IMG/VR virus record: IMGVR_UViG_3300021964_000016
From: a virus
DNA length: 64,000 bases
Strand: one strand, 5' to 3'
Part shown: positions 1 to 64,000 of the stretch, piece by piece
Position numbering within the stretch: position 1 is the stretch's first letter
Layout of the letters: each line of letters starts with the position of its first letter
Position numbers and translations under genes: made by a program
The notes under the pieces: model-generated
What the model was told of the DNA's origin: nothing
The model's database searches: none
Seen by the model: only the letters and a program-made list of their open reading frames with translations

Positions 1-46
1 AAGTACTGAGGAATGAACTTAATTTTACTGCCATCTTTGTTTCCTA

Positions 47-2989
47 TTATGCCTGTGCCTCTGACCAACGCAGAAGAACAGACGCTTCAGAAGTTCCTTT
101 AGTCAGGAACACGTTTATAACAAGAACGTCTGACCCGTCTGGATACTTGAAGTCTCCTCCTAGTGGAGCACCAGTCAATTCTTTTAACTTACTCAAATCT
201 AGAGAAGAAGTAACACCGTCTGCCTTACTGGTATCAGCGGTAAAAGCGAATACCTGTTCGCCTGGAATTGCATAAGCAGCTGCGCCAGTCCAAGTAATAT
301 TTGGACCGTCCACCACCTGAGCAAACGATGGTTGTCCTCCTTGAGATTCAAGGTTGAGTCCTTGCCAAGTAGCATCCACAAAATTCTTGGGGTTCAAAAT
401 ACCTTGTACAATACACTCACCCTGAAGAGCACCAGAAGAAACTGTAATTTGAACCTGTTCCAAAAGTAGTTGTGATCGATTTAAGAGTTCTTTTGCACCT
501 AGACGACCCGTCAAAGAGTTTGCCACACTTGGTGCGAGACGAATAGCAAATGCAGCAACTGGAGTTGTCCCAAGGTTAAAGTTTTGTCTTGCATAGTTAA
601 ACAAATAACCACGATCTAAGTCAAACCCACCGTCCATCACAAGAGCACTACCCCAGTGAGAGAGTGTTGGCGAACACGTGTTTGAAATCTCAATGATTCC
701 AACGTTGTTGTCATGGGAAGCAGCAGGGCCAGCAGTTAAGTTATTGGTGGAACCCTGTTGATACTGCACCAATGTCGCAGATCTTGTACAACCTGTAAAG
801 TTACCCGCACCTTGAGTGACACTCTTACCTGTATAGGTAATGATTTCGTTGTCAATAAGGAGAGTTCCCGTGTCAGAGAATTCTAATAGTTCTGCTACAG
901 GAATCGTTGTGTCACTATCAGTAATTGCAGCGGTCAAGTGTGTTACTGGCGTGTCGTTTTCAATACTATAACGAACAGGCAAGTTACCAGAACGCATATA
1001 TGCTTCGTTGTTAATATTGTTATTCTTCATTCGATGGACATATACCCACTTACCATCACTACCACGAATCATGAAGTGAATAAATCCAGCACCATACCAA
1101 GAGTATTCAATACCAATCATCTGCATCTTGCCAGCGTCAAGGGTTGATCCAGAAGGACCATTACCGTCCATTGTGTCAAGATTCCAACGTGATTGTGGAA
1201 CACGTTTTTCTGTGATCTTAGTCATCCTAACACCACTCGCTGTAATACCACGATAATCTGGCGTTACATACATCGAGGTGTCGTTTACAACTTGTGTGAC
1301 AAAATGCGTCATACCACGAATAATAACCCTATCACCTGCTCTTAACTGTTCGGTGAACCGAGTAGAACTACCAGTAACCGCAGTGCTATTATTGGTGACG
1401 GCAATAGTTCCTGTAATTTGTCGAGCAGAAGATCTTTGAACACAATAAACGTCTTGTCCATTAAACTCAAAGAAGATTCCATTCTGATCGTCAAACATAC
1501 CAGCACGAACAGCAGAACCAGTCCAAGACTCAACATACACCTTTGTTACTTCATCCAGTGCTGCTGTAGTATCGCCAAGGACAGATTTAGAATTAACTCT
1601 AAAGGTATAGTCGTCAACAATGCTCTGCACTGTATAGGTGTCTTCGTAACCTGAAGTTGCAATGCCCTCAAGTTTTACTTCTGCTTCTGGTTGAAGACCA
1701 TGATCGATGTCATCTGTTTTGACAGTAATAGTCGAACCAATACCTGTGCTATCAGCGGTTATACTCTGTACGTCATAGTTTGGTTTAAACAGTGTACCAG
1801 AAGACCACAAGAATCCTTTACCAGATTGATATCGGAAATACTTTTTGGTTTGTCGAACCACTGTCGCTGCATAAGTTGGTGTCTTTGTCGAAAGAATAAC
1901 ACCACCATCATTCGGTCGGTGCAAAATAGTTGCGTTAGAAAACGCATACAATGTTGCAGAAGCAGGGTTTTCTACAGCAGCACCACCACGGGCAGTATAC
2001 TTTAAAGATGTCAGGGATGGAGTAGACTCAATAAAGAATGGGCCAGTGGCCAAAGTATTATTGGTTCCAGAATCCATAATAACATGAATGTTAGTGCCTG
2101 GAATAAGACCATGAGGGTTAGTGAAGTTTAACCGTATTGTTGTTGGATCTCCACTATCACCGCTTTCTATCTGAGCAGAAGAAACTGGGATAGAAGCACC
2201 AGCATAAAGTCCGCCACGTTTTGCTAGAGATTCTTCAGTATACAAAGATTGCCCACTGGAGGTTCCTACAAGTCCACGAGCAAAATATTGCACTGTTTGA
2301 GTGTCAGGAACAGAATCAATTAAGAAATTTCCGTCTGCTCGACTGAATCCGCTAATCCCTGAATTCAAAGAAGAAACATTGACAACATCGCCTTTAGACA
2401 AACTATGATCGGAGTCTACGAAAGAAACGGTAATTAAACTATTGGTCGAACTGGTTGTAGTGTAGTCTGTTGTAATATCATCAACAGAAAGGTCTACACC
2501 CGCTTCTTCATAAGCAGATGGATATCCTTTAACTGTTCCATAACCTGCCCATTTAGTAGGTTGAAGTCCGTATTCAAAGTCAGCATCGATTTGAGAAAGA
2601 GGATTAGACACACGCATACGTTCAATAGCGTCTGTACCGAACTGATAAGGACGAATAATCGCTCCGTCACCCTTGAAGTCCTCTACATAAATTTGCAACT
2701 TATCTGTTGCAGACATAGCACTAGTGTCTGCTTGCAGAGTAAACGTAGTGTATCCATCGTATGCTTGATCGATGGTATACCAATCGGGGTCAGTAAGGTA
2801 TCCGCCTGCTGTAAAGGTAGCAGTTGTACCAGCAAAGGTTGGTCCTGCAAAGTTGTAGATAATGGTGTTGTCGGTTACGTTTGTGATTAAAAGCAACTTA
2901 TCAAGCGTAAAACATCCAGGAATAATCACTGTGCCTACTCCAGAAGCACCTGGAGTGAAGATGTATTTGTATGCTAATCGTTTACTCAT
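47..2989 (-). CDS. Virion structural / tail-fibre-associated protein (980 aa)
   Basis: Long G/S/T-rich beta-type ORF in the fibre cluster; resembles large structural proteins of marine T4-like phages. Confidence 0.65.
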   Translation of the reverse strand: MSKRLAYKYIFTPGASGVGTVIIPGCFTLDKLLLITNVTDNTIIYNFAGPTFAGTTATFTAGGYLTDPDWYTIDQAYDGYTTFTLQADTSAMSATDKLQIYVEDFKGDGAIIRPYQFGTDAIERMRVSNPLSQIDADFEYGLQPTKWAGYGTVKGYPSAYEEAGVDLSVDDITTDYTTTSSTNSLITVSFVDSDHSLSKGDVVNVSSLNSGISGFSRADGNFLIDSVPDTQTVQYFARGLVGTSSGQSLYTEESLAKRGGLYAGASIPVSSAQIESGDSGDPTTIRLNFTNPHGLIPGTNIHVIMDSGTNNTLATGPFFIESTPSLTSLKYTARGGAAVENPASATLYAFSNATILHRPNDGGVILSTKTPTYAATVVRQTKKYFRYQSGKGFLWSSGTLFKPNYDVQSITADSTGIGSTITVKTDDIDHGLQPEAEVKLEGIATSGYEDTYTVQSIVDDYTFRVNSKSVLGDTTAALDEVTKVYVESWTGSAVRAGMFDDQNGIFFEFNGQDVYCVQRSSARQITGTIAVTNNSTAVTGSSTRFTEQLRAGDRVIIRGMTHFVTQVVNDTSMYVTPDYRGITASGVRMTKITEKRVPQSRWNLDTMDGNGPSGSTLDAGKMQMIGIEYSWYGAGFIHFMIRGSDGKWVYVHRMKNNNINNEAYMRSGNLPVRYSIENDTPVTHLTAAITDSDTTIPVAELLEFSDTGTLLIDNEIITYTGKSVTQGAGNFTGCTRSATLVQYQQGSTNNLTAGPAASHDNNVGIIEISNTCSPTLSHWGSALVMDGGFDLDRGYLFNYARQNFNLGTTPVAAFAIRLAPSVANSLTGRLGAKELLNRSQLLLEQVQITVSSGALQGECIVQGILNPKNFVDATWQGLNLESQGGQPSFAQVVDGPNITWTGAAAYAIPGEQVFAFTADTSKADGVTSSLDLSKLKELTGAPLGGDFKYPDGSDVLVINVFLTKGTSEASVLLRWSEAQA

Positions 2990-3009
2990 TATTAATAGTT
3001 CCCTTTAAT

Positions 3010-6000
3010 TTATCCTAGAGCAACCGCAAACGCAATTGCTTCGTTGGTTGACGCAAAACTTGCTGAGTCGGCATTGGCACCTGCTGGTCCAGTTTCTCCT
3101 CTTTGTCCTATGGAAGAATATACTTGCCACGTGCTATTTATATAAATGAACTCAATGATACTTTGTCCGAGATCAAGTTCAAAATCATCAGCATACCCCT
3201 CAATCGTGCTTCCGTTTCTTCCTATAATTAGGGAGTTTGTAGAGAAGTTACCAACATCTATGATCTTAACATAATCGCCTGTAGATGGCGATGCTGGGAG
3301 AGTAACAGTAAAACTTCCACCAGTGGTATCTGCTGCAATTCTTTGAGAAGAAGTTGCTGTTACGTTACTGGTTACTGCGGTATAGTTAGTAGAGAAAACA
3401 CGGAAGTCCGAATCAAATCCAAGATAACTACCGCGCAAGGCACCAAAGTTAAACGTACCCAATTCAAAAGAAGAATCGTCAAAGTTGATTGTTTGATCTG
3501 GTACAGAACTATCTAATCCATCTTGAATCAGATTTGTGAAAACATACCACTCACCGTTTGTCGCGTCTCTTACAAAACCGCTTCGGCGAATAGTAGAACC
3601 ACCATCTGTCGAATATCTACCGACGACACCCATATCAACAGTATCTTGAGAATTACTGTCGGCAACTTTGATGATCGCATTTGTAATACGAAGGTCGTTC
3701 TGAGACGTAATATTTTGTGTCCCTTGAACAGTAAAGTCTCCGGTAATGACCAAATCGCCGTTAATAGTGGCAGCACTAAATTCTACTGAATCTGATGTGC
3801 CAACACTTTGTCCGATAGAAATAACACCAGTGCCAGAACTATATGATACACCAGTTCCAGCAGAGAAATGCGCCCTTGTTTCAGATGCACTTGGTCCTTG
3901 GTAAGATATGATTCCAGTAGCAGGATTATAGGAGAGACTTCCGTCTCCTCCACCGTCATTTACATCGATAGCATTCTTAGCATCAGAGTCTGCACGAGCA
4001 GTTGTGTAATACAGATTAGAACCTTCGCTAAGGTTTGTTGTGCTAGAAGCACCCAAATCACTATCAAAGCGAGAAGTCGTGTAATATAGATTACTTCCTT
4101 CTATTAGATCGCCAGTATTGTGATTGCTAATGTCTGAAACAGTACCAGTTACATCACCAATGAAGTTGCCATTCGCTTGAACATTACCAGTAGCAAATAT
4201 ATCAGTACCACGAAGGTTTCCACCGATACCAAGACCACCAACAAGAACTAAAGAACCATTGGTTTTAGCAGTGGAGTTTGTGGAAGAAAATAGTTTTATA
4301 TCACCATTACTATCCATGGACACAAGTGCTGTGCCCCCAGATAAATCGTATGGAGATTCTCCAACATTTTTTCTTATTCTTAATCCGAAGTTATTAGAGG
4401 GATACCCAATAACCATCTGGTTTGAGTCAGCAGTTCCAGTAACACCAATATAATGCCTGAACTGATTTTTTATCCCAAGGGCAATTGCTGTAGAAGTATT
4501 CGCGCTATCGTTGGATGCAAATAAAAATGTGGTATTTTGAGAGTCTCCATAAAACGAGTTCTCGTTATAAGACAAACCACCGTAGTTTTGCTGGTATGCA
4601 ACGGTTGACCCAAGAGTTATACTAGTGCTAGCAGAAAGAGTACCAGAAGAAATGCTTGTTGAAGAAAGGGTATTAATCTTAGCAGAATCATAGGTCAAAT
4701 CCTGCCCAGATAATTTGGTTATATAACCACCTTGTACATCGACACTATCAGCAGTGATTAGCGCAAATACAACATTGTCAGTAGTTCCGACTGATTGACC
4801 AATCGCAACCTCACCATCGATAATTGTTACACCTGTACCACCAGAAAAATGTGCGCGTGCTTCAGAGGCAGAAGGACCAGTATAAGTAAAGACACCACTG
4901 GCGGCATCATAACCAAACGAACCATCGCCGCCTGCATCAGTAGCAGATACCGCATTCTTTGCATCAGAGTCTGCACGAGCGGTGGTGTAATAGAGGTTTG
5001 TTCCTTCTGCTACATTGGTTGTGGTTTTTGTAGCAAGTCTAACATCAAAGTCGCTATCTGACCTTGCGGTTGTGTAATAGAGGTTAGTTGAACCTTCTGA
5101 TAGTTGATCTGTATTATTGTCACCAAAGTCACTATCAAAGCGAGCAGTCGTGTAATATAGGTTAGTTCCTTCAGAAACATCGGTAGTGGATTTGGTCGCT
5201 AATCTAGTATCAAAATCTGTATTAGCGCGAGCAGTGGTGTAATAAAGATTAGAACCTTCCGTTAAATTTGATGTGGTTTTTGTAGCAAGTCTATCATCAA
5301 AAGCACTATCCGCTCTTGCAGTGGTGTAATAGAGGTTTGTTCCTTCGCTAAGATTTGTAGTTGACTTTGCAGCGAAGTCAGTATTAAAATCAGAACTGGT
5401 ATAGTGTTCACCTATGGTTACAGAAAACTGTCCTGTCGCTGAGTCATACGAGAGGTCTCCAGCAGCAGAAAAGAGTCCTTTAATTTGAGTAGCAGAACGA
5501 TCTGAGTCTGTGTAAGAAATAACGCCAGTGTTAGCATCATACGACAGGTCGCCAGTAGCAGAAATAAGCAACCTTACAGCAGAGTCTGTTCTTTGACTAT
5601 ATGAAAATTCGCCAGTAGAGGAATTGTAACTCAGATCGCCCGCAGCAGAAAACAGACCCTTGATTTGTGCAGCGGTTCTATCAGAATCAGTATAACTAAA
5701 TGTGCCAGTGGAAGAATTGTAACTCAAGTCTCCGCCAGCAGAGAAAAACCCTCTTATATCTGCTTGGGTTCTCTGTGTGAAACTGAAAACCCCGTTTACG
5801 GAATCATAAGTTAGGTCTCCACTCGCATCAAACAGACCCCTAATTTGTGCAACGGTTCTATCAGAATCTGTATAAGAGATGACACCAGTTGCAGAATTAT
5901 AACTTAGATCGCCATTAACAGAGATAGCATTTTTAGCGTCACTATCTGCTCTTGCAGTGGTGTAATAGAGGTTAGTGCCTTCTGTTAAGTCTGAAGTAGA

Positions 6001-6894
6001 CTTCGTTCCAAAGTCAGAGTCAAAGTCAGAGGTTGCATAATTTGTTGTTTCTGTAAAAGAAAAATCACCAGTGTTGGGGTCATAACTCAGATCTCCAGAA
6101 GCAGAAAATAAACCCCTAATTTGTGCGGGGGTTCTATCAGAATCAGTATAACTTATAACACCAGTGTCGGGGTCATAACCTATATCACCAGAACCTGATA
6201 AAGCATGTCTGGCATCACTGTCAACCCTTTCGAGGGTATAATATAGATTAGTTCCTTCAGTAAGATCTGATGTAGACTTCGTAGCAAAATCAGAATCAAA
6301 ATCTGCTTTTACATAGGACGTTACGCCAGATAAACCAGAACCGTCTCCAACAAACGAGTTGGCGGTTACTGTGCCAGAAAAGTTTGCGGAGTCGCCGCTC
6401 AACAAACCTTTTACTGTCATACCTGAAAGAGTTATATAAACTCTTGCGTTAGTGGATGCGCTTTGAGAAGCAGCGTCTGCTGCTCCGCCATCAGGAACGT
6501 CTAAGTAAAACCCAATTCTTCGAACACCAGTGCTATCAGCAGAATCAATAGAAGCGAGCCAGAGTTCGTCGCTTAGATGCCCCATACCAGATTGTATGGT
6601 GTTCGAAGTATACTCGGTGACAAACTTTAATTTGACAGTATCTTCTGGCCAGGAGACAAACTGAGAACCAGAACCACCGAGAGATAGAGTTTCTAATATG
6701 ACTACAGAATCAAAAGACGTACTGGTATTAAAATACTTGGATCCAGTTATAGTTTGACCAGTAGACTTTGTTACATATTCGTTTGAACCAGTTTTTATAT
6801 CTGTCAAGTCAGAGTCTAGGGCAAGGAAGTTGGAATCCATCTCATCAAATGTAAGAGCACTGCCCTTATTATTTCTTAATGTGAGATCTGCCAT
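3010..6894 (-). CDS. Tail fibre protein with 'STxDLxEGTNLYYT' and 'SAxGDLSYDxxTG' repeats (1294 aa)
   Basis: N-terminal LTLRxxKGSALTFDEMDSNF anchor, many EGxNLYYT repeats, C-terminal ADTTGGSFTVTLPASP fibre module, AIAFAVALG terminus typical of marine myophage fibres. Confidence 0.75.
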   Translation of the reverse strand: MADLTLRNNKGSALTFDEMDSNFLALDSDLTDIKTGSNEYVTKSTGQTITGSKYFNTSTSFDSVVILETLSLGGSGSQFVSWPEDTVKLKFVTEYTSNTIQSGMGHLSDELWLASIDSADSTGVRRIGFYLDVPDGGAADAASQSASTNARVYITLSGMTVKGLLSGDSANFSGTVTANSFVGDGSGLSGVTSYVKADFDSDFATKSTSDLTEGTNLYYTLERVDSDARHALSGSGDIGYDPDTGVISYTDSDRTPAQIRGLFSASGDLSYDPNTGDFSFTETTNYATSDFDSDFGTKSTSDLTEGTNLYYTTARADSDAKNAISVNGDLSYNSATGVISYTDSDRTVAQIRGLFDASGDLTYDSVNGVFSFTQRTQADIRGFFSAGGDLSYNSSTGTFSYTDSDRTAAQIKGLFSAAGDLSYNSSTGEFSYSQRTDSAVRLLISATGDLSYDANTGVISYTDSDRSATQIKGLFSAAGDLSYDSATGQFSVTIGEHYTSSDFNTDFAAKSTTNLSEGTNLYYTTARADSAFDDRLATKTTSNLTEGSNLYYTTARANTDFDTRLATKSTTDVSEGTNLYYTTARFDSDFGDNNTDQLSEGSTNLYYTTARSDSDFDVRLATKTTTNVAEGTNLYYTTARADSDAKNAVSATDAGGDGSFGYDAASGVFTYTGPSASEARAHFSGGTGVTIIDGEVAIGQSVGTTDNVVFALITADSVDVQGGYITKLSGQDLTYDSAKINTLSSTSISSGTLSASTSITLGSTVAYQQNYGGLSYNENSFYGDSQNTTFLFASNDSANTSTAIALGIKNQFRHYIGVTGTADSNQMVIGYPSNNFGLRIRKNVGESPYDLSGGTALVSMDSNGDIKLFSSTNSTAKTNGSLVLVGGLGIGGNLRGTDIFATGNVQANGNFIGDVTGTVSDISNHNTGDLIEGSNLYYTTSRFDSDLGASSTTNLSEGSNLYYTTARADSDAKNAIDVNDGGGDGSLSYNPATGIISYQGPSASETRAHFSAGTGVSYSSGTGVISIGQSVGTSDSVEFSAATINGDLVITGDFTVQGTQNITSQNDLRITNAIIKVADSNSQDTVDMGVVGRYSTDGGSTIRRSGFVRDATNGEWYVFTNLIQDGLDSSVPDQTINFDDSSFELGTFNFGALRGSYLGFDSDFRVFSTNYTAVTSNVTATSSQRIAADTTGGSFTVTLPASPSTGDYVKIIDVGNFSTNSLIIGRNGSTIEGYADDFELDLGQSIIEFIYINSTWQVYSSIGQRGETGPAGANADSASFASTNEAIAFAVALG

Positions 6895-6940
6895 TATTAG
6901 TTTTCCTTGCTAAACTCAATATAAAGGTGCAATTAATGAG

Positions 6941-6960
6941 GGGGGCGATGAGTCGCCCCC
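6941..6960 (-). terminator. GC-rich hairpin, probable intrinsic terminator after the 126-aa gene
   Basis: gggggcga-tgag-tcgccccc inverted repeat; U-tract weak. Confidence 0.5.
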
Positions 6961-6991
6961 AACTAAACTAGGTTCAAAACCAAACTTTGAA

Positions 6992-7372
6992 TCAGCTTGG
7001 TGCTTCGTAAGTCAAAGAAGAGATGGTGATCGTGTCGCCAGCACCGATAGCAGTAGACGACAAGACGATGTCACCACCACCACCAGTAGCAGTAACAGTG
7101 CCATTGAAGCAAGAATCGCCCGCACCGTCGAACACAGTAAACTTACTTACAGTTCCTGCATTACAGTCACTGTCGCCTTTAATAGCAGCAGCAGTAGCGA
7201 TACCATTAGATGCGGCACCGAATGCAGTAGCACTGAAAGTTAGAGTAGCGACAGCAGAGTCGTTCACCGAACCGTCTTGGAACACAATGGTTCCTGGTCC
7301 GCTGACGTCAATTTTGTCTACTACGAGATTAGCGATGTCATTGCGAACATCAGTTGGATGAGTAACAGCCAT
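6992..7372 (-). CDS. Small virion structural protein (126 aa)
   Basis: AGGAGA SD upstream; A/G/T/S-rich beta protein ending 'GDTITISSLTY'. Confidence 0.6.
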   Translation of the reverse strand: MAVTHPTDVRNDIANLVVDKIDVSGPGTIVFQDGSVNDSAVATLTFSATAFGAASNGIATAAAIKGDSDCNAGTVSKFTVFDGAGDSCFNGTVTATGGGGDIVLSSTAIGAGDTITISSLTYEAPS

Positions 7373-7384
7373 TTTTTATTTCTC

Positions 7385-7528
7385 CTAAAACGTTTTATTT
7401 TTTTGATCTTTAGATCGGTCTACAGTTTTTTCTAAATTATCACTAGGCGAAGTTTTTTTGGTTTCTTTTCTAATGATGTCTGCAACACCAGAAAGTTTTC
7501 CTGAATCGCCTTTTGCTCGTATACCCAT
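7385..7528 (-). CDS. Putative small basic protein (47 aa, MGIRAKGDSGKLSG...), not in ORF track
   Basis: Open frame filling the gap between two genes; ATG directly abuts a TATAAATA box, so translation is uncertain. Confidence 0.35.
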   Translation of the reverse strand: MGIRAKGDSGKLSGVADIIRKETKKTSPSDNLEKTVDRSKDQKNKTF

Positions 7529-7536
7529 TATTTATA
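7529..7536 (-). promoter_or_regulatory. T4-type late promoter TATAAATA
   Basis: Exact consensus in intergenic DNA. Confidence 0.7.
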
Positions 7537-7554
7537 TCCCTTTTGCTTTACAAA

Positions 7555-7905
7555 TCACTTCGTTACACTTTTAGAAACCATAAGTTTGCCTTCTAAAACC
7601 CTTTCGACTAGAGTGTCTCCACCTTGTTCATATTCTATCTCGATATCATAGACATATCTGCGCCGAGTTAAAGTTTCTGTTTGAGTATTAGTCAAACTAA
7701 ATTCTATTATACCATCTGATCTGGGTGATAAGAAACTGACAGAAAAACTAACTGCCTCACTAGAGTCTGCATCATAACTTCTATTAAGTTTTCCTCTGGC
7801 AGTATAATCTGTCAGATCTCTTTTGGTGCCGTCAGATTCAAGTAGTTTCAATTTCCACTTGGCATCTGCACCCTGATCTACTTCTAAGTCTTCGTATTGC
7901 GCCAT
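7555..7905 (-). CDS. Small virion protein, BppU-N-like baseplate/fibre adaptor (116 aa)
   Basis: 'DQGAD...DLTDYTARG...LTNTQT..L..RRYVYDIEI...RVLEG' pattern common in myophage structural clusters. Confidence 0.6.
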   Translation of the reverse strand: MAQYEDLEVDQGADAKWKLKLLESDGTKRDLTDYTARGKLNRSYDADSSEAVSFSVSFLSPRSDGIIEFSLTNTQTETLTRRRYVYDIEIEYEQGGDTLVERVLEGKLMVSKSVTK

Positions 7906-8060
7906 TATCGATTAACCTGCTTCTAACGATATTTATTTATATAAATTAGTTGGAGACAATCTTACTCAGAAGAATTATAATTTTTCGAATATTTTTGCGC
8001 CACTATCGATTACCCTGCTTCTAACGATATTTATTTATATATTTAGTTGGAGACAATCTT
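7897..8060. repeat. Tandem ~66-bp direct repeat (7897-7963 and 7995-8060), each copy with a TATAAATA late promoter (7934-7941, 8032-8039)
   Basis: ttgcgcca(t/c)tatcgatta(a/c)cctgcttctaacgatatttatttatata..ttagttggagacaatctt seen twice. Confidence 0.85.
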
Positions 8061-11000
8061 TTTCTTTTTTGATAAAATTGAGGAAACACCATAGGAACTA
8101 GTAGAATTAAACTCTATTGTACCAGTATCTTTCCTCGATTTAATTATAGTTGTTCTTGGTTTCTGTACCGTGAAACTTCCAGCAAGAGGAATAAGCGCAG
8201 AATTTCTGGTAATCGTTACAGTAGCAACCGTAGAAACATCCTGTGCTTCTAGTATGCCAACAGCATTTATACTCCTTCGGGCAACAGAGGTAACAGAAGA
8301 TTCTCCTGCCTCTAAAACAACAGAAGAAGAGATAACCCTTTCAGCAGCACAAACTACTTGAACATCGACGACTGAAAGTGAACCGGAAGCAACGAGAACA
8401 CGCTCAGAAACACCAGAGACAACTGAAGTTCCAGATATTACAGAATTTCCACCTTGGTCGTCAATTTCTCTTTCTGCATTACCAGCAACAGATTCTTCAC
8501 TCTGTATGTTACCAGAGGCGACCAGAACACGCTCGGCGATGCCAGATAAATTTGCTTCTTGTGACGTTAATGCGCCAGAAGAAACCAGAACACGTTCGGC
8601 AACACCAGAAACGGTTACATTTCCAGAGATAACAGAGTTGCCACCGTTATCGTCTATCTCACGTTCAGCGTTACCAGCAACAGACTCTTCGCTCTGGATG
8701 TTACCAGAAGCAACTAGGACACGTTCAGAAATACCAGAAACAGTTACATCACCAGAAACGACAGAGTTGCCTCCTTGGTCGTCAATTTCTCTTTCTGCAT
8801 TACCTGCTACCGACTCTTCACTCTGAATGTTGCCCGATCCAGTAATAATACGTTCAGATACACCTATTATTATCGAGTCAGAAGCAAATATCGAATTACC
8901 TTCGTTATCGTCTATCTCGCGTTCTGCATTACCTGCTACCGACTCTTCACTCTGAATGTTGCCCGATCCAGTAATAATACGTTCAGAAACACCTGTTATG
9001 AGAGAATCTGTGCTTACAAGACCGTTACCACCTTGGTCATCAACAACTCTCTCTGCATTACCTGCTACTGATTCTTCACTCTGAATGTTTCCAGAAGCAA
9101 CCAATACACGTTCGGCAATACCGGAAACTAAGGATGAATCAGAAACTAATGTTCCTCTACCAACTTTTGTGAGTTCTGCTTCGCCAGATACTACTGCCTC
9201 TTGAGACGCTACTGCGCCAGAAGCAACAATGGTGCGTTCAGCAACACCCAATATTGTTGAGACACCAACTGACAAGGCATTGCCACCTTGGTCATCAATT
9301 TCGCGTTCTGCATTACCTGCTACCGACTCTTCGCTTTGTATGTTTCCAGAAGCAACTAGGACACGTTCAGAGATACCAGAAACAACTTCTTCTTGAGATG
9401 CCAGCGAACCAGAGGCAACCAATATGCGTTCAGCAATACCAGAAACTGTTACGTCGCCCGAAGAAATAGAATTACCTTCATTATCGTCTATCTCACGTTC
9501 TGCATTACCTGCTACTGATTCTTCGCTCTGGATGTTACCAGAAGCAACTAGGACACGTTCAGAAATACCAGAAACAATAGAAGTTGTTACTGTTAGAGAA
9601 TTGCCACCTTGGTCATCTATCTCACGTTCTGCAATACCAGAAACCAGAGAAGCAGTAACTGTAAGGGAATTACCACCTTGGTCATCTATCTCACGTTCGG
9701 CATTACCTGCTACCGACTCTTCACTCTGAATGTTGCCCGATCCAGTAATAGTTCTTTCAGAGACACCTACTATTATCGAGTCAGAAGCAAATATCGAATT
9801 ACCTTCGTTATCGTCTATCTCGCGTTCTGCATTACCAGCGACAGATTCTTCGCTTTGGATGTTTCCAGAGGCGACAAGAACACGCTCGGAAATACCGAAG
9901 AAGACTTCTTCTTGGGATATTAATACACCAGAGGCGACCAATACCCGTTCAGCAACGCCAGAAACAGTTACATCACCAGAAACGACAGAGTTGCCTCCTT
10001 GGTCATCGATTTCTCTTTCTGCATTACCAGCAACAGATTCTTCACTCTGAATATTACCCGAAGCAACTAGGACACGTCCAGAGATACCAGAAACAAGGGA
10101 GTCAGTAACACCGAGAGAATTACCACCTTGGTCGTCTATCTCTCGTTCAGCATTACCAGAAACAAAAGAACTTGTTACTATTAGGGAATTGCCACCTTGG
10201 TCATCGATTTCTCTTTCTGCATTACCAGCGACAGATTCTTCACTCTGTATGTTACCAGAGGCAACGAGAACACGCTCAGAAACACCAGAGACAACTGAAG
10301 TTCCAGATACTAAGGAATTTCCACCTTGGTCATCAACAACTCTCTCTGCATTACCAGCAACAGATTCTTCGCCCTGTAAAGAACCTGAAGCAACCAACAC
10401 ACGTTCAGAAACACCAGAGACAACTGAAGTTCCAGATACTAAGGAATTGCCACCTTGATCATCAATTTCGCGTTCTGCATTACCTGCTACTGATTCTTCA
10501 CTCTGAAGAACACCTGAAGCAACCAACACACGCTCGGATACACCAGAAACAACTGCTTCTTGAGAAGTTAAAGTGCCAGAAGATACCAAAGACCTTTCAG
10601 CAATGGCGGAAACAGTGGAAGATCCGGAAACAAGAGAATTACCACCTTGATCGTCCACTTCACGTTCTGCATTACCTGCTACTGATTCTTCACCTTGTAG
10701 AGCACCAGAAGCAACCAACACACGTTCAGAGACGCCAGAGACAACTGAAGTTCCAGATACTAAGGAATTTCCACCTTGGTCGTCGATTTCTCTTTCTGCA
10801 TTACCAGCGACAGATTCTTCACTCTGTATGTTACCAGAAGCAACTAGCACACGCTCGGATACACCAGAGACAACTGCTTCTTGAGAAGTTAAAGTGCCAG
10901 AAGATACCAAAGACCTTTCAGCAATGGCGGAAATAGTGGAAGATCCGGAAACAAGAGCATTGCCGCCTTGGTCGTCCACAACTCTCTCAGCAACACCAGA

Positions 11001-12920
11001 TATGACAGAAACACCAGTTACTAGTGCGTTTCCACCTTGGTCATTGATTTCTCTTTCTGATGTGCCAGAGACAACCACTTCCTGAGTTGTTAAAGCACCA
11101 GAACTTGTGATTACACGTTCAGCGACACCAGATACAGTTTCTTCTTGAGATACTAATGTTCCGGAAGTAACCAGAACACGCTCTGCTATACCAGATACAG
11201 TTTCTTCTTGAGATACTAAAACCCCAGAACTTGTTACTATACGTTCAGAGACGCCAGAGATAACAGAAGATTGAGCAGACAAAGTTCCCGAAGGAACCAT
11301 AATTCTTTCACCAACGCCATCTACAATTACATTGTCGTCAGACTCAACGCCAGAAACAACAGAAACAATTGATCGTTCAGCGTCACCTGCGACTACGGCG
11401 ATACCAACTTCGTCAGCAGTTAGTTCTGCTTCTATTACAATCGTTTTTACAATAGATACAGATATATCTGAATTATCTGCTTTAGGTGAACCAGAAGAAT
11501 TTATGGTCCTTTCAGCAACTCCAGATACTATACTGTCTGAGGTTACTAACGAGACCGAAGAAGCGATAACACGCTCTGCTATACCAGATACGGTTACATC
11601 TTGCGATACTAAAACCCCAGAACTTGTTACTATACGTTCAGCGACACCAGATACAGTTTCTTCTTGAGATACTAATGCACCAGAACTTGTGATTACACGT
11701 TCAGCGACACCAGATACAGTTTCTTCTTGAGATACTAATGCACCAGAACTTGTGATTACACGTTCAGCGACACCAGATACAGTTTCTTCTTGAGATACTA
11801 ATGTTCCGGAAGCAACCAGAATACGCTCTGCTATACCAGATACGGTTACATTTTGAGACACTAATGTGCTAGTGCTGTTAATTACTCTTTCTGCAACACC
11901 AGATGCTATAGAATCTGTAACAACGAGAGAATTACCGCTTTGGTCGTCTATCTCTCGTTCACCAACGCCAGCAACGGATTCTTCACTCTGAAGAACACCT
12001 GAAGCAACCAACACACGTTCAGAGACACCAGAAACAACTGCTTCTTGAGAAGTTAAAGTGCCAGAAGATACCAAAGACCTTTCAGCAATGGCGGAAACAG
12101 TGGAAGATCCGGAAACAAGAGAATTGCCACCGTTATCGTCTATCTCGCGTTCTGCATTACCAGCGACAGATTCTTCACCTTGTAGGGCACCAGAAGCAAC
12201 CAATACACGTTCAGAAATACCATCTACTGTAGATGGCGAATCAACTAAAGTTCCAGTGCTATTAACGATCCGTTCGGCAACAGCAGATACAGTAGAAGAA
12301 CCAGAGGCAACAGAGTTTCCTCCTTGATCATCAATTTCTCTCTCACCAATTCCAGCAACAGATTCTTCACTTTGTATGTTACCAGAGGCAACGAGTACAC
12401 GTTCAGAAACGCCAGATACAGTTGAAGCACCTGTAGAGAGAGCATTACCACCTTGGTCGTCGATCTCTCGTTCTGCGTTACCAGCAACAGATTCTTCACC
12501 TTGAAGAGCACCAGAACCAGTAATAACACGTTCAGAAACGCCAGAAAGGTCGGAAGTTTGAGATACTAGAATACCAGTACTGACAATTATTCGTTCAGCA
12601 ACAGCAGATACAGAAGAGGAACCAGAGGCAACGTTGTTGCCGCCTTGGTCGTCGATCTCTCGTTCTGCATTACCAGCAATAGATTCTTCGCCTTGAAGAG
12701 CACCAGAAGCAACTAGGACACGTTCAGAGATACCAGAAACAGAAGAATTTTGAGACTGTAAAGAGCCAGAAGCAATTGATGCGACCAATAATGTAGCAAC
12801 ACCAGAAACGCTAGAAGATTGCGACTGTAGTTCTACGGTGAGGGTGTTTATGTCACCGATATATCCATCAGCAACATACCCGTCTACTACATATTTGTCT
12901 AGGGTGGCAGAGGAGGCCAA
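8043..12920 (-). CDS. Giant acidic Ser/Val/Gly-rich repeat protein (1625 aa, ~21-aa period), probable fibre/whisker
   Basis: TTG start; dozens of SG(V/I)(A/S)ER... and AGNAEREIDDQGGN modules; located in fibre cluster. Confidence 0.65.
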   Translation of the reverse strand: MASSATLDKYVVDGYVADGYIGDINTLTVELQSQSSSVSGVATLLVASIASGSLQSQNSSVSGISERVLVASGALQGEESIAGNAEREIDDQGGNNVASGSSSVSAVAERIIVSTGILVSQTSDLSGVSERVITGSGALQGEESVAGNAEREIDDQGGNALSTGASTVSGVSERVLVASGNIQSEESVAGIGEREIDDQGGNSVASGSSTVSAVAERIVNSTGTLVDSPSTVDGISERVLVASGALQGEESVAGNAEREIDDNGGNSLVSGSSTVSAIAERSLVSSGTLTSQEAVVSGVSERVLVASGVLQSEESVAGVGEREIDDQSGNSLVVTDSIASGVAERVINSTSTLVSQNVTVSGIAERILVASGTLVSQEETVSGVAERVITSSGALVSQEETVSGVAERVITSSGALVSQEETVSGVAERIVTSSGVLVSQDVTVSGIAERVIASSVSLVTSDSIVSGVAERTINSSGSPKADNSDISVSIVKTIVIEAELTADEVGIAVVAGDAERSIVSVVSGVESDDNVIVDGVGERIMVPSGTLSAQSSVISGVSERIVTSSGVLVSQEETVSGIAERVLVTSGTLVSQEETVSGVAERVITSSGALTTQEVVVSGTSEREINDQGGNALVTGVSVISGVAERVVDDQGGNALVSGSSTISAIAERSLVSSGTLTSQEAVVSGVSERVLVASGNIQSEESVAGNAEREIDDQGGNSLVSGTSVVSGVSERVLVASGALQGEESVAGNAEREVDDQGGNSLVSGSSTVSAIAERSLVSSGTLTSQEAVVSGVSERVLVASGVLQSEESVAGNAEREIDDQGGNSLVSGTSVVSGVSERVLVASGSLQGEESVAGNAERVVDDQGGNSLVSGTSVVSGVSERVLVASGNIQSEESVAGNAEREIDDQGGNSLIVTSSFVSGNAEREIDDQGGNSLGVTDSLVSGISGRVLVASGNIQSEESVAGNAEREIDDQGGNSVVSGDVTVSGVAERVLVASGVLISQEEVFFGISERVLVASGNIQSEESVAGNAEREIDDNEGNSIFASDSIIVGVSERTITGSGNIQSEESVAGNAEREIDDQGGNSLTVTASLVSGIAEREIDDQGGNSLTVTTSIVSGISERVLVASGNIQSEESVAGNAEREIDDNEGNSISSGDVTVSGIAERILVASGSLASQEEVVSGISERVLVASGNIQSEESVAGNAEREIDDQGGNALSVGVSTILGVAERTIVASGAVASQEAVVSGEAELTKVGRGTLVSDSSLVSGIAERVLVASGNIQSEESVAGNAERVVDDQGGNGLVSTDSLITGVSERIITGSGNIQSEESVAGNAEREIDDNEGNSIFASDSIIIGVSERIITGSGNIQSEESVAGNAEREIDDQGGNSVVSGDVTVSGISERVLVASGNIQSEESVAGNAEREIDDNGGNSVISGNVTVSGVAERVLVSSGALTSQEANLSGIAERVLVASGNIQSEESVAGNAEREIDDQGGNSVISGTSVVSGVSERVLVASGSLSVVDVQVVCAAERVISSSVVLEAGESSVTSVARRSINAVGILEAQDVSTVATVTITRNSALIPLAGSFTVQKPRTTIIKSRKDTGTIEFNSTSSYGVSSILSKKKKIVSN

Positions 12921-12954
12921 GGCGAATCCCTATTTTTTTATTATTATCCTCTAT

Positions 12955-13626
12955 TTAGGGGGTTTCAATTTCCTCGATTAGCATTTCTGACATTTTTCTA
13001 CCAGTTTCATCACAATTAAACATGAATGCCATTGTACATCTCAAAGAATTAGTACGAGCGGCATGGTACAGTAACTTATCAGGTTCATCATATGTACCAT
13101 AATATCCATACTTACATTGCCAACCTTGCACGTCTGGTATTATAATGTGTTCTTTTGTCAATGGATCTATATGCTCCCATTGCCCGTCGCCAGTTTCGGA
13201 CCAAGTAAAGATAATATTGTATCCAGGAGCATTAGCATTATTATGCCAACCTATAAACCCACCAGGAGGATAAATGGCACTCAAAGCGCGATTTCTTGCT
13301 CCAGACCAAGAACAAAGAGCAGAAACAGAATTTTCAATCTCTTCTAATATTCGGATCTTTTCTGACGCGTCATTGTATTCAAACTTTCCTACTTGAATAT
13401 CAACTCCTCTTAGCATCTCAGGATACCCATCATGCTCTCTACCTTTCCAAACAATGTGATCAAGATAATCTTTGTTCAACCAATCTTCTGCGTTTTCTTC
13501 TCTAGGAATGTTCCTAAGTTTATCCAGATCTATAGACTGTACCGTATTTGATATTGAATGTAAGATACCTTGCAAAGTTTCATTAGCGATATTTACTGGG
13601 TTCATTCCAGGTTTTAAAAAACTCAT
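12955..13626 (-). CDS. Cupin / 2OG-Fe(II)-oxygenase-like protein (223 aa)
   Basis: YPPGGFIGWHNN...LYHAART..R: HxN...H...R jelly-roll pattern. Confidence 0.5.
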   Translation of the reverse strand: MSFLKPGMNPVNIANETLQGILHSISNTVQSIDLDKLRNIPREENAEDWLNKDYLDHIVWKGREHDGYPEMLRGVDIQVGKFEYNDASEKIRILEEIENSVSALCSWSGARNRALSAIYPPGGFIGWHNNANAPGYNIIFTWSETGDGQWEHIDPLTKEHIIIPDVQGWQCKYGYYGTYDEPDKLLYHAARTNSLRCTMAFMFNCDETGRKMSEMLIEEIETP

Positions 13627-13627
13627 A

Positions 13628-14380
13628 TCAAATGATCTCTATGTCAGATATTTTTCTAGATGCTTTGGCGGATAAATGTATCAACGAAGTTCCCTCTGGC
13701 ATTGGGTGGGTGTGTCTGTTAAGGGAAGTCCAATAGTTCCACCTTAAATCTTCCTCAAAAATGCCAACCTTTAGTTCTTTGTACTTAGGTTCTTTCTCAA
13801 CCAACCACCAAAGAGTGAACTGATCCCAGCATGCTAGTTCTCTGGGGTAATTTTCGGTGTCCCAAGTAACCCCATCTTCTTTGGTCGGCCACCATTTATT
13901 AGCATGTTGTTTGACGTATAATTCGTACCAATCTTTCATAAACTCCATGATAATGTCAGTTTTTTTATACAAACAAACAGCACCGCAAAGAGTGAAAGTT
14001 CCTCCAGGAAATTCCGTGTCCATAAATATATGCCATCTATCTCTAGGCAACCCTGTGAACACCATATCATTATCACCAAGTTCTTCAAAAACATTGGCAA
14101 TATTTTCACTGATACATGTCATATCGGCGTCGATATAAAAAGTGTTATCATAGGGGGTTTGTGACATACCCCAGAGTTTTGCCCTGTAGTGGTTATCGCA
14201 AATAATTAAATGATCTGCTTCCTCTGCCCTAGAGTCTAAGAACCTCTCTTCGGTAACAAGACAAATGTTTGCTTCTGGGTAATAATCTTTTATATCAGAA
14301 ATAAGATTGGTTGCCCAAGAATAATATATTGGTTCGTTTGACGCAACGATCAGATATCCATTATTTTGATTCGGTTTCAT
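13628..14380 (-). CDS. GT-A fold glycosyltransferase (GT8-like, 250 aa)
   Basis: TPYDNTFYIDAD DxD motif, WDQ motif, 'RWNY...IH' C-terminal pattern. Confidence 0.75.
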   Translation of the reverse strand: MKPNQNNGYLIVASNEPIYYSWATNLISDIKDYYPEANICLVTEERFLDSRAEEADHLIICDNHYRAKLWGMSQTPYDNTFYIDADMTCISENIANVFEELGDNDMVFTGLPRDRWHIFMDTEFPGGTFTLCGAVCLYKKTDIIMEFMKDWYELYVKQHANKWWPTKEDGVTWDTENYPRELACWDQFTLWWLVEKEPKYKELKVGIFEEDLRWNYWTSLNRHTHPMPEGTSLIHLSAKASRKISDIEII

Positions 14381-14852
14381 TCAAAGCAAATCCAATACCA
14401 AGTTCTTCCATCATAATAAGTTGAGCATATATGTTCAACTCTACTATATTTTTAGATCTGCGCATTTTACTTTTCAGATCTTTATTTTTGGTATTTTTTA
14501 TTTCGTCAATTTCGAGCATTTTTATTTTAGCATCGAAGAGTTTTTCAAGTTCTCTTGCTTGATCTTCTGCCTTTCTACGATGATGCTCTTCGTCTTTCTC
14601 TTGCGCTTTGCGCTCTCTTCGCTCTTTTGTGTTTTGATCGATCTTTTCTTCGCCGACCTGATCAAGAAGTTCTTCGTAATCTGGATTTGGGTCTCCATCT
14701 ACATCAAACTTCCTCACAGTCAAGACCTGAGAAATTTCTCTACCTTGCGTATCTGTGATCACGAGAATTGCTTCAGCTCGATCTTTACTCTCATCGTGCC
14801 AAAAAGCATTGTCTAACCATTTTCTACTGCTATATGCCATAATATTCTCCAA
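14361..14852 (-). CDS. Hypothetical protein, possible fibre assembly chaperone (163 aa or ~158 aa from MAYSS)
   Basis: Charged coiled-coil; directly downstream of two fibre paralogues. Confidence 0.5.
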   Translation of the reverse strand: MENIMAYSSRKWLDNAFWHDESKDRAEAILVITDTQGREISQVLTVRKFDVDGDPNPDYEELLDQVGEEKIDQNTKERRERKAQEKDEEHHRRKAEDQARELEKLFDAKIKMLEIDEIKNTKNKDLKSKMRRSKNIVELNIYAQLIMMEELGIGFALNETESK

Positions 14853-14886
14853 GTGTTGACATAATTTATTTCGATTTTATATATAG

Positions 14887-17322
14887 TTAAGTTTCAGACA
14901 CCCTACAATATAGAGTGTATGTTTCTATCGTCTCAGTTGCAGCAACAAGGGTCTGTCCTGCAAACTGAGAAGAATAAGTATCTGAATAGTTTCTAGAACC
15001 AGAATATCCGATTGCCGAGATAAAAGTCCTTTGTCCAGTATATTGAGCAGAATAGTTACGGGAACCATCATATTGCCCAACTACTGATGCATAGTTTCTA
15101 GAACCACCGTATTGATCAACCACAGATGCATAGGTTCTAGAACCACTATAGGCACCAGAATACGTTCTTGAACCAGAATAAGCAGAAGAATAGTTTCTAG
15201 AACCAGCAAAATCTTGTGCAACTACTCTGGTTCCAGCATATTGGGCAGAATAGTTTCTAGAACCAGCAAAATCTTGTGCAACTACTCTGGTTCCAGCATA
15301 TTGGGCAGAGTAGTTTCTAGTTCCATCATACTGCCCTGTTACAGAAGCATAGTTTCTAGAACCAGAATAAGCAGCAGCATAGTTTCTAGAACCACCATAT
15401 TGACCAACTACTGATGCATAATTTCTAGAACCGTCAAAGTTCGCTGGGTTATTTCCAGTAAAGTTTCCTGGAGTCACCACAACCAGAGGACCCAAACGTT
15501 CGCCTGCGTAGGTACCAGCATAGTTGCGAGAACCAGCAAAATTATTAGGTCTGACGCCCTGAAAGGATCTTCCGCCCAAGAAATTTTCTACTCTAACCAC
15601 CGTTGCGTCGAAAGTGCCTGGTTCTGCGGGTCCCGCTACTGGCACGACTCTCGTACCAGCGAAGTTCGCAGGACCAGAAAAGTTTGCTGGGCCAACTCCG
15701 TCGTATTTTCTTACACCAGAAAAGTTATCTACGCTGACAGATGGGTTCTTGCCACCACTATCAAATGTCACTGAAAAGTTTGCGTTATATCCTCTGGTAA
15801 AAGATCTAGATCCAAGATAATTTGTAACACCAGCGAAATTTTGCGGAACTACTCTTGTTCCCGCGAAGTTCCTAACACCCGCATAGCTTCCTGTATAAGA
15901 AACGCTGTATTGGACGTTTGGTGATATAAAATTTTGTACAATTGTGCCTGCAAAGTTGGCAGTATAATTTCTGCTTCCGCCAAAGTTATTTGCATAATAG
16001 GTAAGTACGACATTTTCTCTTGTCCCAGCATACACCGCAGGACGGGTACCAGCATATGAAGCAGCATAGTTACGGGAACCACCGTAAACTCCAGCATAGT
16101 TTCTGGAACCACCATATTGTCCAACTACTGATGCATAGTTTCTTGAACCAGAATAAGCAGCAGGTCCGTAATTACGAGAACCAGCAAAATCTTGTGCAAC
16201 TGTTCTGTCTCCAGCATATTGAGCAGAATAGTTTCTAGAACCAGCGAAATCTTGTGCAACTGTTCTGTCTCCAGCATATTGAGCAGAATAGTTACGAGAA
16301 CCATCATATTGTCCAACTACTGATGCATAGTTTCTGGAACCGCCATATTGTCCAACTACTGACGAATAGGTTCTTGAACCAGAATAAGCACCAGAATAGG
16401 TTCTGGAACCAGAATAAGCAGAAGAGTAGTTTCTAGAACCAGCAAAATCTTGTTCAACTACTCTGCTTCCAGCATATGAAGCAGCATAGTTTCTTGAACC
16501 AGCGAAGTCCCCAGTATACTGTTGTTCTGATAAAGTGTTTCTTGTATCAAGTGCTGTACCGCGAGCGACCCAAGTACCAGTCTCTCCATTACCAGTAGGA
16601 GTTTGAGAGGAAGGTAGTAATAAATAATCGCCAACACCAGAATGTTTTCTGGCATACAAAACAGATTGCCTTAGAGAAATCTTTTGATCCGAGTCAGTAA
16701 ACTCTTGAACTGCCATCGGAGAAGTAGATTTAATTTCTATAATATTATATGTTGGTGAAGAAGGTTCAACCGCTGTTTCCCTTCTCCAAATACTATAGGT
16801 ATTTGCTGTTCCGTTTGTTAATGTATCAGAAAATACATCAGAGTCCCATTTTTTCCAGTCTCCACTAGGCGCAGAAGTTGCAACTCTGAAAGAAAGTCCT
16901 GGATATTCGTTAGAGTGTAGTTCCTCTGCTACTCTGGTTGACCATCGTAGGAAAGCAACATTGCTCATTTGGTGTAAGTTACCAGAACTGTCTGCTGCTA
17001 TTGGAAGGTCGTTATAAGGAATGGCAGCAGAGTCATCTAACTGATATATTGTAGTTGTGGTAGAACCAGTAGACAAAGCACTAGCAGGATGAGTCCCTAT
17101 TGCTTCGTTATAAAATGTATCAGTGAAACTACCAATGCTGGTAGAGGAAGTTGCATTAGCAGCAACAGAACCATTATATCGACTTGACTTATTGGCGAAA
17201 GATTCAACTACCTTTATACCTGCCTGATACCCAAACCATTCTTCAGAAGCAACAGAAATCCCCTGAAAGTCTCCAGAGTCGTTTTTCAGAGCCAATGGTA
17301 TGGATTTGAAAAAGGCAGACAT
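14887..17322 (-). CDS. GSRNY-repeat fibre protein A (811 aa)
   Basis: Globular N-domain, long (F/Y)xGxRNY repeat region, C-terminal ETYTLYCRVSET. Confidence 0.7.
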   Translation of the reverse strand: MSAFFKSIPLALKNDSGDFQGISVASEEWFGYQAGIKVVESFANKSSRYNGSVAANATSSTSIGSFTDTFYNEAIGTHPASALSTGSTTTTIYQLDDSAAIPYNDLPIAADSSGNLHQMSNVAFLRWSTRVAEELHSNEYPGLSFRVATSAPSGDWKKWDSDVFSDTLTNGTANTYSIWRRETAVEPSSPTYNIIEIKSTSPMAVQEFTDSDQKISLRQSVLYARKHSGVGDYLLLPSSQTPTGNGETGTWVARGTALDTRNTLSEQQYTGDFAGSRNYAASYAGSRVVEQDFAGSRNYSSAYSGSRTYSGAYSGSRTYSSVVGQYGGSRNYASVVGQYDGSRNYSAQYAGDRTVAQDFAGSRNYSAQYAGDRTVAQDFAGSRNYGPAAYSGSRNYASVVGQYGGSRNYAGVYGGSRNYAASYAGTRPAVYAGTRENVVLTYYANNFGGSRNYTANFAGTIVQNFISPNVQYSVSYTGSYAGVRNFAGTRVVPQNFAGVTNYLGSRSFTRGYNANFSVTFDSGGKNPSVSVDNFSGVRKYDGVGPANFSGPANFAGTRVVPVAGPAEPGTFDATVVRVENFLGGRSFQGVRPNNFAGSRNYAGTYAGERLGPLVVVTPGNFTGNNPANFDGSRNYASVVGQYGGSRNYAAAYSGSRNYASVTGQYDGTRNYSAQYAGTRVVAQDFAGSRNYSAQYAGTRVVAQDFAGSRNYSSAYSGSRTYSGAYSGSRTYASVVDQYGGSRNYASVVGQYDGSRNYSAQYTGQRTFISAIGYSGSRNYSDTYSSQFAGQTLVAATETIETYTLYCRVSET

Positions 17323-17324
17323 GA

Positions 17325-19568
17325 TTAAGTTTCAGAAACTCGGCAATATAGTGTATATGTATGTATAGTTTCTGCGGTAGAGGTTAAAGTTTCGCCCGCA
17401 AATTGACTAGAAAAAGAACCTGTATATTGCCCTGTGAATTGAGTGTTATATACTCCAGAATATTGTCCTGTAAAGTTTTTTATCCTTACGCCAGCAAAGT
17501 TTCCAGGCAGAGGTCCCAAGAATTCTCCTTCATAATTTCTGACCCCAGCATAAGAACCAGAATAGGTTCTGGAACCAGAATAAGCAGCAGAATAGTTTCT
17601 AGAACCAGAGAATTGTTGTACAGCAGGTCTTTGTCCGGAAAAGGTTTGGTCTTTTTGTCTTGAACCAGCATAATTCGCAGAATAGTTTCTTGCTCCACCG
17701 TATTGTCCAACTACTGATGCATAATTTCTAGAACCGCCATATTGCGCAGAATAAGTTCTTGAACCAGAATAATCAGCAGAAAAGTTTCTAGAACCAGCGA
17801 AAGTTCCAGGAATCGTGACCAGTTCCTGTCGAGAACCTGCAAACTGGAATGGCCCGCCAGTGAACTGTGCAGATCTTGTTCCTGTGTACTGTAATACTCG
17901 GACTCCAGCAAACTGTTGGGGGTAGGCAGGGTTTGTTCTTTGTCCTGAAAATACACCAGGAACTGGTTCTAGATCAAAAACATCAACCGTTCTTTGCCCT
18001 GCGTATTGTTTGGGAGCAACACCATCATATTTAACAATGGACGAGCTGTAGTTTACAACTCTTTCTGGTTCAACTGGTGGTCCAACTACATCAACACCAA
18101 CAAAGTAATCTGTATATCCTCTGGTAAAAGAATCTTCACCAGTAAAGTTCGTAGGTCCTACAGTCCTTGTCCCAGCAAAGGGGAATTGACGACTTCCTGC
18201 GAATTGTCCTGTGAACTGTATAGATCTAGTTCCTTCAAACTGAGCAGAAATAAATTGAGTATTGGTGACCTCCCTAGTTCCTGTAAACTGTCGATCACCA
18301 TTAAAGTTTCCTGGATTGGCCACCCAAGTCTGTCTACCACCAGTATATTGGAAGGTGTAATTTCTGGAACCGCCATACTGTCCAACTACTGATGCATAGT
18401 TTCTGGAACCGCCATATTGCGCAGCATAGTTTCTTGAACCACTGTAAGCACCAGAATAGTTTCTGGAACCAGAATATCCGATTGCCGAGATAAAAGTCCT
18501 TTGTCCAATAAATTGCGCAGGAATTTGCCTAACCCCTTCGTATTGAGAAGCATAGTTCCTTGATCCATCGTATTGTCCAACTACGGATGCGTAGTTTCTG
18601 GAACCGCCAAAAGAACTACTATAACCCCTCACTCCTGTGAAATTTACTGTCCTAACCCCAGAATAATCCGCAGAGAACGGGGCAACAGAAAATCCTGTAT
18701 ACTGCCCAGTAAAATTACCAGTATACTGCCCTGTGAATTGAGTTGTAAATGTGCCCAAATACTGTAGAATTTGTGTGGTGTTTCTAGTATCCAACGCAAC
18801 ACCACGAGCAACCCAAGTACCAGTGTATCCTTGATCTGCTGGAGTTCCGTCAGAATCAGAAAGTAAAAGGTAATCGCCAAGACCAGAATTTTGCTCAGCA
18901 TGACGCATAGCAAAATATGCAGAACGAATAGCATTGGTGTCAGACATTTCCTTAATGTGGTGTTGGTCAGAATCCTTTAACTGTAATGTATAAAAGGTTG
19001 GAGGAGAGAACGGACCAGTAGTAGATCTTTTTCTGTATAGATTATACGCTGTCGAACCGTTAGTTAAAGTGTCTTCAAACACCGAGGACTTATAAGTTTC
19101 ATAAGTTCCACCAGGACTACTCCCACTCAACCTAAAGCAACCTCCATCTTCGTTAGACAGAGCATTACTCAGTAGTCTCTTCCCCCAGCGTAAAAACGAG
19201 TCCGAATCCATCTCATAAATGTCGCCGCTAGAGTCAGCAGCAACTGTTCGATGCCATTCAGCAAAAGCATCTACAGAATCACCTTTATTTTGATAAAGAG
19301 TAGTTGTGGTAGAACCTGTAGAGAGAGAACTTCCAGGGTGAGTGCCAACTGCTTCGTTATAAAACGTATCAGTATAAGTGCCTATGGAGGAATTAGTTGC
19401 ATCTGTAGAAAGGGCACCATAATATGCAGAATCTCCAACCGGAAATTCTGTTGGTATTAATAGAGAACCTTGTTGCCCATAATAACTTTCTTGCGAAGAA
19501 GGGATGGCATTCATGGCACCACCGCCTAATGAAGAAAGTGTTAGCGGTATAGATTTTACTAACGACAT
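17325..19568 (-). CDS. GSRNY-repeat fibre protein B (747 aa), paralogue of 14887-17322
   Basis: Shared KSIPL, DTFYNEA.GTHP, GTWVARG.ALDTRNT and TYTLYCRVSET motifs. Confidence 0.7.
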   Translation of the reverse strand: MSLVKSIPLTLSSLGGGAMNAIPSSQESYYGQQGSLLIPTEFPVGDSAYYGALSTDATNSSIGTYTDTFYNEAVGTHPGSSLSTGSTTTTLYQNKGDSVDAFAEWHRTVAADSSGDIYEMDSDSFLRWGKRLLSNALSNEDGGCFRLSGSSPGGTYETYKSSVFEDTLTNGSTAYNLYRKRSTTGPFSPPTFYTLQLKDSDQHHIKEMSDTNAIRSAYFAMRHAEQNSGLGDYLLLSDSDGTPADQGYTGTWVARGVALDTRNTTQILQYLGTFTTQFTGQYTGNFTGQYTGFSVAPFSADYSGVRTVNFTGVRGYSSSFGGSRNYASVVGQYDGSRNYASQYEGVRQIPAQFIGQRTFISAIGYSGSRNYSGAYSGSRNYAAQYGGSRNYASVVGQYGGSRNYTFQYTGGRQTWVANPGNFNGDRQFTGTREVTNTQFISAQFEGTRSIQFTGQFAGSRQFPFAGTRTVGPTNFTGEDSFTRGYTDYFVGVDVVGPPVEPERVVNYSSSIVKYDGVAPKQYAGQRTVDVFDLEPVPGVFSGQRTNPAYPQQFAGVRVLQYTGTRSAQFTGGPFQFAGSRQELVTIPGTFAGSRNFSADYSGSRTYSAQYGGSRNYASVVGQYGGARNYSANYAGSRQKDQTFSGQRPAVQQFSGSRNYSAAYSGSRTYSGSYAGVRNYEGEFLGPLPGNFAGVRIKNFTGQYSGVYNTQFTGQYTGSFSSQFAGETLTSTAETIHTYTLYCRVSET

Positions 19569-19581
19569 TATGAAACCTTAA

Positions 19582-20256
19582 TTATGGGTTTAGCAACACA
19601 GAACTTCTATTGTATACGTTTGGTATCCTAGCATTTACCTCGTCAATAGCACCATGAACAGTATTGGCAGAAATCTCGCTGGCGGTTATGCTTCCTGTGC
19701 CACTAGATGGAAGGGTGATGCTACCACCGACTGTCACATTACCACTATCAAATGTCATCGCAGTAACAATGCCCGATTTAATTAAAACGTTGCCTGAGTT
19801 GTTAGTCAGAGAACCCCATTCCACAGCGTTGTCTTTAAGGACAATACTGCCTCCATTAGCATCAAGATTTACATTACCTTCAGCATTCAGTATAATTTCA
19901 TTAGCAATGACCTCAAAGTCATCTGAACCTGCAGTAATATTTTTTGCAGATGCATCGAATACTGCTTCAATCTCGTTGATTGCGCCAACAACCGTCTTTG
20001 CTTGTGTGGTTAGATCAGCACCAGAACCACCACCAGATCCGTGTAAGTCTGAATCGAGTTCGTTTAATGCATCTACCAGAGTTCCAGCAGTAAAATCGTC
20101 AAGACCACGAAGAGTTTTATTGCCTCCTGGACCTATTGCTGAATCGAGATAACTTAGATCTGAATCGACATTATCGCCATAGTAATTCAGGTCTTGAATT
20201 AACTGCTGGAAAGTGTCAGTAGTTTGAAAAAGTGGGTGTGCGCTATCAAATGCCAT
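19582..20256 (-). CDS. Fibritin/whisker-like virion protein (224 aa)
   Basis: Repeated TLVDALNEL / TVVGAINEI / TVHGAIDEV segments; N-terminal TDTFQQL anchor. Confidence 0.55.
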   Translation of the reverse strand: MAFDSAHPLFQTTDTFQQLIQDLNYYGDNVDSDLSYLDSAIGPGGNKTLRGLDDFTAGTLVDALNELDSDLHGSGGGSGADLTTQAKTVVGAINEIEAVFDASAKNITAGSDDFEVIANEIILNAEGNVNLDANGGSIVLKDNAVEWGSLTNNSGNVLIKSGIVTAMTFDSGNVTVGGSITLPSSGTGSITASEISANTVHGAIDEVNARIPNVYNRSSVLLNP

Positions 20257-20488
20257 TTTGCTTTCCTACCAATCCTTTTATAAGATCTTTGAGTTCTGAG
20301 ATCTCGTCTTTAAGAGAAGCGAATTCGCTTTCTAGTTTCAATTTATTTTCTTTTTGTTCGATTGAAATCGCCTTGCGCCGTCGCGCAAGACGGATCTCCT
20401 CTTCATTGGTATTTATAACAGTTCCAGTAGCAAGGTTCTTGTATAAACTACTAGAACCTTCTACCTTTTTAAAATGCGCTTCAGACAT
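20246..20488 (-). CDS. Small conserved coiled-coil protein (80 aa)
   Basis: KVEG..SLYK...TG.VINT pattern usually found after DUF4815 genes; translationally coupled. Confidence 0.6.
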   Translation of the reverse strand: MSEAHFKKVEGSSSLYKNLATGTVINTNEEEIRLARRRKAISIEQKENKLKLESEFASLKDEISELKDLIKGLVGKQNGI

Positions 20489-23400
20489 TATATCAGAGCA
20501 ATAGCGCGAATGTTACCTAACACTGGTGCTTGACAAGTATTTGTCGATTTAAGCACAACCTTCAGTTGGAAAGAGGTGAAATCGGGAAGAGTACCTGTTT
20601 CCCCTCCGATAAGATATCGATATTCCGTAAAGGTAATATTTTCGTCATTATTCACCCAAGGTGAAGGCGCAGGATCGTTTTGAGCAGTTGCTAAAATCCA
20701 AGAATTCTCGTACATATTCTCGTCCGCTTCAGCACTTGTCCTATAGTATAGATCAAAACTTGATTGTGGAGGTCTATACATGTCCAAAAGAACTTTAATT
20801 CCGTTTGCTGCTTGTCCTAACTGCACGATCTTAGTTATGTGCTTGGAAGGAGTTGTTCCCAGCGTTGGGTGAGACTCACGGATATAACCTTCAGGACGAT
20901 TCTCAGCTACTCCTGCTGCGTCTGAATCGATCGGTTGATTGTCAATAACGTTATTCATAACGACCATACCGATACTTTGCGTATCAATTATAGGCGAAAC
21001 GTCAGAAACATACCCAGAACTCACACCTCCTCGGAAAAGGTCTCCACCAAAAGTCGACTTTTGATTAGTGGTCAACGTTGCGCTAACCACAATAGAAGGT
21101 GCTGAAAGAACAGAATCTTCTTGATTTTGATTGGCAACATATTTTGGTGTTTTAAAGAAATATGGCAAAGTATTTGGCATAGTTGTATTGGTATTGTCTA
21201 TATTAAACCGTACATCAACACCTTGTGTTTGCGAGATTTTAGAATGAGAAGTTCCGCTAACAAAACTTGCGTTGTACACAATACCAGTGTTTTCAAATTC
21301 GTGATCTTGGAAATTCAACAATGCGCGGTCAATGAAAAATCCTCTATTACTTGCAACAGAATCGCTTCCAAAAGTTCCCACTGAGGTGAAGGCACTATCG
21401 AGAGAAATATAATATCCTGCTATATCTGGATTTATGACTTTGTTCGCGGAATCCATTATACTAGAACCAAACACACCGTTATACTTGGCCGCAGAATCCA
21501 GTCCTGTTATTGCTGCTAGGTCTCCCCAGCCAAGTCCATGCCCAAGGTGGTCTACTCGCAATCTGTTAAGATTATCTGAGTCTACACGCAAACTCGAAGC
21601 ATAGTTATGGATATGCCTTTCGAGCGGTTCATTATAAAAGTTTGCTCCACCTGTTTCTTTAAACTTCGCGGTGTAAATCCGATATGGCATGTCTTGATTT
21701 TGTTTTGGCGTCCAAGTAGAACCATTCTGAGAAAGGAATAATGAACCTTTCGATGGTTGTTTTGAAACCCTTTTAGAAGTAGAACCCAACACAAGATCAT
21801 AGGTTGTCGCAACATATGCTTCGTACTTATCGCACTCTGCTAAAAGAACAAAGGCATATTCTTCTCCTGAGCGCAAAAATACTGGTTCTTCAAACTCAAA
21901 GGTTACTGGATGAGCAAGAACAGAAGCCAAAGTTTCAGTCTGTCCTGATATAGCAGTCCTAACAGCAGCAGCAGTTTTATACACTCTGTGTTGTTCGCTG
22001 ATCACGTCTCTATCAGGAACACCACTACTTACTGTCCTTAGTTGCAATTGTAGTGGAACCTGAGTATCTGATACGCTAGGTGCGCTTCGAATAAACGTGT
22101 CAATTTTGGTTACAAAAACTCCAGGAACACCAGCACCACCGTCGACGGTGAATGTTTGTGCAAGGGGATCCCTTGGTCTCCAATCTTCGCTAACTCCAAT
22201 AAGTTCTTCACTCTCAGTAACATACTCATCTTGAACAGTAACCACCCGAGTATGCGCAAAGGTTCTTTCTCTTAATGAAATTCTTCCCCATGCGCTATAA
22301 GAAGTTGATGCACGGGACAACGCCCCATCAGGGTTATACGTTGATATGTCTAAAAGTTTAACCTGATGCGTTCCACAACGGAACTTCCAACCCATTTCAT
22401 TCAACGCATTAACAGATTTTACCGAACCATATTGTTTTGCATACTTGCGAGAATTTGCAATCCACTGATTCCATTCTTGCTGAGTGTTGAATTGCGTAGA
22501 AAGGGGAATAGGAATCACAGAATTATTAGGAATCCAGAGTTCAAAGAACAATTCTCCGTCGTTATCAGATATCAAAGTTCTTTCAGCATCGCTACCGAAT
22601 GGGTGACTTTTCAAACTTACGTTTGTTTGCGCAACTCCTCTTCTGTGATCGCCAGCAGAAATAGAAGAGTTATACTCAGTTTCTGTTCTACTTCGAACCC
22701 ACTGATTCATTTGTATTCCATTCATGTAACACCAGTAACGAGTGTTCGGGCGCATTCCTTGTGCCTTAGCAAAAATTCTTCTCTGCCTCATGAAAGGTAC
22801 TGAAAGAATAGCAACAGTTCTGTCACCAAGATCGCGAGTGAACGTTTGATCGCTGACAACCTTAGTTCTGACGCTCTGCGTGACTCGATATGTCTCTGTT
22901 CTAGTTCCACCTTGTAAGTCTACCAAATCAAACCAGTTGTCTTCAGTTTGTTGGTTATCACGACCAAGGGCAGTATTGCTAGAACCAAGGAGCGCACCAA
23001 AAAGTCCAGCAGGTCCAGTAGGTTCTGTTCTAGGGCGAGGAACCCAGCGAATAATAACAGAAGTTCTGGAATAAGTAAAAGTTCTTGGTACTAAAGGTTC
23101 ACCAATTCGACGGATTATAGTACCGCCATTAATATGCTTGTCTGGCAACCTTCGAGTATCGAACCAAATATCTCTTGATGGGTTCAAACGAAGAATACCT
23201 TCTCCCATGAAGACGTTAAATGGGTTTACATTATAATATCCAAATTCTTCATAGTTTCCAGTAGATTTCCAAGAAATCATCTCATTTTTCATACTCGTGT
23301 CTAAAACGTCTATGTAGTCTAACATAAGGTTTTCACCTTTCTTGATTATGTTAGATTTTGTTACACCACGAGAAGAATATAGATTGGCAGAGTCATAATT

Positions 23401-26178
23401 AAACCCAATATTCTCTGCTTCTAACTTACAATGCATAGTGAAGTTACCCTCATCTAAAGATGAGGTAGCAAAAGACGCATCGTCTATAAAGCTGTTGTTA
23501 ATAATTGAGGCAGTGAACGCATAACCTTTAGTGAAATCGTCTACAAAGAAACCAGTCTTGGAGCGGATATTACCGTCAGCATCAAGTTCTACGAGGTTAG
23601 ATGCTTCCTGTTCAAGAGCAGTCAAAGAAACAGTTTCTTCAAGACGAGCAACTCTTCTCTCAATATCGTGTATGTCGTTCATTTTAAACCCACGATATTG
23701 TCGACGGTTCCAGGACAGGTCAGAAGAACTCTTAGTGTTTCCTCCAAGAGCAACATCAAACAGAACCATTTCTCCCTTTTTCTCTCCTGGAGGTACTGGT
23801 TGTAAAGATTCTTCTCCTTGGTTTACTGCAACCACTGGGCGAAAATCGCCGTCATATTTCAAAACCACATGGTCTAGTCGGTGATTATAAAATTGAACAC
23901 CGTAGTTTATTTGATCGTCGTTTCTTGGCAACCTAAAACGATCTCCAGAAGTCATTGCACTAGAATCAGGATCTAGTTTTGATCGGAAGTCTAGGTAGTT
24001 GTGTAATGGATATATTCGACCGCTTTTATTAGAAACATAATTCGGAATATCGCCGTAGTCAAACCAAGTAGAATCTTCTATGTCATAAGAATTAACAGAG
24101 AAAAAGTCTCCGCCCGATCCCCAAGTAAAGTATGCGACCTTGGCTCTTATATCTGTAACGGCAGCAGCAACCCCGTCTGGGATTAATTTTACAGGTCCGT
24201 AATAATTGTCTCTTTGCCCTGGATCAAAAGCGACTTGGTGCAGAACATTTGAACCAGCACTATCACTATCGTATGCTGCAATCAAAGAAATACCATCATA
24301 CAATTCATTAGCAGTAATAGAAAGAGGATCAATAGTAAAGTCACTATCTGGCGAAGTACGAGAAAAATCGAACCAATTTTCTGAATATGTTTTAGACTTT
24401 GGTGATGGGTCATCAACGCTCACATAATAGAAAATTTCATATCGAGAAGTTGTCCCACTTAGAGTACTAATAGTAGCTGTGTTTCCAACTACTGATATTT
24501 TACCGTCAATATTCTCTACGGTATTGTTATCCTTTCTAATCGCGATCCATTGCGCCTCATCTGTAAAAGATTCGTCAGCAGCAATTGTGATAGTCACTAC
24601 ACCACCACTTGCCGTTTTACTCGTCTGTTCTTGAACAGTGAAATTATCCACACTGACTTGTTTGACCCTTCCTCCAGGGACTTCAAAAAGACTGGTATTC
24701 GTTTCTGGAGAAGTTACATAAGTCTGATTATCTTCCCTCAATGGTTTTACTGCTTTTGCAAAATCGGTAGAATCTCCGATAGCAAATACGTCTCTAAAAT
24801 TATTCGCGCCAGACATTTGTATGTCGAAAAGGTGCATTCTGTATCGAGCACTGTCTATAGCAGAACCTCTGTCGACAAGAGATTTCACTCTGGTATAACC
24901 AATAACAGCCGAATCCGCATCAAATAGAGCAATTTTCTTTTGATTTGTTATTGCGTTCTCAAAATCACTATCTAAGTTGCCCAGAGAACTATCGCCTGAA
25001 CTTAGGTTGTCAAAGGCAACGTAGTTTTTGTAAGAAACATTAATGTTTTGATCTGAGTCGGTAACAAAAGAAGTTGGTTTCGGTACAACTAAACTTTTTC
25101 CGACTTTATGCTCTAGGCGGAATCCATCTAAAAATGCTAGTGGACGCACCCCTAACTGTTCAGCAGGAATGTCATAAATCATTTGAGCACTGTCATCGCC
25201 TTCTCTAAATTGTATCTCAAAGTCGTTGACAATAAAGTTTCCATGAGTATCATGGTGGCGATGTGCTAGTCGTTTCTCAAATTGATTAAAATTGTCAGTT
25301 CCTTCTTTTATTTGTACGATTTTAGAAGCACGAACAGTTGCAAAGGAAACAAAATCTTCTGCTACTGCAACCGCGTCTCTCGTAGACAAAGTCATCTGGA
25401 TTCTATATCGATCGGCACCAGGAGCAGACAGATTAGGTCGAGTTCCTTGATTGTCGTACAAAGCATCGTCATCAGCGGTAGTTACCACATCTTGCGTTAC
25501 TTCAAACCCTACTTCTGCATCAACATAAGAACTGTATTTTGATATTGCTAGAGTTTGTTTAGGAACGTATACAAAGTGTCCTTGAACGTAAAATTCTGCT
25601 CTTTGTACAGAAAAGAGGACACCCTTTCCAGTAGAGTTTATCGCCGAACCGCTATGTTTTGTTCGAACAGTAAGACTATTACTACCGTTTACTAACGTTT
25701 CTGCATCATCAAACGTTAAAGATTCGGTTTGAACGTCTGTGGAAACACTTTGTTGATTAGCAGAGACATACCTTCCATACAAGATATGAATCGTACTCTC
25801 ACCCGCGTTATCGTCTTTCGCTTCTTGAATATAACTTATTTGAAACTTTAGTCCGCTCGTTCCTGTTTTTGATTCGCCTGTAAACTCTAACCCAATATAG
25901 TCGGCGGCATCAAGGGCAAAAGATGCGTCTGTGACGATAACATAATCAACGATGTCAGTTCCAGCACCAGATGATTTCGGAGATATAGCAGCACCATCCA
26001 TGAAGATGTTGTTTGCCATTCTGGTGATTTGAGTTTGTAAAATAGTCTGTAACTGATTGAGTTCCCTCGCTTGGAGAGCACGTCCAGAATTGAATAGAAC
26101 CTTATGGTATCCAGCACTATCTTTAAAATCGTCCCTATATGTATCAGAGAACGTTGTTGATGTAAACTGATTAGGCAT
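20488..26178 (-). CDS. Large virion structural protein, DUF4815/VrlC-like (1896 aa)
   Basis: Y.DDF...GYHKVLF.SGRALQARELNQLQTILQ N-terminus; KTGFFVDDF; RDPLAQTF; SLFLSQNGSTW; FQLKVVL..LRAIAL-type C-terminus. Confidence 0.85.
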   Translation of the reverse strand: MPNQFTSTTFSDTYRDDFKDSAGYHKVLFNSGRALQARELNQLQTILQTQITRMANNIFMDGAAISPKSSGAGTDIVDYVIVTDASFALDAADYIGLEFTGESKTGTSGLKFQISYIQEAKDDNAGESTIHILYGRYVSANQQSVSTDVQTESLTFDDAETLVNGSNSLTVRTKHSGSAINSTGKGVLFSVQRAEFYVQGHFVYVPKQTLAISKYSSYVDAEVGFEVTQDVVTTADDDALYDNQGTRPNLSAPGADRYRIQMTLSTRDAVAVAEDFVSFATVRASKIVQIKEGTDNFNQFEKRLAHRHHDTHGNFIVNDFEIQFREGDDSAQMIYDIPAEQLGVRPLAFLDGFRLEHKVGKSLVVPKPTSFVTDSDQNINVSYKNYVAFDNLSSGDSSLGNLDSDFENAITNQKKIALFDADSAVIGYTRVKSLVDRGSAIDSARYRMHLFDIQMSGANNFRDVFAIGDSTDFAKAVKPLREDNQTYVTSPETNTSLFEVPGGRVKQVSVDNFTVQEQTSKTASGGVVTITIAADESFTDEAQWIAIRKDNNTVENIDGKISVVGNTATISTLSGTTSRYEIFYYVSVDDPSPKSKTYSENWFDFSRTSPDSDFTIDPLSITANELYDGISLIAAYDSDSAGSNVLHQVAFDPGQRDNYYGPVKLIPDGVAAAVTDIRAKVAYFTWGSGGDFFSVNSYDIEDSTWFDYGDIPNYVSNKSGRIYPLHNYLDFRSKLDPDSSAMTSGDRFRLPRNDDQINYGVQFYNHRLDHVVLKYDGDFRPVVAVNQGEESLQPVPPGEKKGEMVLFDVALGGNTKSSSDLSWNRRQYRGFKMNDIHDIERRVARLEETVSLTALEQEASNLVELDADGNIRSKTGFFVDDFTKGYAFTASIINNSFIDDASFATSSLDEGNFTMHCKLEAENIGFNYDSANLYSSRGVTKSNIIKKGENLMLDYIDVLDTSMKNEMISWKSTGNYEEFGYYNVNPFNVFMGEGILRLNPSRDIWFDTRRLPDKHINGGTIIRRIGEPLVPRTFTYSRTSVIIRWVPRPRTEPTGPAGLFGALLGSSNTALGRDNQQTEDNWFDLVDLQGGTRTETYRVTQSVRTKVVSDQTFTRDLGDRTVAILSVPFMRQRRIFAKAQGMRPNTRYWCYMNGIQMNQWVRSRTETEYNSSISAGDHRRGVAQTNVSLKSHPFGSDAERTLISDNDGELFFELWIPNNSVIPIPLSTQFNTQQEWNQWIANSRKYAKQYGSVKSVNALNEMGWKFRCGTHQVKLLDISTYNPDGALSRASTSYSAWGRISLRERTFAHTRVVTVQDEYVTESEELIGVSEDWRPRDPLAQTFTVDGGAGVPGVFVTKIDTFIRSAPSVSDTQVPLQLQLRTVSSGVPDRDVISEQHRVYKTAAAVRTAISGQTETLASVLAHPVTFEFEEPVFLRSGEEYAFVLLAECDKYEAYVATTYDLVLGSTSKRVSKQPSKGSLFLSQNGSTWTPKQNQDMPYRIYTAKFKETGGANFYNEPLERHIHNYASSLRVDSDNLNRLRVDHLGHGLGWGDLAAITGLDSAAKYNGVFGSSIMDSANKVINPDIAGYYISLDSAFTSVGTFGSDSVASNRGFFIDRALLNFQDHEFENTGIVYNASFVSGTSHSKISQTQGVDVRFNIDNTNTTMPNTLPYFFKTPKYVANQNQEDSVLSAPSIVVSATLTTNQKSTFGGDLFRGGVSSGYVSDVSPIIDTQSIGMVVMNNVIDNQPIDSDAAGVAENRPEGYIRESHPTLGTTPSKHITKIVQLGQAANGIKVLLDMYRPPQSSFDLYYRTSAEADENMYENSWILATAQNDPAPSPWVNNDENITFTEYRYLIGGETGTLPDFTSFQLKVVLKSTNTCQAPVLGNIRAIALI

Positions 26179-26189
26179 TTCTTATTTCC

Positions 26190-27719
26190 TTAAAGGTCTA
26201 TTACAATCTTAATGTCTTCTGTCTGTTCATTATCTCTGGTAACTGGTGACCTGTTGTCTATATAGATCACTTCTCCAGAGAAGTTGTTTACCTCAGCAGG
26301 GCGAAGAACGGGTTGCCCTCCAGCTGGGTTGGGGATAACAGAAATACCACTACCTCCAGCACCAACAGAAACAGTGTCAGAATCTGTGAAAGGTTTAAAT
26401 CCCGTTTCTCTTGTTTGATGAACATACAAAATATCGTTCGTCTCGTCAAAATAATCTAGGACTGCTCTTGCGTTAGAAACACTACCTATAACAGTTTCAT
26501 CACCAAGAATATTGGAATAATTCAACCCGCCCGCAACATACAATTTTTTAAGCGCATTAAGTGTAACATCGCTTGCAGCAGAATCTCCAGAAAACCCAGG
26601 ATATTGTGCAGAATCTTTTAGTGGGTTTTTAATAATCCCTATTTGACGGAAATCGTTAGTTACTTGGAAATCGTTATTTTCTGTTCCGTCTAAAGTTGCG
26701 TTAAACATTATAGCAGAAGAGTTTAAATCTTTTATGGGGTTTCCTCCCATACCAGAATCATTAGCAATAATTGCGCGCAGTTTTGCCCCAGTTCCGCCAC
26801 CTCCAGATACAGTAATAGAAGCATCAAAATAATTTTTGCCGAAAGTAAACGTGCCTACACTGTCCCCGTCAGTAGAGTCTGCCTTCATAATTACTTCATA
26901 TATTGATCCATTATGAATACGAGCAAATGCTTGCGCTGGAGTAACATCAGAATCTAATTGAGCAGAATCGAACTTTGTTAACGTATTTCTAGAAATTGGT
27001 GTAATGGTTATTGTCGGTTTAGAAGTAAAACCAGAACCACCGCTGTCTACTGCTATTCCGATGATTTGTCCTGGAATCGCATTGTTTTGTAATCCAAATT
27101 GTTGTCTACGAGAAACTGATAAATTATCGAAAGGAATATTTGTTTGAGAAGAGTCTAACACCTTTTCAACAGGCATGTAAGCAGAAGTAATATATTTTCT
27201 GGATTCCGCTGCGCCAATATTGTACATGAACTTCCAGATATATCCATCGTCACCAGCAGAAAAGGGGTTTCCTGAGGTGTCTATTGGTTTATACAGAGAT
27301 TGTCTAGGAATTGCTTGAGAGGTATACCCTTTTTGAAGGCAAACATAAACATTATCGTCGTCAGTAAGAACGTAATACGGGTTTTGAATATCGCCAGAAG
27401 CAGAAATCGTTGTATTAGAATTATACTCATCGTCCCATGCTTCATAAAAGTTACCAGCAGTCCAACTGTGCCTTGGTACAACATAGGAAACGTCCGGAAC
27501 CAATTTCATTGACTGGATAGATGCTTGAAAATCTTTAACGGAGCGATTGCTTGGAGTTGGTGCAGGTGGTTCTACGTCAGAATCCCATTCCTCTGATCTT
27601 CCAATCGCCAAATAAAATCTATCCGAGTCTTGCCCTGAATCTAATCCAACGTTTTGGGTGCTGTTATAGAGATCAGTTAATATATCTCTTTTTAGACTTT
27701 CAGTTATAGTAGCGGCCAT
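26190..27719 (-). CDS. gp8: Baseplate wedge subunit gp8
   Basis: YLAIGRS, VVPR..W, DGYIWKFMY, NDFRQIGII.NP, SGEVIYIDNR.P.TR..EQTEDIKIVI motifs. Confidence 0.9.
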   Translation of the reverse strand: MAATITESLKRDILTDLYNSTQNVGLDSGQDSDRFYLAIGRSEEWDSDVEPPAPTPSNRSVKDFQASIQSMKLVPDVSYVVPRHSWTAGNFYEAWDDEYNSNTTISASGDIQNPYYVLTDDDNVYVCLQKGYTSQAIPRQSLYKPIDTSGNPFSAGDDGYIWKFMYNIGAAESRKYITSAYMPVEKVLDSSQTNIPFDNLSVSRRQQFGLQNNAIPGQIIGIAVDSGGSGFTSKPTITITPISRNTLTKFDSAQLDSDVTPAQAFARIHNGSIYEVIMKADSTDGDSVGTFTFGKNYFDASITVSGGGGTGAKLRAIIANDSGMGGNPIKDLNSSAIMFNATLDGTENNDFQVTNDFRQIGIIKNPLKDSAQYPGFSGDSAASDVTLNALKKLYVAGGLNYSNILGDETVIGSVSNARAVLDYFDETNDILYVHQTRETGFKPFTDSDTVSVGAGGSGISVIPNPAGGQPVLRPAEVNNFSGEVIYIDNRSPVTRDNEQTEDIKIVIDL

Positions 27720-27731
27720 TTCCTTTACCTA

Positions 27732-28535
27732 TTATGCTAATGTGATGCCAGTATCTGTAATCAGATGCCAAGCAGAGTCTGACCAGATTAAAGAACAAGC
27801 AGCGTGTTGAGCGACTTGTATTGTTGTTCCACCCGCCAAATTTGCTGGGGTGATCGTAGCAGTACCAGTATTGATATTTACAAACTTTTTCTCATCTCCT
27901 ATCGTTACACCGTCTGGTAGGGCAACCGCAAAAGGTGTAGATGATTTGTTAAGAAAAGAAGTTGGAAGTTTGACGCTGGCAGTAGATCCTGTAGTTGTAA
28001 TTGTTTCAGTAGTAAACACAAGTCTGCTGTCTACATGAACTACGCCGTTGTTAAGTGGATGAAGATGAAGATCTACATCGCCTGAATCCCCCGTAACCCC
28101 AATGACAACTCCATAAGAAGAATCGCCGTTTTTAACTTCAAAATGATTAACTGCGTTTGGAGTACCATTAAAAGAAATAATTGGGTTATCGTTGCTATCG
28201 TGAATGTCATCGGTAATGACGTCAACCAACGTTTTGTTGGTCAGGATATCTGTCGTGTCCTTTAATACAACGGTGCCAGTAGCATTAGGGAGAGTGATAG
28301 TTTTATTACTACCTGAAGTAGTTGCTGCAACTAATTTTGTATCGTATGTCCCATTTTCAAAAATAATTGAACCGTCAGAATCAAAACTGATGTTTGTGGT
28401 CGAAGAGACAGAATCCCCAAACAGCAGAAATAAAGACCGAAAATTTGTATTGATCTTATCTGCTGCCTGACGTAAAGTATCGCCAGTACCATCATTGGCA
28501 GTAGTACCGTTGTTTAAAATTTCTCTGGTTGCCAT
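27732..28535 (-). CDS. gp9: Baseplate wedge tail-fibre connector, gp9/gp10-like N-terminus
   Basis: GTTANDGTGDTLRQAADKINTNF motif; start taken at MATRE. Confidence 0.75.
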   Translation of the reverse strand: MATREILNNGTTANDGTGDTLRQAADKINTNFRSLFLLFGDSVSSTTNISFDSDGSIIFENGTYDTKLVAATTSGSNKTITLPNATGTVVLKDTTDILTNKTLVDVITDDIHDSNDNPIISFNGTPNAVNHFEVKNGDSSYGVVIGVTGDSGDVDLHLHPLNNGVVHVDSRLVFTTETITTTGSTASVKLPTSFLNKSSTPFAVALPDGVTIGDEKKFVNINTGTATITPANLAGGTTIQVAQHAACSLIWSDSAWHLITDTGITLA

Positions 28536-28564
28536 TTCCAAAATTTCCGTTTATTTGTATTGAC

Positions 28565-28572
28565 TATTTATA
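28565..28572 (-). promoter_or_regulatory. T4-type late promoter TATAAATA
   Basis: Exact consensus upstream of gp9-like gene. Confidence 0.75.
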
Positions 28573-28592
28573 AGGGTTTTATTCAAAATCAA

Positions 28593-29918
28593 CTATATGT
28601 CGCCATTATATCCCAAAATAGGAGCAGAGTCGCCGTTACCGAGTCCGTCACTATCAACAGAATGCAAATAACTGAAATGCCAAACATCTTCGTCTATCAA
28701 ATTGATTATATTAGATAGGTCAGCATAACTATCATCAAGAGTTCTAGCATTTATATCATCCGCGTCAGCGAGAGAACCATATTGCGTGTCCCAATTTGCA
28801 ATTGTTCTTGGGTGGAACATATCGTTTGGTCTGGTTCTAATTCTATATCCATCCGGACCAGGAGCAATCTCAGTAACAGAAGAGGTTAGAAGTCCCTTTG
28901 TTTCTTGTTTTGTTGTTATATTAGTTGTTTGCACAATTAATACTGGTGGAGGCGGTTGGATAAGAGCAGGTGGAACCAACCCCAACCCCAAATCAAATAC
29001 TGAAGTTATGTCTACCTTTCCTGCAAGGTACATACCTGCTGGGTGAATGAAAGACTTATATGCTCTTTGCCAAACATTAACGGAAAGTGGTGTAGATATC
29101 AGCAATCCATATAACTGGAAAAACCTATTGTCAGTTATTCTTTTATCCGTAACATCAGAACCAATTGCTGTGTTAGAAGTTTTTTCAGATTCAATTCTAA
29201 GTTTTTTTCCTTGATATAGCAAAGCGTTACTAGCAGCATAATTAAGAGAAACATCAGATGCATATGAAGTTGGGTTGCCTTCTGCATTAACTGCCCAAGA
29301 AGGAGTAGAGGTAGTTTTTAAAGAAACCTTTTTTTCAAAATAATTTAATTCGTAGTCTACACCTTCAACAATTTCTATGAATTCTCCGTCATCTTTTTGC
29401 AGAAAGACTGTAACTACTGCGTCCGGAAATGTAAAAGAAAAGTTATTACCTGTTGTAACCCCACCACCAATATACTCTAGCGTTTCTAATCTGGGGTCGC
29501 CCACATTAAATACTCTATCTCTCCCATATTCTACTTCAATATCTACTCCATAAAATATCCTAAAAAACTGTTTTATAGAATATTCTGTTCCTTTAGATCT
29601 ATAGAGTATGTTTGAGTATTGTATTGCTGATCTTTTATCGTTGAACGTTTCAAAATAAGGTTCGCCGAGTAAAAGTTCGCTTGCGATAAATGTCAAAAAT
29701 TCAGTTTTTGTTTGTACTACATCACGGGATATTAGGAGATCTTGAATATTTGAAACAGGGTTATCCCCTGCTTCAAGACTTTTATAATACTCTTCCAAGA
29801 ACTTTACTAAATTTGGGTACTTATCGTCGAAATGAGACGGCAAAGCATTAAAAACTTCATACCGATCAAAGTCTAGGTCGTATCGATAGATATCGGATGT
29901 TGTCTTGTCAATTGACAT
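28593..29918 (-). CDS. gp7: Baseplate wedge initiator gp7-like
   Basis: LP....YP.LV.FLEEYY, YRSKGTEYSIKQFFRIFYG, DN.FFQ.Y, FIHPAG motifs; follows gp6. Confidence 0.75.
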   Translation of the reverse strand: MSIDKTTSDIYRYDLDFDRYEVFNALPSHFDDKYPNLVKFLEEYYKSLEAGDNPVSNIQDLLISRDVVQTKTEFLTFIASELLLGEPYFETFNDKRSAIQYSNILYRSKGTEYSIKQFFRIFYGVDIEVEYGRDRVFNVGDPRLETLEYIGGGVTTGNNFSFTFPDAVVTVFLQKDDGEFIEIVEGVDYELNYFEKKVSLKTTSTPSWAVNAEGNPTSYASDVSLNYAASNALLYQGKKLRIESEKTSNTAIGSDVTDKRITDNRFFQLYGLLISTPLSVNVWQRAYKSFIHPAGMYLAGKVDITSVFDLGLGLVPPALIQPPPPVLIVQTTNITTKQETKGLLTSSVTEIAPGPDGYRIRTRPNDMFHPRTIANWDTQYGSLADADDINARTLDDSYADLSNIINLIDEDVWHFSYLHSVDSDGLGNGDSAPILGYNGDI

Positions 29919-29923
29919 GCTTG

Positions 29924-31834
29924 TTACTCGGTGTCAGTGATAACTGCTTTGGAATACGATTCTTCTGCATCAAACTTTACAATACTGTTTCGGACTGAAG
30001 TCACAACAGATTTATTTGCAGGAATAGCATAAAGTTTTATGTAAGATCTTCCCCCTGGAATAGATTGAACATTTAATCCAGTTATAGTAACTGTTCCAGT
30101 AGTTCTATCGTAGGAACCTATATTGTCTACTACGACGTCACCAAAAGAATCGACTATTTCTAAAACGTTAGAAGGTCTAACTTCAAATACTGCGTCTTGT
30201 CCTTCGCCAGAAACACGAACTCTTTCGTTCAATTTGTTTCTTATAAACACTGTTTTATTTTTGTAGGTAAACTCGCTGGTATAGACAGTTTTTGCTTGTT
30301 GTACAACAGGGTCTCTTATTGCGACTGGGAATTTTACAACATAATCTTTTATCTGTGTCAATTGAGGAAATACCCTTCTATTAAGAACAATTTCCGCGCG
30401 AGAAGAGAGCACAGAAGGATCAGTAGCGTCAATATCGGTTAACAGGTTTGACAAACGAAATACTTTACCAAAACTTCCAGTATTTTCTGCAAAATATTCT
30501 TCTACAGAAGTGTTCACAGCTGCTCGTATGTTGGATTGAGTCAATCCTGTCAAAGCAGGATTAAACTGGAAAAACACTTCAGTCGCAATATAAGTTTCTA
30601 CTGGATCTTGGAACCTTAACTGAAAAGATGTTATAGAATATTGTTCTGCTAACTCTAGAATCTTTTGCCTAGTATTAGAAATTGTTTGCGAACTTAGTCC
30701 TGCTTTCCAGACTATAGAAACATATACTGCTCCAAAATCTGGGTCAAGTTCGTCTTGTCCTCCCCAAGATTGTATGTCACTAATAAAAGAAGAATATTTC
30801 TTTAGTATGAGTGCGGTGTAATCGTTAGCAGTTACCATTCTGTTTTGTGAAGAAAATTGATATGGGGCATTTTTTCTTATAGATTCAATAGACTCAACAG
30901 CAGTACCGCCAGAGGAACTTGTCACCGTTTCGAGATTAACTGTATCTAAATTGGGGTCTACGAGATAACTTCCAATGTAGATGTCAGAAGCAAGAACAAG
31001 ACTTTGTATTCCATTTGCTGTTTCTCCGCTATTTCGAAGATAATTAACAGCAACGACGTTTCCTGCCTTTGGTGAAACACCGAGAGTTGTTCCGTTACCA
31101 AAAGACAACTCATAAAATCCATTAGGGGATTCTCTAAGAACATACAACCTAGATTCTTCATCAATCGTTGTAGCGTCAACTAGGTTTTGATAAACAGAAA
31201 ATTCTGAACCTCCGTCTACCTCAGAGGATGCCTGATCTTCAAACACCCTGACAATGGCAGTGCTTATGTCAACTTCTTTGTCGGGGATAACATAAACAGT
31301 ATCTAATGAAGACCCAACCAAAAAGTCTTGTTGTCTCTCTTCTCCTTCGTAGACGAAAATTGTCCCATCAGGGTCGCCCGCAGGATAAAATTTATACGTC
31401 CCATTTTCTAAAAATGCTTCAACAGTTACCCTATTACTAAATGTATAGTCTACCTCGTCTTTTGTTCCACGAAGGACCAACTCACCAGGAAGTAATTTGA
31501 CCTGAGTCGCTAAATTGCTAACCGAGTTTGGAGTTATTGAAAAATTAATAGTGCACTCAGAAGATTTTTTAGAGTCCGGAATATATCCCAAAGATTCCGC
31601 TAAAGAGACAACAGAAGGTCTTAATTGTGCTGTGACTAAAAACGACTCGTTTAATGCAAAATTGGTCAAAAGTGCATTATAATGAGTGTTATATGCAAGA
31701 ACGTCTAAAATATTGTTTATACCAGAACCGTCGAAATCATAATCATTAAATTGCCCACCATCTTTTAAAAAGTTCTTTAAACTTTCTTTAATGGCATTGA
31801 AGTCTAATTCTGTTGATTTTATTGTGGTTGCCAT
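29924..31834 (-). CDS. gp6: Baseplate wedge subunit gp6
   Basis: LDFNAIKESLK..L, FNDYDFDGSG..ILDVLAYNTHY, ESFL.TAQLR.SVVSLA..LGY.P, QNRMVTANDY. Confidence 0.95.
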   Translation of the reverse strand: MATTIKSTELDFNAIKESLKNFLKDGGQFNDYDFDGSGINNILDVLAYNTHYNALLTNFALNESFLVTAQLRPSVVSLAESLGYIPDSKKSSECTINFSITPNSVSNLATQVKLLPGELVLRGTKDEVDYTFSNRVTVEAFLENGTYKFYPAGDPDGTIFVYEGEERQQDFLVGSSLDTVYVIPDKEVDISTAIVRVFEDQASSEVDGGSEFSVYQNLVDATTIDEESRLYVLRESPNGFYELSFGNGTTLGVSPKAGNVVAVNYLRNSGETANGIQSLVLASDIYIGSYLVDPNLDTVNLETVTSSSGGTAVESIESIRKNAPYQFSSQNRMVTANDYTALILKKYSSFISDIQSWGGQDELDPDFGAVYVSIVWKAGLSSQTISNTRQKILELAEQYSITSFQLRFQDPVETYIATEVFFQFNPALTGLTQSNIRAAVNTSVEEYFAENTGSFGKVFRLSNLLTDIDATDPSVLSSRAEIVLNRRVFPQLTQIKDYVVKFPVAIRDPVVQQAKTVYTSEFTYKNKTVFIRNKLNERVRVSGEGQDAVFEVRPSNVLEIVDSFGDVVVDNIGSYDRTTGTVTITGLNVQSIPGGRSYIKLYAIPANKSVVTSVRNSIVKFDAEESYSKAVITDTE

Positions 31835-32358
31835 TATCGTAACCTATTCAAATTTATGGTTGTTGTGACAGTTTCTTCGAAACTTATGTTTTTGATGTTC
31901 AAGTCCAGTTTTATCCTCAAATCATTAGAAGAATACCTAAGAAGATCAGAAGAACCGCTCTCAATAATTTTTTCTCCTTGAAGATAAGTAATATTTTTTA
32001 CTTCAACTCTAGGTTCCCAACGCTGTAGGGTTTTGGTTATTATTCTTGTCACAAAAGGTTCAGAAACTTTGGTACTGCTTTCAAATAAGAGAGATCTCAA
32101 ATTTCCACCAAAACTGGGTTCAAAAGGTTTTTCTTGGGTATTGGTTAACAATATATTTTCGACAGACTGTAGTACAGCAGCAACATCAGTTTTTTTATAA
32201 ATGTCGCCTTTAAAATCTTGCCCAACACCAGAACTGTCGTAACTGGTAGGTGTCCCTGGTTTGGCTGTAAAAGACAAATCAACGTCTGAGTTGAATTTTG
32301 TCTTTCCTGTAAGTAGAGTTTTATTTTTTAACCCTGGAAGTACTCTATTCAGTGCCAT
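31834..32358 (-). CDS. gp25: Baseplate wedge subunit gp25
   Basis: AVLQSVENILLTN..EKPF.P.FG..LR.LLFE, WEPRV; start taken at MALNR. Confidence 0.9.
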   Translation of the reverse strand: MALNRVLPGLKNKTLLTGKTKFNSDVDLSFTAKPGTPTSYDSSGVGQDFKGDIYKKTDVAAVLQSVENILLTNTQEKPFEPSFGGNLRSLLFESSTKVSEPFVTRIITKTLQRWEPRVEVKNITYLQGEKIIESGSSDLLRYSSNDLRIKLDLNIKNISFEETVTTTINLNRLR

Positions 32359-32385
32359 CGGAGGTTCCAATTAATTTACTTCATT

Positions 32386-32393
32386 TATTTATA
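32386..32393 (-). promoter_or_regulatory. T4-type late promoter TATAAATA
   Basis: Exact consensus upstream of gp25. Confidence 0.75.
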
Positions 32394-32399
32394 CGCCAA

Positions 32400-34769
32400 T
32401 TAATCAGATATCTCTACCAAATCGTCCTCAGAAAGTATTCTTCTATTAAAGTACGTTCCAACTTTCATTTGAAAAGAAGTTTTAAAACTTGTGTCTACAG
32501 TTGGCATAACCACAATTAACTGCTGAGACAATATTCCGTCTGGGCGAATAAAGTCGTAATCTAAACTTAATTGATCGTAGAAGAAAGTATCTCTAATATA
32601 CAAAGAGAGGTCAAAGGTGGCACTGTAGTCAATCTTGCCCCTTGAGTTGAACAGCGTGTATACAACAGCGCGTCCTTCATACTTCAATTGATTGATTGTT
32701 GGTCTGCCTGTGATCAAAGAAATTTGCGTCGAACCGCCATCTTCTTTTCTATAGGGTTCTCTCCAATAACGAGCAGTTGGTTGTTCTTTTGATGCATCAT
32801 ATGCTTCCCTGATACCGCTGGCAGGGTGATAATATCCTTCTGTAACTTGTAGTCTATGTCGACCAAACTCATTAGAGGAGGCAATACCTTCCATCAACCA
32901 AGCATGCAAGTACCACTGCCTTGCTAAGTTTTGTCTTTGATCAAACAGCGGCACAAAATCTAGTGAAGTTTTAGATCCAGGTGCACCGAGGAATTTAGAA
33001 ACAGTACAAGACTTAGATAGTTTTGTGTTGCTTGTTATTGGTGTGCTGTTTTTATCTGGATTATAAACTGGATCTGCCAAAATAGTTCTGACAGAAGAAA
33101 CTTTGTTCTTTGGCAAAAACGTTTTAGAAGACCTTTCTACAGGGTTCCCGAGTAGACTGTATCCAAACTTTGCTGTAGGTTGTGCCTGTCCTGTCCTCTT
33201 AATTTCGTATGGGGCAGGAGGAAGCGGCAACGTATAGTGAGGGTGTATTCTGTTTTCGTCAAGAAGAGATTGAATACACTTGGCGCCATCGGTCTGTTTC
33301 TCTGGCGAAGTTTGTGCATCGTTAGCACCGTCCATCGTACGCAATTTAGAGCGAATCTCTTGGGTGGTTGGTGTCCAGTTAAAGTAATACGTGTACGAAT
33401 CAATCTTCGCAATCTTATCTTCGATCGTGTTATCTTCGTCAACAAGTACCTTACGAACAGCAAACGGAGACGTCTTCAAGTAAACGTCGTTCCAATCTCC
33501 TGTTGTTGAATAGTTTGGCGAAACGTTAGCACCCACCCTGCCTTCTATTTGCGGTCCAGCAGTGTTTGTGTCGTCGACGTTCCATCCCCAGTCAAATTGA
33601 TAGGTTGGGTCAGATGTTAATGTAGGCGAACCATCGTGTGCTGTTGTGCTTGTCGGATCATATCCAACTGCATCAACAGTGCCAGGTACATTACCACCAG
33701 GGTCTGCCACTGGTGAACTTACTGCCTGAAATGCATGGAAACAATACTTAGAAGTATCTGCCTTAGTAGCATAACTCGATCGATGTGCCCAGTGAGACTC
33801 GTCTGCGTACAGAGCAAACTTCGCTGTCCACGCCTCCAGAGCGCGTCCTACAAGGTTTCCTTGGAATACCGTAGCACTACCATTATCGTCGTCTGGACCT
33901 GTGTAGAGAGACCCTACGAAGTGCATATTAGACCCACCGATCTTTCCTGTTGGGGCAACAACCGTTACATCTTTCGAAGAGAGCACTGCCTGATTTCCTG
34001 ACGCAACATGCCAACCGTCCTCTGCTGTCGCCCTCACGTTTCTACCAGCATTGACGATATGATCTTTTTTCGCGATAACTCTAATGTCTTTTTTACCAAC
34101 AATCTTTACATCGCTAGAATAAAAATCAAACGTGTCTCCCCAAACTTTTGTGTCCTTGTTACCACGAACAATTGTGCTATGGGTATCACCAGTTTCAGTA
34201 ATTAACGAACCATGAGTTGACTGATTGTAATTTGCGCCGACGTTCACGTTCATAGTCCCGCCAACTTCAACATTATAGTTTCCATTAACAACAAGGTTTA
34301 GGTCTCCGTCATAGGTTAAATTTCCTTGACCAGAAACTACTAATTCGTGATCAGCACCAGCAACCTGTACTTGGTGCGACCTAGAGACCACAACAACAGA
34401 ACCGTCCTGTTTAAGTTCTACTCCAGCACCTGTGTGGTGCTTCAACAGTATTCTTTCGTTCCCTGGAGTATCGTCTATTTCAAACGAATGTCCAGAGGGA
34501 GTGGTGTTTGCTTGATTAAATGGGTAGATTGAAGGCGAAGCATAAGGAACGTCAAAGTTTACGCCAAGAGTAGATCCACCTAAACGAAGGTCGTTTATTT
34601 GAATACCACGTGCTGAAGCACTTACACTAGGAGAGAACCAGTTAGAACGGAGAGGGTATTCGCCTGTTGGATCTGACATACCGTCTCGAGAGATACCAAC
34701 GCTGAACTCTCTTTCAACACCGTTTTCTTTTGCCAGACGGTCTTCAATTTTGTTATTTGTTGTTGTCAA
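32400..34769 (-). CDS. gp5 C-terminal part (spike beta-helix) with degenerate peptidase M15-like C-terminal region
   Basis: DPTGEYP, YPFNQ..TPSGHSFEIDDTPGNERI..H..G, VxG/VGG beta-helix repeats; C-terminal KLSK..TV...VTEGYY...GRA...YDQL. Confidence 0.8.
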   Translation of the reverse strand: MTTTNNKIEDRLAKENGVEREFSVGISRDGMSDPTGEYPLRSNWFSPSVSASARGIQINDLRLGGSTLGVNFDVPYASPSIYPFNQANTTPSGHSFEIDDTPGNERILLKHHTGAGVELKQDGSVVVVSRSHQVQVAGADHELVVSGQGNLTYDGDLNLVVNGNYNVEVGGTMNVNVGANYNQSTHGSLITETGDTHSTIVRGNKDTKVWGDTFDFYSSDVKIVGKKDIRVIAKKDHIVNAGRNVRATAEDGWHVASGNQAVLSSKDVTVVAPTGKIGGSNMHFVGSLYTGPDDDNGSATVFQGNLVGRALEAWTAKFALYADESHWAHRSSYATKADTSKYCFHAFQAVSSPVADPGGNVPGTVDAVGYDPTSTTAHDGSPTLTSDPTYQFDWGWNVDDTNTAGPQIEGRVGANVSPNYSTTGDWNDVYLKTSPFAVRKVLVDEDNTIEDKIAKIDSYTYYFNWTPTTQEIRSKLRTMDGANDAQTSPEKQTDGAKCIQSLLDENRIHPHYTLPLPPAPYEIKRTGQAQPTAKFGYSLLGNPVERSSKTFLPKNKVSSVRTILADPVYNPDKNSTPITSNTKLSKSCTVSKFLGAPGSKTSLDFVPLFDQRQNLARQWYLHAWLMEGIASSNEFGRHRLQVTEGYYHPASGIREAYDASKEQPTARYWREPYRKEDGGSTQISLITGRPTINQLKYEGRAVVYTLFNSRGKIDYSATFDLSLYIRDTFFYDQLSLDYDFIRPDGILSQQLIVVMPTVDTSFKTSFQMKVGTYFNRRILSEDDLVEISD

Positions 34770-36262
34770 AACTTCTTCTCCATAACGTCTGGATCTTTTT
34801 CAAGTGCATCTATCTCGGAATTAGTTTCTTCAAGTTTTGCTAAAATATCATCTGGTGTAAACCCTGCTTGATTAATTGGGTCAGTGTACAAACTTAATTT
34901 ATTAAAGTTGTTGAAAACGTAAGTCCGAACATCAAACCCTGGATCTTCTTGTGTTGGGTCTATGTCCATATGCCCGAGTGCCTGTCCTCCTGGGAACTGA
35001 CTAAAAAATACTCTCATAATTTGATAAAAAGTATTATACTGAGATCTACTAATCGATCTTGTAGAAGCAACTTCGTAAAGGTTTGATGCTCCAGTAGAAA
35101 CGTTCAACCCCCCAACGAAACAGATTCCTATTGAGTGTTCGTCATGTCCATTTAGGTCGCAATGCTTTCCTGCTTTATTCAAAGGGACGCCCCTCTCAAC
35201 AGAACCGTCTCTACGAATAATAAGATGATAAGCATTATCACCTGCTCCCGTTAGTTCTGTGAGTTGAGAAGCACTAAGGTTGGCGTTTGTGAAAGTCTCT
35301 GACCAATGCACTATGACTTCGCTTATGCCTCTCGTGATGCTAGACATCTCTGCCTCAAGTTCTTCTATAGAAGAAATAAAAGAACCTTCTGCGTCTATAG
35401 TATCTACGTCAATAATATATGGGTTTGGTCCTGGCAAATCGGTCGTGTTGTCAATAGTTCCCGCGATGGTGCCCCTAGTTGACGACATCAAAGACTGCAA
35501 AGAACCAGTACTAGCATTAGTCCCGCTTGCTGCTTTCACATAAGAAGCAGCAAAGGTATCTCTCTGAGAAGGACTTAGGTCGTCAAGGTCTACATTACCC
35601 AAAGGATCTGCCACAGAGGTCACAAGGTCTTTGATTTCTGGATCTGTGAGAAGGGGGGCAAAAGAAGGAGGAAGATCAGTGAACAGATTTATTTCGCCAG
35701 AACCTTTTAAAAAAGTGGCAACAACTCTTGGTGATATATTAGATAATTCTAACGGAGAGAGCAAGGTGCCCAAAGAAGCATTAATAGACGCTACAACATC
35801 TCCTGTAATTTGTTCTGCTATTTGAGCAAGAGATCCACTGATCCCCAAAGAACCCAAAACTGCGCCAACCCCTCCTGTGACTTCAAGTAATCTTCTTTCA
35901 TAGTAATTAATAAAACTGTTTAATGCGTCTGCAATAACCGTATCAAGGTTTAATATTCCTCCTCCAATTTGCCCAAATACAGAATTGGACTTCAATACAT
36001 CGATCAAGGTGTTTTTGTTCATAGAAGGGGTGAAGGGAAGCATCAAGTCGGCAACTGTATCATAAATTTCTCCAGGAATATTCCCAGGAATATTTGTATC
36101 GATACCTCGCAAAGCATCAGAAATAATCTTTACAATTTGTGTTCTGACAATATCGGGCATCGACCCACCAGAAAATATACCAAGACTGCTCGACAATCCT
36201 GAGGCATTTCTTATACCTTCAGCAATGTACTGGTTGTAAGTTGATTGATTAAGAATTGCCAT
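34766..36262 (-). CDS. Virion-associated N-acetylmuramoyl-L-alanine amidase (Amidase_2, T7-lysozyme-like) with long N-terminal extension
   Basis: VIVHWS, YHLIIRRDGSVERG, G.H..GH...SIGICFVGG, GHMDI...DPGFDV. Confidence 0.85.
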   Translation of the reverse strand: MAILNQSTYNQYIAEGIRNASGLSSSLGIFSGGSMPDIVRTQIVKIISDALRGIDTNIPGNIPGEIYDTVADLMLPFTPSMNKNTLIDVLKSNSVFGQIGGGILNLDTVIADALNSFINYYERRLLEVTGGVGAVLGSLGISGSLAQIAEQITGDVVASINASLGTLLSPLELSNISPRVVATFLKGSGEINLFTDLPPSFAPLLTDPEIKDLVTSVADPLGNVDLDDLSPSQRDTFAASYVKAASGTNASTGSLQSLMSSTRGTIAGTIDNTTDLPGPNPYIIDVDTIDAEGSFISSIEELEAEMSSITRGISEVIVHWSETFTNANLSASQLTELTGAGDNAYHLIIRRDGSVERGVPLNKAGKHCDLNGHDEHSIGICFVGGLNVSTGASNLYEVASTRSISRSQYNTFYQIMRVFFSQFPGGQALGHMDIDPTQEDPGFDVRTYVFNNFNKLSLYTDPINQAGFTPDDILAKLEETNSEIDALEKDPDVMEKKF

Positions 36263-37175
36263 CAGATGGAGTCTCGTTCAGCGGAGAAATATAGTCAAGA
36301 ATTGCTCTACGGTTTTCTTGAGAGATAGTTAGTCCGTTATTTGCTTGAGGCGGATATGTGTTATTCAAAGTAACAGGTCCAGGAAGAGTTCCGTCAAACA
36401 TTCCGTTGTCTCCGTCAAGGGATTGTAATAAGGTGTTAATACTCTGTGGTTGGCCAGAATTAATGATAATAAATGGATAGTTGTTTCTTTCGTTGTCTAA
36501 TCCGTAGATAGTTGCATCGTTAAACTCAGATGGAGTTGTTGAGGTAGCAGCTGCTTCAGCGTTTCTTTTAGTAGAAGTTTCTTTATAAGAACTTGTCTTG
36601 GTTGGAGAAGAACCTGACCTTATTATCGTATCATACCACCAATGCCCAGATTCGTCGCCATCTCCAGTAGGAGTATCGCTAGAAAAGTTCCACTTATATC
36701 CTTGGATAACATCACTTCCGTCTTGAGTTTCGTTGAACGTTCCCTTTTGAGAAGTTGTAGCAACCAAAAAATGTTGTCCTGCGATAGTGCTTGCATCTGC
36801 TTCTCTTGATGTTGGCGCAAATTCGTCTCCGACAATAGCATTTCCTGGATTATCTTCGGTGGAAGGAATTTCCATCTCACCATGAATATAAAGAATACCA
36901 GTACCATAAGTTATATGGTCTATGTCTGGAACTTCTTCAGTAACTGCTTGCCAACCATCTTGTCTTTGGGCAACGTTTGGGTCGCTCGGGTCAGCAGTGT
37001 TTAGACTACCAAATCTCTCAAAATCTCGGTTAGAATATCTGCCAATATTTGACATATTGGCGATGAACCATTCTCGAATTCTAGCAGCATGACCTTCTCT
37101 GAGGTCGTCCAATCCGACGCGATCATAGAGGTTGCGAATGTAACTTGAAATTTCAGATAAGTTTAAGAGTGCCAT
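36249..37175 (-). CDS. Hypothetical protein in split gp5 locus (308 aa)
   Basis: Translationally coupled between gp5-N and amidase. Confidence 0.6.
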   Translation of the reverse strand: MALLNLSEISSYIRNLYDRVGLDDLREGHAARIREWFIANMSNIGRYSNRDFERFGSLNTADPSDPNVAQRQDGWQAVTEEVPDIDHITYGTGILYIHGEMEIPSTEDNPGNAIVGDEFAPTSREADASTIAGQHFLVATTSQKGTFNETQDGSDVIQGYKWNFSSDTPTGDGDESGHWWYDTIIRSGSSPTKTSSYKETSTKRNAEAAATSTTPSEFNDATIYGLDNERNNYPFIIINSGQPQSINTLLQSLDGDNGMFDGTLPGPVTLNNTYPPQANNGLTISQENRRAILDYISPLNETPSDGNS

Positions 37176-38089
37176 TACCTTGCCCCAAGTCCTTTATATA
37201 TTTCTTCTGCTTTAGTTTCTGCATCTGATTGGCTGCAAGTTGTAAGAGGGTGCACATAATACTTAACTAAAGCAGCAACTTGGCCATTGCCCTTGGTTTC
37301 TATTCCGTCTATCTTTTCACCAGTTAGGTTTCCCTTTATCTCTCGTGCGCGCGATATTTTTGTAAGAGCAGTAGACCTTGTGCTTCTCATTTCGTGCATA
37401 ACATAAATTAATTGACCTTCAAAATCGTTTATACTTCGAGAGGGAGCAAGTCTGTTTGTGTATGCAACAAACCTAGAATAACGAGGCGTATTTAGTGGCC
37501 AACCAGCAAGTCCAAAACCATTAGAATTTTGCGCGGGGTCCAGTCCGCTTATTTCTTGTAAGACCCCAGTGATAGAACTTGCCTGCTTTGCGTTTAATCC
37601 ATTGTCAATAAAAAACCTAGCAACGTCAGAAGCAGGAAGCGGTCCAGTATCATCAGGTTGTCTTGGATTATAGAAAACTGGGTCTTGTAGTTGTGCATTA
37701 GATTGTGTGAAAATGTAAGTAAAAGGATTGGTAGACGGGTCTTGCCTGTTGGCTGCCTGAACTGCTGATGGGTACTCTACTCTGGGGAGAGAACCCATAA
37801 CCAGAGGCAGTTGTGAATGTGCGCCATCTAAAAACATACCAAAAACTAAAGTTCCTGGAAGTATTTGACAATGAGTCCCTAACCCAGACCCGCCATAAGT
37901 ATCGCTTGGGGTCATAACTTGCGCCCAAGGCAAATCGTTCTGAGGGATATCGTTTACGTCTCTTGAATGAATACCGTGCACGCGAATTTTAATTCTTCCC
38001 TCATATCCATATGGAGGAGAATTGTCTATCACGGTGGCGACAAACCAACGAAAATCGTCGCCATAGTATTCTGTGTTTAAAGGTCTCAT
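37175..38089 (-). CDS. gp5: gp5 N-terminal OB-fold fused to a phage-tail-lysozyme-like domain
   Basis: FRWF.A.V.D.....GRIKIRVHGIH..LPWAQV..P..VFG.FLDG..SQ.P.VMG; C-terminal GL...QA..I.G....SGL.P...GLA.W...R. Confidence 0.85.
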   Translation of the reverse strand: MRPLNTEYYGDDFRWFVATVIDNSPPYGYEGRIKIRVHGIHSRDVNDIPQNDLPWAQVMTPSDTYGGSGLGTHCQILPGTLVFGMFLDGAHSQLPLVMGSLPRVEYPSAVQAANRQDPSTNPFTYIFTQSNAQLQDPVFYNPRQPDDTGPLPASDVARFFIDNGLNAKQASSITGVLQEISGLDPAQNSNGFGLAGWPLNTPRYSRFVAYTNRLAPSRSINDFEGQLIYVMHEMRSTRSTALTKISRAREIKGNLTGEKIDGIETKGNGQVAALVKYYVHPLTTCSQSDAETKAEEIYKGLGAR

Positions 38090-39468
38090 ACTAGTTTCGG
38101 TGGTCTGGTTGCAATCTTAGAAACGGAAGCAACGATTTCGTGAACCGTGCCTCTGAAAATATTTCTACACTTGTGTATTAAAAATAACCCAGAAAGGTCT
38201 TCATTGTATACTGTTCCGTCGTCTGTATCTACGTCTGAGTTAAGGAAGTCAATATAAACCGTATCCCCGACACTGACGCCAGAATTTCCATTACCTAGTT
38301 GCGCAAAAAACGATATGCCAGGAATTGTTATGTCAATCATATTCTTGTTAAACATACTTCTGACAGAGGGTGCTCTAAGTTTATTTAATGCTTCAGAAGC
38401 ATCTTGAACATCGTGGTAACTATTAAAAGAACCATATGTTCCAAAAGAAGTTATAGTGTTAAAATATCTTGCGTCCAACTGATCTAGAGTTCTAGTATTG
38501 TTACCGTATGTCAATTCTTGTTTTTCGTCAAAAACGTTTTGTTCGGCACCAAAAGGAATAGAACGCATAGTTGATAACCTTTCTAATTGGTCTGTTATCG
38601 CATAATGACGATCAAATTCTTGTCCCGTATAGGTATCTACAGTTTGCAATCTTGCACCAACAGCACCTTCGTGAACCATTTTCAATGTGTCTTGTATGTT
38701 TTCCACTCTCAACTTTTTCACGGTAACTGCTTGCTCCGCTAAGGGAAGAGCAGCAACTTTTTGTGCTCGTGCAGCAGAATATATTAAAGGTTTTTCTGGA
38801 TTAAAAGCAGGAGCATTCAACATGAACTCGAGACTACCAACCCTTAAAGTGTCTCTGCCTTCTACCTGATCATAGATTGTTTGCCAGATATAGAAAGGCG
38901 ACCCAATCATAGTAGTTGCTCTTTGCATTAACCATTCAGCAGATTCTAAGGGACTAATATAAGGTGTAAGAACTTTTACAGGTTTCTGCATAGAAGTCCA
39001 GGCACCCATGTAAGAGATGTCAACATCAACGTCCAAGTGATTTTTTAAGATCCCCATAGCAATATTTTCAAGTTTTCCTGTGTATGCTCTGGAAATTTTG
39101 ATATTTGCATCTCTGTAAGCATGGGGAGAAATACAATTCAAATGGTAGATCTCAGACCTATCACCAACTTTGTTGGTTTGTATGATAGAGACTATATTCA
39201 TAATCATAGTGAATCTTAAATCACCAACTGATTGATCTGCTGCTTCAACAGTAAGACGTATTTGTTCTGACCCGCGAATCTTAACTTCATCGAATAACCC
39301 TATGTCGTCCATACACACAATCTGTGCGGTAACATACGGTCTTTCTATATCTTCAAAAAAAGAAAGTTCTCCGATATAGTTTGTGATGTTATATTCATCT
39401 TGCAACCTTTCGGCGAAGATAGTTGCCTCACTGATCTTAAATTCTTGAGAATTTACATTCTGCGTCAT
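38086..39468 (-). CDS. Baseplate hub protein, gp27-like
   Basis: FFEDI..P...D..G, P.ES..WL, I.IPG....VGD, LSGLFLI...R..F motifs; position before gp5. Confidence 0.65.
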   Translation of the reverse strand: MTQNVNSQEFKISEATIFAERLQDEYNITNYIGELSFFEDIERPYVTAQIVCMDDIGLFDEVKIRGSEQIRLTVEAADQSVGDLRFTMIMNIVSIIQTNKVGDRSEIYHLNCISPHAYRDANIKISRAYTGKLENIAMGILKNHLDVDVDISYMGAWTSMQKPVKVLTPYISPLESAEWLMQRATTMIGSPFYIWQTIYDQVEGRDTLRVGSLEFMLNAPAFNPEKPLIYSAARAQKVAALPLAEQAVTVKKLRVENIQDTLKMVHEGAVGARLQTVDTYTGQEFDRHYAITDQLERLSTMRSIPFGAEQNVFDEKQELTYGNNTRTLDQLDARYFNTITSFGTYGSFNSYHDVQDASEALNKLRAPSVRSMFNKNMIDITIPGISFFAQLGNGNSGVSVGDTVYIDFLNSDVDTDDGTVYNEDLSGLFLIHKCRNIFRGTVHEIVASVSKIATRPPKLV

Positions 39469-39470
39469 TT

Positions 39471-40340
39471 TTATCTCAATTTCAACAACTGGTTGAATTC
39501 TGTCACAACCTGTAACACGACTGGTTTCTTCAGAACTTTTATGGAACGAAGTTCTTCATTAAAATCTCTCATTCTTTGAAAATAGGAAATTGATTGATAT
39601 GACGAAACACTGTTCCATTGAAAACGGTAATCGGGGGGTCCATTATAAGTTGGGTACACCCAGTTTCCATCTGCGTCTTCATAATGGTGTATAGCATCCC
39701 ATTGATTATACGCTCTATGAATTTCGGTTCTATCATACCTTTTTAGGTATTCGTCGTTGGTTAAAGTTGGTGAAAAATTAGTAAACCCAGAAGTATTAAC
39801 TGCTTTCGCGTCATTTTCAGAAATAGCATACATAAAGGATTCTTCAGCAGGAATGCTTTTTATATCAAGATACAATGTTGCTAAGTTTTGATCAATTCGA
39901 AGTATTTTTGCTGCTACTTTATTGACAGGAAAATAAACCCATTTGCCTGAAGAAAATCCAAGAGACCTTGACATAGGTTTATTCGTTACTGTTTCTTGAT
40001 TAAACGAAGTACCAGTTGTTGTTATCGCGACATTAGGGTAATACTGCTTTGCTTTGTTATAAACCTGAGAATTGTCTATTGGCCAACCACAACGACGGGT
40101 TTTTTCGTTTATGAGAAAGAACGTCCAATAAAAATCTGTGGTGCCATACAACTCAAAAGAAATTTGATCTGGTCTTTGGTGATCTTTTATTTGATAATTT
40201 TGATAGTACGCATCAAATTCGCCCAATTGCTCAAACGCATCAATGTATACGCTTAAATTTTGATAATTTACAGGAAGTTCTCCGTCACCAAAACTATATG
40301 GAACTTTAGGGAACTTTTGAAAAAATTTAGTAACTGCCAT
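39471..40340 (-). CDS. gp53: Baseplate wedge subunit gp53
   Basis: FF..FP.V.Y, Y.I....RPDQISFELYG...YW.FFLIN, WP, NE..R.IK.LK. Confidence 0.9.
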   Translation of the reverse strand: MAVTKFFQKFPKVPYSFGDGELPVNYQNLSVYIDAFEQLGEFDAYYQNYQIKDHQRPDQISFELYGTTDFYWTFFLINEKTRRCGWPIDNSQVYNKAKQYYPNVAITTTGTSFNQETVTNKPMSRSLGFSSGKWVYFPVNKVAAKILRIDQNLATLYLDIKSIPAEESFMYAISENDAKAVNTSGFTNFSPTLTNDEYLKRYDRTEIHRAYNQWDAIHHYEDADGNWVYPTYNGPPDYRFQWNSVSSYQSISYFQRMRDFNEELRSIKVLKKPVVLQVVTEFNQLLKLR

Positions 40341-41095
40341 TAGAAACCTGCCTCAATATCTGCCCTGCTGAGTGCTTTAGATTCAGTAAGGGTGAAGTTT
40401 ATATCGATTTCTGAGAAATAAGAATTACCGTCTTTAGACTTAAAGAAGGTCTGTGTGCTGGCGTTATAGTTTGAAGAAAAAGAATCGATGTATGCTGGGG
40501 CGATTTTTGGTCCAACCACCTTTCCATCATAAATCATTTCAACCTCAAATCTATCAGGGAAGTTATATCCTAAACTTAGAGTTGTATCGCCAACCGTCGT
40601 TTCAATATCGGTTGGGTACATTTCTTTTCTGAAAAACTGTATTATTTCTTTTATATTCTCTGCTTCTTCTTCAGAAGTAGGAACAAACTTAAAGGCAAAA
40701 GCGAAACTTCTGAGAGAAACCTGCTTAAATAGAGCGCGAGTGTTTGGGTTTGGAGAAATCCTATTTCTTGCTGCTGCAATTTGTCCTGCTTTAGAACTAA
40801 ATTTGCTTATGATATCTCCCAAAAGTTTTTTCTGCACATCTTCAGAAAGTAACGATTCACTAGCGGCACCTTGATCAGTTTGACCTCCGGCAATTGCTGC
40901 GCCAACTGCTCCAAGATCTGCGTTTTCATATTCAACCTTATCTCCTATTTGTAAACCCTGTGGAAGATAAAGTTGAACTTGTTCGATCGCATTCTGGTTT
41001 TCATCTCGCCGAATAGGGTTTTCATCTTTGTCTACTAAAGTAAAACGAAGTTCTCCCAAATAGGAAGTCCTGTCTACTGGAAATACGAGTGCCAT
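40340..41095 (-). CDS. gp48: Baseplate tail-tube cap gp48
   Basis: LYLP, NPN...LF..V.LRSF.F.FKF.P.SEEEA..I..II.FFR..MYP. Confidence 0.85.
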   Translation of the reverse strand: MALVFPVDRTSYLGELRFTLVDKDENPIRRDENQNAIEQVQLYLPQGLQIGDKVEYENADLGAVGAAIAGGQTDQGAASESLLSEDVQKKLLGDIISKFSSKAGQIAAARNRISPNPNTRALFKQVSLRSFAFAFKFVPTSEEEAENIKEIIQFFRKEMYPTDIETTVGDTTLSLGYNFPDRFEVEMIYDGKVVGPKIAPAYIDSFSSNYNASTQTFFKSKDGNSYFSEIDINFTLTESKALSRADIEAGF

Positions 41096-41104
41096 TTTCT
41101 GCCT

Positions 41105-41136
41105 TCTAAATAAGGATATCCGTTCAGTTATTTATA
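41105..41136. promoter_or_regulatory. Divergent late promoters for gp48 (TATAAATA, minus, 41129-41136) and gp4 (TCTAAATA variant, plus, 41105-41112)
   Basis: Boxes in the 44-bp divergent intergenic region. Confidence 0.6.
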
Positions 41137-41139
41137 CCC

Positions 41140-41646
41140 ATGGCAAACAATTATAAAGGAAAATATAAAGTCAAGAACATTTCCAAATACAAAGGAAATA
41201 CACAAGAGGTGGTCTATAGGAGTTCTTGGGAACTTGCTGTAATGAAGCATCTAGACAGTAACCCAGAAGTCTCTAAATGGAATAGCGAAGACTTTGTGGT
41301 GCGGTATTACTATGACGTGGATAAAAAATACCACAACTATCACGTGGATTTTTGGATAAAATACAAAAACGGGAAGGTGTTATTGGTTGAAGTAAAACCA
41401 AAGAAACAGACTTTGCCACCTGCAACAAAGAATCCAAGGTCTAAAAAATCGTTGAACGAAGCATTTGCTTGGATAAAGAACTGCAACAAATGGGAAGCAG
41501 CAGGAAAAATTGCCAAAGACAATGGATACTCTTTTCAGGTTTGGACTGAAGAAGAACTCAAAAAGATGGGTATTCTAAAGAAGCAACCAGGAAAACTAAA
41601 GAAGTTAAAACCGCTAGCACCTTATAAAAAGAAAAAGAAACCTTAG
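41140..41646 (+). CDS. gp4: Head completion protein gp4 (TnsA-like endonuclease fold)
   Basis: YKGKY...N..KYKG....VVYRSSWE, WNSE, Y.VDF, LVEVKP.KQT.PP, N..KW.AA. Confidence 0.93.
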   Translation: MANNYKGKYKVKNISKYKGNTQEVVYRSSWELAVMKHLDSNPEVSKWNSEDFVVRYYYDVDKKYHNYHVDFWIKYKNGKVLLVEVKPKKQTLPPATKNPRSKKSLNEAFAWIKNCNKWEAAGKIAKDNGYSFQVWTEEELKKMGILKKQPGKLKKLKPLAPYKKKKKP

Positions 41647-43601
41647 ATTGCTCTTCCTCTAAATGCTGCTCTACGGTCTGTTCTGTCACTTTTATCAGTA
41701 GCAGATGGCATTGGTCCAGCGTTAATGGTTTGATTGCTGACGGTTGTGTTAGTGTTCGGTGCATTAATAGCGACTGGAGCACTTGGTTTAGATTCTTCTG
41801 CCTTTGCAGCATCCAGTTTTGACTGTTCAGAAGACATAGTTTCAGAAAGAGAAACACGGTCTTGTCCAGGTTCTACTACTGGTGCAACTGAAACACTACC
41901 CATAGCAGCATTTGCTTCTACGCGCTTCGCCTTAATTGCGTTTGATGCTGCTGCGCCTTCATCGGTCATTAAGTAATCAAACGCTTCCATATCATCCATG
42001 CCTTCTAGTTTGGCATCTAGATCTGCTTGCATTTTATCTGCTTCTGCTCTCAATGCTTTGCTTTTTTCGGTATCAACTTTCTTGTCAGCAAAGGTGGTCG
42101 TTGAACCACCGCCAGATTCCGATACTTTGGTAGTTACTTTTGTTGTTACATTACCTGCGGAATCACCTTTCAACTTCATAGGTTTTTCATCATAGAAATC
42201 ATCGCTTCCTTCTATTGCAGCATCAAACCCAATGTCGTCCTCTAGCGCAGCATCGAATTTATCTGGACCTTTACTCTCTCTAAATTTATCCAGTTCAGCG
42301 CGTGCTGTTTTCAATTCCGCACGAATTTCTGCTTGTCTTTTATCCAAATCAGCAAACGGATAATCAGGGTCTCTTGAATCAGCAGGTACTCTCATACCCT
42401 TTGCCAACATTTCCTGTATAATAGTTTCTTTTTGTGCACTTATATCACGTTGTTCTGCTTGTAACGCACCTACTTTTTCGCTAAGTTCTTGTTCTTTATA
42501 GAAATCATCTGCTATTTTTTTGACTTTTACAGGTTTAGGTTCTTCTGTTGTCGTCGGTTTTACTTTTCCTGACGCAAAATCTTTCTTAAATTGTTCTTGC
42601 TGTTGCTTGACGACATCAGCAGAAGACGTTTTAACTGGAGAAGGCACGTCACCAATAGTTCTTCCACGCTTACCAGTCTCGGGATCAACTTCAGGTACGC
42701 CACTTCCTTTAAGGTCGTCAACTGCTGCTTGTCCTCTTTCACTAAGTTTGGCACCTTCTTTTCCGGAAGGAATCTCCATTCCGCGTTTAGTAGAGGTTTC
42801 CTCTTCTTCTTCACTTCCAAGTCCAAAAAACCCCAGAAACCCTTCCTTAACTGCGTTGATCTTGTCTGAGATATAATTTTTTACACTAATGAGAAAATCT
42901 CTAATACTGTCTGTCAATTCGTCAACAAAATCAGTAACAGAAAAATCTGAAAGTGCGTTTTCAATAGTCTCTAGACCCAACACTCCAGCAATTTTCTCCA
43001 CCACCCAGAGCATAGCGTCTATCGGAAGGGTTATGAGTTTAAGAACTCCGTCAATAAAACCCATCATACCTGCTATAATTTTATCGAACAGGGAACCTTC
43101 CTGTGCTTTGAAATCTTCGACAAAATTCATGACCCCCGAGACAAGAGCTGTAATCGCACCAGCAACAGCGATCATGGGCAAGGTGATTGCACCAAACAAA
43201 GTGGTAATAACTGCTGTGACTTTACCGACGGTCTTTAGAACGTTTCCAATAGAATCCATAACGTTCTTTTTCATTTCGCCAACAGGGTCCGATTTGAACC
43301 CTTCCATGAAGGCACCTTTTAGTGTAAACGGTTCTCTCTCGCTATCCTGTTGTTGCCCTACTTCCTCTTCCCTTTTTTTCTGTTTTGCTTGGGTCTTTTC
43401 AAAATCAAGTAATGCGTCAAACCCCTGCATAACAGCAGCAGGAACAGTTTGAACAAAACTGTTCATAACAGAAACAAGTTCTTGTATACCAGAGTTAAGA
43501 GTAGAAATATTATCGTTAATTTCAAAATTTGCTTCAAGGTTGAGATCAACATTCTGGTTGAGTTCTTGTAACTCTGTTACTACCGCTTCTAACGTTGCCA
43601 T
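41643..43601 (-). CDS. Tape-measure-like / baseplate hub protein (652 aa)
   Basis: Helical, hydrophobic A/G/I segments, charged tail; directly after gp51. Confidence 0.55.
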   Translation of the reverse strand: MATLEAVVTELQELNQNVDLNLEANFEINDNISTLNSGIQELVSVMNSFVQTVPAAVMQGFDALLDFEKTQAKQKKREEEVGQQQDSEREPFTLKGAFMEGFKSDPVGEMKKNVMDSIGNVLKTVGKVTAVITTLFGAITLPMIAVAGAITALVSGVMNFVEDFKAQEGSLFDKIIAGMMGFIDGVLKLITLPIDAMLWVVEKIAGVLGLETIENALSDFSVTDFVDELTDSIRDFLISVKNYISDKINAVKEGFLGFFGLGSEEEEETSTKRGMEIPSGKEGAKLSERGQAAVDDLKGSGVPEVDPETGKRGRTIGDVPSPVKTSSADVVKQQQEQFKKDFASGKVKPTTTEEPKPVKVKKIADDFYKEQELSEKVGALQAEQRDISAQKETIIQEMLAKGMRVPADSRDPDYPFADLDKRQAEIRAELKTARAELDKFRESKGPDKFDAALEDDIGFDAAIEGSDDFYDEKPMKLKGDSAGNVTTKVTTKVSESGGGSTTTFADKKVDTEKSKALRAEADKMQADLDAKLEGMDDMEAFDYLMTDEGAAASNAIKAKRVEANAAMGSVSVAPVVEPGQDRVSLSETMSSEQSKLDAAKAEESKPSAPVAINAPNTNTTVSNQTINAGPMPSATDKSDRTDRRAAFRGRAI

Positions 43602-43789
43602 TATCGCCCCATCGCCTTTCTTTGCTCGATTTTTTCGTTCTCTTCCCTAATATGCTCTATAAGAAGAGCAACATAAATCGCCCGTTCCCATGGGAGCATG
43701 TTTTCTAGTTCTGTTAACGAGTAATTGTGGTGCTGCATCAAGGCAAAATTAGTTTTATAATGATTGACCAAATTGTCATGAGACAGCAC
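43601..43789 (-). CDS. gp51: Baseplate hub assembly catalyst gp51
   Basis: YKTNFALMQHHNYSLTELENMLPWER.IY..LL. Confidence 0.9.
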   Translation of the reverse strand: MLSHDNLVNHYKTNFALMQHHNYSLTELENMLPWERAIYVALLIEHIREENEKIEQRKAMGR

Positions 43790-43791
43790 TA

Positions 43792-44511
43792 CTAAAAAAA
43801 ATCGGATAACCCCTTTAGTTGTAATTCGTTTTCAGTACCGCATTTTTTACAATTAAAAACCGCATCATGTTTCAACGCAGGCATACCTTCCAAAAAAGAA
43901 GTCAATTGCTTCAATTGCGTTGCAGTCATAGACTGTATAAATTCCATCAACTCTTCTTCGCTTTGATCTCTTGCGTCAATTCTCTCGTTTGGTGTAAGAA
44001 CTGCTACTATAGATTTACAAATCATTTTTAAAGCAGAACCCATGTCTTTTTCTGCGTTTTCTACATCCCCGTTGAGTAAAGTAGAATATGTTGGATATCT
44101 CATTTCAACAGAAATACCATCAGTAATTTTTATTATATTCTTACTTTTTGGGACTTCTACGTTCAACGTATCGAGATCAATATGGTATTCGTTTGCCTCT
44201 TTACACTCTTGATTTTTGCAACGAATCATAATAGTTGAGGTTTCCCCAACCGACTTTGCTCTCAACTGAGTGAACATGTATTCAATGTCAAACGTTGCCA
44301 AATCAGAAACATTAATATTAGCACTCGGGTCTAGGCAAGAAGAGATAGTATCGCTCATTGCCTGTAAACACATTGAAGTGTCTTTTGACTCAAATGCTTG
44401 AAGAAGAACCTTTTCTTCTTTTACCAAATATGGTCTATACTTTACTCTTTCTCCAGTTGAAGGAATAGTCATATTAAAGTTTAGCGTTTCATTGACACGT
44501 GGTAATGCCAT
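43792..44511 (-). CDS. gp26: Baseplate hub subunit gp26
   Basis: IPSTG..VKYRPYLVKEEKVLL, FDIEY.F.QLRAKSVGE, CxxC zinc motifs, GL.DFF end. Confidence 0.93.
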   Translation of the reverse strand: MALPRVNETLNFNMTIPSTGERVKYRPYLVKEEKVLLQAFESKDTSMCLQAMSDTISSCLDPSANINVSDLATFDIEYMFTQLRAKSVGETSTIMIRCKNQECKEANEYHIDLDTLNVEVPKSKNIIKITDGISVEMRYPTYSTLLNGDVENAEKDMGSALKMICKSIVAVLTPNERIDARDQSEEELMEFIQSMTATQLKQLTSFLEGMPALKHDAVFNCKKCGTENELQLKGLSDFF

Positions 44512-44526
44512 AATAATCTCCGATCA

Positions 44527-45096
44527 TCATTTAATCAAATAATTTGAAAATACAAAAGAAACAGTAAGTTCTAGTGCTGCTCCTTGTGCTTGGTTATTTA
44601 GTTCGACTTCTGTTATGGTAGTTGGATATGCTTTTACTAGTTCAACTTCATAAACCTTTTCTCCGTCAGGGACGTTTAAATTCCCTTTGTCTAACTGAAT
44701 TACAGTTACGCTTTTCGCATAGTCTGCGTGAAATCCAGCAGAATATGGGGGTGAAGGAGAAACTATACATTCCGACCATTCTTGAAAATATTTTCTGGCA
44801 CTATAGTCGTTTGTGAGATAAAATGTCAAGGAGACGTCAGAAGAAGAATACCCATTGACAACCTTTATCGGTTCCATTCCAATTTGCCTATCAAGGAGAG
44901 AGAAATTTTTGCCTGGTATTCTTGCAGCAGTACAAAGAAGGTTCATTTCTCTTGGGGGAATGGGGTCGGTGGCGATTCCCCCTCCAGGTTTAGGTGTTCT
45001 GGAAAGAGATGGCAATATAACAGAGAACCTATTCTGTGAGGCGATTCCTCTTTGGTCGTTGATCAACGAGCGGAGAGTGTCGGTTTTAAATGTCAT
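44527..45096 (-). CDS. Tail tube initiator / gp54-gp19-like protein
   Basis: G.A..NRF.V, LC..A.IPG, LTFY, YF..W, AYP..I...EL. Confidence 0.75.
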   Translation of the reverse strand: MTFKTDTLRSLINDQRGIASQNRFSVILPSLSRTPKPGGGIATDPIPPREMNLLCTAARIPGKNFSLLDRQIGMEPIKVVNGYSSSDVSLTFYLTNDYSARKYFQEWSECIVSPSPPYSAGFHADYAKSVTVIQLDKGNLNVPDGEKVYEVELVKAYPTTITEVELNNQAQGAALELTVSFVFSNYLIK

Positions 45097-45692
45097 ACTG
45101 GTTTCCTAGCAAGGATTCTGCTGTCCCTATAAACTCTACTTTGTGGTGCCTTCCTGAACAATGCTGTTGGAAGATGTACGGCAACTTCCCACTCATACGC
45201 CGGAACTAAGGCAACCTTGCCTAGTATTTGGTCGTATCTGTATCTTTTTACGCAAGGTCTGTGCGCCCTCAAAAACGTTTTACCCAAAAGATATGTGTAA
45301 TTAATTTTCAATCTAGTTCTATCAGTAAAAACAGGTTGAGTTGCTCTCGGTAATAAATTGTAATATAGTTTCTGTCTCAGGTCCACCGGAAGATAATGCA
45401 AATTCAACCCCAAAAATCCACCCTTATATTGCTCAAGCATAAACACTAGAGGGAACCTATCGTAATACGGAAGTTCTAGTCTGCCTTTGGGTTTATACCA
45501 AAACATGTACATTCTTCCGATAAAATAGTTTGCGGCGACTGGTAATCCTCGTTTTAAAGAGTTTCGTTCTATAGGTTCTTCTGCTATTTCTTTTATCTTA
45601 TCTAAAAACCAGTCTCGAGAACCTTTCGAGTTGGCATCCAACCCCTCTTCTTCGAGTTGCTGTTTAAATTTGTTGAATACGGATTCTTCCAT
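45093..45692 (-). CDS. gp2: DNA end protector gp2
   Basis: GRMYMF.Y.PK...LPYYDRFPLV, GFLGLNLHYLP..LR, PC.KRY, W..A..LPT..F. Confidence 0.93.
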   Translation of the reverse strand: MEESVFNKFKQQLEEEGLDANSKGSRDWFLDKIKEIAEEPIERNSLKRGLPVAANYFIGRMYMFWYKPKGRLELPYYDRFPLVFMLEQYKGGFLGLNLHYLPVDLRQKLYYNLLPRATQPVFTDRTRLKINYTYLLGKTFLRAHRPCVKRYRYDQILGKVALVPAYEWEVAVHLPTALFRKAPQSRVYRDSRILARKPV

Positions 45693-45697
45693 GAGTT

Positions 45698-45705
45698 TAT
45701 TTATA
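45698..45705 (-). promoter_or_regulatory. T4-type late promoter TATAAATA, 5 nt before the gp2 ATG
   Basis: Exact consensus. Confidence 0.7.
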
Positions 45706-45725
45706 CGGATTTTTTAAAAACCATG

Positions 45726-45748
45726 AAAAAGGGCACCGAAGTGCCCTT
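45726..45748 (-). terminator. Intrinsic terminator with UUCG tetraloop
   Basis: Minus strand aagggcac-ttcg-gtgccc-ttttt. Confidence 0.85.
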
Positions 45749-45753
45749 AGTTT

Positions 45754-45948
45754 TTATGCCTTGTCATTATCTTCTTTTTTCGAAGCAATATAGTACCAAT
45801 CTCCCGTAATGGGATTTTGTTTGTGAGTCTCAGAAAGTTTCTCCATGACGATCTTTACTTGCCTCGCCTTTACGACAACTTCTTCGATTTCATCTGCACT
45901 AGCAAACGTGGAAAGAAAACACAAGGCAATTACTGCCAAGTTTTTCAT
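45754..45948 (-). CDS. Small secreted protein: signal peptide + TonB-box-like motif (64 aa)
   Basis: MKNLAVIALCFLSTFASA/DEIEEVVVKAR; AAGGA SD; between hsp20 and terminator. Confidence 0.7.
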   Translation of the reverse strand: MKNLAVIALCFLSTFASADEIEEVVVKARQVKIVMEKLSETHKQNPITGDWYYIASKKEDNDKA

Positions 45949-45961
45949 TTTTGGTCCTTTA

Positions 45962-46381
45962 TTATCCGATTGGAATAACTTTTGGACGCTTCTCTTCTGG
46001 GATTTCTACTTTCAGGTCAATGACCAGTAATCCATCCACGAAGTCTGCTCCGTCAACAACGACGTGTTCTGAGAGTCTAAAGGTGCGCGTGAATTTCTTT
46101 GCAGAAATACCACGATGGAGATACTCACGATCACTTTCTCCTTCCCCAGTTTTACCTCCAGAGATTACCAAAATGCCGTCCTTGACTTCAACAGTCAGTT
46201 CGTCCTTTGAGTAACCTGCAAGAGCAAGTTCTACTGAGAAATTCTTTTCATCTTTTTTCACAACGTTGTGCGGAGGATAGAGTTTGTTATCTGCCATTTC
46301 TGACAGACGCTCGATCTCCGACCATACGTGGTCAAATCCGATGAAATGTGAACGTGGAAAAGAAAATGCTTTAGATACCAT
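45962..46381 (-). CDS. hsp20: Small heat-shock protein Hsp20 (IbpA-like)
   Basis: FIGFD, YPPHNVV, ELALAG, YLHRGIS..F.R.F.L, GA.F.DGLL.I.L..IPEEKRP..I.I. Confidence 0.95.
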   Translation of the reverse strand: MVSKAFSFPRSHFIGFDHVWSEIERLSEMADNKLYPPHNVVKKDEKNFSVELALAGYSKDELTVEVKDGILVISGGKTGEGESDREYLHRGISAKKFTRTFRLSEHVVVDGADFVDGLLVIDLKVEIPEEKRPKVIPIG

Positions 46382-46446
46382 AACGGTTCTCCTTATTAAT
46401 AAGCAAGATTGTTGTTAATGCGACCGGACTATCCGCATCGCGAGGG
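46382..46446 (-). promoter_or_regulatory. ROSE-like RNA thermometer in hsp20 5' UTR
   Basis: UCUUGCU-UAUUAAUA-AGGAGA SD-sequestering hairpin (46388-46408) plus a 5' hairpin (46420-46441). Confidence 0.75.
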
Positions 46447-46454
46447 TATTTATA
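46447..46454 (-). promoter_or_regulatory. T4-type late promoter TATAAATA for hsp20 operon
   Basis: Exact consensus immediately upstream of the ROSE leader. Confidence 0.75.
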
Positions 46455-46455
46455 C

Positions 46456-46480
46456 AAAAAAACCCCCCAAAATGGGGGGC
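46456..46480 (-). terminator. Intrinsic terminator after gp32
   Basis: Minus strand cccccc-atttt-gggggg-ttttttt. Confidence 0.8.
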
Positions 46481-46499
46481 ATAAGACCCAAATGGGGTA

Positions 46500-47414
46500 T
46501 TAGTCTGCGTTTGCTAACTTCTGGAAGTAAGAGAACGCATCATCATCTCCTGCGTCTCCTGCTTCTTCAGCAGTAGCAGCAGCACTACTAGGCACTTCAG
46601 GGGCAGCAGCAACAGGAGCAGGTGCAGGTTCAGCAACTGTGTCCATTGCAACTTCATGCTTGATAGTGCTCGGGGCGGATTGACCAAGAACTTCGTTCAA
46701 CTTGCTTTGAAGTTGTTCATAAGTCTTGTAATTCGCTGGATCAACAAACTGGTTGATATCATGCAACTGGTTTAAGACTGCTTGGAGTTGAACCTCATCG
46801 CCTTCAAAAAGAGGAGAAGGTGCTTTGAACTCTGAGCGGTCATAGTTACGATATCCTTCTACGTTACGAATCTTCAACTGGAAGTCAGCACCGTTCCACA
46901 GATCAAATGGATCGACTGGAGTCTCTCCTGGGAACTGTGGTTGCATAAGATCTTGAATTTTATCAAAGATCTTTTTACCGAACTGATACATAAAGACTTT
47001 GCCTTCATTCTCAGGGGCAGAAGGATCTGATACTACCAGAATGTTTGTAACGTAGTGAAGTCGACGCTTCTGCTTGCGAACAGTTTCGCGATCTTCTTCG
47101 TTACCCGAATTCCACAACTTGCTGTTGAGTTCACCAAGTGGGTCTTGCTGTCCAAGAGAGGTCAGCGACTTCTCAATGTACCACTTACCAGTTGGACCTT
47201 TGAACCCATGGTCCCAATAACGAACCCAAGGGACTTCGTTATCAGAAGGAAGGAATCGGATGATTGCGTAACCGTTGCCTGCCTTATCGACAGTAGGTTT
47301 CCAGATGTTCTCGTCTTGCTGTCGCTCGGTTTGTTGACCACCACCTGCTTCTTTAGCAGCATTGACGAGTTTGTTGATGTCGTATCGACGTGATTTAAGT
47401 GATTGTATATCCAT
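46500..47414 (-). CDS. gp32: Single-stranded DNA-binding protein gp32 (304 aa; start MDIQS)
   Basis: WKP.VDKAGNGYA.IRFLP, HGFKGPTGKWYIE.SLT.LG..DP, FGKKIFDKI, PFDLW.GADF.LKIR, acidic tail; AAGGA SD at 47414 start. Confidence 0.97.
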   Translation of the reverse strand: MDIQSLKSRRYDINKLVNAAKEAGGGQQTERQQDENIWKPTVDKAGNGYAIIRFLPSDNEVPWVRYWDHGFKGPTGKWYIEKSLTSLGQQDPLGELNSKLWNSGNEEDRETVRKQKRRLHYVTNILVVSDPSAPENEGKVFMYQFGKKIFDKIQDLMQPQFPGETPVDPFDLWNGADFQLKIRNVEGYRNYDRSEFKAPSPLFEGDEVQLQAVLNQLHDINQFVDPANYKTYEQLQSKLNEVLGQSAPSTIKHEVAMDTVAEPAPAPVAAAPEVPSSAAATAEEAGDAGDDDAFSYFQKLANAD

Positions 47415-47441
47415 TTGTATTTCCTTGTATGACTGAAATAT

Positions 47442-47483
47442 AACACAGTATTGATTATTGTTGAGCAACGTGTTTCGCTCAAC
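47442..47483 (-). promoter_or_regulatory. Putative gene-32 autoregulatory pseudoknot
   Basis: Stem guugagc/gcucaac with loop aacacg able to pair with ugtguu 12 nt downstream, then an A/U-rich leader. Confidence 0.5.
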
Positions 47484-47485
47484 TC

Positions 47486-47493
47486 TATTTATA
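47486..47493 (-). promoter_or_regulatory. T4-type late promoter TATAAATA upstream of gp32
   Basis: Exact consensus. Confidence 0.7.
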
Positions 47494-47506
47494 AGTATAG
47501 GCATTC

Positions 47507-48079
47507 TCAACGAGAAGTCAATACTTTTCCTTCCCGCTGTGCCCAACTAATTAGGACAACGCGACGACCTTGGAGCAACGGAGTTGCTTCATGGAAGTAA
47601 TATGCGGGAAAGATGATGGTCTCAAAAGGTTCAAGATCTACAACATAATCTTTCCCCAAAGGAGTCCATATTTTTAACTTGCCACCGACGAGGTCGTCAG
47701 ATTTTTCAATCATCGTGACGGAGGTAAACAAACGATTATGTGCGCTGCCAATCTCGTCTATGTCGTCTGTGTGACACAAAAATTGTTGCCCAACTCCCTC
47801 ATAACGTATAAACTCAAATTGCGCGAACCAAAGATCTTCAGGAAAACTAGGAGAAAGATCTAGTAAAAGTTCTCTAAGCGCAAGAGAAATGTCGGGGAAT
47901 TCTTTGTAAGTAAACGGTATGTTTTCACATTTTCTAGTTTCTGAAATAGAAGAAGATTCTAAATTCCTGTCATAAACTTGTGCGGGAGAAAGTTGCGGTT
48001 CAAGTTCTTTGAACTTTGTCAGGAGGGTCTCTTTTTGTTCTTCGTCAAAGATGAACTCTCTGATAAAATAATTATTCAA
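47507..48079 (-). CDS. 2OG-Fe(II) oxygenase (prolyl-4-hydroxylase-like)
   Basis: Y..GQ.F..HTD, R....GG.L, IIFP....HEA.P...G.R.VL.SW. Confidence 0.85.
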   Translation of the reverse strand: MNNYFIREFIFDEEQKETLLTKFKELEPQLSPAQVYDRNLESSSISETRKCENIPFTYKEFPDISLALRELLLDLSPSFPEDLWFAQFEFIRYEGVGQQFLCHTDDIDEIGSAHNRLFTSVTMIEKSDDLVGGKLKIWTPLGKDYVVDLEPFETIIFPAYYFHEATPLLQGRRVVLISWAQREGKVLTSR

Positions 48080-48314
48080 AAGGAAGTTCTGCCTTTCTTT
48101 CTATGTAATTTAAACTCATCGCCTCTGCTTCGAGTTTGCTCTTGATGACATTTGATACATATTTTTTTGAGTCTTCAAGATCTATTCCGTTTTGCTCGCA
48201 GGCATACAAGACAGCATCAATGTATGATAAAGATTTTTCTAAAGAAACCTGTTCGACAATTTTGCTAAACTTTGCTTTAGTCATAAACTCTAAAGGAGAT
48301 TCTTCAGTCGTCAT
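48072..48314 (-). CDS. gp33: Late transcription co-activator gp33
   Basis: KFS..VE.....SYIDAV...CE.N.ID.E.....S..IK.KLEAEA..LNY....LP. Confidence 0.9.
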   Translation of the reverse strand: MTTEESPLEFMTKAKFSKIVEQVSLEKSLSYIDAVLYACEQNGIDLEDSKKYVSNVIKSKLEAEAMSLNYIERKAELPFE

Positions 48315-48471
48315 CTGATGTCTCCTCTTCTTTTGATTCTACAGATATTATCTGTGCGACTTCCTTCAATTCAGCAATCAGGTTGTGAACTTCTTTATAT
48401 GGTCTAGACATTAAATAGTTGGTCACTGAATTGAAGGTTTCTGAAGGCAACCCAATTAAAGAGTCGTTCAT
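48304..48471 (-). CDS. Small hypothetical protein (55 aa, MNDSLIGLPSETFNSVTNYLMSRPYKEVHNLI...), not in ORF track
   Basis: Fills gap, ATGA overlap with upstream gene, YL..RPY.EV..LI motif seen in phage proteins. Confidence 0.7.
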   Translation of the reverse strand: MNDSLIGLPSETFNSVTNYLMSRPYKEVHNLIAELKEVAQIISVESKEEETSDDD

Positions 48472-49043
48472 TTGTTATATTCCTTTGCTAGTTCTTGCGT
48501 CCAAACCTGTCCAAGATCAGAATAATAGACGCCTTGTGTTCTTTTGATCGAACCATCTGAATGACGTGCTGGAGTCACACAAATATACTCCATTTTGCTT
48601 TCGCGTTTTGCACCATATTTATGGTCGAGATAAACACCATCTCGAACCCAAATACCAAGGTTTTTAACATACGTTTCGGCGACCTGATATTCTTGTCGCT
48701 GAGAAGATTCTTTAGAATCTTTTTGATGGCGGATACTTTTAAGTTTGTCTCGCCAAAACTTTAGATTCTCTTTAGAGTTATTGTACGATAAAGGATGATC
48801 GGGGTCAAGTTCTAGCACACGAGAATGCGCGCTTGGTTCTTTACCTGCGTTTTTCTTTGCCCTTGCAATAGCGAGTCGCTCTGCTGCTGCTTCGCGTTGT
48901 TCTTCGGTCATCTTGCGACGAGTGCGCTTGATCTTGGTGGGTTTAACGGTAATGCCGATCTCTTCAAGCATCGCCTGCTTCTTTGCCTCTTTCTTCGCTG
49001 CACGTTTCTGCGCTGGCGTGAGTAAGTGGTCCATATCAGACAT
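48468..49043 (-). CDS. Conserved hypothetical basic protein (191 aa)
   Basis: KR.R..M.EEQR.AAAERL..AR, L..DHPLS pattern found before gp33 in marine T4-like phages. Confidence 0.65.
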   Translation of the reverse strand: MSDMDHLLTPAQKRAAKKEAKKQAMLEEIGITVKPTKIKRTRRKMTEEQREAAAERLAIARAKKNAGKEPSAHSRVLELDPDHPLSYNNSKENLKFWRDKLKSIRHQKDSKESSQRQEYQVAETYVKNLGIWVRDGVYLDHKYGAKRESKMEYICVTPARHSDGSIKRTQGVYYSDLGQVWTQELAKEYNK

Positions 49044-49314
49044 TACGAATCTTTCCCTTATATTCCTTTAAGGTGGAAATGTTAAAAGACCTCCAACCGA
49101 CTTGATCGACGTCCCAGCAGACCACTAGATCGGGAGAGTTTGTAGGAGGATTAGGACTAGTTTCTTTATGGAATCTAGAGTCGATTTGACTAGAGACAAG
49201 AGTAGCATTCATCTCTCTTATTTCTCCGTCTTTTTTAGTAAAAGAAAAATTGACGATACCCGACTTCATATCGCCGATAATTTTTTCCTTTGTCGGTAAC
49301 TGATTCTTTTTCAT
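49036..49314 (-). CDS. WYL_2/SH3-like (DUF2693-type) small protein
   Basis: F.FTKKDG.IREM.ATL...V.WD....GWRSF. Confidence 0.75.
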   Translation of the reverse strand: MKKNQLPTKEKIIGDMKSGIVNFSFTKKDGEIREMNATLVSSQIDSRFHKETSPNPPTNSPDLVVCWDVDQVGWRSFNISTLKEYKGKIRNV

Positions 49315-49469
49315 GACACTTCCTTTTCAACAATGTACCATTTTCGGTTGGGGTATTGCCCTTCCATTTCTTCGATCATTTCAAGTGCGGCACTATAGGT
49401 GGGAAACCTGAGTTCTTTTTCATAATCGCACCCTTCATAGGTTACGATAAAAACAATCGCGTCCCTCAT
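49311..49469 (-). CDS. Small hypothetical protein (52 aa, MRDAIVFIVTYEG...), not in ORF track
   Basis: ATGA overlaps at both ends. Confidence 0.65.
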   Translation of the reverse strand: MRDAIVFIVTYEGCDYEKELRFPTYSAALEMIEEMEGQYPNRKWYIVEKEVS

Positions 49470-49621
49470 CGAGTTTTCCTTCCTTCGACCATCTGCGAGT
49501 ATTCATACTCACGCTTCTCGATCATCTCTGCAATATCACGAAAAACGTCTTTGCTGAACAGTCCTTCCTGCTCATACATGTAGTACAGATCTTCTAGGAT
49601 GATTTCAAGTAATTCATGCAT
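49466..49621 (-). CDS. Small hypothetical protein (51 aa, MHELLEIILEDL...)
   Basis: Likely start at internal Met overlapping the upstream stop. Confidence 0.6.
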   Translation of the reverse strand: MHELLEIILEDLYYMYEQEGLFSKDVFRDIAEMIEKREYEYSQMVEGRKTR

Positions 49622-49826
49622 AGCGAGTTGCCTTCTTGTTGATAGTGTAACCACGGATGGTGAACATCCCTTTGTTTTCCCAAGAGAGATTATACGCTTT
49701 TTTTCGGGCAAGGTCAAACACACCCTTACCAGCAGGCATGGACCAAACTTCTTCATCGTCGAGATAGATGGTGACGATGTTCGTGGACATATCGTTGACC
49801 ACGTCGATTTTACGCTGACACTTCAT
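49614..49826 (-). CDS. Hypothetical early protein (70 aa)
   Basis: GAGG SD, coupled to upstream gene. Confidence 0.6.
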   Translation of the reverse strand: MKCQRKIDVVNDMSTNIVTIYLDDEEVWSMPAGKGVFDLARKKAYNLSWENKGMFTIRGYTINKKATRYA

Positions 49827-50308
49827 TACGCTGCCTCTCGCGCCTGATACTCGGCATATGTCAACAGACTACCATCGTCTGCCATCTCATACATCAACTT
49901 GTAGTCTCCCTTCTGTCCACCTTCGAGTTGAACCCACTGCTCTAACCGAGCAGAAATATCTGTTTGGAACAACTCTGCCTTGGTGTAGCGAGTGGCGAGC
50001 AGACGACCGCCAGCAAAAGAAAGGTTGATGGGGGAATCCCACTCAGGAAGGTGGTCGGACTCCACATAGTCGACATCGTCGACCAGCACATCGGAAATGA
50101 TGTACTCCTGCCAAGATTCGTTGCGCTCGGTGATATGACGACGCAGAGTGTCCCAGATCTCGGAACCCATCGCCTGTTCGATGGACACGCCATGGAGCAC
50201 GTAGGTGTTACCACCCTTGGGTTTCCAGTACTGCGGGCACTCGCCCGTACCGTCCCAGTCGTGGGCACCGTAGTTTTCTAGGATTTGGGTTTGCATAACA
50301 ATTTTCAT
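49826..50308 (-). CDS. Conserved hypothetical early protein (160 aa)
   Basis: MKIV.QTQ..ENYGAHDWDG.GECPQYWK.KGG motif; GAGGAG SD behind early promoter. Confidence 0.75.
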   Translation of the reverse strand: MKIVMQTQILENYGAHDWDGTGECPQYWKPKGGNTYVLHGVSIEQAMGSEIWDTLRRHITERNESWQEYIISDVLVDDVDYVESDHLPEWDSPINLSFAGGRLLATRYTKAELFQTDISARLEQWVQLEGGQKGDYKLMYEMADDGSLLTYAEYQAREAA

Positions 50309-50313
50309 ATCAA

Positions 50314-50395
50314 TCTCCTCAACCAGAAATACTATTATCGCTCAAAACAGGCACAAAGTAAAGTTTGAAAAACTTGAATAAAATCAACAACTTAC
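50314..50395 (-). promoter_or_regulatory. Early sigma70-type promoter 1 (TTTACT-N17-GATAAT) with upstream GTAAGTTGTTGATTTTA box and conserved leader
   Basis: Shares an identical 25-nt -10/leader/SD block and the upstream box with promoter 2. Confidence 0.75.
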
Positions 50396-50601
50396 GAAAA
50401 CACCTGTTCTACGTCTTTATGATCTACGATAACAGTGTCTCCCGCTGCCCTGTAGACGCAGAGATCCTTTATCTCGTGGTCGAGGCGGACGTGGTGAGAA
50501 ACCCCACCACCGTATTTCACCCGAGACAGGGTGACTTTTCCGGAAACAGGGATGTCTCCGAGATAGGTTGCTTTGACTGATTCGCCTTCAAGATTCCACA
50601 T
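50392..50601 (-). CDS. Hypothetical early protein (69 aa, MWNLEGESVKATYLG...)
   Basis: GAGGAG SD behind early promoter. Confidence 0.7.
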   Translation of the reverse strand: MWNLEGESVKATYLGDIPVSGKVTLSRVKYGGGVSHHVRLDHEIKDLCVYRAAGDTVIVDHKDVEQVFS

Positions 50602-50606
50602 AGTAT

Positions 50607-50688
50607 TCTCCTCAACCAGAAATACTATTATGCTATAATTCTTGCATAAAGGCAAGTAGTAAAAACTACTGTAAAATCAATAACTTAC
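50607..50688 (-). promoter_or_regulatory. Early sigma70-type promoter 2 (TTGCCT-N17-CATAAT) with upstream GTAAGTTATTGATTTTA box
   Basis: Near-duplicate architecture of promoter 1. Confidence 0.75.
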
Positions 50689-51311
50689 ATTTTAGTTACA
50701 AATTCTACGTTTGGAGGTGTTTGTATTTTTGAGTTCGGATGCTTGTGGTACAGGAAAAATTTAATGTGCTTGAACTCGTTAAAGATATTTGCCCAGATAG
50801 GACGCCAAATGTCGAGCAGGCGAAGGTTGTTTCTGCCAGTTCGATCACTGCTCAAGACGGTATCAGTATAAGACCTCATGTTGTGGTCAAAGATAGAGTC
50901 AAACCCAAACATATGAATCTCGTCAGGTTTGTGTCTAGTAGAAACGTAATGTGTCGCCATGTGCCCGCAATTAAAGTTTGTTGCGCCTTGATTGCCCTTT
51001 CCGGCATAACTAGGGACGTGCGTATAGAACTCTCTTATCTGCGCTGACTTCATCATATAAAAACTAGGACGAGAATCCATCCACGCTTTAGGACGATTAC
51101 CGCAAACCCAATAGTATGCGTCAAGGTTTATAGAACCTTCGGTCAATGCTGCCATCATTTTAAAGTCGACAATACAAGTCGCGTACACATTTTGTACTTC
51201 AAACGGAGGTTGGTTGCAAATTATAAGTTTGCCTTCTCTCTTGTATCTAACGGACTCTGGCATCATTTGTGCCATGTCGCCATTGCCTAAAATATAAACT
51301 TTCTTAGTCAT
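50685..51311 (-). CDS. Maf/GT29-like Rossmann glycosyltransferase-related protein (208 aa)
   Basis: VYILGNG, ICN, VD..M, N.GH.A, I.MFGFD pattern. Confidence 0.55.
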   Translation of the reverse strand: MTKKVYILGNGDMAQMMPESVRYKREGKLIICNQPPFEVQNVYATCIVDFKMMAALTEGSINLDAYYWVCGNRPKAWMDSRPSFYMMKSAQIREFYTHVPSYAGKGNQGATNFNCGHMATHYVSTRHKPDEIHMFGFDSIFDHNMRSYTDTVLSSDRTGRNNLRLLDIWRPIWANIFNEFKHIKFFLYHKHPNSKIQTPPNVEFVTKM

Positions 51312-51972
51312 GATTCAATTGTCTACGAATTTCTTCTTTACCTTTCTGTCCCGTCCAGTGTTTTATAATTTGCTTAGACGGAACCCTCTCTTGTAGAATA
51401 TCCAATCGCAAAACATTAAAGCGATGCGGTGCTTCTGAAATATGTATAACGCGGTTCATGGCGTCCTGATTCAACAACCAATACAATGCTTCTTGATCTC
51501 CTCTGTGGATGCCTTCTTTTTTCACCTCATTAAACCAGTGTTCTAGGATAATAGGTCTCCCTTCAAACGCAACCACGCCAGTGTTGTACCACGGACCACA
51601 ATTTCCCTGTGGTGTCCAAGGAGACCCATTGGCAGTCCAAGGATGATCTATCACAGCAGTAAGTTTATTATGCTCAACATAGTTAAAGATACCTGAAGGG
51701 TCTGCCATGATCTCGCAGTCAGTATCAACCCAACAGTATTTTCCTTGGAACCAATGCTTCATCTTCCACATCGTTTCTACTTTGGAAAACCAACCGTTTG
51801 ACTGAACGCCAACCACAAAATTACAATTTTCCTTTGCAAACTTCTTACCTTCTGGCGAAAGTCCAAAGTCTGCGATAACTAGTTCGTCGTCGCAATGTTT
51901 GTGAAAGTTTTTGGTGAACCATGGTAATTGCCATTCTGTGTTTTTATCACAACCAGTTACAAAGTAATTCAT
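51304..51972 (-). CDS. GT-A glycosyltransferase (GT8-like, 222 aa)
   Basis: W.DTDCEI, YNTGVV, GDQEAL, HWTG.KGK. Confidence 0.8.
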   Translation of the reverse strand: MNYFVTGCDKNTEWQLPWFTKNFHKHCDDELVIADFGLSPEGKKFAKENCNFVVGVQSNGWFSKVETMWKMKHWFQGKYCWVDTDCEIMADPSGIFNYVEHNKLTAVIDHPWTANGSPWTPQGNCGPWYNTGVVAFEGRPIILEHWFNEVKKEGIHRGDQEALYWLLNQDAMNRVIHISEAPHRFNVLRLDILQERVPSKQIIKHWTGQKGKEEIRRQLNHD

Positions 51973-52616
51973 ATCAATTCATATGCCTCGCTGTAGTTGT
52001 GTTTTGCTTGACAACCCAGTTCTTTTTGTATGGTAGAAAATGAGTCGCGTGCCTCTACCGGCCAAGGATAGTATTCTTCTATAAAGTCAAAGTTGTTGTT
52101 GTTTATGAATATGTCAGTCGGCGCAGCGGCAACCTTCGCCTTTTCAATTAATTTTTCTGCTGCTTTTGGCGTCACTGCATATGCGTGCGCACCTGGAAGA
52201 TATTGCTTTGATATGAGTTTATTTTTGCCTAGTGTGCTGGGTGCTATCCATCTACCATAAGAAGGACGCCCAAAAGACAATACCCCATCAAATTGAACAT
52301 TAGGAATCTGGTCTACAAAATATGCATCATGTTCTAGAACAAGAAGAGTTTCTTTATCTTCTACTGATTTTTTCCAAAGTCTATAATGAGAAGTGAAAGC
52401 GGCAATACAGTTGTCAAAGCGAGAATACTCTTCAACAAACCCTCTGGTTCCTATTCCTTCTTTTGAGAGGAATTCTCCAGGGTTATCCTCTGGTGTAGTT
52501 GCTTCGAACTTTTCTACCTCAAATCCAACCCTACCAGCAGAACGAATACAACGCTCTGCTGCCTGTAAGGATTGCTCTATAGAACTAATTGTGATCACAT
52601 AACCTTTCATTATCAA
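51969..52616 (-). CDS. Glycosyltransferase family 25 (215 aa)
   Basis: YVIT, SHYRLWKK, LVLEHDA, GAHAYAVTP.AA.KL, A.P.D. Confidence 0.85.
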   Translation of the reverse strand: MIMKGYVITISSIEQSLQAAERCIRSAGRVGFEVEKFEATTPEDNPGEFLSKEGIGTRGFVEEYSRFDNCIAAFTSHYRLWKKSVEDKETLLVLEHDAYFVDQIPNVQFDGVLSFGRPSYGRWIAPSTLGKNKLISKQYLPGAHAYAVTPKAAEKLIEKAKVAAAPTDIFINNNNFDFIEEYYPWPVEARDSFSTIQKELGCQAKHNYSEAYELI

Positions 52617-53335
52617 ATTCCTGTGGTTGTCGATACTCCTGATTGCACTACGGTGTAGTATGGATAGACAACCTTTAGATCAGTTGGAAATAGTTGACGA
52701 CACATAATAGCGTCGTTTGGCCACATTCCAACTCTCTCCACCTCTTCCAAAAGTTTCTTGGCAAAATAAGGTTTAATGATGTATGCGCTGTTTCCAGCGA
52801 TTCCCATCGGTAGAGGTGGGTCAGTCGGTTCATCGATGACGGGTACTCGTTGAATTCCCTCCCCGTACTTCTCGATTAAACTATGGAACAATCGTCCCTT
52901 GCGCGTATTACCTCGCGGGTCATTCAACCCGACTGCGCCCCATTTGTCGGAGAGATCCTCAACAGAGAATTCCCTCACGAACCTTGCATCGTGCTCAAGA
53001 ACAAGAATTGGTCCTTCTTGTTCAGCACATAACTTCCATAATCGATAGTGACTTAATGCGCAAGCAACTACTCGATCTTGTGCTTTTGCTGGATAGTATT
53101 TCTTATACAACCCAGTCGTTAAATCTAATCCGTCTTGGTTAGGAGAACTTGGCCATGTCCAAGGAACCTGTTTGCCAAATACTTCCCCTGTATGATTATA
53201 TATATTTTTCGGTTGTGTCGCTTCAAAGAACTCAACAGCGATATTCGCGCAATGTTCTTTCACAGATTCAGCGGCAACCTCTGCTCTACTCACAGAAGAA
53301 TCATTGTCGCTCATTGTGATGATATATGCTCTCAT
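52613..53335 (-). CDS. Glycosyltransferase family 25 (start MRAYII)
   Basis: ACALSHYRLWK.C, ILVLEHDA, GNSAYIIKP..AKKLL, P.D. Confidence 0.85.
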   Translation of the reverse strand: MRAYIITMSDNDSSVSRAEVAAESVKEHCANIAVEFFEATQPKNIYNHTGEVFGKQVPWTWPSSPNQDGLDLTTGLYKKYYPAKAQDRVVACALSHYRLWKLCAEQEGPILVLEHDARFVREFSVEDLSDKWGAVGLNDPRGNTRKGRLFHSLIEKYGEGIQRVPVIDEPTDPPLPMGIAGNSAYIIKPYFAKKLLEEVERVGMWPNDAIMCRQLFPTDLKVVYPYYTVVQSGVSTTTGI

Positions 53336-53895
53336 TTTTGCCCTATGAATACGTGATCTTTCCAACGAGCAGAGCGTTCAACTCCAGGAGATATCCACTG
53401 AGCATCCGGACTTTGTTCCCATTCTTTACCATCATCAATCCAATCAGCAATCACCTTTAAGTCGCACTCTTTTGCAATTGCTTTAAACGAGTCTCTATAA
53501 AATCGCCAACAGTCTGGGTTGTCGTGAGTGGGTCCACTAGAAGGTGCGATAATCACCATGTAATGCTCTGGTTTGAGAACTCGAGTCAATTCTGCTGCTG
53601 CCCTAAATGGATTGTAGATATGCTCAAATGTTTGCCCCGATACAATAAAGTCTATCGAATTGTCTTCAAAAGGTAACTCATACGGTCCAGGCATTTTGTG
53701 AGTAACATTACCACCCTCGTTTATATCTGCGATGTAATAGTTTTCGCAAACATCTTCGAATATTGGTCGATAAGTGCGGTCTTGTCCAGGTTTTATATTT
53801 CTACCGCCAAGGTCTAGTATCGTCAACCCACTACCGAGTCGAGAACCTAAAAGGTCTCTCGCCCTCTTCATATTTTCTCTAGAAGAAGGGTGCAC
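53332..53895 (-). CDS. Class I SAM-dependent methyltransferase (Methyltransf_11-like)
   Basis: ILDLGG, LPFEDNSIDFIVS.Q.FEH, RVLKP, H..PDCWRF. Confidence 0.85.
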   Translation of the reverse strand: MHPSSRENMKRARDLLGSRLGSGLTILDLGGRNIKPGQDRTYRPIFEDVCENYYIADINEGGNVTHKMPGPYELPFEDNSIDFIVSGQTFEHIYNPFRAAAELTRVLKPEHYMVIIAPSSGPTHDNPDCWRFYRDSFKAIAKECDLKVIADWIDDGKEWEQSPDAQWISPGVERSARWKDHVFIGQK

Positions 53896-54515
53896 TATAG
53901 AACCTCTATACTGAATTGTGTTGTTGCACCTTCCTGAATTATTTTCAAATTATACTTCTTCACAAATTCGTCAACAGCAGCAGTTACACCTGCCTTGCCG
54001 TGTTTTTGAAATGGCCACTGATAGTCGTCGCCTAGAATCAGTCCGCCTGATTTAACAACTCTAAAAGAGTTTTCTAAGTCGCGCAGGCAACCTTCATATG
54101 AATGATCTCCGTCAACGTAGATCCAATCTAGAGAGTTTTCTTCTCGTTGGTCGAACCACTCGTCTGAAGACATTCGGTGTATATGTACGTTAGATAGTTC
54201 TTTAAACCTCTTTACGACTCCTCTATAGACCGAATCGTATTTTTGCTGAAACTGCTCTTCAGTATTCCCGCCACAAACACTAGAATACCGTTGCAAATAG
54301 TTTTCATAAGATCCATGTTCCGTACTTTCTTTGTATGGTTCTATGCTCCAAGAATCTACAAGGTGAAGTTCTGCTGGGTTTTTATTTGCAAAGTTTATAG
54401 AAGTGTTTCCCATCCACACCCCGATCTCTGCACCAACGGTTCCCTCTTTCACAAGATAGAGAATATCTTTTGAATCTCTGTTTGTAGTAGATCCCATCAT
54501 AACTATTTTCTCCAA
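53895..54515 (-). CDS. Class I SAM-dependent methyltransferase (Methyltransf_24-like)
   Basis: GAEIGVW.G, VD.W, DWIYVDGDHSYEG...DL, VK.GG.I.GDDY. Confidence 0.85.
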   Translation of the reverse strand: MEKIVMMGSTTNRDSKDILYLVKEGTVGAEIGVWMGNTSINFANKNPAELHLVDSWSIEPYKESTEHGSYENYLQRYSSVCGGNTEEQFQQKYDSVYRGVVKRFKELSNVHIHRMSSDEWFDQREENSLDWIYVDGDHSYEGCLRDLENSFRVVKSGGLILGDDYQWPFQKHGKAGVTAAVDEFVKKYNLKIIQEGATTQFSIEVL

Positions 54516-55195
54516 TAGTTCTTTTGTGCGCCAGTATCAAAGTCATACCCAAAGAAATCGATATCTTCTTTGTACCAGTCTGCCACGATCTGAATTGTTT
54601 TGTCGGTGTAAATATCTCGGTAGGTGCCTTTATTCAAATCGGTGACGTTACGTGCTCGAGACATTTCTGGAATATCGAAGTATGCACAAAGATCTTCGTT
54701 GAGATTTTCAAATCTCATCATGTCACATTTAAGATTGCCACTAGCATCGCAAACGTGATCGACAGCAGGAAACCAACCACGTATGGCGCGGTGCCAATAA
54801 TAATCCTTTCCGCCCCACTCAAATCGTTCCTCGAGGAAAGACTCGAATGAGTCGATTCGGTGCTTACCAATTGGTTCTTTCTTTTCAACCTCAATGACTT
54901 TCTTTGCAAAGAAGTAACGAGATACAACTCTGTCCCAGGGATTGCGTGCCACGGCGAATGCTTGATATAAGTTTCTGACTGCTGGTTTGATATCTCTCCA
55001 TCTCGCGTGTTCATTACCATGATGATCTCCACTTTTCCTCATCGCTTTATGAAGTTCTTTTGTGTATTGCTCTGACTTATGATTATTTGGAGTTGCGACA
55101 ACCAGATAAGGAGCAAGTTGAGGACTCTTGCGTATTGTCATTCCCGCACACTTGGGGATATGAATGAATAATCTTTTCTGATTCTCGAATACCAT
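54503..55195 (-). CDS. Sulfotransferase (Sulfotransfer_2 family)
   Basis: FIHIPKCAG (5'-PSB) and RNPWDR.VS (3'-PB) PAPS-binding motifs; RFENL; Y..D...FGY. Confidence 0.88.
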   Translation of the reverse strand: MVFENQKRLFIHIPKCAGMTIRKSPQLAPYLVVATPNNHKSEQYTKELHKAMRKSGDHHGNEHARWRDIKPAVRNLYQAFAVARNPWDRVVSRYFFAKKVIEVEKKEPIGKHRIDSFESFLEERFEWGGKDYYWHRAIRGWFPAVDHVCDASGNLKCDMMRFENLNEDLCAYFDIPEMSRARNVTDLNKGTYRDIYTDKTIQIVADWYKEDIDFFGYDFDTGAQKNYWRK

Positions 55196-55983
55196 TACGC
55201 AATGTCCTTCATCAATGCTTCGACGTTTTCCCCACTATTTGGCAACTTGTCTTTCAAGAAGAAATGAACGAAATTTGCCTCAGGGATATATTCGTCCTTT
55301 ACACCTTTATATAGTGCGTTCCATTTCCAGTCCATATCTTTGATATTCAGACCTTCTTTTTTCACCCACCAATTTAAAAGTGTTTGGTCGGTAGACCATT
55401 TCCAGTTTCCCATACCATCAATAAATTTTTGAAACTCGGGTCGCCCTAAAAATTGTCTCGCGGTTTGTCCTTTGAAATAAGGAACGATAGACTTATTCAT
55501 AATCATCATTCCCATATTATAAAATTTGGCACCCCAGTCTTGCCAGTCCCAGTCAACATTACCGAGACTAGCATACTGCATATTGGAGTAGTTCTTTATC
55601 TTCATGGCGTATGCACCAGAGATTGGCATGTCTCGTTCGACGCATGCACCAAAGTCATGTTCTGTGCCAAAGTCTTCAAAAATATTCGGTGCTTCCGAAC
55701 GAACATAGATGTCGGCATCTATGATTGCAATTTGATCATAACCTTTCGCAAAATAATCAAATGCGTTTTCTTTTTCATATATTGGCAAAAATCCTCCGTG
55801 CTTTTCGTACGACTCTACGGAGCGATTAGTTACAAAGATATCTGGTTTGATTCTTAAGATTGGAGTTTTCTGTACGACATGATCAATGCCGTACTTTTCG
55901 CAATAAGCGGCAACAGATTCTATGCAATGCTTATAGAGTTGAGAAGGTTTCCCAACAGATACTTGATAAATTAAACGTTTCAT
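55195..55983 (-). CDS. GT-A glycosyltransferase (GT8/GT34-like, 262 aa)
   Basis: YC.KYG.D, IIDADIY, YN.G, TDQTLLN, KWN, FVHF. Confidence 0.8.
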   Translation of the reverse strand: MKRLIYQVSVGKPSQLYKHCIESVAAYCEKYGIDHVVQKTPILRIKPDIFVTNRSVESYEKHGGFLPIYEKENAFDYFAKGYDQIAIIDADIYVRSEAPNIFEDFGTEHDFGACVERDMPISGAYAMKIKNYSNMQYASLGNVDWDWQDWGAKFYNMGMMIMNKSIVPYFKGQTARQFLGRPEFQKFIDGMGNWKWSTDQTLLNWWVKKEGLNIKDMDWKWNALYKGVKDEYIPEANFVHFFLKDKLPNSGENVEALMKDIA

Positions 55984-55998
55984 AATGATACCAAAGGG

Positions 55999-57552
55999 TT
56001 ATGATGTAAAAACCTTTACCCCATATTTTCGTTCAAACTGAGCAGCGTGTTCAACAGTATTAACCATCGGCATGCGTCGAATATTCAAAGAAGTGTTTAA
56101 CAACATAGGCACACCAGTTCTTTCATAATAGCATTCAATTATTTTCCGAAAAACCGATTTCGAATCTTTTGGCACTAATTGTACGCGACCAGTACCATCG
56201 ACATGAGTAACAGAAGAATACTGGTGTTTTGCCTTAGCAGCATATTGCATCCATCGATTCATTGGTCCTTCGAAATAATCTGCTGCATGTTCTTCTAAAA
56301 TAGCAGGAGCGAAAGGTCGATATTTCTGCCTACGTTTTACCATGTTAACTGTATCTTTAACATCGAATCTAACATCTGCAATAAGTGATCGGTTTCCATA
56401 TGCACGATAACTAAACTCTGCTGGACCGTTTGCGACTCCGCAATATCGCTCTTTGAGGAGATGATCAACAACCATTTCTGGGTCTAAGTCTCCTTCGATA
56501 CAGTGACCAAGATAAGGGTGTTCCCAATTAATTCTATCCTTGCCAGTATCTCTCATATAAGAAAAAGCAGCTGCACCGAGACTAGCACCTCCATCTCCAG
56601 GATTCAAATCTACCCACATATCGTCAAATAGTTTGCTCACCTCATTATTTGTGACAATATTCTGTGCAACTCCGCCGGAATAGCAAAGTTTGCTTCCGTA
56701 CTTTCTTGCCTTTTTCATAAACTCTAAAATAACGAGGGTTGTACATGCTTGAAGAGATGCAGCTGCATCCTCTACAGATTTACATTCTTTCATAAGCATC
56801 TGTACGATTTTTCGCAAGTACATTAACTTTAAGTCATAGAAATGTTTCCAGTTCACGTAACTTCCTTCTTCCCTTTTTTGTATTGCTTCTTCAATCAACC
56901 ATTCGGGAATAGAACTAAACATCTCATAAGTTTTTTCAGTATGAGTAGGTTCGCCATAACTCGACAATCCCATGATCACATATTCATCTTCGTTTGCGGT
57001 CAAACCGAGTCCGCAACCTTCTGTAAAGGCAGCATAAAGATATCCGATAGATTTAGGGAATGTTATCTCTTCAATAATATTAAAATTATGATCAAGAATT
57101 GCACCAGAACGATGCTCCCCAATACCATCAATTGTTACAATAACGCAATCTTCTTTATCGAAAGATTTTGGTCTTGTGGCAAAAGCAGCATATGCGTGCG
57201 AAATATGGTGCCCAGTAGGTTTTGCGTTTATTTTTTGAGTATACATCGAAGGATGTATGTTCTGTATAGGGCAATCCAATTTGAAAATATCAGGAAACTT
57301 TTTCCGAGTTAATGCAACTTCACCTCCACGAAGTTCTTCTCTCGCCTCCCAATCGTCATTCATTGTAACGATTAGGTTTTCTCCTTTATTCGGGTGATAC
57401 AATAAGTCCCACAAACCAGAGGGGATTCTAGAATCGTGCTTCACTTGAGTGAATCTTTCTGTCTGACTCGCAAAGACAATATTGCCTTGGTCATCAATCA
57501 ACGTCATGCCAGCATCGTGGAGTTGTGCTCCACTAATACCCAAATATTTCAT
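55999..57552 (-). CDS. O-carbamoyltransferase, NodU/CmcH/TobZ family
   Basis: HDA, ERF...KHD, HH.SHA, DG.GE, EY.IMGLSSYG, SGGVAQN, PGDGG.SLGAA, RA.GNRS, RPFAP, HVDGT.R.Q, LLNTSLN. Confidence 0.93.
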   Translation of the reverse strand: MKYLGISGAQLHDAGMTLIDDQGNIVFASQTERFTQVKHDSRIPSGLWDLLYHPNKGENLIVTMNDDWEAREELRGGEVALTRKKFPDIFKLDCPIQNIHPSMYTQKINAKPTGHHISHAYAAFATRPKSFDKEDCVIVTIDGIGEHRSGAILDHNFNIIEEITFPKSIGYLYAAFTEGCGLGLTANEDEYVIMGLSSYGEPTHTEKTYEMFSSIPEWLIEEAIQKREEGSYVNWKHFYDLKLMYLRKIVQMLMKECKSVEDAAASLQACTTLVILEFMKKARKYGSKLCYSGGVAQNIVTNNEVSKLFDDMWVDLNPGDGGASLGAAAFSYMRDTGKDRINWEHPYLGHCIEGDLDPEMVVDHLLKERYCGVANGPAEFSYRAYGNRSLIADVRFDVKDTVNMVKRRQKYRPFAPAILEEHAADYFEGPMNRWMQYAAKAKHQYSSVTHVDGTGRVQLVPKDSKSVFRKIIECYYERTGVPMLLNTSLNIRRMPMVNTVEHAAQFERKYGVKVFTS

Positions 57553-57570
57553 AACGAACCTATGAATTAA

Positions 57571-58023
57571 TTAATAAGGTACTTCTTCCATTCTAGACAT
57601 AAGTCGCTCAGCACGATTAGTCACTTGGCGATACCAAAGAGAATCACGACCTTCGGTTGCAGCTTTTTTCCAATCATGGTCAAGAATAGCAGCATTGAAG
57701 TTTTTAAATTTTGAAAGTCGAGTACGTCCCATATTGAACATCATATTAACCAAAATCTGCTGGACCTCATCAGGTAAGTTTCCAAATTCCCCTTTGCCGT
57801 ATAGAGCGTCACACTCTGCGATGGAGAGGTCGAGGTCTGCTTCGAAACACTCTCGGACTCTTTCTTCGGATACTGGCGTGCCCACATCAAGACCGTTCTC
57901 GGCGTCGGTTTCCAATACCAAATGCCCAACTCCGAATGTTGGATATCCAAGGTGGTCTTTGTAAATTTCATAGACAACACCTTCGTCGATTTTTAGTTGT
58001 TCGAATACTGCTTCTCTGTTCAT
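57571..58023 (-). CDS. Endolysin, T4-type lysozyme (GH24)
   Basis: L.IDEG....IY.D.LGYPT.GVGHL catalytic E/D/T; NM.FNMG; S.WY.Q...RA.RL. Confidence 0.92.
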   Translation of the reverse strand: MNREAVFEQLKIDEGVVYEIYKDHLGYPTFGVGHLVLETDAENGLDVGTPVSEERVRECFEADLDLSIAECDALYGKGEFGNLPDEVQQILVNMMFNMGRTRLSKFKNFNAAILDHDWKKAATEGRDSLWYRQVTNRAERLMSRMEEVPY

Positions 58024-58024
58024 T

Positions 58025-58732
58025 TTAATTTCCCTTTTTGAACATTTCTTTAGTCATTATATAGTCGCGAACGAAATCCGAACGAATAATATCTTTCCAA
58101 CCAAACTCAATTATAGAGAAATTTCTCATAATTTCTATAATACTTATAAACTCTCTCAGTCCGTTCTTATCGCCCTGCTTCACAAAGTCTGATTGATAGT
58201 AGTCCCCAGAAAAAATAATTCTAGAGTCCAGTCCAACACGAGTAATTACTGAGTCTAATTCATGAAAGGTCAAGTTCTGCATTTCATCAACGATGATGAT
58301 TGCGTTGTCGAAAGTTGTTCCTCGAATAAAAGAAGTAGAATGAAACTCTACGCTTCTCTGTTCTACAAGTTGCTGATATGCGCCACTAGTATCAAACAAG
58401 TCATCGCATATAGAAATATAAGGTGTAATAAAGGGAAGCAACTTTTCTTCTGCTGTTCCTGGTAAAAACCCGACTTCTCTGGTAGGAACAACTGAACGAA
58501 TTATGTGCACAGTTTCCCATGGGGTATTTTTATCAAGGACATCTTGCAGTGCTAAGTACAACGCAGTAAAAGTCTTACCCGTACCCGCACTGCCACTGAG
58601 AACTAGATGATCTCCATCTTTCCAAGATTCTCTAGCAACTTTTTGAGTTTCTGTTAAAGGGTCGAATACACCAAGGTCGTCTATACGCAACTTTCGTTGA
58701 GACTCAAACTTCTGACGTTTTGTTTGGGTCAT
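58025..58732 (-). CDS. phoH: PhoH-like ATPase
   Basis: GSAGTGKT, GFLPG..EEK, FIRG.TF, IVDE.QN, ITRVG..S, GD..Q.D, DIIRS. Confidence 0.95.
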   Translation of the reverse strand: MTQTKRQKFESQRKLRIDDLGVFDPLTETQKVARESWKDGDHLVLSGSAGTGKTFTALYLALQDVLDKNTPWETVHIIRSVVPTREVGFLPGTAEEKLLPFITPYISICDDLFDTSGAYQQLVEQRSVEFHSTSFIRGTTFDNAIIIVDEMQNLTFHELDSVITRVGLDSRIIFSGDYYQSDFVKQGDKNGLREFISIIEIMRNFSIIEFGWKDIIRSDFVRDYIMTKEMFKKGN

Positions 58733-58968
58733 TATGTTTTTATAGTATTACCACGACGGCCAGTGTTCTTCTTCATATTCTTAAGAAGATCTTTCCAACC
58801 ATCTGAAGTTTTAGATAAAGTGCCGTTAACATGAGTCACTAATGCTGCACTGCTCTTATGGACCTGTACCCATTCTCCTGCATCTACTTTCTCTTTCAGA
58901 GCAGTATAAGTACACATGACTTCTTTCTCTTCTCCAGTAGAAGTGTCTCTTACGTCGTAAAAAGGCAT
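58732..58968 (-). CDS. Small conserved protein (78 aa, MPFYDVRD...), FmdB-like without the zinc cysteines
   Basis: GGAGA SD before MPFY; typical gene upstream of phoH in T4-like phages. Confidence 0.6.
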   Translation of the reverse strand: MPFYDVRDTSTGEEKEVMCTYTALKEKVDAGEWVQVHKSSAALVTHVNGTLSKTSDGWKDLLKNMKKNTGRRGNTIKT

Positions 58969-59018
58969 TAATGGTTCTCCATAAAAGTAGTATATCACTG
59001 GGGGCAGCGACAGATTCT

Positions 59019-59046
59019 ATTATACTTATTTCTTTTAAAAAGTAAA
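59019..59046 (-). promoter_or_regulatory. Probable sigma70-type promoter TTTACT-N16-TATAAT
   Basis: Perfect -10 right after a terminator. Confidence 0.5.
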
Positions 59047-59055
59047 GCAAAACGA

Positions 59056-59078
59056 TGCCCTATTCGAAAATAGGGCAC
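59056..59078 (-). terminator. Intrinsic terminator
   Basis: Minus strand gtgccctatt-ttcg-aatagggcat then cgttttgcttt. Confidence 0.7.
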
Positions 59079-59097
59079 GAGATACTGATCACCTTCC

Positions 59098-59274
59098 TTA
59101 TTGGTTAACCGCGAGGGAGTTCTGAATTTCTAGAATGTAGTCGTCTAGAAACTGTCTCTTTTTTTCAACCTTATGTGCTAGTTCGTTTTTTCCTTTTCTA
59201 TTAAGTTTGTGGACGTAATGCCCTAACTCTGCGCTATCCTTGCGTAACCTTTCTAACTGATTTGTCGATACCAT
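59098..59274 (-). CDS. Small helical protein (58 aa, MVSTNQLERLRKDSAELGHYVHKLNRKGK...), not in ORF track
   Basis: AAGGAG SD, clean ORF filling the gap. Confidence 0.7.
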   Translation of the reverse strand: MVSTNQLERLRKDSAELGHYVHKLNRKGKNELAHKVEKKRQFLDDYILEIQNSLAVNQ

Positions 59275-59295
59275 AGGCGACTCCTTGGTTAAAAT

Positions 59296-59748
59296 TTAGG
59301 AAGTCATAATCAAGTTGGGAACTGCCTCCTTCACTGTTTCAACTGACAACCCTTTTGGCGGCGTCTTGGACAACATGTCGCAAAGCAGTTCCGCGTCAGC
59401 AGGGTGTACAGATTCTAGCACTCCAATAAACATAGTCTCCCTTTTTAGCGGGTGCATATGATCCGCTTTGAGACCTTTTACAAAGTATTGGAGTTTGGTG
59501 TTTTGCTTGTGCCAACTAGAAGGAAATTTGTCCTCTTCAGCAGGGGTGAATGGCGGACGTCCTTCTGGCAGAAGAAGTTGGATTCGATCATCAAAGAGGC
59601 ATCTAAGATAATCGGAAAAAGAAGAATACATTTTTGAGTATTCGCGAATCAATTCTACTCTCTTACTTTCATCAGACTTTTCGATGAGTTCAACGATTTC
59701 GTACAATTCCAACCTGGACTTCTTACCTTGTTGAAGTTCAGTTATCAT
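59296..59748 (-). CDS. Conserved hypothetical protein (150 aa)
   Basis: FD......LPEG.PP, L.YF.KG, KRE.MFI..LE.VHP.DAELL pattern of marine T4-like phages. Confidence 0.7.
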   Translation of the reverse strand: MITELQQGKKSRLELYEIVELIEKSDESKRVELIREYSKMYSSFSDYLRCLFDDRIQLLLPEGRPPFTPAEEDKFPSSWHKQNTKLQYFVKGLKADHMHPLKRETMFIGVLESVHPADAELLCDMLSKTPPKGLSVETVKEAVPNLIMTS

Positions 59749-59766
59749 AATCTCCTCGCTACAATA

Positions 59767-60198
59767 TTATATAGGATTATCAACATTACTACTTAGGTGT
59801 TTTCTAGAGATACGACAATTTATAATTCCATTGTAGTATTCGTCATTTAAAAGGACTTCTCTATCGAACTGCTCTTTTGCTTCGTAGTACGAGCAGTCAC
59901 CTTTGGTTTTACACAACCTGATTATTTCTCGTTTGAAAGCATCGGCACCTTTCTGTTCTAATAAAAGTTTTACCGCTTCAGAACTACCGAAATAACCTTT
60001 CCAGTCTGATTCTACTCGCATATGTTTCCTACGCTTTCGACTTTTAGTCACTGGCAGTGTTTTCTTTTTGTGAAAAAATTTTTTGCCGACATACTTCATA
60101 CCTGTTTCTATTTCAGTTATGACGTACACAAACCCTGTCCATTCTTGGAGCGATTCGTATTCTGGGTCAAAAACTTTTCCTTCGTAGTGCCAAGTCAT
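59767..60198 (-). CDS. GIY-YIG endonuclease, EndoII/DenA-like (start MTW)
   Basis: GFVY.IT....G.KYVGKK, ESDWK.Y.GSS, F.REI, E...QF...VL....YYN. Confidence 0.85.
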   Translation of the reverse strand: MTWHYEGKVFDPEYESLQEWTGFVYVITEIETGMKYVGKKFFHKKKTLPVTKSRKRRKHMRVESDWKGYFGSSEAVKLLLEQKGADAFKREIIRLCKTKGDCSYYEAKEQFDREVLLNDEYYNGIINCRISRKHLSSNVDNPI

Positions 60199-60320
60199 GC
60201 TTCTACTGGAGACGCGCACATAGGACAATACGCTGGTTCAGCATCACAATTTTCATCTAAAATTATTTCACAGTGAGATTCGCAGACGTCGCAAATAACG
60301 TCAAACACATACTCTTCCAT
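60195..60320 (-). CDS. Small zinc-ribbon/rubredoxin-like protein (41 aa), not in ORF track
   Basis: MEEYVFDVICDVCESHCEIILDENCDAEPAYCPMCASPVEA: two CxxC motifs, ATGA overlap with nuclease. Confidence 0.75.
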   Translation of the reverse strand: MEEYVFDVICDVCESHCEIILDENCDAEPAYCPMCASPVEA

Positions 60321-60322
60321 TA

Positions 60323-60754
60323 TTAATCTCTCGCTATCTTTCCTGTTTCGTACAGATATTCTCTATTAGTTATATGCTCTTGAGCAATGTCGTCTTTTGA
60401 TTGCCCGAAATACCTAACCCCGAGTTTGTTTTCAATCATAATTTCGTTCACGGGGCGGTATGCGTCTTTTGAAGCATCGTACACGATAAACTCTCCCAAG
60501 ATTCGACCATACTTTCCCTTTCCGTCTTTCCTAGTTCGAAGAACCGCTTCTTCACCCAAAGAGTTTACCAGATAATCTTTTGCGAGCAACCCACACTTTT
60601 TCTCTTCGAGGTTTCTCGTTCTAGACTCTGGAGTATCGATGCCATAGAGTCTAACCCTTTGTTTCTTTAACCAAACGCCAAACCCGAGATCGATATCAAC
60701 ATCAACCGTGTCTCCGTCGACAACCTTTATTACTTTGCAATTATATTCGAACAT
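60323..60754 (-). CDS. Thermonuclease (SNase-like)
   Basis: KVVDGDTVDV.IDLGF, RVRLYGIDTPESRT, GKYGRILG. Confidence 0.9.
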   Translation of the reverse strand: MFEYNCKVIKVVDGDTVDVDIDLGFGVWLKKQRVRLYGIDTPESRTRNLEEKKCGLLAKDYLVNSLGEEAVLRTRKDGKGKYGRILGEFIVYDASKDAYRPVNEIMIENKLGVRYFGQSKDDIAQEHITNREYLYETGKIARD

Positions 60755-60993
60755 TACAGCACCTTTTTAAGATGATAACCCACAGGTTGTAAAAGTTTGA
60801 ATGTATTTTTACAACCTTCTGTGTCAATAAACACAAAGTGGGTTTCGGATATTTTTTTAATTTTTTTAACCTTAAAGGTTTGTGGGTTTCCCTTGGATAC
60901 TTTGGTTCCGTCTGGTTGTTCTACTGTTTCTCCTGGGAAAAATATAGTCAACTCCCACTCGTCATGTAACCATTTTTTTATAGACTGCTTCAT
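60754..60993 (-). CDS. Hypothetical protein (79 aa)
   Basis: In-operon ORF coupled to neighbours. Confidence 0.6.
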   Translation of the reverse strand: MKQSIKKWLHDEWELTIFFPGETVEQPDGTKVSKGNPQTFKVKKIKKISETHFVFIDTEGCKNTFKLLQPVGYHLKKVL

Positions 60994-60996
60994 ATC

Positions 60997-61068
60997 TTAC
61001 CGTACACTAAAATACATGGTCACTTCGAACCCAGCACGGATAACGATTGCTTCTGGTTTGTTCCACAT
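60997..61068 (-). CDS. pqqA: Coenzyme PQQ precursor peptide PqqA (23 aa, MWNKPEAIVIRAGFEVTMYFSVR), not in ORF track
   Basis: Matches PqqA consensus MWxKP.....R.GFEVTMY...R including the E-x-x-x-Y pair; purine-rich SD (AAGGGG/AAGGT) upstream; fills intergenic gap exactly. Confidence 0.9.
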   Translation of the reverse strand: MWNKPEAIVIRAGFEVTMYFSVR

Positions 61069-61079
61069 ACCTTTCCCCT

Positions 61080-61589
61080 TTATGCGATAATACTTATTGA
61101 TGTTCTTTCGTCAGAAAGAACATCGACCTTGTGAGAAACTCCTTTTGGCATAAAAAATATATGCCCAGGTTCTACTATTTGTTCTCTTATTTCCCCTCGG
61201 TGCCCTTCTGCCCCCGAAATCTCAAACCAAGTCCATTTTGTGACACCAAGTATGTTAAATGCCCAAACCTCATAATTGTCAACGTGCCAACCAAGACTAG
61301 AGTTTGCCCCTTCGTGAAGTCCAATAAACATAGAAATGTTTATACATTTATGGTACTCCATCATCTCCTTAAAAACTTTTGGGAACGTCTTTTTATCTTT
61401 ATCGCACCAACCATAATGCCTATAGACTGTACTGGAGTCTACTCGACTTTTCATTTCTGAGTGCCATTTACCAGGAGCTTCTGACATGATATAGTCAGTA
61501 TCGGGAAGAGCATCAAACCATTTTTTGGGCATAGTCTGGTAAGAAGTCCCCCATTGTGCGTTTGGTTTATCATAATATTTAGGTTCCAA
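61080..61589 (-). CDS. JmjC/cupin-like 2OG-Fe(II) oxygenase (169 aa)
   Basis: LGWHVDNYEV...N..G.T.W, PG...F.PKG..H.V...R.SISI. Confidence 0.8.
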   Translation of the reverse strand: MEPKYYDKPNAQWGTSYQTMPKKWFDALPDTDYIMSEAPGKWHSEMKSRVDSSTVYRHYGWCDKDKKTFPKVFKEMMEYHKCINISMFIGLHEGANSSLGWHVDNYEVWAFNILGVTKWTWFEISGAEGHRGEIREQIVEPGHIFFMPKGVSHKVDVLSDERTSISIIA

Positions 61590-61590
61590 A

Positions 61591-62568
61591 TTATGCCGCT
61601 CCCCAAACCTCTTTCCAGTCTCCAGTTAATGCCCCGCGAGCATAATCTGTAGCACGGTTCTCAAAAAAGTTTGTGTGTGTTGGCGCGTTAATCATTTCTT
61701 CGACCCAAAGTAAAGGGTTCTTCTTCACTTTAAAGATACCCTTCATGCCCAAAGAGATAAGGCGACGATCTGCGATGTACCGAATATATGCCTTAACTTC
61801 TTCTTGAGTAAGTCCTTCCATTGGACCCATGGCAAACGCCAGATCGATAAACTTGTCCTCGAGTTCTACCATCTTTTCTGCAATAGAGTAGATCGTTGAT
61901 TTCAACTGATCGTTCCAAATCTCGATATTCTCTTCTATGTAGGTTCGGAATAGTTTGATCATAGACTCGGCGTGCATAGTCTCGTCGACGATAGACCAAG
62001 TTACAATCTGTCCCATGCCCTTCATCTTACCATGACGCGGAAAGTTGAGTAGCATGATGAAAGAACTGAACAGTTGCATACCTTCGGTGAAGGCAGAGAA
62101 CGCGGCGATATTAGCAGCAACAGATTCTTTGGTGCCGTTATTTGCGGAAAGGTTTAGAAAATACTCGTGCTTCTCTCGCATTGCCTCGTACTCGAGGAAC
62201 TCGTTGTATGTAGACTCAGGCATACCCAAGGTCTCTATCAAATGCGAATAAGCAGCAACGTGGAGTGCTTCTCTCGCGGCGAATCCCATAAGCATCATAC
62301 GAACTTCTGGTTGTGGGAAATAAGGAAGATAGTTCGAAACATATCCACCCGCAACATCGATATCACCCTGAGTAAAAAATCGAAAAATATTGGTCAAAAA
62401 TGCTCGCTCTTCAATAGTGAGTTTTCTTTGCCAATCCTTTACATCTTCTGCCATTGGAACTTCCGTGTGTAACCAATGAGACTGCTCATGTTTCAACCAA
62501 GCATCATATGCCCATGGATAGTTGAAAGGTTTGAAGTGGTCCCTGTTGTCCGTAATTGATAGTTGCAT
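61591..62568 (-). CDS. nrdB: Ribonucleotide reductase class Ia beta subunit
   Basis: KPF.YPWA, FFTQGD, REALH...Y, TEGMQLFSSF, VDETMH, NFFE. Confidence 0.97.
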   Translation of the reverse strand: MQLSITDNRDHFKPFNYPWAYDAWLKHEQSHWLHTEVPMAEDVKDWQRKLTIEERAFLTNIFRFFTQGDIDVAGGYVSNYLPYFPQPEVRMMLMGFAAREALHVAAYSHLIETLGMPESTYNEFLEYEAMREKHEYFLNLSANNGTKESVAANIAAFSAFTEGMQLFSSFIMLLNFPRHGKMKGMGQIVTWSIVDETMHAESMIKLFRTYIEENIEIWNDQLKSTIYSIAEKMVELEDKFIDLAFAMGPMEGLTQEEVKAYIRYIADRRLISLGMKGIFKVKKNPLLWVEEMINAPTHTNFFENRATDYARGALTGDWKEVWGAA

Positions 62569-62571
62569 GCA

Positions 62572-63126
62572 TTATCCTTTGTTTTCTGTTTTGTTGAACC
62601 AAGTTACTAGTACGATTCTATGACCATCATAAACTTTGCTCACTCCATGAGTCAAGTTTGGACCATAAACTAAACTTTCACCATCATCAACTTTCACCAC
62701 ATCCATTATAATTTGCTGACCATAGGGGGGAGCATCTTGTTCGCGAGAATGCCGCGCCACCTGATTTCCCATTGGTCTGCTCTTTAATTTATACTCTGCT
62801 CTAACTAAAGATTCTCCACCAACCAACTCCTTTGTTTTTAGTAAAGTAACAATTGTCAAATCCGAGTTGTTGTCTTCGTGCATTCTTGTAAAAGAATCTT
62901 TTTCATATTTTAAAAAATATGCCCCCTTATCTCCTGGCATCTTTGAATACTTTTTCAAAGTATTATAGAAACCGTATTGTAGTGGGGTTGGAACATCTCT
63001 TCTTTCAACATCAAACAAGTTGTAGTTTTGATGCCAAAAAACAGGAGAGAGACTTTCGTATATTTCTAGTGCTTCTTTTATTTCATCACCGGAAAGAATT
63101 CTTTCCTTAATATAACCACTCACCAA
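62572..63126 (-). CDS. 2OG-Fe(II) oxygenase (184 aa)
   Basis: Y...SF...HED, LT.V.LL, GG, HGV..V..G.R.VLV.WF. Confidence 0.8.
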   Translation of the reverse strand: MVSGYIKERILSGDEIKEALEIYESLSPVFWHQNYNLFDVERRDVPTPLQYGFYNTLKKYSKMPGDKGAYFLKYEKDSFTRMHEDNNSDLTIVTLLKTKELVGGESLVRAEYKLKSRPMGNQVARHSREQDAPPYGQQIIMDVVKVDDGESLVYGPNLTHGVSKVYDGHRIVLVTWFNKTENKG

Positions 63127-64000
63127 TTATCCCTCGCAAGCGATACACTCTTCATTATTAACGATAGCAACCATATCAATTTCTTTGATTGCTTCTCTTT
63201 CGATCTTCTTAGAAACGCGATCTGCCTTTCCAAGTTTTTCAGAGCGACAATAGTACAAAGTCTTCAACCCTTTCTTCCACGCCAAGAAATGGACAGCATG
63301 CAAGTAAACGATATTCGCGTCTGGTCTAAAGAACAGATTCAAAGACTGCGCTTGATCGATAAACTGTTGCCGATCAGCAGCGTGCTCAATAACCCAACGT
63401 TGATCAATTTCCATAGAGGTCTTGAATACGTCTTTTTCTTCTTGGGTCAGAAACCGAAGATGCTGAGCAGAACCATCGTTAGCAATAATGCTTGACCAAA
63501 TTTCATCATAGTCTTGCTTTGTTTCGCCCGACTGAATTTTTGCTTTTATGAGTTGATCCAAATATCGGTTTTTATTTAAATGTGAACCAGACAATGTATC
63601 CTGACGGTATGCGTTTGCTCGCCAAGGTTCTATAGAAGGAGAAGTATTGCCCATAATGATAGAGGAACTAGCATTAGGCGCAACAGCCATAACATGAGAA
63701 AATCTCTTTCCAGTTCCTTCTGCGTCTGGTGCTTCTCCTCGTTCTTTACCGATCTCGAGGTTTGCTTCATCGAGTTTCCTCCGGATGAGAGAAAATATCC
63801 TGTTGTTAGTAACCTTTGCCATGGCACAATCCCATGGTAGGTTTTTCTTTTGTAGATAAGCATGAAACCCAAGGGCACCGATACCGATCGAACGCTCTCG
63901 CATTGCGGAGAACTTAGCACGAGCAACTGTATCTGGCGCGTTGTCAATAAAAAATTGCAACACGTTGTCCAACATCTCTGCCATGTCTTTCAAAAACAAT
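63127..64000 (-). CDS. nrdA: Ribonucleotide reductase class Ia alpha subunit, 3' part (runs off window)
   Basis: ERSIGIG.LG, AVAPNASSS, SPSIEP, RQ.FIDQAQSLNLF, GLKTLYY, C-terminal CIACEG. Confidence 0.97.
   Translation of the reverse strand, partial: LFLKDMAEMLDNVLQFFIDNAPDTVARAKFSAMRERSIGIGALGFHAYLQKKNLPWDCAMAKVTNNRIFSLIRRKLDEANLEIGKERGEAPDAEGTGKRFSHVMAVAPNASSSIIMGNTSPSIEPWRANAYRQDTLSGSHLNKNRYLDQLIKAKIQSGETKQDYDEIWSSIIANDGSAQHLRFLTQEEKDVFKTSMEIDQRWVIEHAADRQQFIDQAQSLNLFFRPDANIVYLHAVHFLAWKKGLKTLYYCRSEKLGKADRVSKKIEREAIKEIDMVAIVNNEECIACEG

Follow-up and report, generated by a model that had tools for sequence, protein, structure and literature searches.

A D-S-[A/D] motif concentrated in the outer tail proteins of marine T4-like phages is a candidate site for phage-encoded serine O-glycosylation

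In a 64,000-nucleotide stretch of viral DNA (IMG/VR virus record IMGVR_UViG_3300021964_000016; hereafter the window), the tripeptide D-S-[A/D] is strongly over-represented in the outer tail, that is, in neck/whisker-like, gp7/8/9-like wedge, giant DUF4815 and fibre proteins, and the densely packed proteins of the inner baseplate and hub show selection against Asp-Ser (DS). D-S-[A/D] (DS[AD]) represents a short linear motif that is kept at high density, with turnover of individual sites, in a clade of uncultured marine T4-like phages. These phages encode soluble glycosyltransferases (GTs) of their own, including one whose gene lies among the fibre genes, which makes the motif a good candidate for a site of sugar attachment by phage enzymes. 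Tentatively, and as a plausible rather than a probable reading, we regard it as a sequon at which tail appendages would be O-glycosylated on Ser in the cytoplasm.

Expected dipeptide counts were obtained from per-protein shuffles, and the outer virion set was compared with an inner baseplate/hub set and with the non-structural proteins. In the outer set DS ranks first among 289 testable dipeptides (84 versus 40.2 expected, z 7.9), and it retains this rank without the repetitive 1294-aa fibre (49 versus 23.7, z 5.9); non-structural proteins contain DS at expectation (27 versus 27.3). In the inner set (positions 28593-41095), DS is the most depleted and last of 296 dipeptides (8 versus 25.5, z -3.8), and between 34766 and 40340 it is absent (10.8 expected), whereas DG is not avoided in the same set (30 versus 21). 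The inner block comprises gp6, gp25, a gp5-like spike, an amidase protein, a gp5 OB/lysozyme protein, a tail protein, gp53 and gp48. The initial annotation had counted DS by eye and considered its enrichment confined to peripheral virion proteins; its counts were reproduced (Table 1), gp6, gp25, the gp5-like proteins, gp53, gp48, gp32 and NrdB indeed contain only 0-2 DS each, the strings it quoted (LDSGQDSD, FDSAQLDSD, ADSTDGDSV, YDSDSAG) are all present, and the confinement is borne out by the shuffles.

Table 1. Features of the window discussed in the text; DS and DS[AD] are given as observed versus expected counts
Feature	Position	Strand	Evidence and remarks
1294-aa tail fibre	3010..6894	-	DS 35 vs 16.7; DS[AD] 23 vs 3.0; PHROG structural/tail matches
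126-aa virion structural protein	6992..7372	-	phrog_3758; DS 3 vs 1.2; DS[AD] 2 vs 0.3
223-aa conserved unknown gene	12955..13626	-	adjoins fibre-module GT; no DS
250-aa GT8/glycogenin-like GT-A glycosyltransferase	13628..14380	-	AF2 fold, Foldseek; inside fibre module
163-aa conserved unknown gene	14361..14852	-	adjoins fibre-module GT
Two paralogous fibre-like proteins, 811 and 747 aa	14887..19568	-	DS[AD] 3 vs 0.7 and 4 vs 0.36
224-aa whisker-like protein	19582..20256	-	DS 5 vs 2.0; DS[AD] 4 vs 0.35, p=0.001
1896-aa DUF4815 giant baseplate-associated protein	20488..26178	-	PF16075; DS 21 vs 13.9; DS[AD] 15 vs 2.0
gp8-like baseplate wedge protein	26190..27719	-	PF09215; DS 13 vs 4.7; DS[AD] 7 vs 0.74
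gp9/gp10-like wedge protein, DS-rich	27732..28541	-	PF07880; DS 7 vs 2.0, p=0.001
441-aa wedge protein, gp7-like position, motif-zone boundary	28593..29918	-	PF23786; DS[AD] 2 vs 0.4
Inner baseplate/hub block, DS-depleted	29924..41095	-	DS counts
unk208, conserved core gene	50685..51311	-	in all motif-bearing phages and C48C1
unk222, GT-A nucleotide-sugar transferase, core	51304..51972	-	PF03407 in 8/12 orthologues, GT8 in 5/12
Two paralogous GT25 glycosyltransferases, core	51969..53365	-	PF01755, 1.7e-10 and 1.5e-14
Two methyltransferases and sulfotransferase, variable tailoring	53332..55195	-	PF08241, PF13578, PF03567
unk262, GT8 glycosyltransferase, core	55195..55983	-	PF01501 in 9/12 orthologues, best 6.4e-9
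NodU/CmcH-type carbamoyltransferase, variable tailoring	55999..57552	-	PF16861, PF02543

The dipeptide, which had been proposed as the relevant unit, is enriched as such, but the real element is D-S-[A/D], since DS followed by any other residue is near expectation overall, with a minor excess of DSG and DSV. With the repetitive fibre excluded, DSA occurs 19 times (2.7 expected) and DSD 20 times (2.5 expected). Asp is required at position -1, where it is found at 39 X-S-[AD] sites (5.2 expected), and Glu is not tolerated; ESA, ESD, NSA, NSD, DTA, DTD, DSE, DSL and DSI do not occur at all (DSL and DSI with 2.0 expected each), and DST is at expectation (3 versus 2.9). Thr is avoided, DT being under-represented in the outer set (20 versus 36.3, z -3.0). 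The signal depends on residue order, which rules out an effect of local composition: SD is less frequent than DS in the outer set (48 versus 84), each other ordering of D, S and A is found two to four times as compared to 19 for DSA, and DDS and SDD are found three times and once, respectively, as compared to 20 for DSD. Ser codons within DS match background Ser codon use, so the signal acts at the protein level. The sites are isolated, with just two DSDS strings in all window proteins.

At least nine carriers are unrelated by paralogy and of different folds, and single proteins reach p<=0.0015 for DS. The 811-aa and 747-aa fibre-like proteins, 42% identical to each other, form a paralogous pair among the carriers. 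Two structural proteins of 1625 and 980 aa do not carry the motif.

Five syntenic relatives from metagenomes (G004-G008, 25-50% identity) show the same pattern, with z scores of +8.8 to +20.9 for distal DS[AD] and of -1.9 to -4.4 for inner DS; replication in four further lineages was carried out blind, with protein sets defined by homology. In the near-complete G005, the appendage block contains 88 DS[AD] (9.8 expected, z 25.5) and the inner baseplate two DS (17.9 expected), and head, sheath, tube and about 118 other ORFs are near expectation; the inner block of G008 likewise contains two DS (20.3 expected). Orthologues of single carriers show the same tendency: DS[AD] reaches 17 versus about 1 in G005/G008 orthologues of the 811/747-aa proteins and 2-4 versus about 0.5 in those of the 441-aa wedge protein, and the 61%-identical orthologue of the gp9/gp10-like protein has nine DS (3.0 expected). 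The pattern was not found in P-SSM2, S-H25 and about 40 distant T4-like loci. Across the distant loci distal DS[AD] amounts to 52 versus 66.6 expected, the motif is at expectation in DUF4815 orthologues, and the inner proteins show no depletion (DS 105 versus 101); S-H25 and P-SSM2 are flat as well.

Between the motif-bearing lineages, density is maintained and exact-site conservation is weak, motif Ser being retained in the same alignment column in 34% and other Ser in 24% of cases, a turnover that loop alignment error could exaggerate. In gp8, about eight to nine recurrent hot loops with register shifts are common to the clade.

Within the fibre module lies a gene for a predicted soluble GT that is a candidate for the initiating enzyme. 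Its AF2 model (pLDDT 92) has glycogenin, UGGT and LgtC as best Foldseek matches (probability 1.0, E 8e-9), and the VIA comparison gave a Z of 17.2 with an rmsd of 3.8 Å over 198 residues. Structural neighbours include glycogenin, GlyE and Skp1 GalT, which glycosylate proteins in the cytoplasm, and the chlorovirus capsid GT A64R of PBCV-1 (Z 14.3). D84 and D86 (in YIDAD) and H235 are invariant across 30 homologues and, by analogy, may form the DxD and distal His of a metal/nucleotide-sugar site. The protein of the window has no Pfam match, PF01501 included, and no PDB sequence match; among its Atlas neighbours, PF03407 is found in 51% and GT8 in 20%. The position between fibre genes is kept in G004, G005, G006, G008 and the fibre module of C48C1. 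Both adjoining genes are conserved as well: the 223-aa gene has orthologues in G004-G008 (36-40% identity, position kept) and no match in Pfam, PHROG or NCBIfam, and the 163-aa gene has orthologues in G004, G005, G007 and G008 (30-48% identity), a homologue in C48C1 and no match in family searches.

A second set of enzymes is encoded in a glycan cluster (Table 1). Together with the fibre-module GT, this makes at least five soluble GT-A enzymes in the window, two GT25 and three GT8-type, so that the "about six" GTs of the initial annotation were roughly right, and the tailoring enzymes it mentioned are present; all of these GTs and tailoring enzymes lack hydrophobic segments and are predicted to be soluble. 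A GT-B family was not found among the window proteins. The two GT25 enzymes score 41.5 and 54.7 bits against PF01755 (cut-off 24) and align to each other with an hhalign probability of 99.9. DTD and a His are invariant in unk222, as are IIDAD and a His in unk262, whose match to LgtC is weak. Possibly, judged from sequence, unk208 is a CstII/GT42-like transferase: the seven best PDB matches of its broadened profile are all CstII, with weak E values of 0.09-0.4, and the weak alignment starts at residue 1 and covers the GNGPS, CN and SG..A..G.D signatures. The roughly 1,500 homologues of unk208 are unannotated, and neither P-SSM2 nor S-H25 nor the L022 phage has the gene. Methyltransferases and sulfotransferase are found in only some relatives; the carbamoyltransferase varies likewise and also occurs in the C48C1 cluster.

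Motif and GT set are found together across relatives, and the motif is missing from the orthologues of phages that do not have these GTs, in line with the comparison suggested initially. The association holds for the set as a whole, but not for GT25 alone, which is present in P-SSM2, where the motif is absent. It is the fibre-module GT and unk208 that track the motif, although in G007, which has the motif, the 63%-complete contig did not yield the fibre-module GT. As the lineages are few and mutually closest relatives, this association could reflect shared ancestry.

If D-S-[A/D] is a sequon, its Ser would be the acceptor of an O-glycan and would be modified in the cytoplasm before or during assembly. 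Soluble phage GT-A enzymes would transfer single sugars stepwise from nucleotide sugars, and neither a lipid carrier nor an oligosaccharyltransferase would take part; an oligosaccharyltransferase or flippase was not seen in the window. Initiation and extension of the glycan would fall to the fibre-module GT8 and/or the core cluster (unk262 GT8, two GT25, unk222 GT-A, unk208), and its tailoring to the variable methyl-, sulfo- and carbamoyltransferases. The virion parts facing host surface and environment would thereby acquire a glycan coat that varies between lineages and might serve in shielding, adhesion or host recognition. The full proposal, namely that in an abundant clade of marine T4-like phages sequon-directed cytoplasmic protein O-glycosylation encoded by the phage decorates exposed loops and repeats and that the inner tail was purged of Asp-Ser in order to stay unmodified, is put forward with considerable reserve. 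If true, an O-glycosylation sequon would for the first time be defined beyond Bacteroidota, and the tail appendages would be the first glycosylated receptor-binding apparatus in any T4-like phage. Non-structural proteins are not clearly depleted in DS, which speaks against glycosylation inasmuch as a promiscuous cytoplasmic enzyme might predict depletion there.

Alternatively, the cluster and possibly also the fibre-module GT might act on host LPS, LOS or another non-protein acceptor, for example in blocking superinfection or re-adsorption, and the co-occurrence with the motif would be due to common descent. We consider this unlikely on balance, yet a serious contender. GT8 and GT25 are classic families of LPS/LOS core extension, NodU-type carbamoyltransferases, sulfotransferases and methyltransferases tailor glycans generally, and the GT25 of P-SSM2 occurs without the motif. 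GT clusters of cyanophages are usually interpreted as serving host-surface or DNA modification (PMC12801897). However, this explanation accounts neither for the motif nor for the purge of DS, one GT gene is flanked by fibre genes and exceeds the fibres in conservation, and of 50,697 isolate phage records just C48C1 contains the fibre-module GT and unk208; no other outgroup has connector and fibre proteins rich in DS[AD].

A purely structural role of the motif, as helix N-cap or tight turn in fibrous, repeat-built appendages, would require no trans-acting reader, and the GTs would then be unrelated to it. In the C48C1 connector, the motif indeed recurs at constant places within an 88-aa repeat unit (seirtDSevnali / ldlvtDSditsat / laqliDSadatai), and in HEAT-like proteins of the L022 phage it precedes each helix; in such regular, helical-looking repeats D-S-[ADE] would most plausibly cap helices, and part of the fibre signal may thus be structural. 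About half of the sites in the 1294-aa fibre fall in four short repeat families (isytDSdrt, taraDSdakn, fDSdfg, dltyDS) with a spacing of about 25 aa, and are therefore not all independent. In gp8, sites 189 and 369 directly precede short helices. Nevertheless, as a general explanation this appears improbable. The gp8 sites lie in non-repetitive loops, and in the gp8 model (AF2, pLDDT 78), the one protein to which the helix N-cap analysis applies, a helix start follows just one of seven DS[AD] and two of 13 DS sites; 10 of the 13 DS serines are in coil, and five of 13 as compared to four of 39 other serines lie in low-confidence loops. This preference for flexible loops agrees with the surface location suggested initially. 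In addition, the carriers differ in fold, Thr, Asn and Glu are excluded although they suit caps or turns well, lineages differ in exact site positions while density is maintained, orthologues of the same fold in other T4-like phages lack the motif, and the removal of DS from proteins of the inner baseplate is left unexplained.

Similarly improbable in our view is a reader other than a GT, such as an enzyme for another Ser modification (for example phosphorylation), or non-covalent recognition by an assembly chaperone, in docking of fibres to neck or baseplate, or in binding of divalent cations or the host surface through acidic loops. The signature of selection shows a recognition motif and does not name its reader, all carriers are proteins with which fibres could come into contact, and a fibre-assembly chaperone homologue is encoded near the fibre genes (7555-7905). 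On the other hand, searches of the window revealed neither a kinase nor a similar enzyme, the sites lack the additional flanking acidic positions of DxDxDG-type Ca sites and half of them are DSA, a harmless binding motif would need no purge from inner proteins, and the genes tracking the motif are GT-like. Chance, composition, repeats within proteins or a protein set chosen post hoc can practically be dismissed as explanations: although the outer set was chosen after counts had been seen and repeats inflate the fibre counts, DS is extreme in both directions among about 290 dipeptides, permuted orders are flat, and single-protein p values, blind replication in four lineages and the genome-wide pattern in G005 refute this reading.

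Returning to glycosylation, several known systems provide points of comparison. Tailed-phage virions assemble in the cytoplasm. The general protein O-glycosylation sequon of Bacteroidota, D-(S/T)-(A/I/L/V/M/T) (PMC8550257, PMC12871550), to which DS had been likened, is a poor match. Both motifs comprise three residues with a strict Asp, and no Glu, before the acceptor, both allow Ala at +1, and both are enriched in the target protein class. However, the Bacteroidota system accepts Ser and Thr and has hydrophobic or methyl-bearing residues at +1 (L, I, V, T, A, S, M), whereas the phage motif avoids Thr, has Asp about as often as Ala at +1 and never Leu or Ile. The Bacteroidota mechanism, en-bloc transfer from a lipid carrier by a periplasmic oligosaccharyltransferase to exported proteins only (PMC12871550), fits poorly with virion proteins that are cytoplasmic and are accompanied by soluble GT-A transferases.

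Staphylococcal SdgB and SdgA (PMC8561734, PMC3794999) perform cytoplasmic, nucleotide-sugar-dependent O-glycosylation of Ser in a D-S-D context on Ser-Asp adhesins; as in the proposed phage case, the targets are surface appendage proteins, and the glycan is suggested to protect proteins that are exposed. As a minimal acceptor, DSD is sufficient for SdgB (PMC8561734), and it makes up about half of the phage motif sites, a match at the sequence level. In contrast to the long tandem SD repeats that SdgB accepts, phage sites are isolated, half are D-S-A and SD is not enriched; moreover, SdgB is a GT-B enzyme (GT4), whereas the window GTs are GT-A (GT8-type, GT25).

Phage-encoded GTs are reported to modify capsids and tail tubes of mycobacteriophages (Freeman et al. 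2023, PMC10527164, as cited in PMC10877033 and PMC12801897), where GT genes lie beside structural genes as in the window. Those targets belong to siphoviruses of Actinobacteria, whereas here capsid and tube lack the motif, the candidate targets are fibre and peripheral baseplate proteins of marine T4-like myoviruses, and the sequence evidence implies a defined sequon. Chloroviruses and giant viruses (PMC9614988, PMC5408694) also use cytoplasmic, virus-encoded GT-A enzymes on outer virion proteins at non-canonical sites, but they infect eukaryotes, and their glycans are N-linked to the major capsid protein at unrelated sequons. Finally, LgtC/RfaJ (GT8) and LgtB/Lic2B (GT25) belong to the same families as four of the cluster GTs and are likewise encoded in clusters of variable composition; they act on lipid-linked oligosaccharides of the cell, whereas here one GT8-type gene is located within the fibre genes.

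In the outer virion proteins of the window (the big fibre, the 126-aa and 224-aa proteins, the DUF4815 protein, gp8 and the gp9-like protein), Asp-Ser (DS) tops all 289 testable dipeptides in over-representation, with 84 observed vs 40.2 expected from per-protein shuffles (z 7.9), and it still ranks first when the repetitive fibre is left out (49 vs 23.7, z 5.9). The DS counts of the initial annotation were all reproduced exactly, the strings it had quoted are present in the window proteins, and the enrichment it had proposed does exceed composition-based expectation. It had not noticed that among the inner baseplate and hub proteins DS is the most depleted of 296 dipeptides (8 vs 25.5, z -3.8); in non-structural proteins DS occurs as expected (27 vs 27.3). 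The element proper is the tripeptide DS[AD] (Asp-Ser-Ala/Asp), not DS at large. The residue following DS is Asp or Ala at most sites (DSA 19 vs 2.7, DSD 20 vs 2.5, without the big fibre), and DS followed by other residues is about as frequent as expected overall, with smaller excesses for DSG and DSV. Asp is needed ahead of Ser (39 vs 5.2), and in these window counts ESA, ESD, NSA, NSD, DTA, DTD, DSE, DSL and DSI have zero occurrences each. All but one of the 62 DS[AD] sites lie in virion proteins and a single site in the non-structural proteins; gp6, gp25, the hub and spike proteins, gp53 and gp48 have none. About half of the sites in the big fibre belong to four short repeat families with a spacing of about 25 residues.

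IMG/VR contigs of 98% and 56-67% identity retain the excess (gp8 6-7 vs 0.8). Searches with the window GT25 gene yielded long syntenic metagenomic contigs, and the baseplate and fibre regions of five of these (G004-G008) were examined; at identities of just 25-50% the whole pattern was repeated in all five, with z scores of +8.8 to +20.9 for distal DS[AD] and of -1.9 to -4.4 for inner-set DS. The 87%-complete contig G005 stands in for the capsid, sheath and neck proteins of the window. Here the excess is limited to a single block that opens with the gp15-like neck protein, contains the fibres and closes with the gp7-like wedge protein (88 vs 9.8, z 25.5), the inner baseplate shows 2 vs 17.9, and capsid, portal, sheath, tube, terminase and 118 other ORFs are about as expected. 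Distant gp8 and DUF4815 orthologues have no DS[AD] excess, and controls from distant loci were flat (DS 105 vs 101 in 43 inner orthologues; DS[AD] 52 vs 66.6 in 90 distal ones).

In gp8 the sites are grouped in about 8-9 recurrent loops, often displaced by 1-4 residues between lineages, and several lie within clade-specific insertions. Across four protein families, when lineages are compared, a motif Ser occupies precisely the same column in 34% of cases vs 24% for other Ser, and the motif Asp shows no more conservation than Asp elsewhere; density is therefore maintained while the sites turn over. The initial annotation had expected the sites to map to surface loops; as regards loops, the AlphaFold model of gp8 (pLDDT 78) lends some support: 10 of 13 DS serines are predicted in coil, and low-confidence loops hold 5 of 13 DS serines vs 4 of 39 other serines (p 0.03). 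Because of its strict residues, its presence on unrelated folds within one compartment, its clade specificity, its density despite turnover and its purge from tightly packed neighbours, DS[AD] fits a short linear motif that some trans-acting factor reads.

The best candidate for such a reader would be a soluble phage glycosyltransferase (GT) working in the cytoplasm. A 250-aa protein encoded between the fibre genes, here called the fibre-module GT, matches no sequence family and is modelled (pLDDT 92) with a glycogenin-like GT-A fold (Foldseek probability 1.0; with VIA, Z 17.2 and an rmsd of 3.8 A across 198 residues). Residues D84, D86 and H235 do not vary among its homologues, and further structural neighbours include GlyE, Skp1 galactosyltransferase, UGGT and A64R, a chlorovirus capsid enzyme. 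Pfam identifies two GT25 genes, two methyltransferases, a sulfotransferase and a carbamoyltransferase in the glycan cluster, whose five-gene core across relatives is unk262, GT25b, GT25a, unk222 and unk208, with varying tailoring genes. When members were scanned individually, unk262 proved to be GT8 (matched by 9 of 12 orthologues, best E 6e-9) and unk222 a GT-A nucleotide-sugar transferase (8 of 12 orthologues matched PF03407); a DxD motif is invariant in both, and they form the only pair obtained by local hhalign among the unknown families (probability 59). A PDB profile search with unk222 gave nothing informative, nor did a narrow unk208 profile against PDB. The unk208 family is very abundant in marine phages, highly conserved (71% mean column identity) and wholly unannotated; neither unk208 nor three small fibre-module genes match Pfam, PHROG or NCBIfam. 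The broadened unk208 profile aligned with the sialyltransferase CstII from residue 1 through the signature motifs at only E 0.09, and its signature (GNGPS, CN, GFDS) resembles CstII/Maf-type transferases, a lead and not an assignment. Hydrophobic segments are absent from all these proteins.

DS[AD] motif and enzyme genes in the window phage and other phages
Phage	Motif	Fibre-module GT	unk208	GT25	Other
Window, G004, G005, G006, G008	strong	yes	yes	yes	unk262 and unk222 present
G007 (63%-complete contig)	strong	not found	yes	yes	unk262 and unk222 present
C48C1 (isolate outgroup, OQ984149)	connector and one fibre only (rich in DS[ADE])	yes	yes	no	GT8-like gene, analogous cluster
P-SSM2	none	no	no	yes	other GT families not found
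S-H25	none	no	no	no	none
L022 phage (distant, T4-like)	none in structural proteins	no	no	no	none

Of 50,697 records of isolate phages, C48C1 alone carries either of two genes, the fibre-module GT and unk208; a literature search on this phage brought nothing useful. From this and the presence/absence pattern it follows that both genes track the motif, unlike GT25, in a small sample whose motif-bearing phages are each other's closest relatives. S-H25 is flat and has none of the listed GTs. GT25 was rejected as a marker gene, since P-SSM2 carries it yet shows no motif and C48C1 bears the motif but lacks GT25.

Glycosylation of the motif serines is a serious though tentative possibility. Staphylococcal SdgB, which glycosylates a minimal DSD (PMC8561734), is a precedent for cytoplasmic reading. 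The initial annotation had instead invoked the Bacteroidota sequon, called the sole known bacterial O-glycosylation sequon (Bacteroidota review); this analogy fails on three of four features, and that system also acts on exported proteins only, via a periplasmic oligosaccharyltransferase (PMC12871550). Mycobacteriophage capsids and tubes are modified by phage GTs according to work cited in PMC10877033, and giant viruses glycosylate their own capsids and fibrils (PMC9614988).

Judged separately, it is rather doubtful that the cluster serves host LPS irrespective of the motif. As a caveat on virion glycosylation, GT8 and GT25 are classic LPS/LOS core families and cyanophage GTs are read in the literature as host-surface or DNA modifiers (PMC12801897). 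A purely structural role of the motif is unlikely. D-S-[ADE] occurs at fixed positions in regular repeats of the C48C1 connector and the L022 HEAT-like proteins, where it most plausibly caps helices, and part of the fibre signal may be structural; in the gp8 model, 1 of 7 DS[AD] sites is at a helix start. A reader other than a glycosyltransferase would share the evidence for a linear motif, and we consider it improbable beside the co-occurrence of the fibre-module GT.

Other explanations of the signal were rejected. A GAY-TCN codon pair necessarily includes GANTC; this site is not avoided (278 in the window vs ~234 expected) and Ser codon use within DS is the background genomic mix, so the signal is at the protein level. 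Local loop composition does not account for it because every other order of D,S,A and D,S,D is flat. The same applies to paralogy or a shared repeat module (no paralogy connects the carriers with each other beyond an 811/747-aa pair; the sole other related pair is that of the GT25 genes), to avoidance of Asp-isomerisation hot spots (the more labile DG shows no depletion among the inner proteins, 30 vs 21.1), to canonical Ca-binding motifs (surrounding acidic positions not enriched) and to a general property of Kyanoviridae fibres (no motif signal in S-H25 and P-SSM2).

Should the serines be glycosylated, a widespread group of ocean phages would have tail fibres and baseplates coated with glycans that are phage-made and diversify rapidly; in marine metagenomes the marker families have from hundreds up to about 1,500 homologues. 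The coat would matter for host recognition, protease resistance and stickiness to particles and mucus, and for how the many 'LPS-like' glycosyltransferase genes of marine phages are read; DS[AD] would be an O-glycosylation tag of just three residues, simple and portable, served by soluble enzymes. Even without glycosylation, a tripeptide whose overall enrichment in one virion compartment reaches about 9-fold (z up to +25) and which is purged next door is an unusual, unexplained selection signature.

Coordinates of features in the window and in two other phage loci
Feature	Position	Strand	Remarks
Virion proteins with 61 of 62 DS[AD] sites	47-29918
Big fibre, 1294 aa	3010-6894	-	partly repetitive
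1625-aa protein	8043-12920	-	Ser-rich (17.6%), structural-looking, highly repetitive tripeptides
Small gene	12955-13626	-	flanks fibre-module GT, kept with it in relatives (30-48% identity)
Fibre-module GT	13628-14380	-	250 aa
Small gene, 163 aa	14361-14852	-	as previous small gene; also in C48C1
Inner baseplate/hub set	28593-41095
Extreme DS depletion	34766-40340		0 vs 10.8
TnsA-like endonuclease	41140-41646	+	PF08722, 5e-15; sole clear plus-strand gene, between gp48 and tape-measure-like gene
unk208	50685-51311	-	always last gene of glycan cluster; about 1,500 unannotated homologues
SegE-type GIY-YIG homing endonuclease	59767-60228	-	PF19835, 6e-34; adjoins DUF6433 gene
C48C1 gp7-like connector	L052:15221-19927	+	at least 7 copies of very regular ~88-aa repeat, 3-4 DS[ADEK] sites per copy
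L022 HEAT/PBS-lyase-like repeat proteins	L022:1362-2255, 7209-8045, 8579-9343	+	three paralogues, interleaved with baseplate genes; units GN-DS-HRDKLVN-DS-DxxVR

The window is part of an uncultured T4-like myovirus with almost all genes on the minus strand. Its nearest isolates are Kyanoviridae, with a gp8 identity of only about 28-30%, and megablast against isolate phages gave nothing informative. By Pfam and PHROGs it encodes gp8, a gp9/10-like protein, a wedge protein, gp6, gp25, gp5-like spike pieces, an amidase-bearing protein, gp53, gp48, gp26-like hub and tube proteins, gp32, Hsp20, a 2OG-Fe(II) oxygenase, PhoH, NrdA/B and the glycan-enzyme cluster; the TnsA-like gene is probably a mobile or homing element. 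The 1625-aa protein lacks DS[AD] altogether (0 vs 1.7), is without an orthologue in any of G004-G008, and its GC skew (-0.17) is more negative than anywhere else in the window; it is possibly a recent acquisition that has yet to take on the motif; the set of other large structural proteins that includes it is rich in ER (69 vs 11) and SG (133 vs 66). In the non-structural proteins of 41140-63999, DH is in excess (22 vs 9.7, z 4.2) and AS is scarce (10 vs 27.8, z -3.6).

Follow-up and report, generated by a model that had tools for sequence, protein, structure and literature searches.

Two neighbouring phage genes with mirror-symmetric repeat arms are likely to encode fold-back fibres of different length

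Tail fibres decide the host range of phages. Nearly every fibre described so far is a trimer of parallel chains that binds the receptor at its C-terminal end. In gp37 of the T4 long tail fibre, a long parallel shaft is followed by ~200 final residues, and only these double back. At this tip, the chain reverses at a tiny head domain and runs back to the collar, giving a needle of out-and-back strands, six per trimer (PMC12609058). The needle is ~15 nm long (PMC3004832), and the distal residues that contact the receptor are internal to the sequence, at 939-955 of 1026 (PMC5221442). Folding back as the design of a whole fibre is known only in this miniature form at the T4 tip, and a literature search found no paper describing, and no solved structure of, a fibre built in this way throughout.

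The window analysed here is a stretch of 64,000 nt of viral DNA (IMG/VR record IMGVR_UViG_3300021964_000016). We think it likely that two of its genes, A and B, encode two fibres of different length, in each of which the chain runs out to a tip in mid-sequence and back to its own base domain, and that they sit in the baseplate/fibre module of an uncultured marine T4-like myovirus.

Gene layout, family and neighbourhood

A and B are paralogous neighbours with the same layout, namely an N domain of ~260 aa, two repeat arms separated by a unique mid-sequence segment, and a C-terminal strand of 25 aa. The features are as follows, with the basis of each in parentheses.

14887..17322, minus strand: gene A, likely fold-back fibre protein of 811 aa, the downstream and longer paralog (ORF and translation)
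16534..17322, minus strand: A base domain, aa 1-263, closing with the conserved GTWVARG.ALDTRNT strand (AF2; beta-prism-like, MABP/MACPF-P2, Z ~7)
15805..16533, minus strand: A N arm, outbound in the proposed path, aa 264-506, 243 aa of 10/13-aa (F/Y)xGxR repeats (landmarks and repeat spacing)
15694..15804, minus strand: A tip segment, aa 507-543 (SFTRGY ... KYDGV), a unique putative turn at the exact midpoint (landmarks)
14965..15693, minus strand: A C arm, returning in the proposed path, aa 544-786, 243 aa (landmarks)
14887..14964, minus strand: A C-terminal strand, aa 787-811 (FAGQTL...ETYTLYCRVSET) plus stop, predicted to dock on the base domain (AF2)
17325..19568, minus strand: gene B, the upstream and shorter paralog, 747 aa, 46% identity to A (ORF, translation and alignment)
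18777..19568, minus strand: B base domain, aa 1-264 (aligned to the A base)
18132..18776, minus strand: B N arm, aa 265-479, 215 aa (landmarks and repeat spacing)
18018..18131, minus strand: B tip segment, aa 480-517 (SFTRGY ... Pro-rich loop ... KYDGV) (translation and landmarks)
17403..18017, minus strand: B C arm, aa 518-722, 205 aa (landmarks and repeat spacing)
17325..17402, minus strand: B C-terminal strand, aa 723-747 plus stop (translation and landmarks)

Both ORFs match the initial annotation, which had described two paralogous fibre genes of mirror-symmetric layout whose repeats are flanked by GTWVARG.ALDTRNT and FAG.TL strands. The landmarks were located in A (GTWVARG at 249, ALDTRNT at 257-263, SFTRGY at 507, KYDGV at 539-543, FAGQTL at 787, end at 811) and in B (ALDTRNT at 258-264, SFTRGY at 480, KYDGV at 513-517, FAGETL at 723, end at 747). 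The unique segment had been placed at the midpoint of the repeat region, at nt ~15750 in A and ~18075 in B, and its centre falls at nt ~15747 (aa 525) and nt ~18072, respectively. The symmetric layering claimed for the repeat types of B was also recovered, with FTGQYTG-type units at both ends, GSRNY in mid-arm and Pro-rich units adjoining the tip. In the outer arms, successive GxR motifs are 10 or 13 aa apart; near the midpoint their spacing becomes irregular (6-33 aa), and there B has a single gap of 58 aa spanning the tip. The midpoint sequences are rich in Gly and Pro and resemble turns (GGKNP in A, GPPVEPE in B, YYGGFVGG in a 474-aa subfamily). The DNA of the two base domains is 70-80% similar over two stretches (families D5 and D6).

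At least 175 homologs of A were found, with E-values from 1e-30 to 0. Grouping at 50% identity divides the family into 439 clusters; almost all of it comes from uncultured T4-like phages of marine origin. Its members, which number hundreds, have repeat regions of 130-935 aa with arms of ~65 to ~465 aa, and the shortest proteins, P0141 and P0090 among them, measure 404-476 aa. The anchors of the family are an N domain ending in G.W..G..DT(R/K), the repeat region, and (Y/F)xGxT...ETYTLY.R as the final 25 aa. A, B and 84 aligned homologs carry all of these, including the DTR motif and an invariant Gly, which is followed by a tail of 20-22 aa in 86 of 86 aligned homologs. One relative lies in a deposited complete phage genome, that of C48C1 (OQ984149), a phage that the literature search found in no paper. 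This ORF of 3347 aa has the same N domain, the C-terminal ...ETYTLY.R strand and arms around a central tip, and differs from A and B in its globular inserts, one of them near the midpoint. Profile searches of Pfam, PHROG and NCBIfam assigned neither A nor B to a family, a HisZ-like Pfam row being a low-complexity artefact (22.8 bits against a cut-off of 27, over 15 residues), and a sequence search of the PDB returned nothing relevant, the best match (E = 0.11) being to an unrelated enzyme. Each of the 17 distinct tandem pairs has its shorter paralog upstream, which argues for two classes of fibre rather than one in-register heteromer.

Upstream of the fibre genes lie T4-type gp5, gp6, gp8 and gp9/10-like genes, and large fibre-like proteins are encoded on both sides of A and B. 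Synteny was compared over 80 IMG/VR loci and found to be conserved, with the following companions.

12955..14852, minus strand: three small companion genes of 163, 250 and 223 aa, beside family members in 70-71 of the 80 loci
19582..20256, minus strand: upstream companion gene of 224 aa, between a 1896-aa protein and the fibre genes, kept in 32 of the 80 loci

The three small genes may have a role in fibre assembly or attachment; HMM libraries gave no family for them at any threshold tried. A reading of these three downstream genes as glycosyltransferase and cupin was unsupported by the HMM libraries even at E <= 5.

Paired length changes in the two arms

The arms of each protein are equal or nearly so: 243/243 aa in A, 215/205 aa in B, and 318/308 aa in an ortholog of A with 62% identity (L002). 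Relative to A, this ortholog is longer by 75 aa in the N arm and by 66 aa in the C arm, and the tip segment is the most divergent zone of the alignment. The initial annotation had proposed checking whether indels in one arm are matched in the other across homologues, and the arms do change together. Where one arm of a close homolog has gained or lost residues, the other shows an indel of equal length at the mirrored height. For L012 versus L077 the N arm gives 44@59, 16@142 and 39@175, and the C arm 40@164, 16@137 and 44@42. Other mirrored indels measure 66 versus 65 (L004/P0047), 20 + 16 versus 15 + 20 (P0077/P0079), and +20 versus +20 with unrelated inserted sequences (P0023/P0028). The blocks that flank mirrored indels are 70-90% identical.

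From 44 gaps in N arms and 59 in C arms, each of at least 6 aa, 26 length-matched pairs were drawn, the most that could be formed. Reflection beats translation in 24 of the 26 (p = 1e-5), with a median misfit of 12 aa against 170 aa, a co-variation that by itself fits pairing within a chain as well as pairing between chains. The N arm takes a median share of 0.49 of the length change among independent pairs differing by at least 10 aa. Some close pairs show unmatched changes (N +50 and C -4 in P0072/P0080; 7 versus 47 in P0075/P0120; 3 versus 28 in P0080/P0068), and two metagenomic variants otherwise identical to A have 20 aa or 77 aa missing from one arm only; these deletions may be real or may stem from assembly collapse of near-identical DNA repeats. 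The Spearman coefficient for arm changes, 0.65 under one classification and 0.16 under another, is noisy because many pairs differ by just 2-6 aa, and the event-level test on gap pairs is the robust one compared with this summary correlation.

Symmetry is also found inside single proteins. Both arms of A carry a 60-nt tandem duplication at matching height from the base (N arm: nt 16172-16303, aa 340-384, height 77-121; C arm: nt 15187-15320, aa 668-712, height 75-119), and a 248-nt direct repeat of 88% identity covers near-equal height ranges in the two. The arms of one relative (P0226) bear complementary repeat types, basic TRNST versus acidic GDF/GNF, which switch at matching heights. In most of 86 homologs, regardless of length, the best mirror axis falls 0-20 aa from the middle of the repeat region. 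Conserved end motifs account for the outermost 40 aa of this signal, and the inner bins of the mirror-similarity scan are enriched in part only (57%, 24%, 43% and 21% versus 16% expected). As the whole-region scan is partly driven by these outermost motifs, weight is placed on the indel test instead. A gapless residue register with G:R and aromatic:aromatic pairing was sought in A and B and no unique one was found; coincidences of both kinds peak at 10-aa intervals, and the order of the 10/13-aa units gives local shifts between the arms. Family-wide, identity drops symmetrically along both arms from 0.82 at the base to 0.51-0.59 at the midpoint, which is the fastest-evolving and most indel-prone part.

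Structure models and the path of the chain

AlphaFold2 (AF2) monomer models were made for A (86 sequences in the input) and for a 476-aa relative, P0090, with 30% identity to A (58 sequences). The base of A has pLDDT 81-98 over aa 1-270, mostly >90, with a long strand, E250-272, running into the N arm; the C-terminal strand of A is E784-809 (pLDDT 95-98). Both models build the C-terminal strand (pLDDT 92-98) into the N domain (pLDDT >90), and structural alignments to single beta-prism domains cover residues 49..810 of A and 50..476 of P0090. The termini had been proposed to share one base domain, and both models place them there rather than far apart. The arms were left unmodelled in both monomers (pLDDT 21-49), and no structural model displays arm pairing.

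With VIA-align, the base domain gave Z 7.0/6.7/5.9 (A) and 7.1/7.0/6.7 (P0090) against beta-prism domains, with rmsd 3.5-3.9, Z ~7 being by the tool's own note the usual best score for models without a true relative. The next-best matches have Z <=4.0, and the beta-prism alignment is seen for both family members. The N residues and the C strand together align over 113-125 residues with MABP/MACPF-P2 beta-prisms (8b6v_A, 2qp2_A, 3tow_A and 6sb1_A; Z 5.8-7.1), a fold-level resemblance only, with 5-14% identity and extra helices in the base. Foldseek of the models against the PDB and BFVD gave no match at E <= 0.001, and a features search of the ESM Atlas with the base domain gave scores <=0.86, an uninformative level.

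Four things are computed here: how the proteins are laid out, that both termini share one domain in the models, that the arms co-vary in mirror image, and that conservation declines symmetrically along them. In the path that we favour, the chain would leave the ~260-aa beta-prism-like base, extend outward as a repeat arm, turn at the short, fast-evolving segment in mid-sequence and return antiparallel to, and in register with, the outbound arm, and the conserved 25-aa end strand would then insert into the base domain. Both termini would thus be proximal to the virion, and the midpoint of the sequence would be the distal, host-facing tip and putative receptor-binding site. An out-and-back course for each chain, as first suggested in the initial annotation, draws support from the mirrored indels, the similar arm lengths and the AF2 termini. 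We infer that the arms pair physically within a single chain; under this proposal, because the arms pair, a change in the length of one would be tolerated only if the other changed by as much at matching height. By analogy with the gp37 needle, the oligomer is probably a trimer with a six-stranded shaft. A rise per residue like that of gp37 would give a fibre of ~45-55 nm, and 70-85 nm would be an upper bound for a fully extended chain at ~0.34 nm per residue.

It is possible, and we suggest it only tentatively, that the shaft has a fibrous fold of its own rather than a gp37-like six-stranded barrel. It would then be a self-paired antiparallel ribbon hundreds of residues long, possibly a single chain anchored to a beta-prism base of pseudo-threefold symmetry. 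A palindromic aromatic-x-G-S-R-x-aromatic unit, with Gly facing Arg and aromatic facing aromatic, would keep the ribbon in register, and its length would be tuned over evolution by paired insertions, comparable with compensatory changes in RNA stems.

The fold-back topology might also take a compact shape, in which the paired arms contribute half-rungs to a solenoid-like rod or stacked beta-sandwich that rises ~0.5 nm for every 10-aa unit; instead of a thin filament of 45-85 nm, A would form a thick rod of ~12 nm. Matched indels are equally compatible with such a rod, one turn of a pentapeptide-repeat solenoid takes 20 aa, the length of two 10-aa units, and the AF2 arms, which are of low confidence, look solenoid-like (matches to LRR or pentapeptide-repeat structures, Z 2-3.3). 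However, the solenoid-like regions have pLDDT 21-49 and their Z scores do not rise above noise, long fibres are a better fit to relatives of 3347 aa and to repeat regions reaching 935 aa, and the gp37 needle, the sole known fold-back part of a fibre, is extended (PMC12609058), so we consider the compact rod unlikely.

Two readings dispense with folding back. Two (or 2n) extended chains might lie head-to-tail, the N arm of each pairing with the C arm of its partner and the C strand swapped into the partner's base. Such an assembly would be a double-ended rod whose middle is the 'tip'. It too predicts arms that co-vary in mirror order and a C strand seated on the N domain, and both sequence co-variation and a monomer AF2 model are blind to the difference between intra- and inter-chain contacts. 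Yet the midpoint evolves fast, is prone to indels and is rich in Gly and Pro, which suits a distal turn open to the surroundings better than a segment buried inside a rod. The giant relative has a globular insert near its midpoint, and it is hard to see where a baseplate would accommodate a rod carrying an attachment domain at either end; this arrangement seems very improbable. The least probable reading, already disfavoured, is an ordinary parallel trimeric fibre or triple beta-helix with the N domain at the baseplate and the C terminus distal, the C strand serving as a distal foot or folding nucleus. Most phage fibres are so built and fold from the C terminus, and the short Gly-containing repeats are reminiscent of the octapeptide repeat of the gp5 beta-helix (PMC3004832). 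A parallel fibre leaves unexplained why indels of equal length occur at mirrored heights, why conservation declines symmetrically towards mid-sequence, the most variable part, why the arms of P0226 are of complementary types and why two models confidently put the C strand in the N domain.

Comparison with known fibres

If A and B fold back, a large family builds its whole fibre as an out-and-back structure, and fibre length would evolve via paired indels. A host-recognition site in mid-sequence, if true, would mean that annotation pipelines and host-range predictions focused on the C terminus look in the wrong place. The shaft defeats structure predictors, and the family would offer a natural, sequence-readable system for register-keeping in very long antiparallel beta assemblies.

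The initial annotation had set this design apart from the usual parallel trimeric fibre. The co-located termini and the mirrored co-variation uphold the distinction, but the tip of T4 gp37 already doubles back (PMC12609058). As in that tip, a chain doubling back would be consistent with the mirrored indels and with the modelled C strand in the N domain, and the predicted distal residues of A and B are internal to the sequence. Phage Bas63 likewise has two fibres of unequal length with the same gp37-like tip design, to be compared with the A/B pair. Unlike gp37, in which the tip alone folds back, the entire A or B protein outside the base would do so. The gp37 needle binds iron through HxH motifs, whereas the repeat regions of A (526 aa) and B (461 aa) use (F/Y)xGxR units and contain no His, and thus no HxH motif. 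Sequence, HMM and fold searches revealed no similarity of A or B to the collar or needle of gp37 or gp12.

With the triple-stranded beta-helix fibres and spikes, such as the C-terminal domain of T4 gp5 and gp12, A and B share short repeats, a conserved Gly at the kink and a beta-rich composition (PMC3004832), as well as a location in a T4-type baseplate/fibre module. The chains of gp5C and gp12-like proteins are parallel with the C terminus distal, whereas the termini of A and B are predicted to lie together and their halves co-vary in mirror order.

The fibre pair and its family

All genes of the window lie on the minus strand and make up the structural module of a T4-like myovirus. A gp5-like hub protein, gp6, a gp9/10-N-like protein and gp8 lie upstream of two paralogous fibre genes, A and B, with a 1896-aa protein and then a 224-aa protein in between; downstream of the pair come three small genes together with more giant fibre-like proteins.

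17325-19568, minus strand: gene B, 747 aa, upstream of A
14887-17322, minus strand: gene A, 811 aa
12955-14852, minus strand: three small companion genes, 163, 250 and 223 aa

Nearly universal companions, the small genes stand beside fibre genes at 70-71 of 80 loci; at some they sit interleaved between the two paralogs. HMM libraries give them no name and lend no support to a glycosyltransferase/cupin reading; they might serve in assembly or attachment. The giant proteins flanking the fibre block, of 1625 aa (8043-12920) and 1896 aa (phrog_358; 20488-26178), are syntenic with it in 10/80 and 61/80 loci, respectively.

A and B are 46% identical and have no match in Pfam, PHROG or NCBIfam, and none by sequence to solved structures. 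The initial annotation described each as a region of (F/Y)xGxR repeats interrupted near its midpoint by a unique tip segment. This architecture is confirmed: every landmark was located in both proteins, and the coordinates of the N-terminal (N) and C-terminal (C) arms were recovered.

A, N arm: aa 264-506, 243 aa
A, unique segment between the arms: aa 507-543
A, C arm: aa 544-786, 243 aa
B, arms of 215 and 205 aa flanking a unique segment at aa 480-517

In the outer arms GxR motifs recur every 10 or 13 aa; toward the centre the spacing becomes irregular. Gly, Ser, Tyr, Ala, Arg and Asn are abundant in the repeat regions of A and B, which lack His, Cys and Met and carry net charges of +21 and +17. 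In A, a 60-nt tandem duplication occurs in both arms at equal height above the base (77-121 and 75-119 aa), and a 248-nt block, 88% identical, covers nearly the same height range in each arm. The base of the A C arm (14975-15050) and the B N arm (18445-18520) have a 76-nt block in common (91% identical), encoding the peptide ...QRTFISAIGYSGSRNY...; it suggests that a repeat module was recently exchanged between paralogs and between opposite arms.

A word-indexed search gave 175 homologs, an exhaustive search with a short member as query gave 439 clusters at 50% identity, and 208 encoding loci were found in IMG/VR. Common to all 86 aligned members are an N domain that closes with a DTR motif, an invariant Gly and a tail of 20-22 aa terminating in ETYTLY.R or a near variant, and the repeat region between these anchors spans about 130 to 935 aa. 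A short 474-aa subfamily has a central Gly-rich turn, YYGGF(V/I)GG. The sole match in INPHARED is a 3347-aa ORF of phage C48C1 (OQ984149, recorded as Kyanoviridae; L001 11989-22032), with the N domain and C-terminal strand of the family; C48C1 is the only deposited complete phage genome found to carry a member. The first half of this ORF has TR-type repeats and the second half GNY/GDF/GEY-type, with globular inserts containing Trp and His near the midpoint (~aa 1900) and in the C arm (~aa 2700 and ~aa 3150-3250). The source of another member (P0113, JGI, 561 aa) labels it ‘outer membrane lipoprotein SlyB’, probably a mis-annotation due to the Gly-rich repeats.

Length changes in the two arms

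The initial annotation proposed a hairpin in which the chain runs out and returns, and suggested testing, across homologs, whether indels in either arm have counterparts in the opposite one. In comparisons of close homologs, with gaps flanked by 70-90% identical blocks, they are matched, with equal length and at mirrored heights.

Length changes (aa) and their heights in one arm against the other, in pairs of family members
L012 vs L077: N arm +44 at 59, +16 at 142, +39 at 175; C arm +40 at 164, +16 at 137, +44 at 42
L004 vs P0047: +66 at 64 against +65 at 71
P0023 vs P0028: +20 at 218 against +20 at 207
P0077 vs P0079: +20 at 40, +16 at 112 against +15 at 99, +20 at 33
P0094 vs P0098: +20 against +20

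Among 26 length-matched N/C gap pairs, from phylogenetically independent comparisons, the median misfit is 12 aa if the arms are reflected and 170 aa if they follow the order of a tandem duplicate, reflection being the better in 24 (binomial P = 1e-5). The N arm takes a median share of 0.49 of the length change in pairs differing by at least 10 aa. In P0023/P0028, and largely also in P0094/P0098, the N and C inserts are unrelated to each other in sequence, and so represent two separate length-matched events rather than one duplication. Gene A itself obeys the rule when judged against its ortholog L002 (952 aa, 62% identical), whose arms are 318 and 308 aa compared with 243 and 243.

Some comparisons run against matching. 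Three close pairs (P0072/P0080, P0075/P0120 and P0068/P0080) show a far larger change in one arm, and two metagenomic proteins, P0003 and P0004, are 100% identical to A apart from clean one-arm deletions, one removing 20 aa of the C arm (aa 669-688, a single unit of the 60-nt duplication) and the other 77 aa of the N arm (aa 321-397). Since the fibre genes contain near-identical DNA repeats, assembly collapse is a likely cause of these deletions, though they may also be real unmatched variants in the population.

Along both arms, identity between close homologs declines in parallel, starting at 0.82 at the base and reaching 0.51-0.59 close to the midpoint, where unaligned residues also peak. 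The centre of the sequence thus behaves as expected for the rapidly evolving, exposed end of a receptor-binding protein. The two arms of the P0226 subfamily are built from different kinds of unit, basic TRNST-like and acidic GDF/GNF-like, with complementary switches at matching heights, a protein counterpart of compensatory pairing. A unique gapless residue register was not found for A and B; G:R and aromatic:aromatic coincidences return every 10 aa, and the order of 10- and 13-aa units implies local shifts of up to ~6 residues.

Predicted folding and reach of the fibres

AlphaFold2 models of A (86-sequence alignment) and of the 476-aa member P0090 (58 sequences) have pLDDT >90 for the N domain and C-terminal strand, with long strands where the chain enters and leaves the repeats (A, E250-272 and E784-809; P0090, E243-265 and E450-474). 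VIA-align matches to single beta-prism domains (Mp2Ba1/MACPF P2 and MVB12 MABP) are middling (Z 5.8-7.1), so ‘beta-prism’ describes a resemblance of the modelled base domain only. Because the alignments start at residue ~50 and run into the final residues, the C strand falls within the predicted base domain. The arms have pLDDT of 21-49, and because they are left unmodelled, their pairing rests on comparative evidence.

A fold-back fibre is the best reading of A and B, supported by the mirrored indels, the symmetric identity gradient and the modelled position of the C strand. The chain would pass from the base domain through the outbound arm to a small variable tip, and then through the return arm back to the base, where its C strand would dock. 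The length of 70-85 nm given in the initial annotation stands as an upper bound for full extension; a rise like that of the gp37 needle, in the tip of the T4 long tail fibre, scaled by the needle's length and that of its arms, would give ~50 nm for A and ~45 nm for B. A compact rod of about 12 nm is also possible.

In 17/17 distinct tandem pairs (the window and L002-L080; for example 219 vs 547, 557 vs 896 and, in the window, 461 vs 526) it is the upstream paralog whose repeat region is shorter, and partners differ widely in arm length, so A and B most likely form two distinct sets of fibres that reach to different lengths, rather than one in-register heteromer. N-domain identity is 0.43 within a locus, compared with 0.38 when the two paralog classes are taken from different loci, a hint of some concerted evolution.

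Comparison with gp37-type tips

Among known structures, the gp37-type tip comes closest. In that tip the chain turns round at a very small head domain and runs back to the collar, giving a needle of outgoing and returning strands, six in the trimer (PMC12609058). The gp37 needle is about 150 Å long (PMC3004832), and the receptor contacts of gp37, residues 939-955 of 1026, are internal to the sequence (PMC5221442). As read from sequence and models, the A/B family has the same fold-back topology and a tiny head, but the repeat regions of A and B lack His and the family has no homology to gp37. The RBPseg atlas of 16 fibre classes includes gp37-type needle tips, and searching it by term gave no hit for fold-back or hairpin fibres (PMC12143355); a full-text search for fibres doubling or folding back gave the Bas63 paper (PMC12609058) as the sole relevant one. 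In gp37 the C-terminal tip alone doubles back, whereas in the A/B family the fold-back would extend over the whole protein, and it is a new variation on an already known principle.

Follow-up and report, generated by a model that had tools for sequence, protein, structure and literature searches.

Why would a virus encode a secreted mini-protein that opens like a bacterial transporter and has no transporter behind it? The question is raised by a short ORF in the window, by which we mean the whole 64-kb stretch of viral DNA that was analysed. Translation of the minus strand over this ORF gives the same 64 aa that the initial annotation had quoted. The window derives from an uncultured T4-like marine myovirus, distant kin of the Kyanoviridae such as Phage C48C1, a placement based on the neighbouring genes (gp32, gp2, tail tube and baseplate) together with weak nucleotide matches. 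Its GC content is ~41%, and no tRNA genes were found in the 64 kb. More than half of the window's sampled words were recovered from each of at least 14 DNA runs, which come from many studies; most of these runs carry estuary or marine labels, and three are freshwater.

The initial annotation had put the mini gene at the end of a late hsp20 operon, with a good Shine-Dalgarno sequence and a UUCG terminator behind it, and the DNA agrees on each of these points (Table 1). Late promoter, hsp20, mini gene and terminator follow one another in what reads as a two-gene late unit, with a gap of 13 nt between the hsp20 stop and the mini gene. The stem of the UUCG terminator has 8 pairs in the terminator scan, in the plus-strand reading. 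Late-promoter sites number 11 in the 64-kb window versus 3.2 expected, and all 11 lie on the minus (coding) strand. Assembled contigs from three metatranscriptome runs cross the hsp20-mini junction; these contigs are strandless and cover hsp20 and the first 50–86 nt of the mini ORF, 45000-45862 being outside their coverage. They weakly support co-transcription of the two genes, carry-over of DNA or an origin from relatives being possible. The next gene, beyond the terminator and a further late promoter, is gp2, the DNA end protector (PHROG 429). That promoter ends 5 nt from the gp2 ATG (45692), and due to this spacing the late transcript of gp2 would be almost leaderless, without a Shine-Dalgarno sequence.

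Table 1. Features of the hsp20-mini gene unit and of its predicted small product (window positions)
Feature	Position	Strand	Remarks
gp32 terminator	46462-46480		Immediately before the late promoter of the hsp20 unit
T4-type late promoter TATAAATA	46447..46454	-	Upstream of hsp20, just past the gp32 terminator
hsp20 (IbpA-like small heat-shock protein)	45962..46381	-	Gene 1 of the unit; Pfam HSP20 E 1.4e-16, PHROG 432 E 1.8e-37
Shine-Dalgarno AAGGA	45955..45959	-	6 nt ahead of the mini-gene ATG; read from the sequence
Mini-protein ORF	45754..45948	-	64 aa; interval counts the stop codon
Sec-type signal peptide, residues 1-18	45895..45948	-	Read by eye; predicted cleavage after A-S-A
TonB-box-type motif EIEEVVVKAR, residues 20-29 (mature 2-11)	45862..45891	-	8/9 identical to IEEVVVTAR
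Predicted amphipathic helix, residues 28-38	45835..45867	-	AlphaFold2 on the mature peptide, mature residues 10-20
C-terminal block H-K-Q-N-P-I-T-G-D-W-Y-Y-I, predicted beta-hairpin	45787..45825	-	Strands in both AlphaFold2 models
Intrinsic terminator GGGCAC-UUCG-GUGCCC + U-run	45729..45748	-	Begins 6 nt past the mini-gene stop
Next late promoter TATAAATA	45698-45705	-	3' of the UUCG terminator, before gp2

The N-terminus of the precursor has, as read by eye, the features that mark Sec export and cleavage by signal peptidase I. A basic n-region (MK) is followed by a hydrophobic core of 12 residues (LAVIALCFLSTF), inside the 10-15-residue range, and by A-S-A, which places small residues at -3 and -1. 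The AxA site proposed earlier is thus present, and it recurs in the family: position -1 is Ala in 65/67 homologues and -3 is small in most. A periplasmic location of the mature peptide is predicted from the signal peptide. Two residues of the core, Leu9 (62/67) and Cys10 (60/67; codon 45919-45921), are also kept, an unusual degree of conservation for a signal peptide that is cleaved off.

Cleavage at this site would release a peptide of 46 residues that starts DEIEEVVVKARQ (D-E-I-E-E-V-V-V-K-A-R-Q) and continues with a short helix and a beta-hairpin (HKQNPITGDWYY), ending in a charged tail. According to the initial annotation, IEEVVVTAR is the TonB box of TonB-dependent transporters (TBDTs) of marine Gammaproteobacteria. 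We scanned the genomes of 185,579 prokaryote species, one genome per species, for DNA encoding IEEVVV[T/K/N]A[R/S] and obtained at least 120 loci. Among the matches listed, nearly all lie at the start of ORFs of 600–950 aa, 1–15 residues past a signal peptide, and those of the transporter type run on into RKREESLQDVP, with which the plug begins; the taxa represented include Halieaceae, SAR92/Porticoccaceae, SAR86, Microbulbifer, Woeseiaceae, Steroidobacteraceae and Caulobacter. Plug-domain searches point in the same direction. They returned 31 matches in a SAR92 genome, 11 in a partial SAR86 genome and 26 in a Halieaceae genome (68 in all), a density of ~1 match per 80–100 kb, and at least 22 of 30 sampled plug-gene N-termini from the three genomes read [IVLMF]-E-E-[VI]-x-V-[TS]-[AG] directly after the signal peptide. 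For SAR92, SAR86 and Halieaceae the assignment is hence borne out. In bacterial genomes IEEVVV[T/K]AR is, among the matches listed, almost exclusively a transporter N-terminus, and we regard a chance likeness of the mini-protein box to such N-termini as very unlikely.

The further claim that the mature N-terminus reproduces this box holds for eight of nine residues and for the place of the motif, but not for position 7. Most phage copies have K there, whereas nearly all listed transporter-type matches have T; among the matches listed only two have K, and both are internal stretches of other ORFs rather than N-termini exposed by a signal peptide. We take position 7, from our alignment, to be an outward-facing position of the E. 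coli boxes (DTLVVTA in BtuB, DTITVTA in FhuA) and one that varies among known boxes. In the same alignment V24 and V26 of the mini-protein presumably correspond to L8 and V10 of BtuB, where the proline mutants L8P and V10P reportedly uncouple TonB. A TonB-box proline substitution in FhuA, I9P, likewise gives an uncoupled transporter (PMC9586334). Within the mini-protein, EEVVVKA (residues 22-28) fits the TonB-ligand motif acidic - acidic/T - hydrophobic - x - V - x - A/G, and a TonB-box regular expression run over all six frames of the 64-kb window matched this box and nothing else. Signal peptide and TonB box, as expected of a TBDT, are both present. The mini-protein was nevertheless rejected as a TBDT: it has no plug (PF07715), no 22-strand barrel (PF00593) and only 64 aa.

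We next consider whether the ORF is a gene at all, or a non-functional remnant of the captured 5' end of a transporter gene. The first 29 residues do resemble the opening of a transporter precursor. Among 5.8 billion proteins searched, 47 homologues of 61–70 aa were found, and IMG/VR holds 44 loci with the mini gene; a profile search of 1.84 billion representatives gave 27 homologues, including further divergent members, and otherwise two spurious repeat proteins (Kelch, ankyrin). Altogether, estuarine and marine viral contigs contain more than 65 homologues that are intact and constant in length. By tblastn, nothing meaningful was found for the mini-protein in 50,697 GenBank phage records; a word-index search returned no longer relatives, and the profile and word searches revealed no tie to transporters beyond the short motif. 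Across 29 distinct coding sequences, the Nei-Gojobori dN/dS is 0.117 overall, synonymous sites being almost saturated. The regional values are 0.15 (signal peptide), 0.059 (residues 19-30, which hold the box) and 0.21 (middle); in the C-terminal block and the tail, saturation of synonymous sites makes the ratio impossible to compute. The box thus has the lowest value among the estimable regions. Residues behind the box are conserved as well, and unrelated to the plug, and the gene has a ribosome-binding site and a terminator of its own; the RNA-library contigs over the junction add a weak point in the same direction, with the reservation about DNA made above. The mini gene is, as judged from its substitution pattern, a real gene under strong constraint. 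A remnant, or no gene, is accordingly something to which we give almost no credence, and the selection analysis can be said to have effectively refuted it.

Conservation of the box itself is high. It is retained in 65/67 family members, with K at position 7 in 49, T in 8, V in 5 and others in the rest. The boxes of divergent members (DIEELVVTAKR, EEVKVTARP, EIIVTAKQ) stay within the sequence space of TonB boxes, and a distant homologue of 95 aa, encoded next to hsp20 in other contigs, has DIEEVKVYATK (hhalign probability 95.6%, E 1e–8). The initial annotation had named two findings that would speak against its reading, a box not shared by homologues and an ORF decaying from a TBDT gene. Neither describes this family, given the box in 65/67 members and in the distant subfamily, the dN/dS and the number of intact copies. 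Two members, P0062 and P0073, have lost the box and kept the C-terminal helix-hairpin module, so this module has a role of its own.

Behind the box there are, as had been noted, only 35 residues, with no Pfam match and hence no plug or barrel. Pfam and PHROG searches with the mini-protein gave only sub-threshold noise and no other family; Foldseek found no match in the PDB under E = 3, and the ESM Atlas no usable one. A profile search of the PDB returned a weak Kelch-repeat-like match to the hairpin and nothing else. The C-terminal block resembles a single Kelch-repeat hairpin, which accounts for the spurious Kelch matches. In the family this block follows the pattern H-K-Q-N-P-x-T-G-x-W-x-Y-V, with H42, W51, Y53, T48 and P46 near-invariant, and its conservation equals that of the box. 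The tail that follows is highly variable, despite which the final K-A (codons 45757-45762) is found in at least 49 of the 58–59 homologues that reach the end.

AlphaFold2 gave two different pictures of the N-terminal half. For the full precursor it predicted a single helix across residues 18-39 (pLDDT about 80–86). With an alignment of the mature peptide, mature residues 1-9 came out as low-confidence coil (pLDDT 54), followed by a helix at 10-20 and a hairpin at 24-26 and 33-35. Three features of the family favour a flexible arm over one long helix. Five lineages have Pro at residue 29 or 30, marking the N-terminal end of the helix; the linker between cleavage site and box varies from 2 to about 17 residues; and V24 and V26 are constrained as hydrophobic, whereas residues 25 and 27 accept K, T or V.

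We also looked at where the mini gene is found. In every locus with enough upstream DNA, hsp20 lies directly upstream of it. When loci were retrieved by hsp20 (77–100% identity), 74 had enough DNA, and 40 of these carry the mini gene while the remaining 34 carry another small envelope-directed gene in its place: a peptide of 33–36 aa with a membrane segment at its C-terminus, an anchored protein of 70 aa, or a secreted protein of 89 aa with the distant mini homologue behind it. This occupancy indicates that the mini gene is an exchangeable accessory cassette and not a fixed part of the phage. Such exchange is typical of genes for phage-host or phage-phage conflict or for host takeover. The hsp20-mini unit, for its part, has moved as a block. 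In the phage of the window (positions 45093-47546) and in its two closest relatives (L017 and L034) the order is gp32 - [hsp20 - mini] - gp2, while most other relatives with the mini gene have regA ... [hsp20 - mini] ... DNA polymerase. The phages C48C1, Melnitz and S-CAM3 have hsp20 in the regA/DNA polymerase setting and lack the mini gene, and none of the small genes after their hsp20 is related to the mini-protein.

Some details of this slot are worth recording. In sister phages the 33–36-aa peptide (MKPRVWRRLNTYG... plus the C-terminal membrane segment) lies after hsp20 at L192:1938-2039, L207:1958-2062 and L212:1935-2057 and in about 25 further loci (L192-L258), often with a 4-nt overlap with the hsp20 stop. 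C48C1 encodes a 34-aa analogue, and the peptide may be the ancestral partner of hsp20. In another subgroup, here L263, hsp20 is followed by the 89-aa secreted protein (1943-2212) and then by the 95-aa distant homologue (2209-2496), which keeps SAN-DIEEVKVYATK and W-H-Y; ten such loci were seen (L270-L279).

What, then, could the peptide do? To our knowledge, the only function of a TonB-box motif is beta-strand pairing with the C-terminal domain of TonB. In the reading we favour, the mini-protein may quite possibly be a periplasmic TonB-box competitor, a ligand that vies with all transporters for TonB. This is suggested by the near-exclusive transporter motif, the conservation of the box, its strand-like pattern, the probable flexibility of the arm, the precedents discussed below and the accessory status of the gene. 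The mini gene would be transcribed late together with hsp20, and its product exported by Sec and cleaved after ASA. The resulting 46-residue periplasmic peptide would present a flexible N-terminal arm, EIEEVVVKAR, as a mimic of the transporter box in its type and in its position relative to the cleavage site; the identity of the motif with transporter starts of the SAR92, SAR86 and Halieaceae type is observed. By analogy with the boxes of transporters and colicins, the arm could add itself as a beta-strand to the C-terminal domain of the TonB of the host and so compete with the transporters; the helix-hairpin module probably contributes affinity or a second contact. In a more speculative step, TonB-energised uptake as a whole would come to a halt late in infection. 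What the phage might gain is equally speculative: exclusion of TonB-dependent phages and bacteriocins, sparing of progeny from loss on TonB-energised receptors, a saving of proton-motive force, or the rewired uptake named in the initial annotation. Going further, and with more reserve, we may tentatively see here the first natural virus-encoded competitive inhibitor of TonB, a secreted free box tuned to the type that all transporters of a marine gammaproteobacterial host would share, swapped between related phages as a cassette with other small envelope genes and switching off all TonB-powered transport across the outer membrane late in infection.

The proposal of a periplasmic, TonB-occupying peptide had already been made in the initial annotation. 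Architecture, late operon position and conservation of the box are in line with it. A single complex prediction without controls, of the C-terminal domain of SAR92 TonB (residues 105-202, a stand-in for the TonB of the host) with the mature peptide (19-64), scored 0.00 and weighs in neither direction. Competition for TonB has to contend with profile and word searches that revealed no tie to transporters beyond the short motif, with K in place of the T of transporters at position 7, with the helix of the full-length model, and with the two box-less members that keep the C-terminal module. The last two of these are what would be expected if the product were a small periplasmic or envelope protein unrelated to TonB, for instance one that times lysis, remodels the envelope or inhibits a periplasmic enzyme. 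EEVVV would in that case be conserved as a strand with a structural task, or within an amphipathic or coiled-coil helix, and would resemble a TonB box through ancestry or by chance. Indeed, the hydrophobic residues at 21, 24, 28, 31, 35 and 38 fit a heptad along the predicted helix at 18-39; unrelated small membrane or secreted genes fill the slot in sister phages, and late expression fits lysis-related functions. However, the 8/9 match to a near-exclusive transporter motif, at an equal distance from the cleavage site, is hard to reconcile with such a role, and a heptad leaves the near-invariant V26 unexplained. The prolines at 29/30 in five lineages would break a long helix, and in the mature-only model the box is unstructured. 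On balance, a function apart from TonB strikes us as rather unlikely.

The box might also be a working one without being a decoy. The peptide could be a bacteriocin-like or signalling molecule that leaves the cell when it lyses, attaches to a transporter of neighbouring cells and then either is pulled in or acts as a plug; alternatively, the box could tether the helix-hairpin to the TonB complex at transporter sites. In favour of such uses, the box opens an arm that is probably disordered, much as it does in colicin M, and the separate conserved C-terminal module could be an effector or a receptor-binding part. Large proteins in which TonB-box-like motifs occur several times are encoded on other marine viral contigs, a sign that phages may have further ways of exploiting TonB. 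Against this, the peptide is very small for receptor binding plus translocation, and no toxic or enzymatic domain was detected by Pfam, PHROG, Foldseek or PDB profile searches. We also know of no TonB-dependent bacteriocin that has a Sec signal peptide. Import or tethering is therefore, in our estimate, improbable. More improbable still is a lipoprotein or an uncleaved membrane-anchored protein that jams a transporter in the manner of T5 Llp or Cor, with Cys10 lipidated or the N-terminal stretch as the anchor, a role to which we assign a very small probability. The retention of Leu9 and Cys10 would find an explanation in this way, small transmembrane peptides do fill the slot in sister phages, and Llp and Cor are indeed small phage lipoproteins that jam a transporter. 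A lipobox requires G, A or S at -1. The pattern [LVI][ASTVI][GAS]C is, however, absent from the mini-protein: its sole Cys, C10, is preceded by A-L, and the family sequence [VIL]-A-L-C puts Leu at -1. Only ~6 hydrophobic residues come before this Cys, which is missing in 7/67 homologues, and FLSTFASA would come after it. The conserved AxA site at residues 16-18 and the absence of a PHROG match to the Llp/Cor families likewise speak against a lipid or membrane anchor.

Competition for TonB can be set against several known systems; in its proposed action the peptide comes closest to the boxes borrowed by colicins and pyocins, to the small phage proteins that jam FhuA and to man-made TonB-box inhibitors. 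With the N-termini of TBDTs the mini-protein shares eight of the nine residues of IEEVVVTAR, a box 2 residues past the Sec cleavage site (1–15 in transporters), an arm that is probably flexible and the same alternating conservation of hydrophobic positions. It differs from them in that it lacks plug and barrel, has 35 unrelated residues after the box, mostly has K for T, and is encoded by a lytic phage. Colicins, pyocins and pesticin offer a precedent for molecular mimicry, as in them, too, a TonB box is grafted on the disordered extreme N-terminus of a protein that is not a transporter; in colicin M the box ETLTV occupies residues 2-6 of a disordered N-terminus (PMC11658791). Unlike these proteins, which are large toxins with killing domains that enter via a transporter, the mini-protein has 46 residues in its mature form, is made inside the cell for export by Sec and has no recognisable toxic domain. 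The superinfection-exclusion proteins T5 Llp and Cor of T1/phi80-type phages are comparable in their size of about 60 aa and their origin from phages, presumably also in a periplasmic location, and in that TonB-dependent transport is the (proposed) target; the action of Llp requires a working TonB box in FhuA (PMC9586334). Llp and Cor, however, are lipoproteins of the outer membrane, each binding the plug of one specific transporter, while the mini-protein has no lipobox and no similarity to them, and its proposed target is the shared TonB. Among synthetic TonB-box peptides, consensus pentapeptides were reportedly used as TonB inhibitors in the early 1990s. Such peptides delivered to the periplasm as siderophore conjugates were found to inhibit growth (PMC9841981). 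The proposed mechanism is the same, a free periplasmic box vying with the transporters, but unlike these man-made peptides the mini-protein would be natural, genetically encoded and maintained by evolution. Our literature search found no description of a natural phage-encoded free TonB box.

Bacteria of the SAR92, SAR86 and Halieaceae type take up polysaccharides, iron and vitamins mainly through TBDTs, and a phage peptide that titrates TonB would, if real, cut all of these routes at once. It would amount to a new way in which a virus takes over or seals the host envelope, and to a novel form of superinfection exclusion aimed at the shared motor and not at one receptor. It would also provide a natural, evolution-optimised inhibitor of TonB, an antibiotic target that is being pursued with synthetic box peptides (PMC9841981). 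In addition, the box type may narrow the search for the host of this abundant estuarine phage group.

TonB-box-like motifs were also seen in other viral ORFs. A 285-aa ORF on a viral contig (L187:1032-1889, plus strand) has a signal peptide followed by SLEEVVVTARKY and about 240 residues; it is too short for a plug and a 22-strand barrel. Two longer IMG/VR ORFs, of 562 and 870 aa (L181:2844-4532 and L184:640-3252, both on the minus strand), carry several such motifs: LPTVTVTGSRL, GLEEVVVTARRP and GLEEVTITGKRTP in one of them, and ALEEVVVTARRA and DLEEVTVTGRKP, along with Pro-rich repeats, in the other. Conceivably both are virion or ejection proteins with a colicin-like use of TonB.
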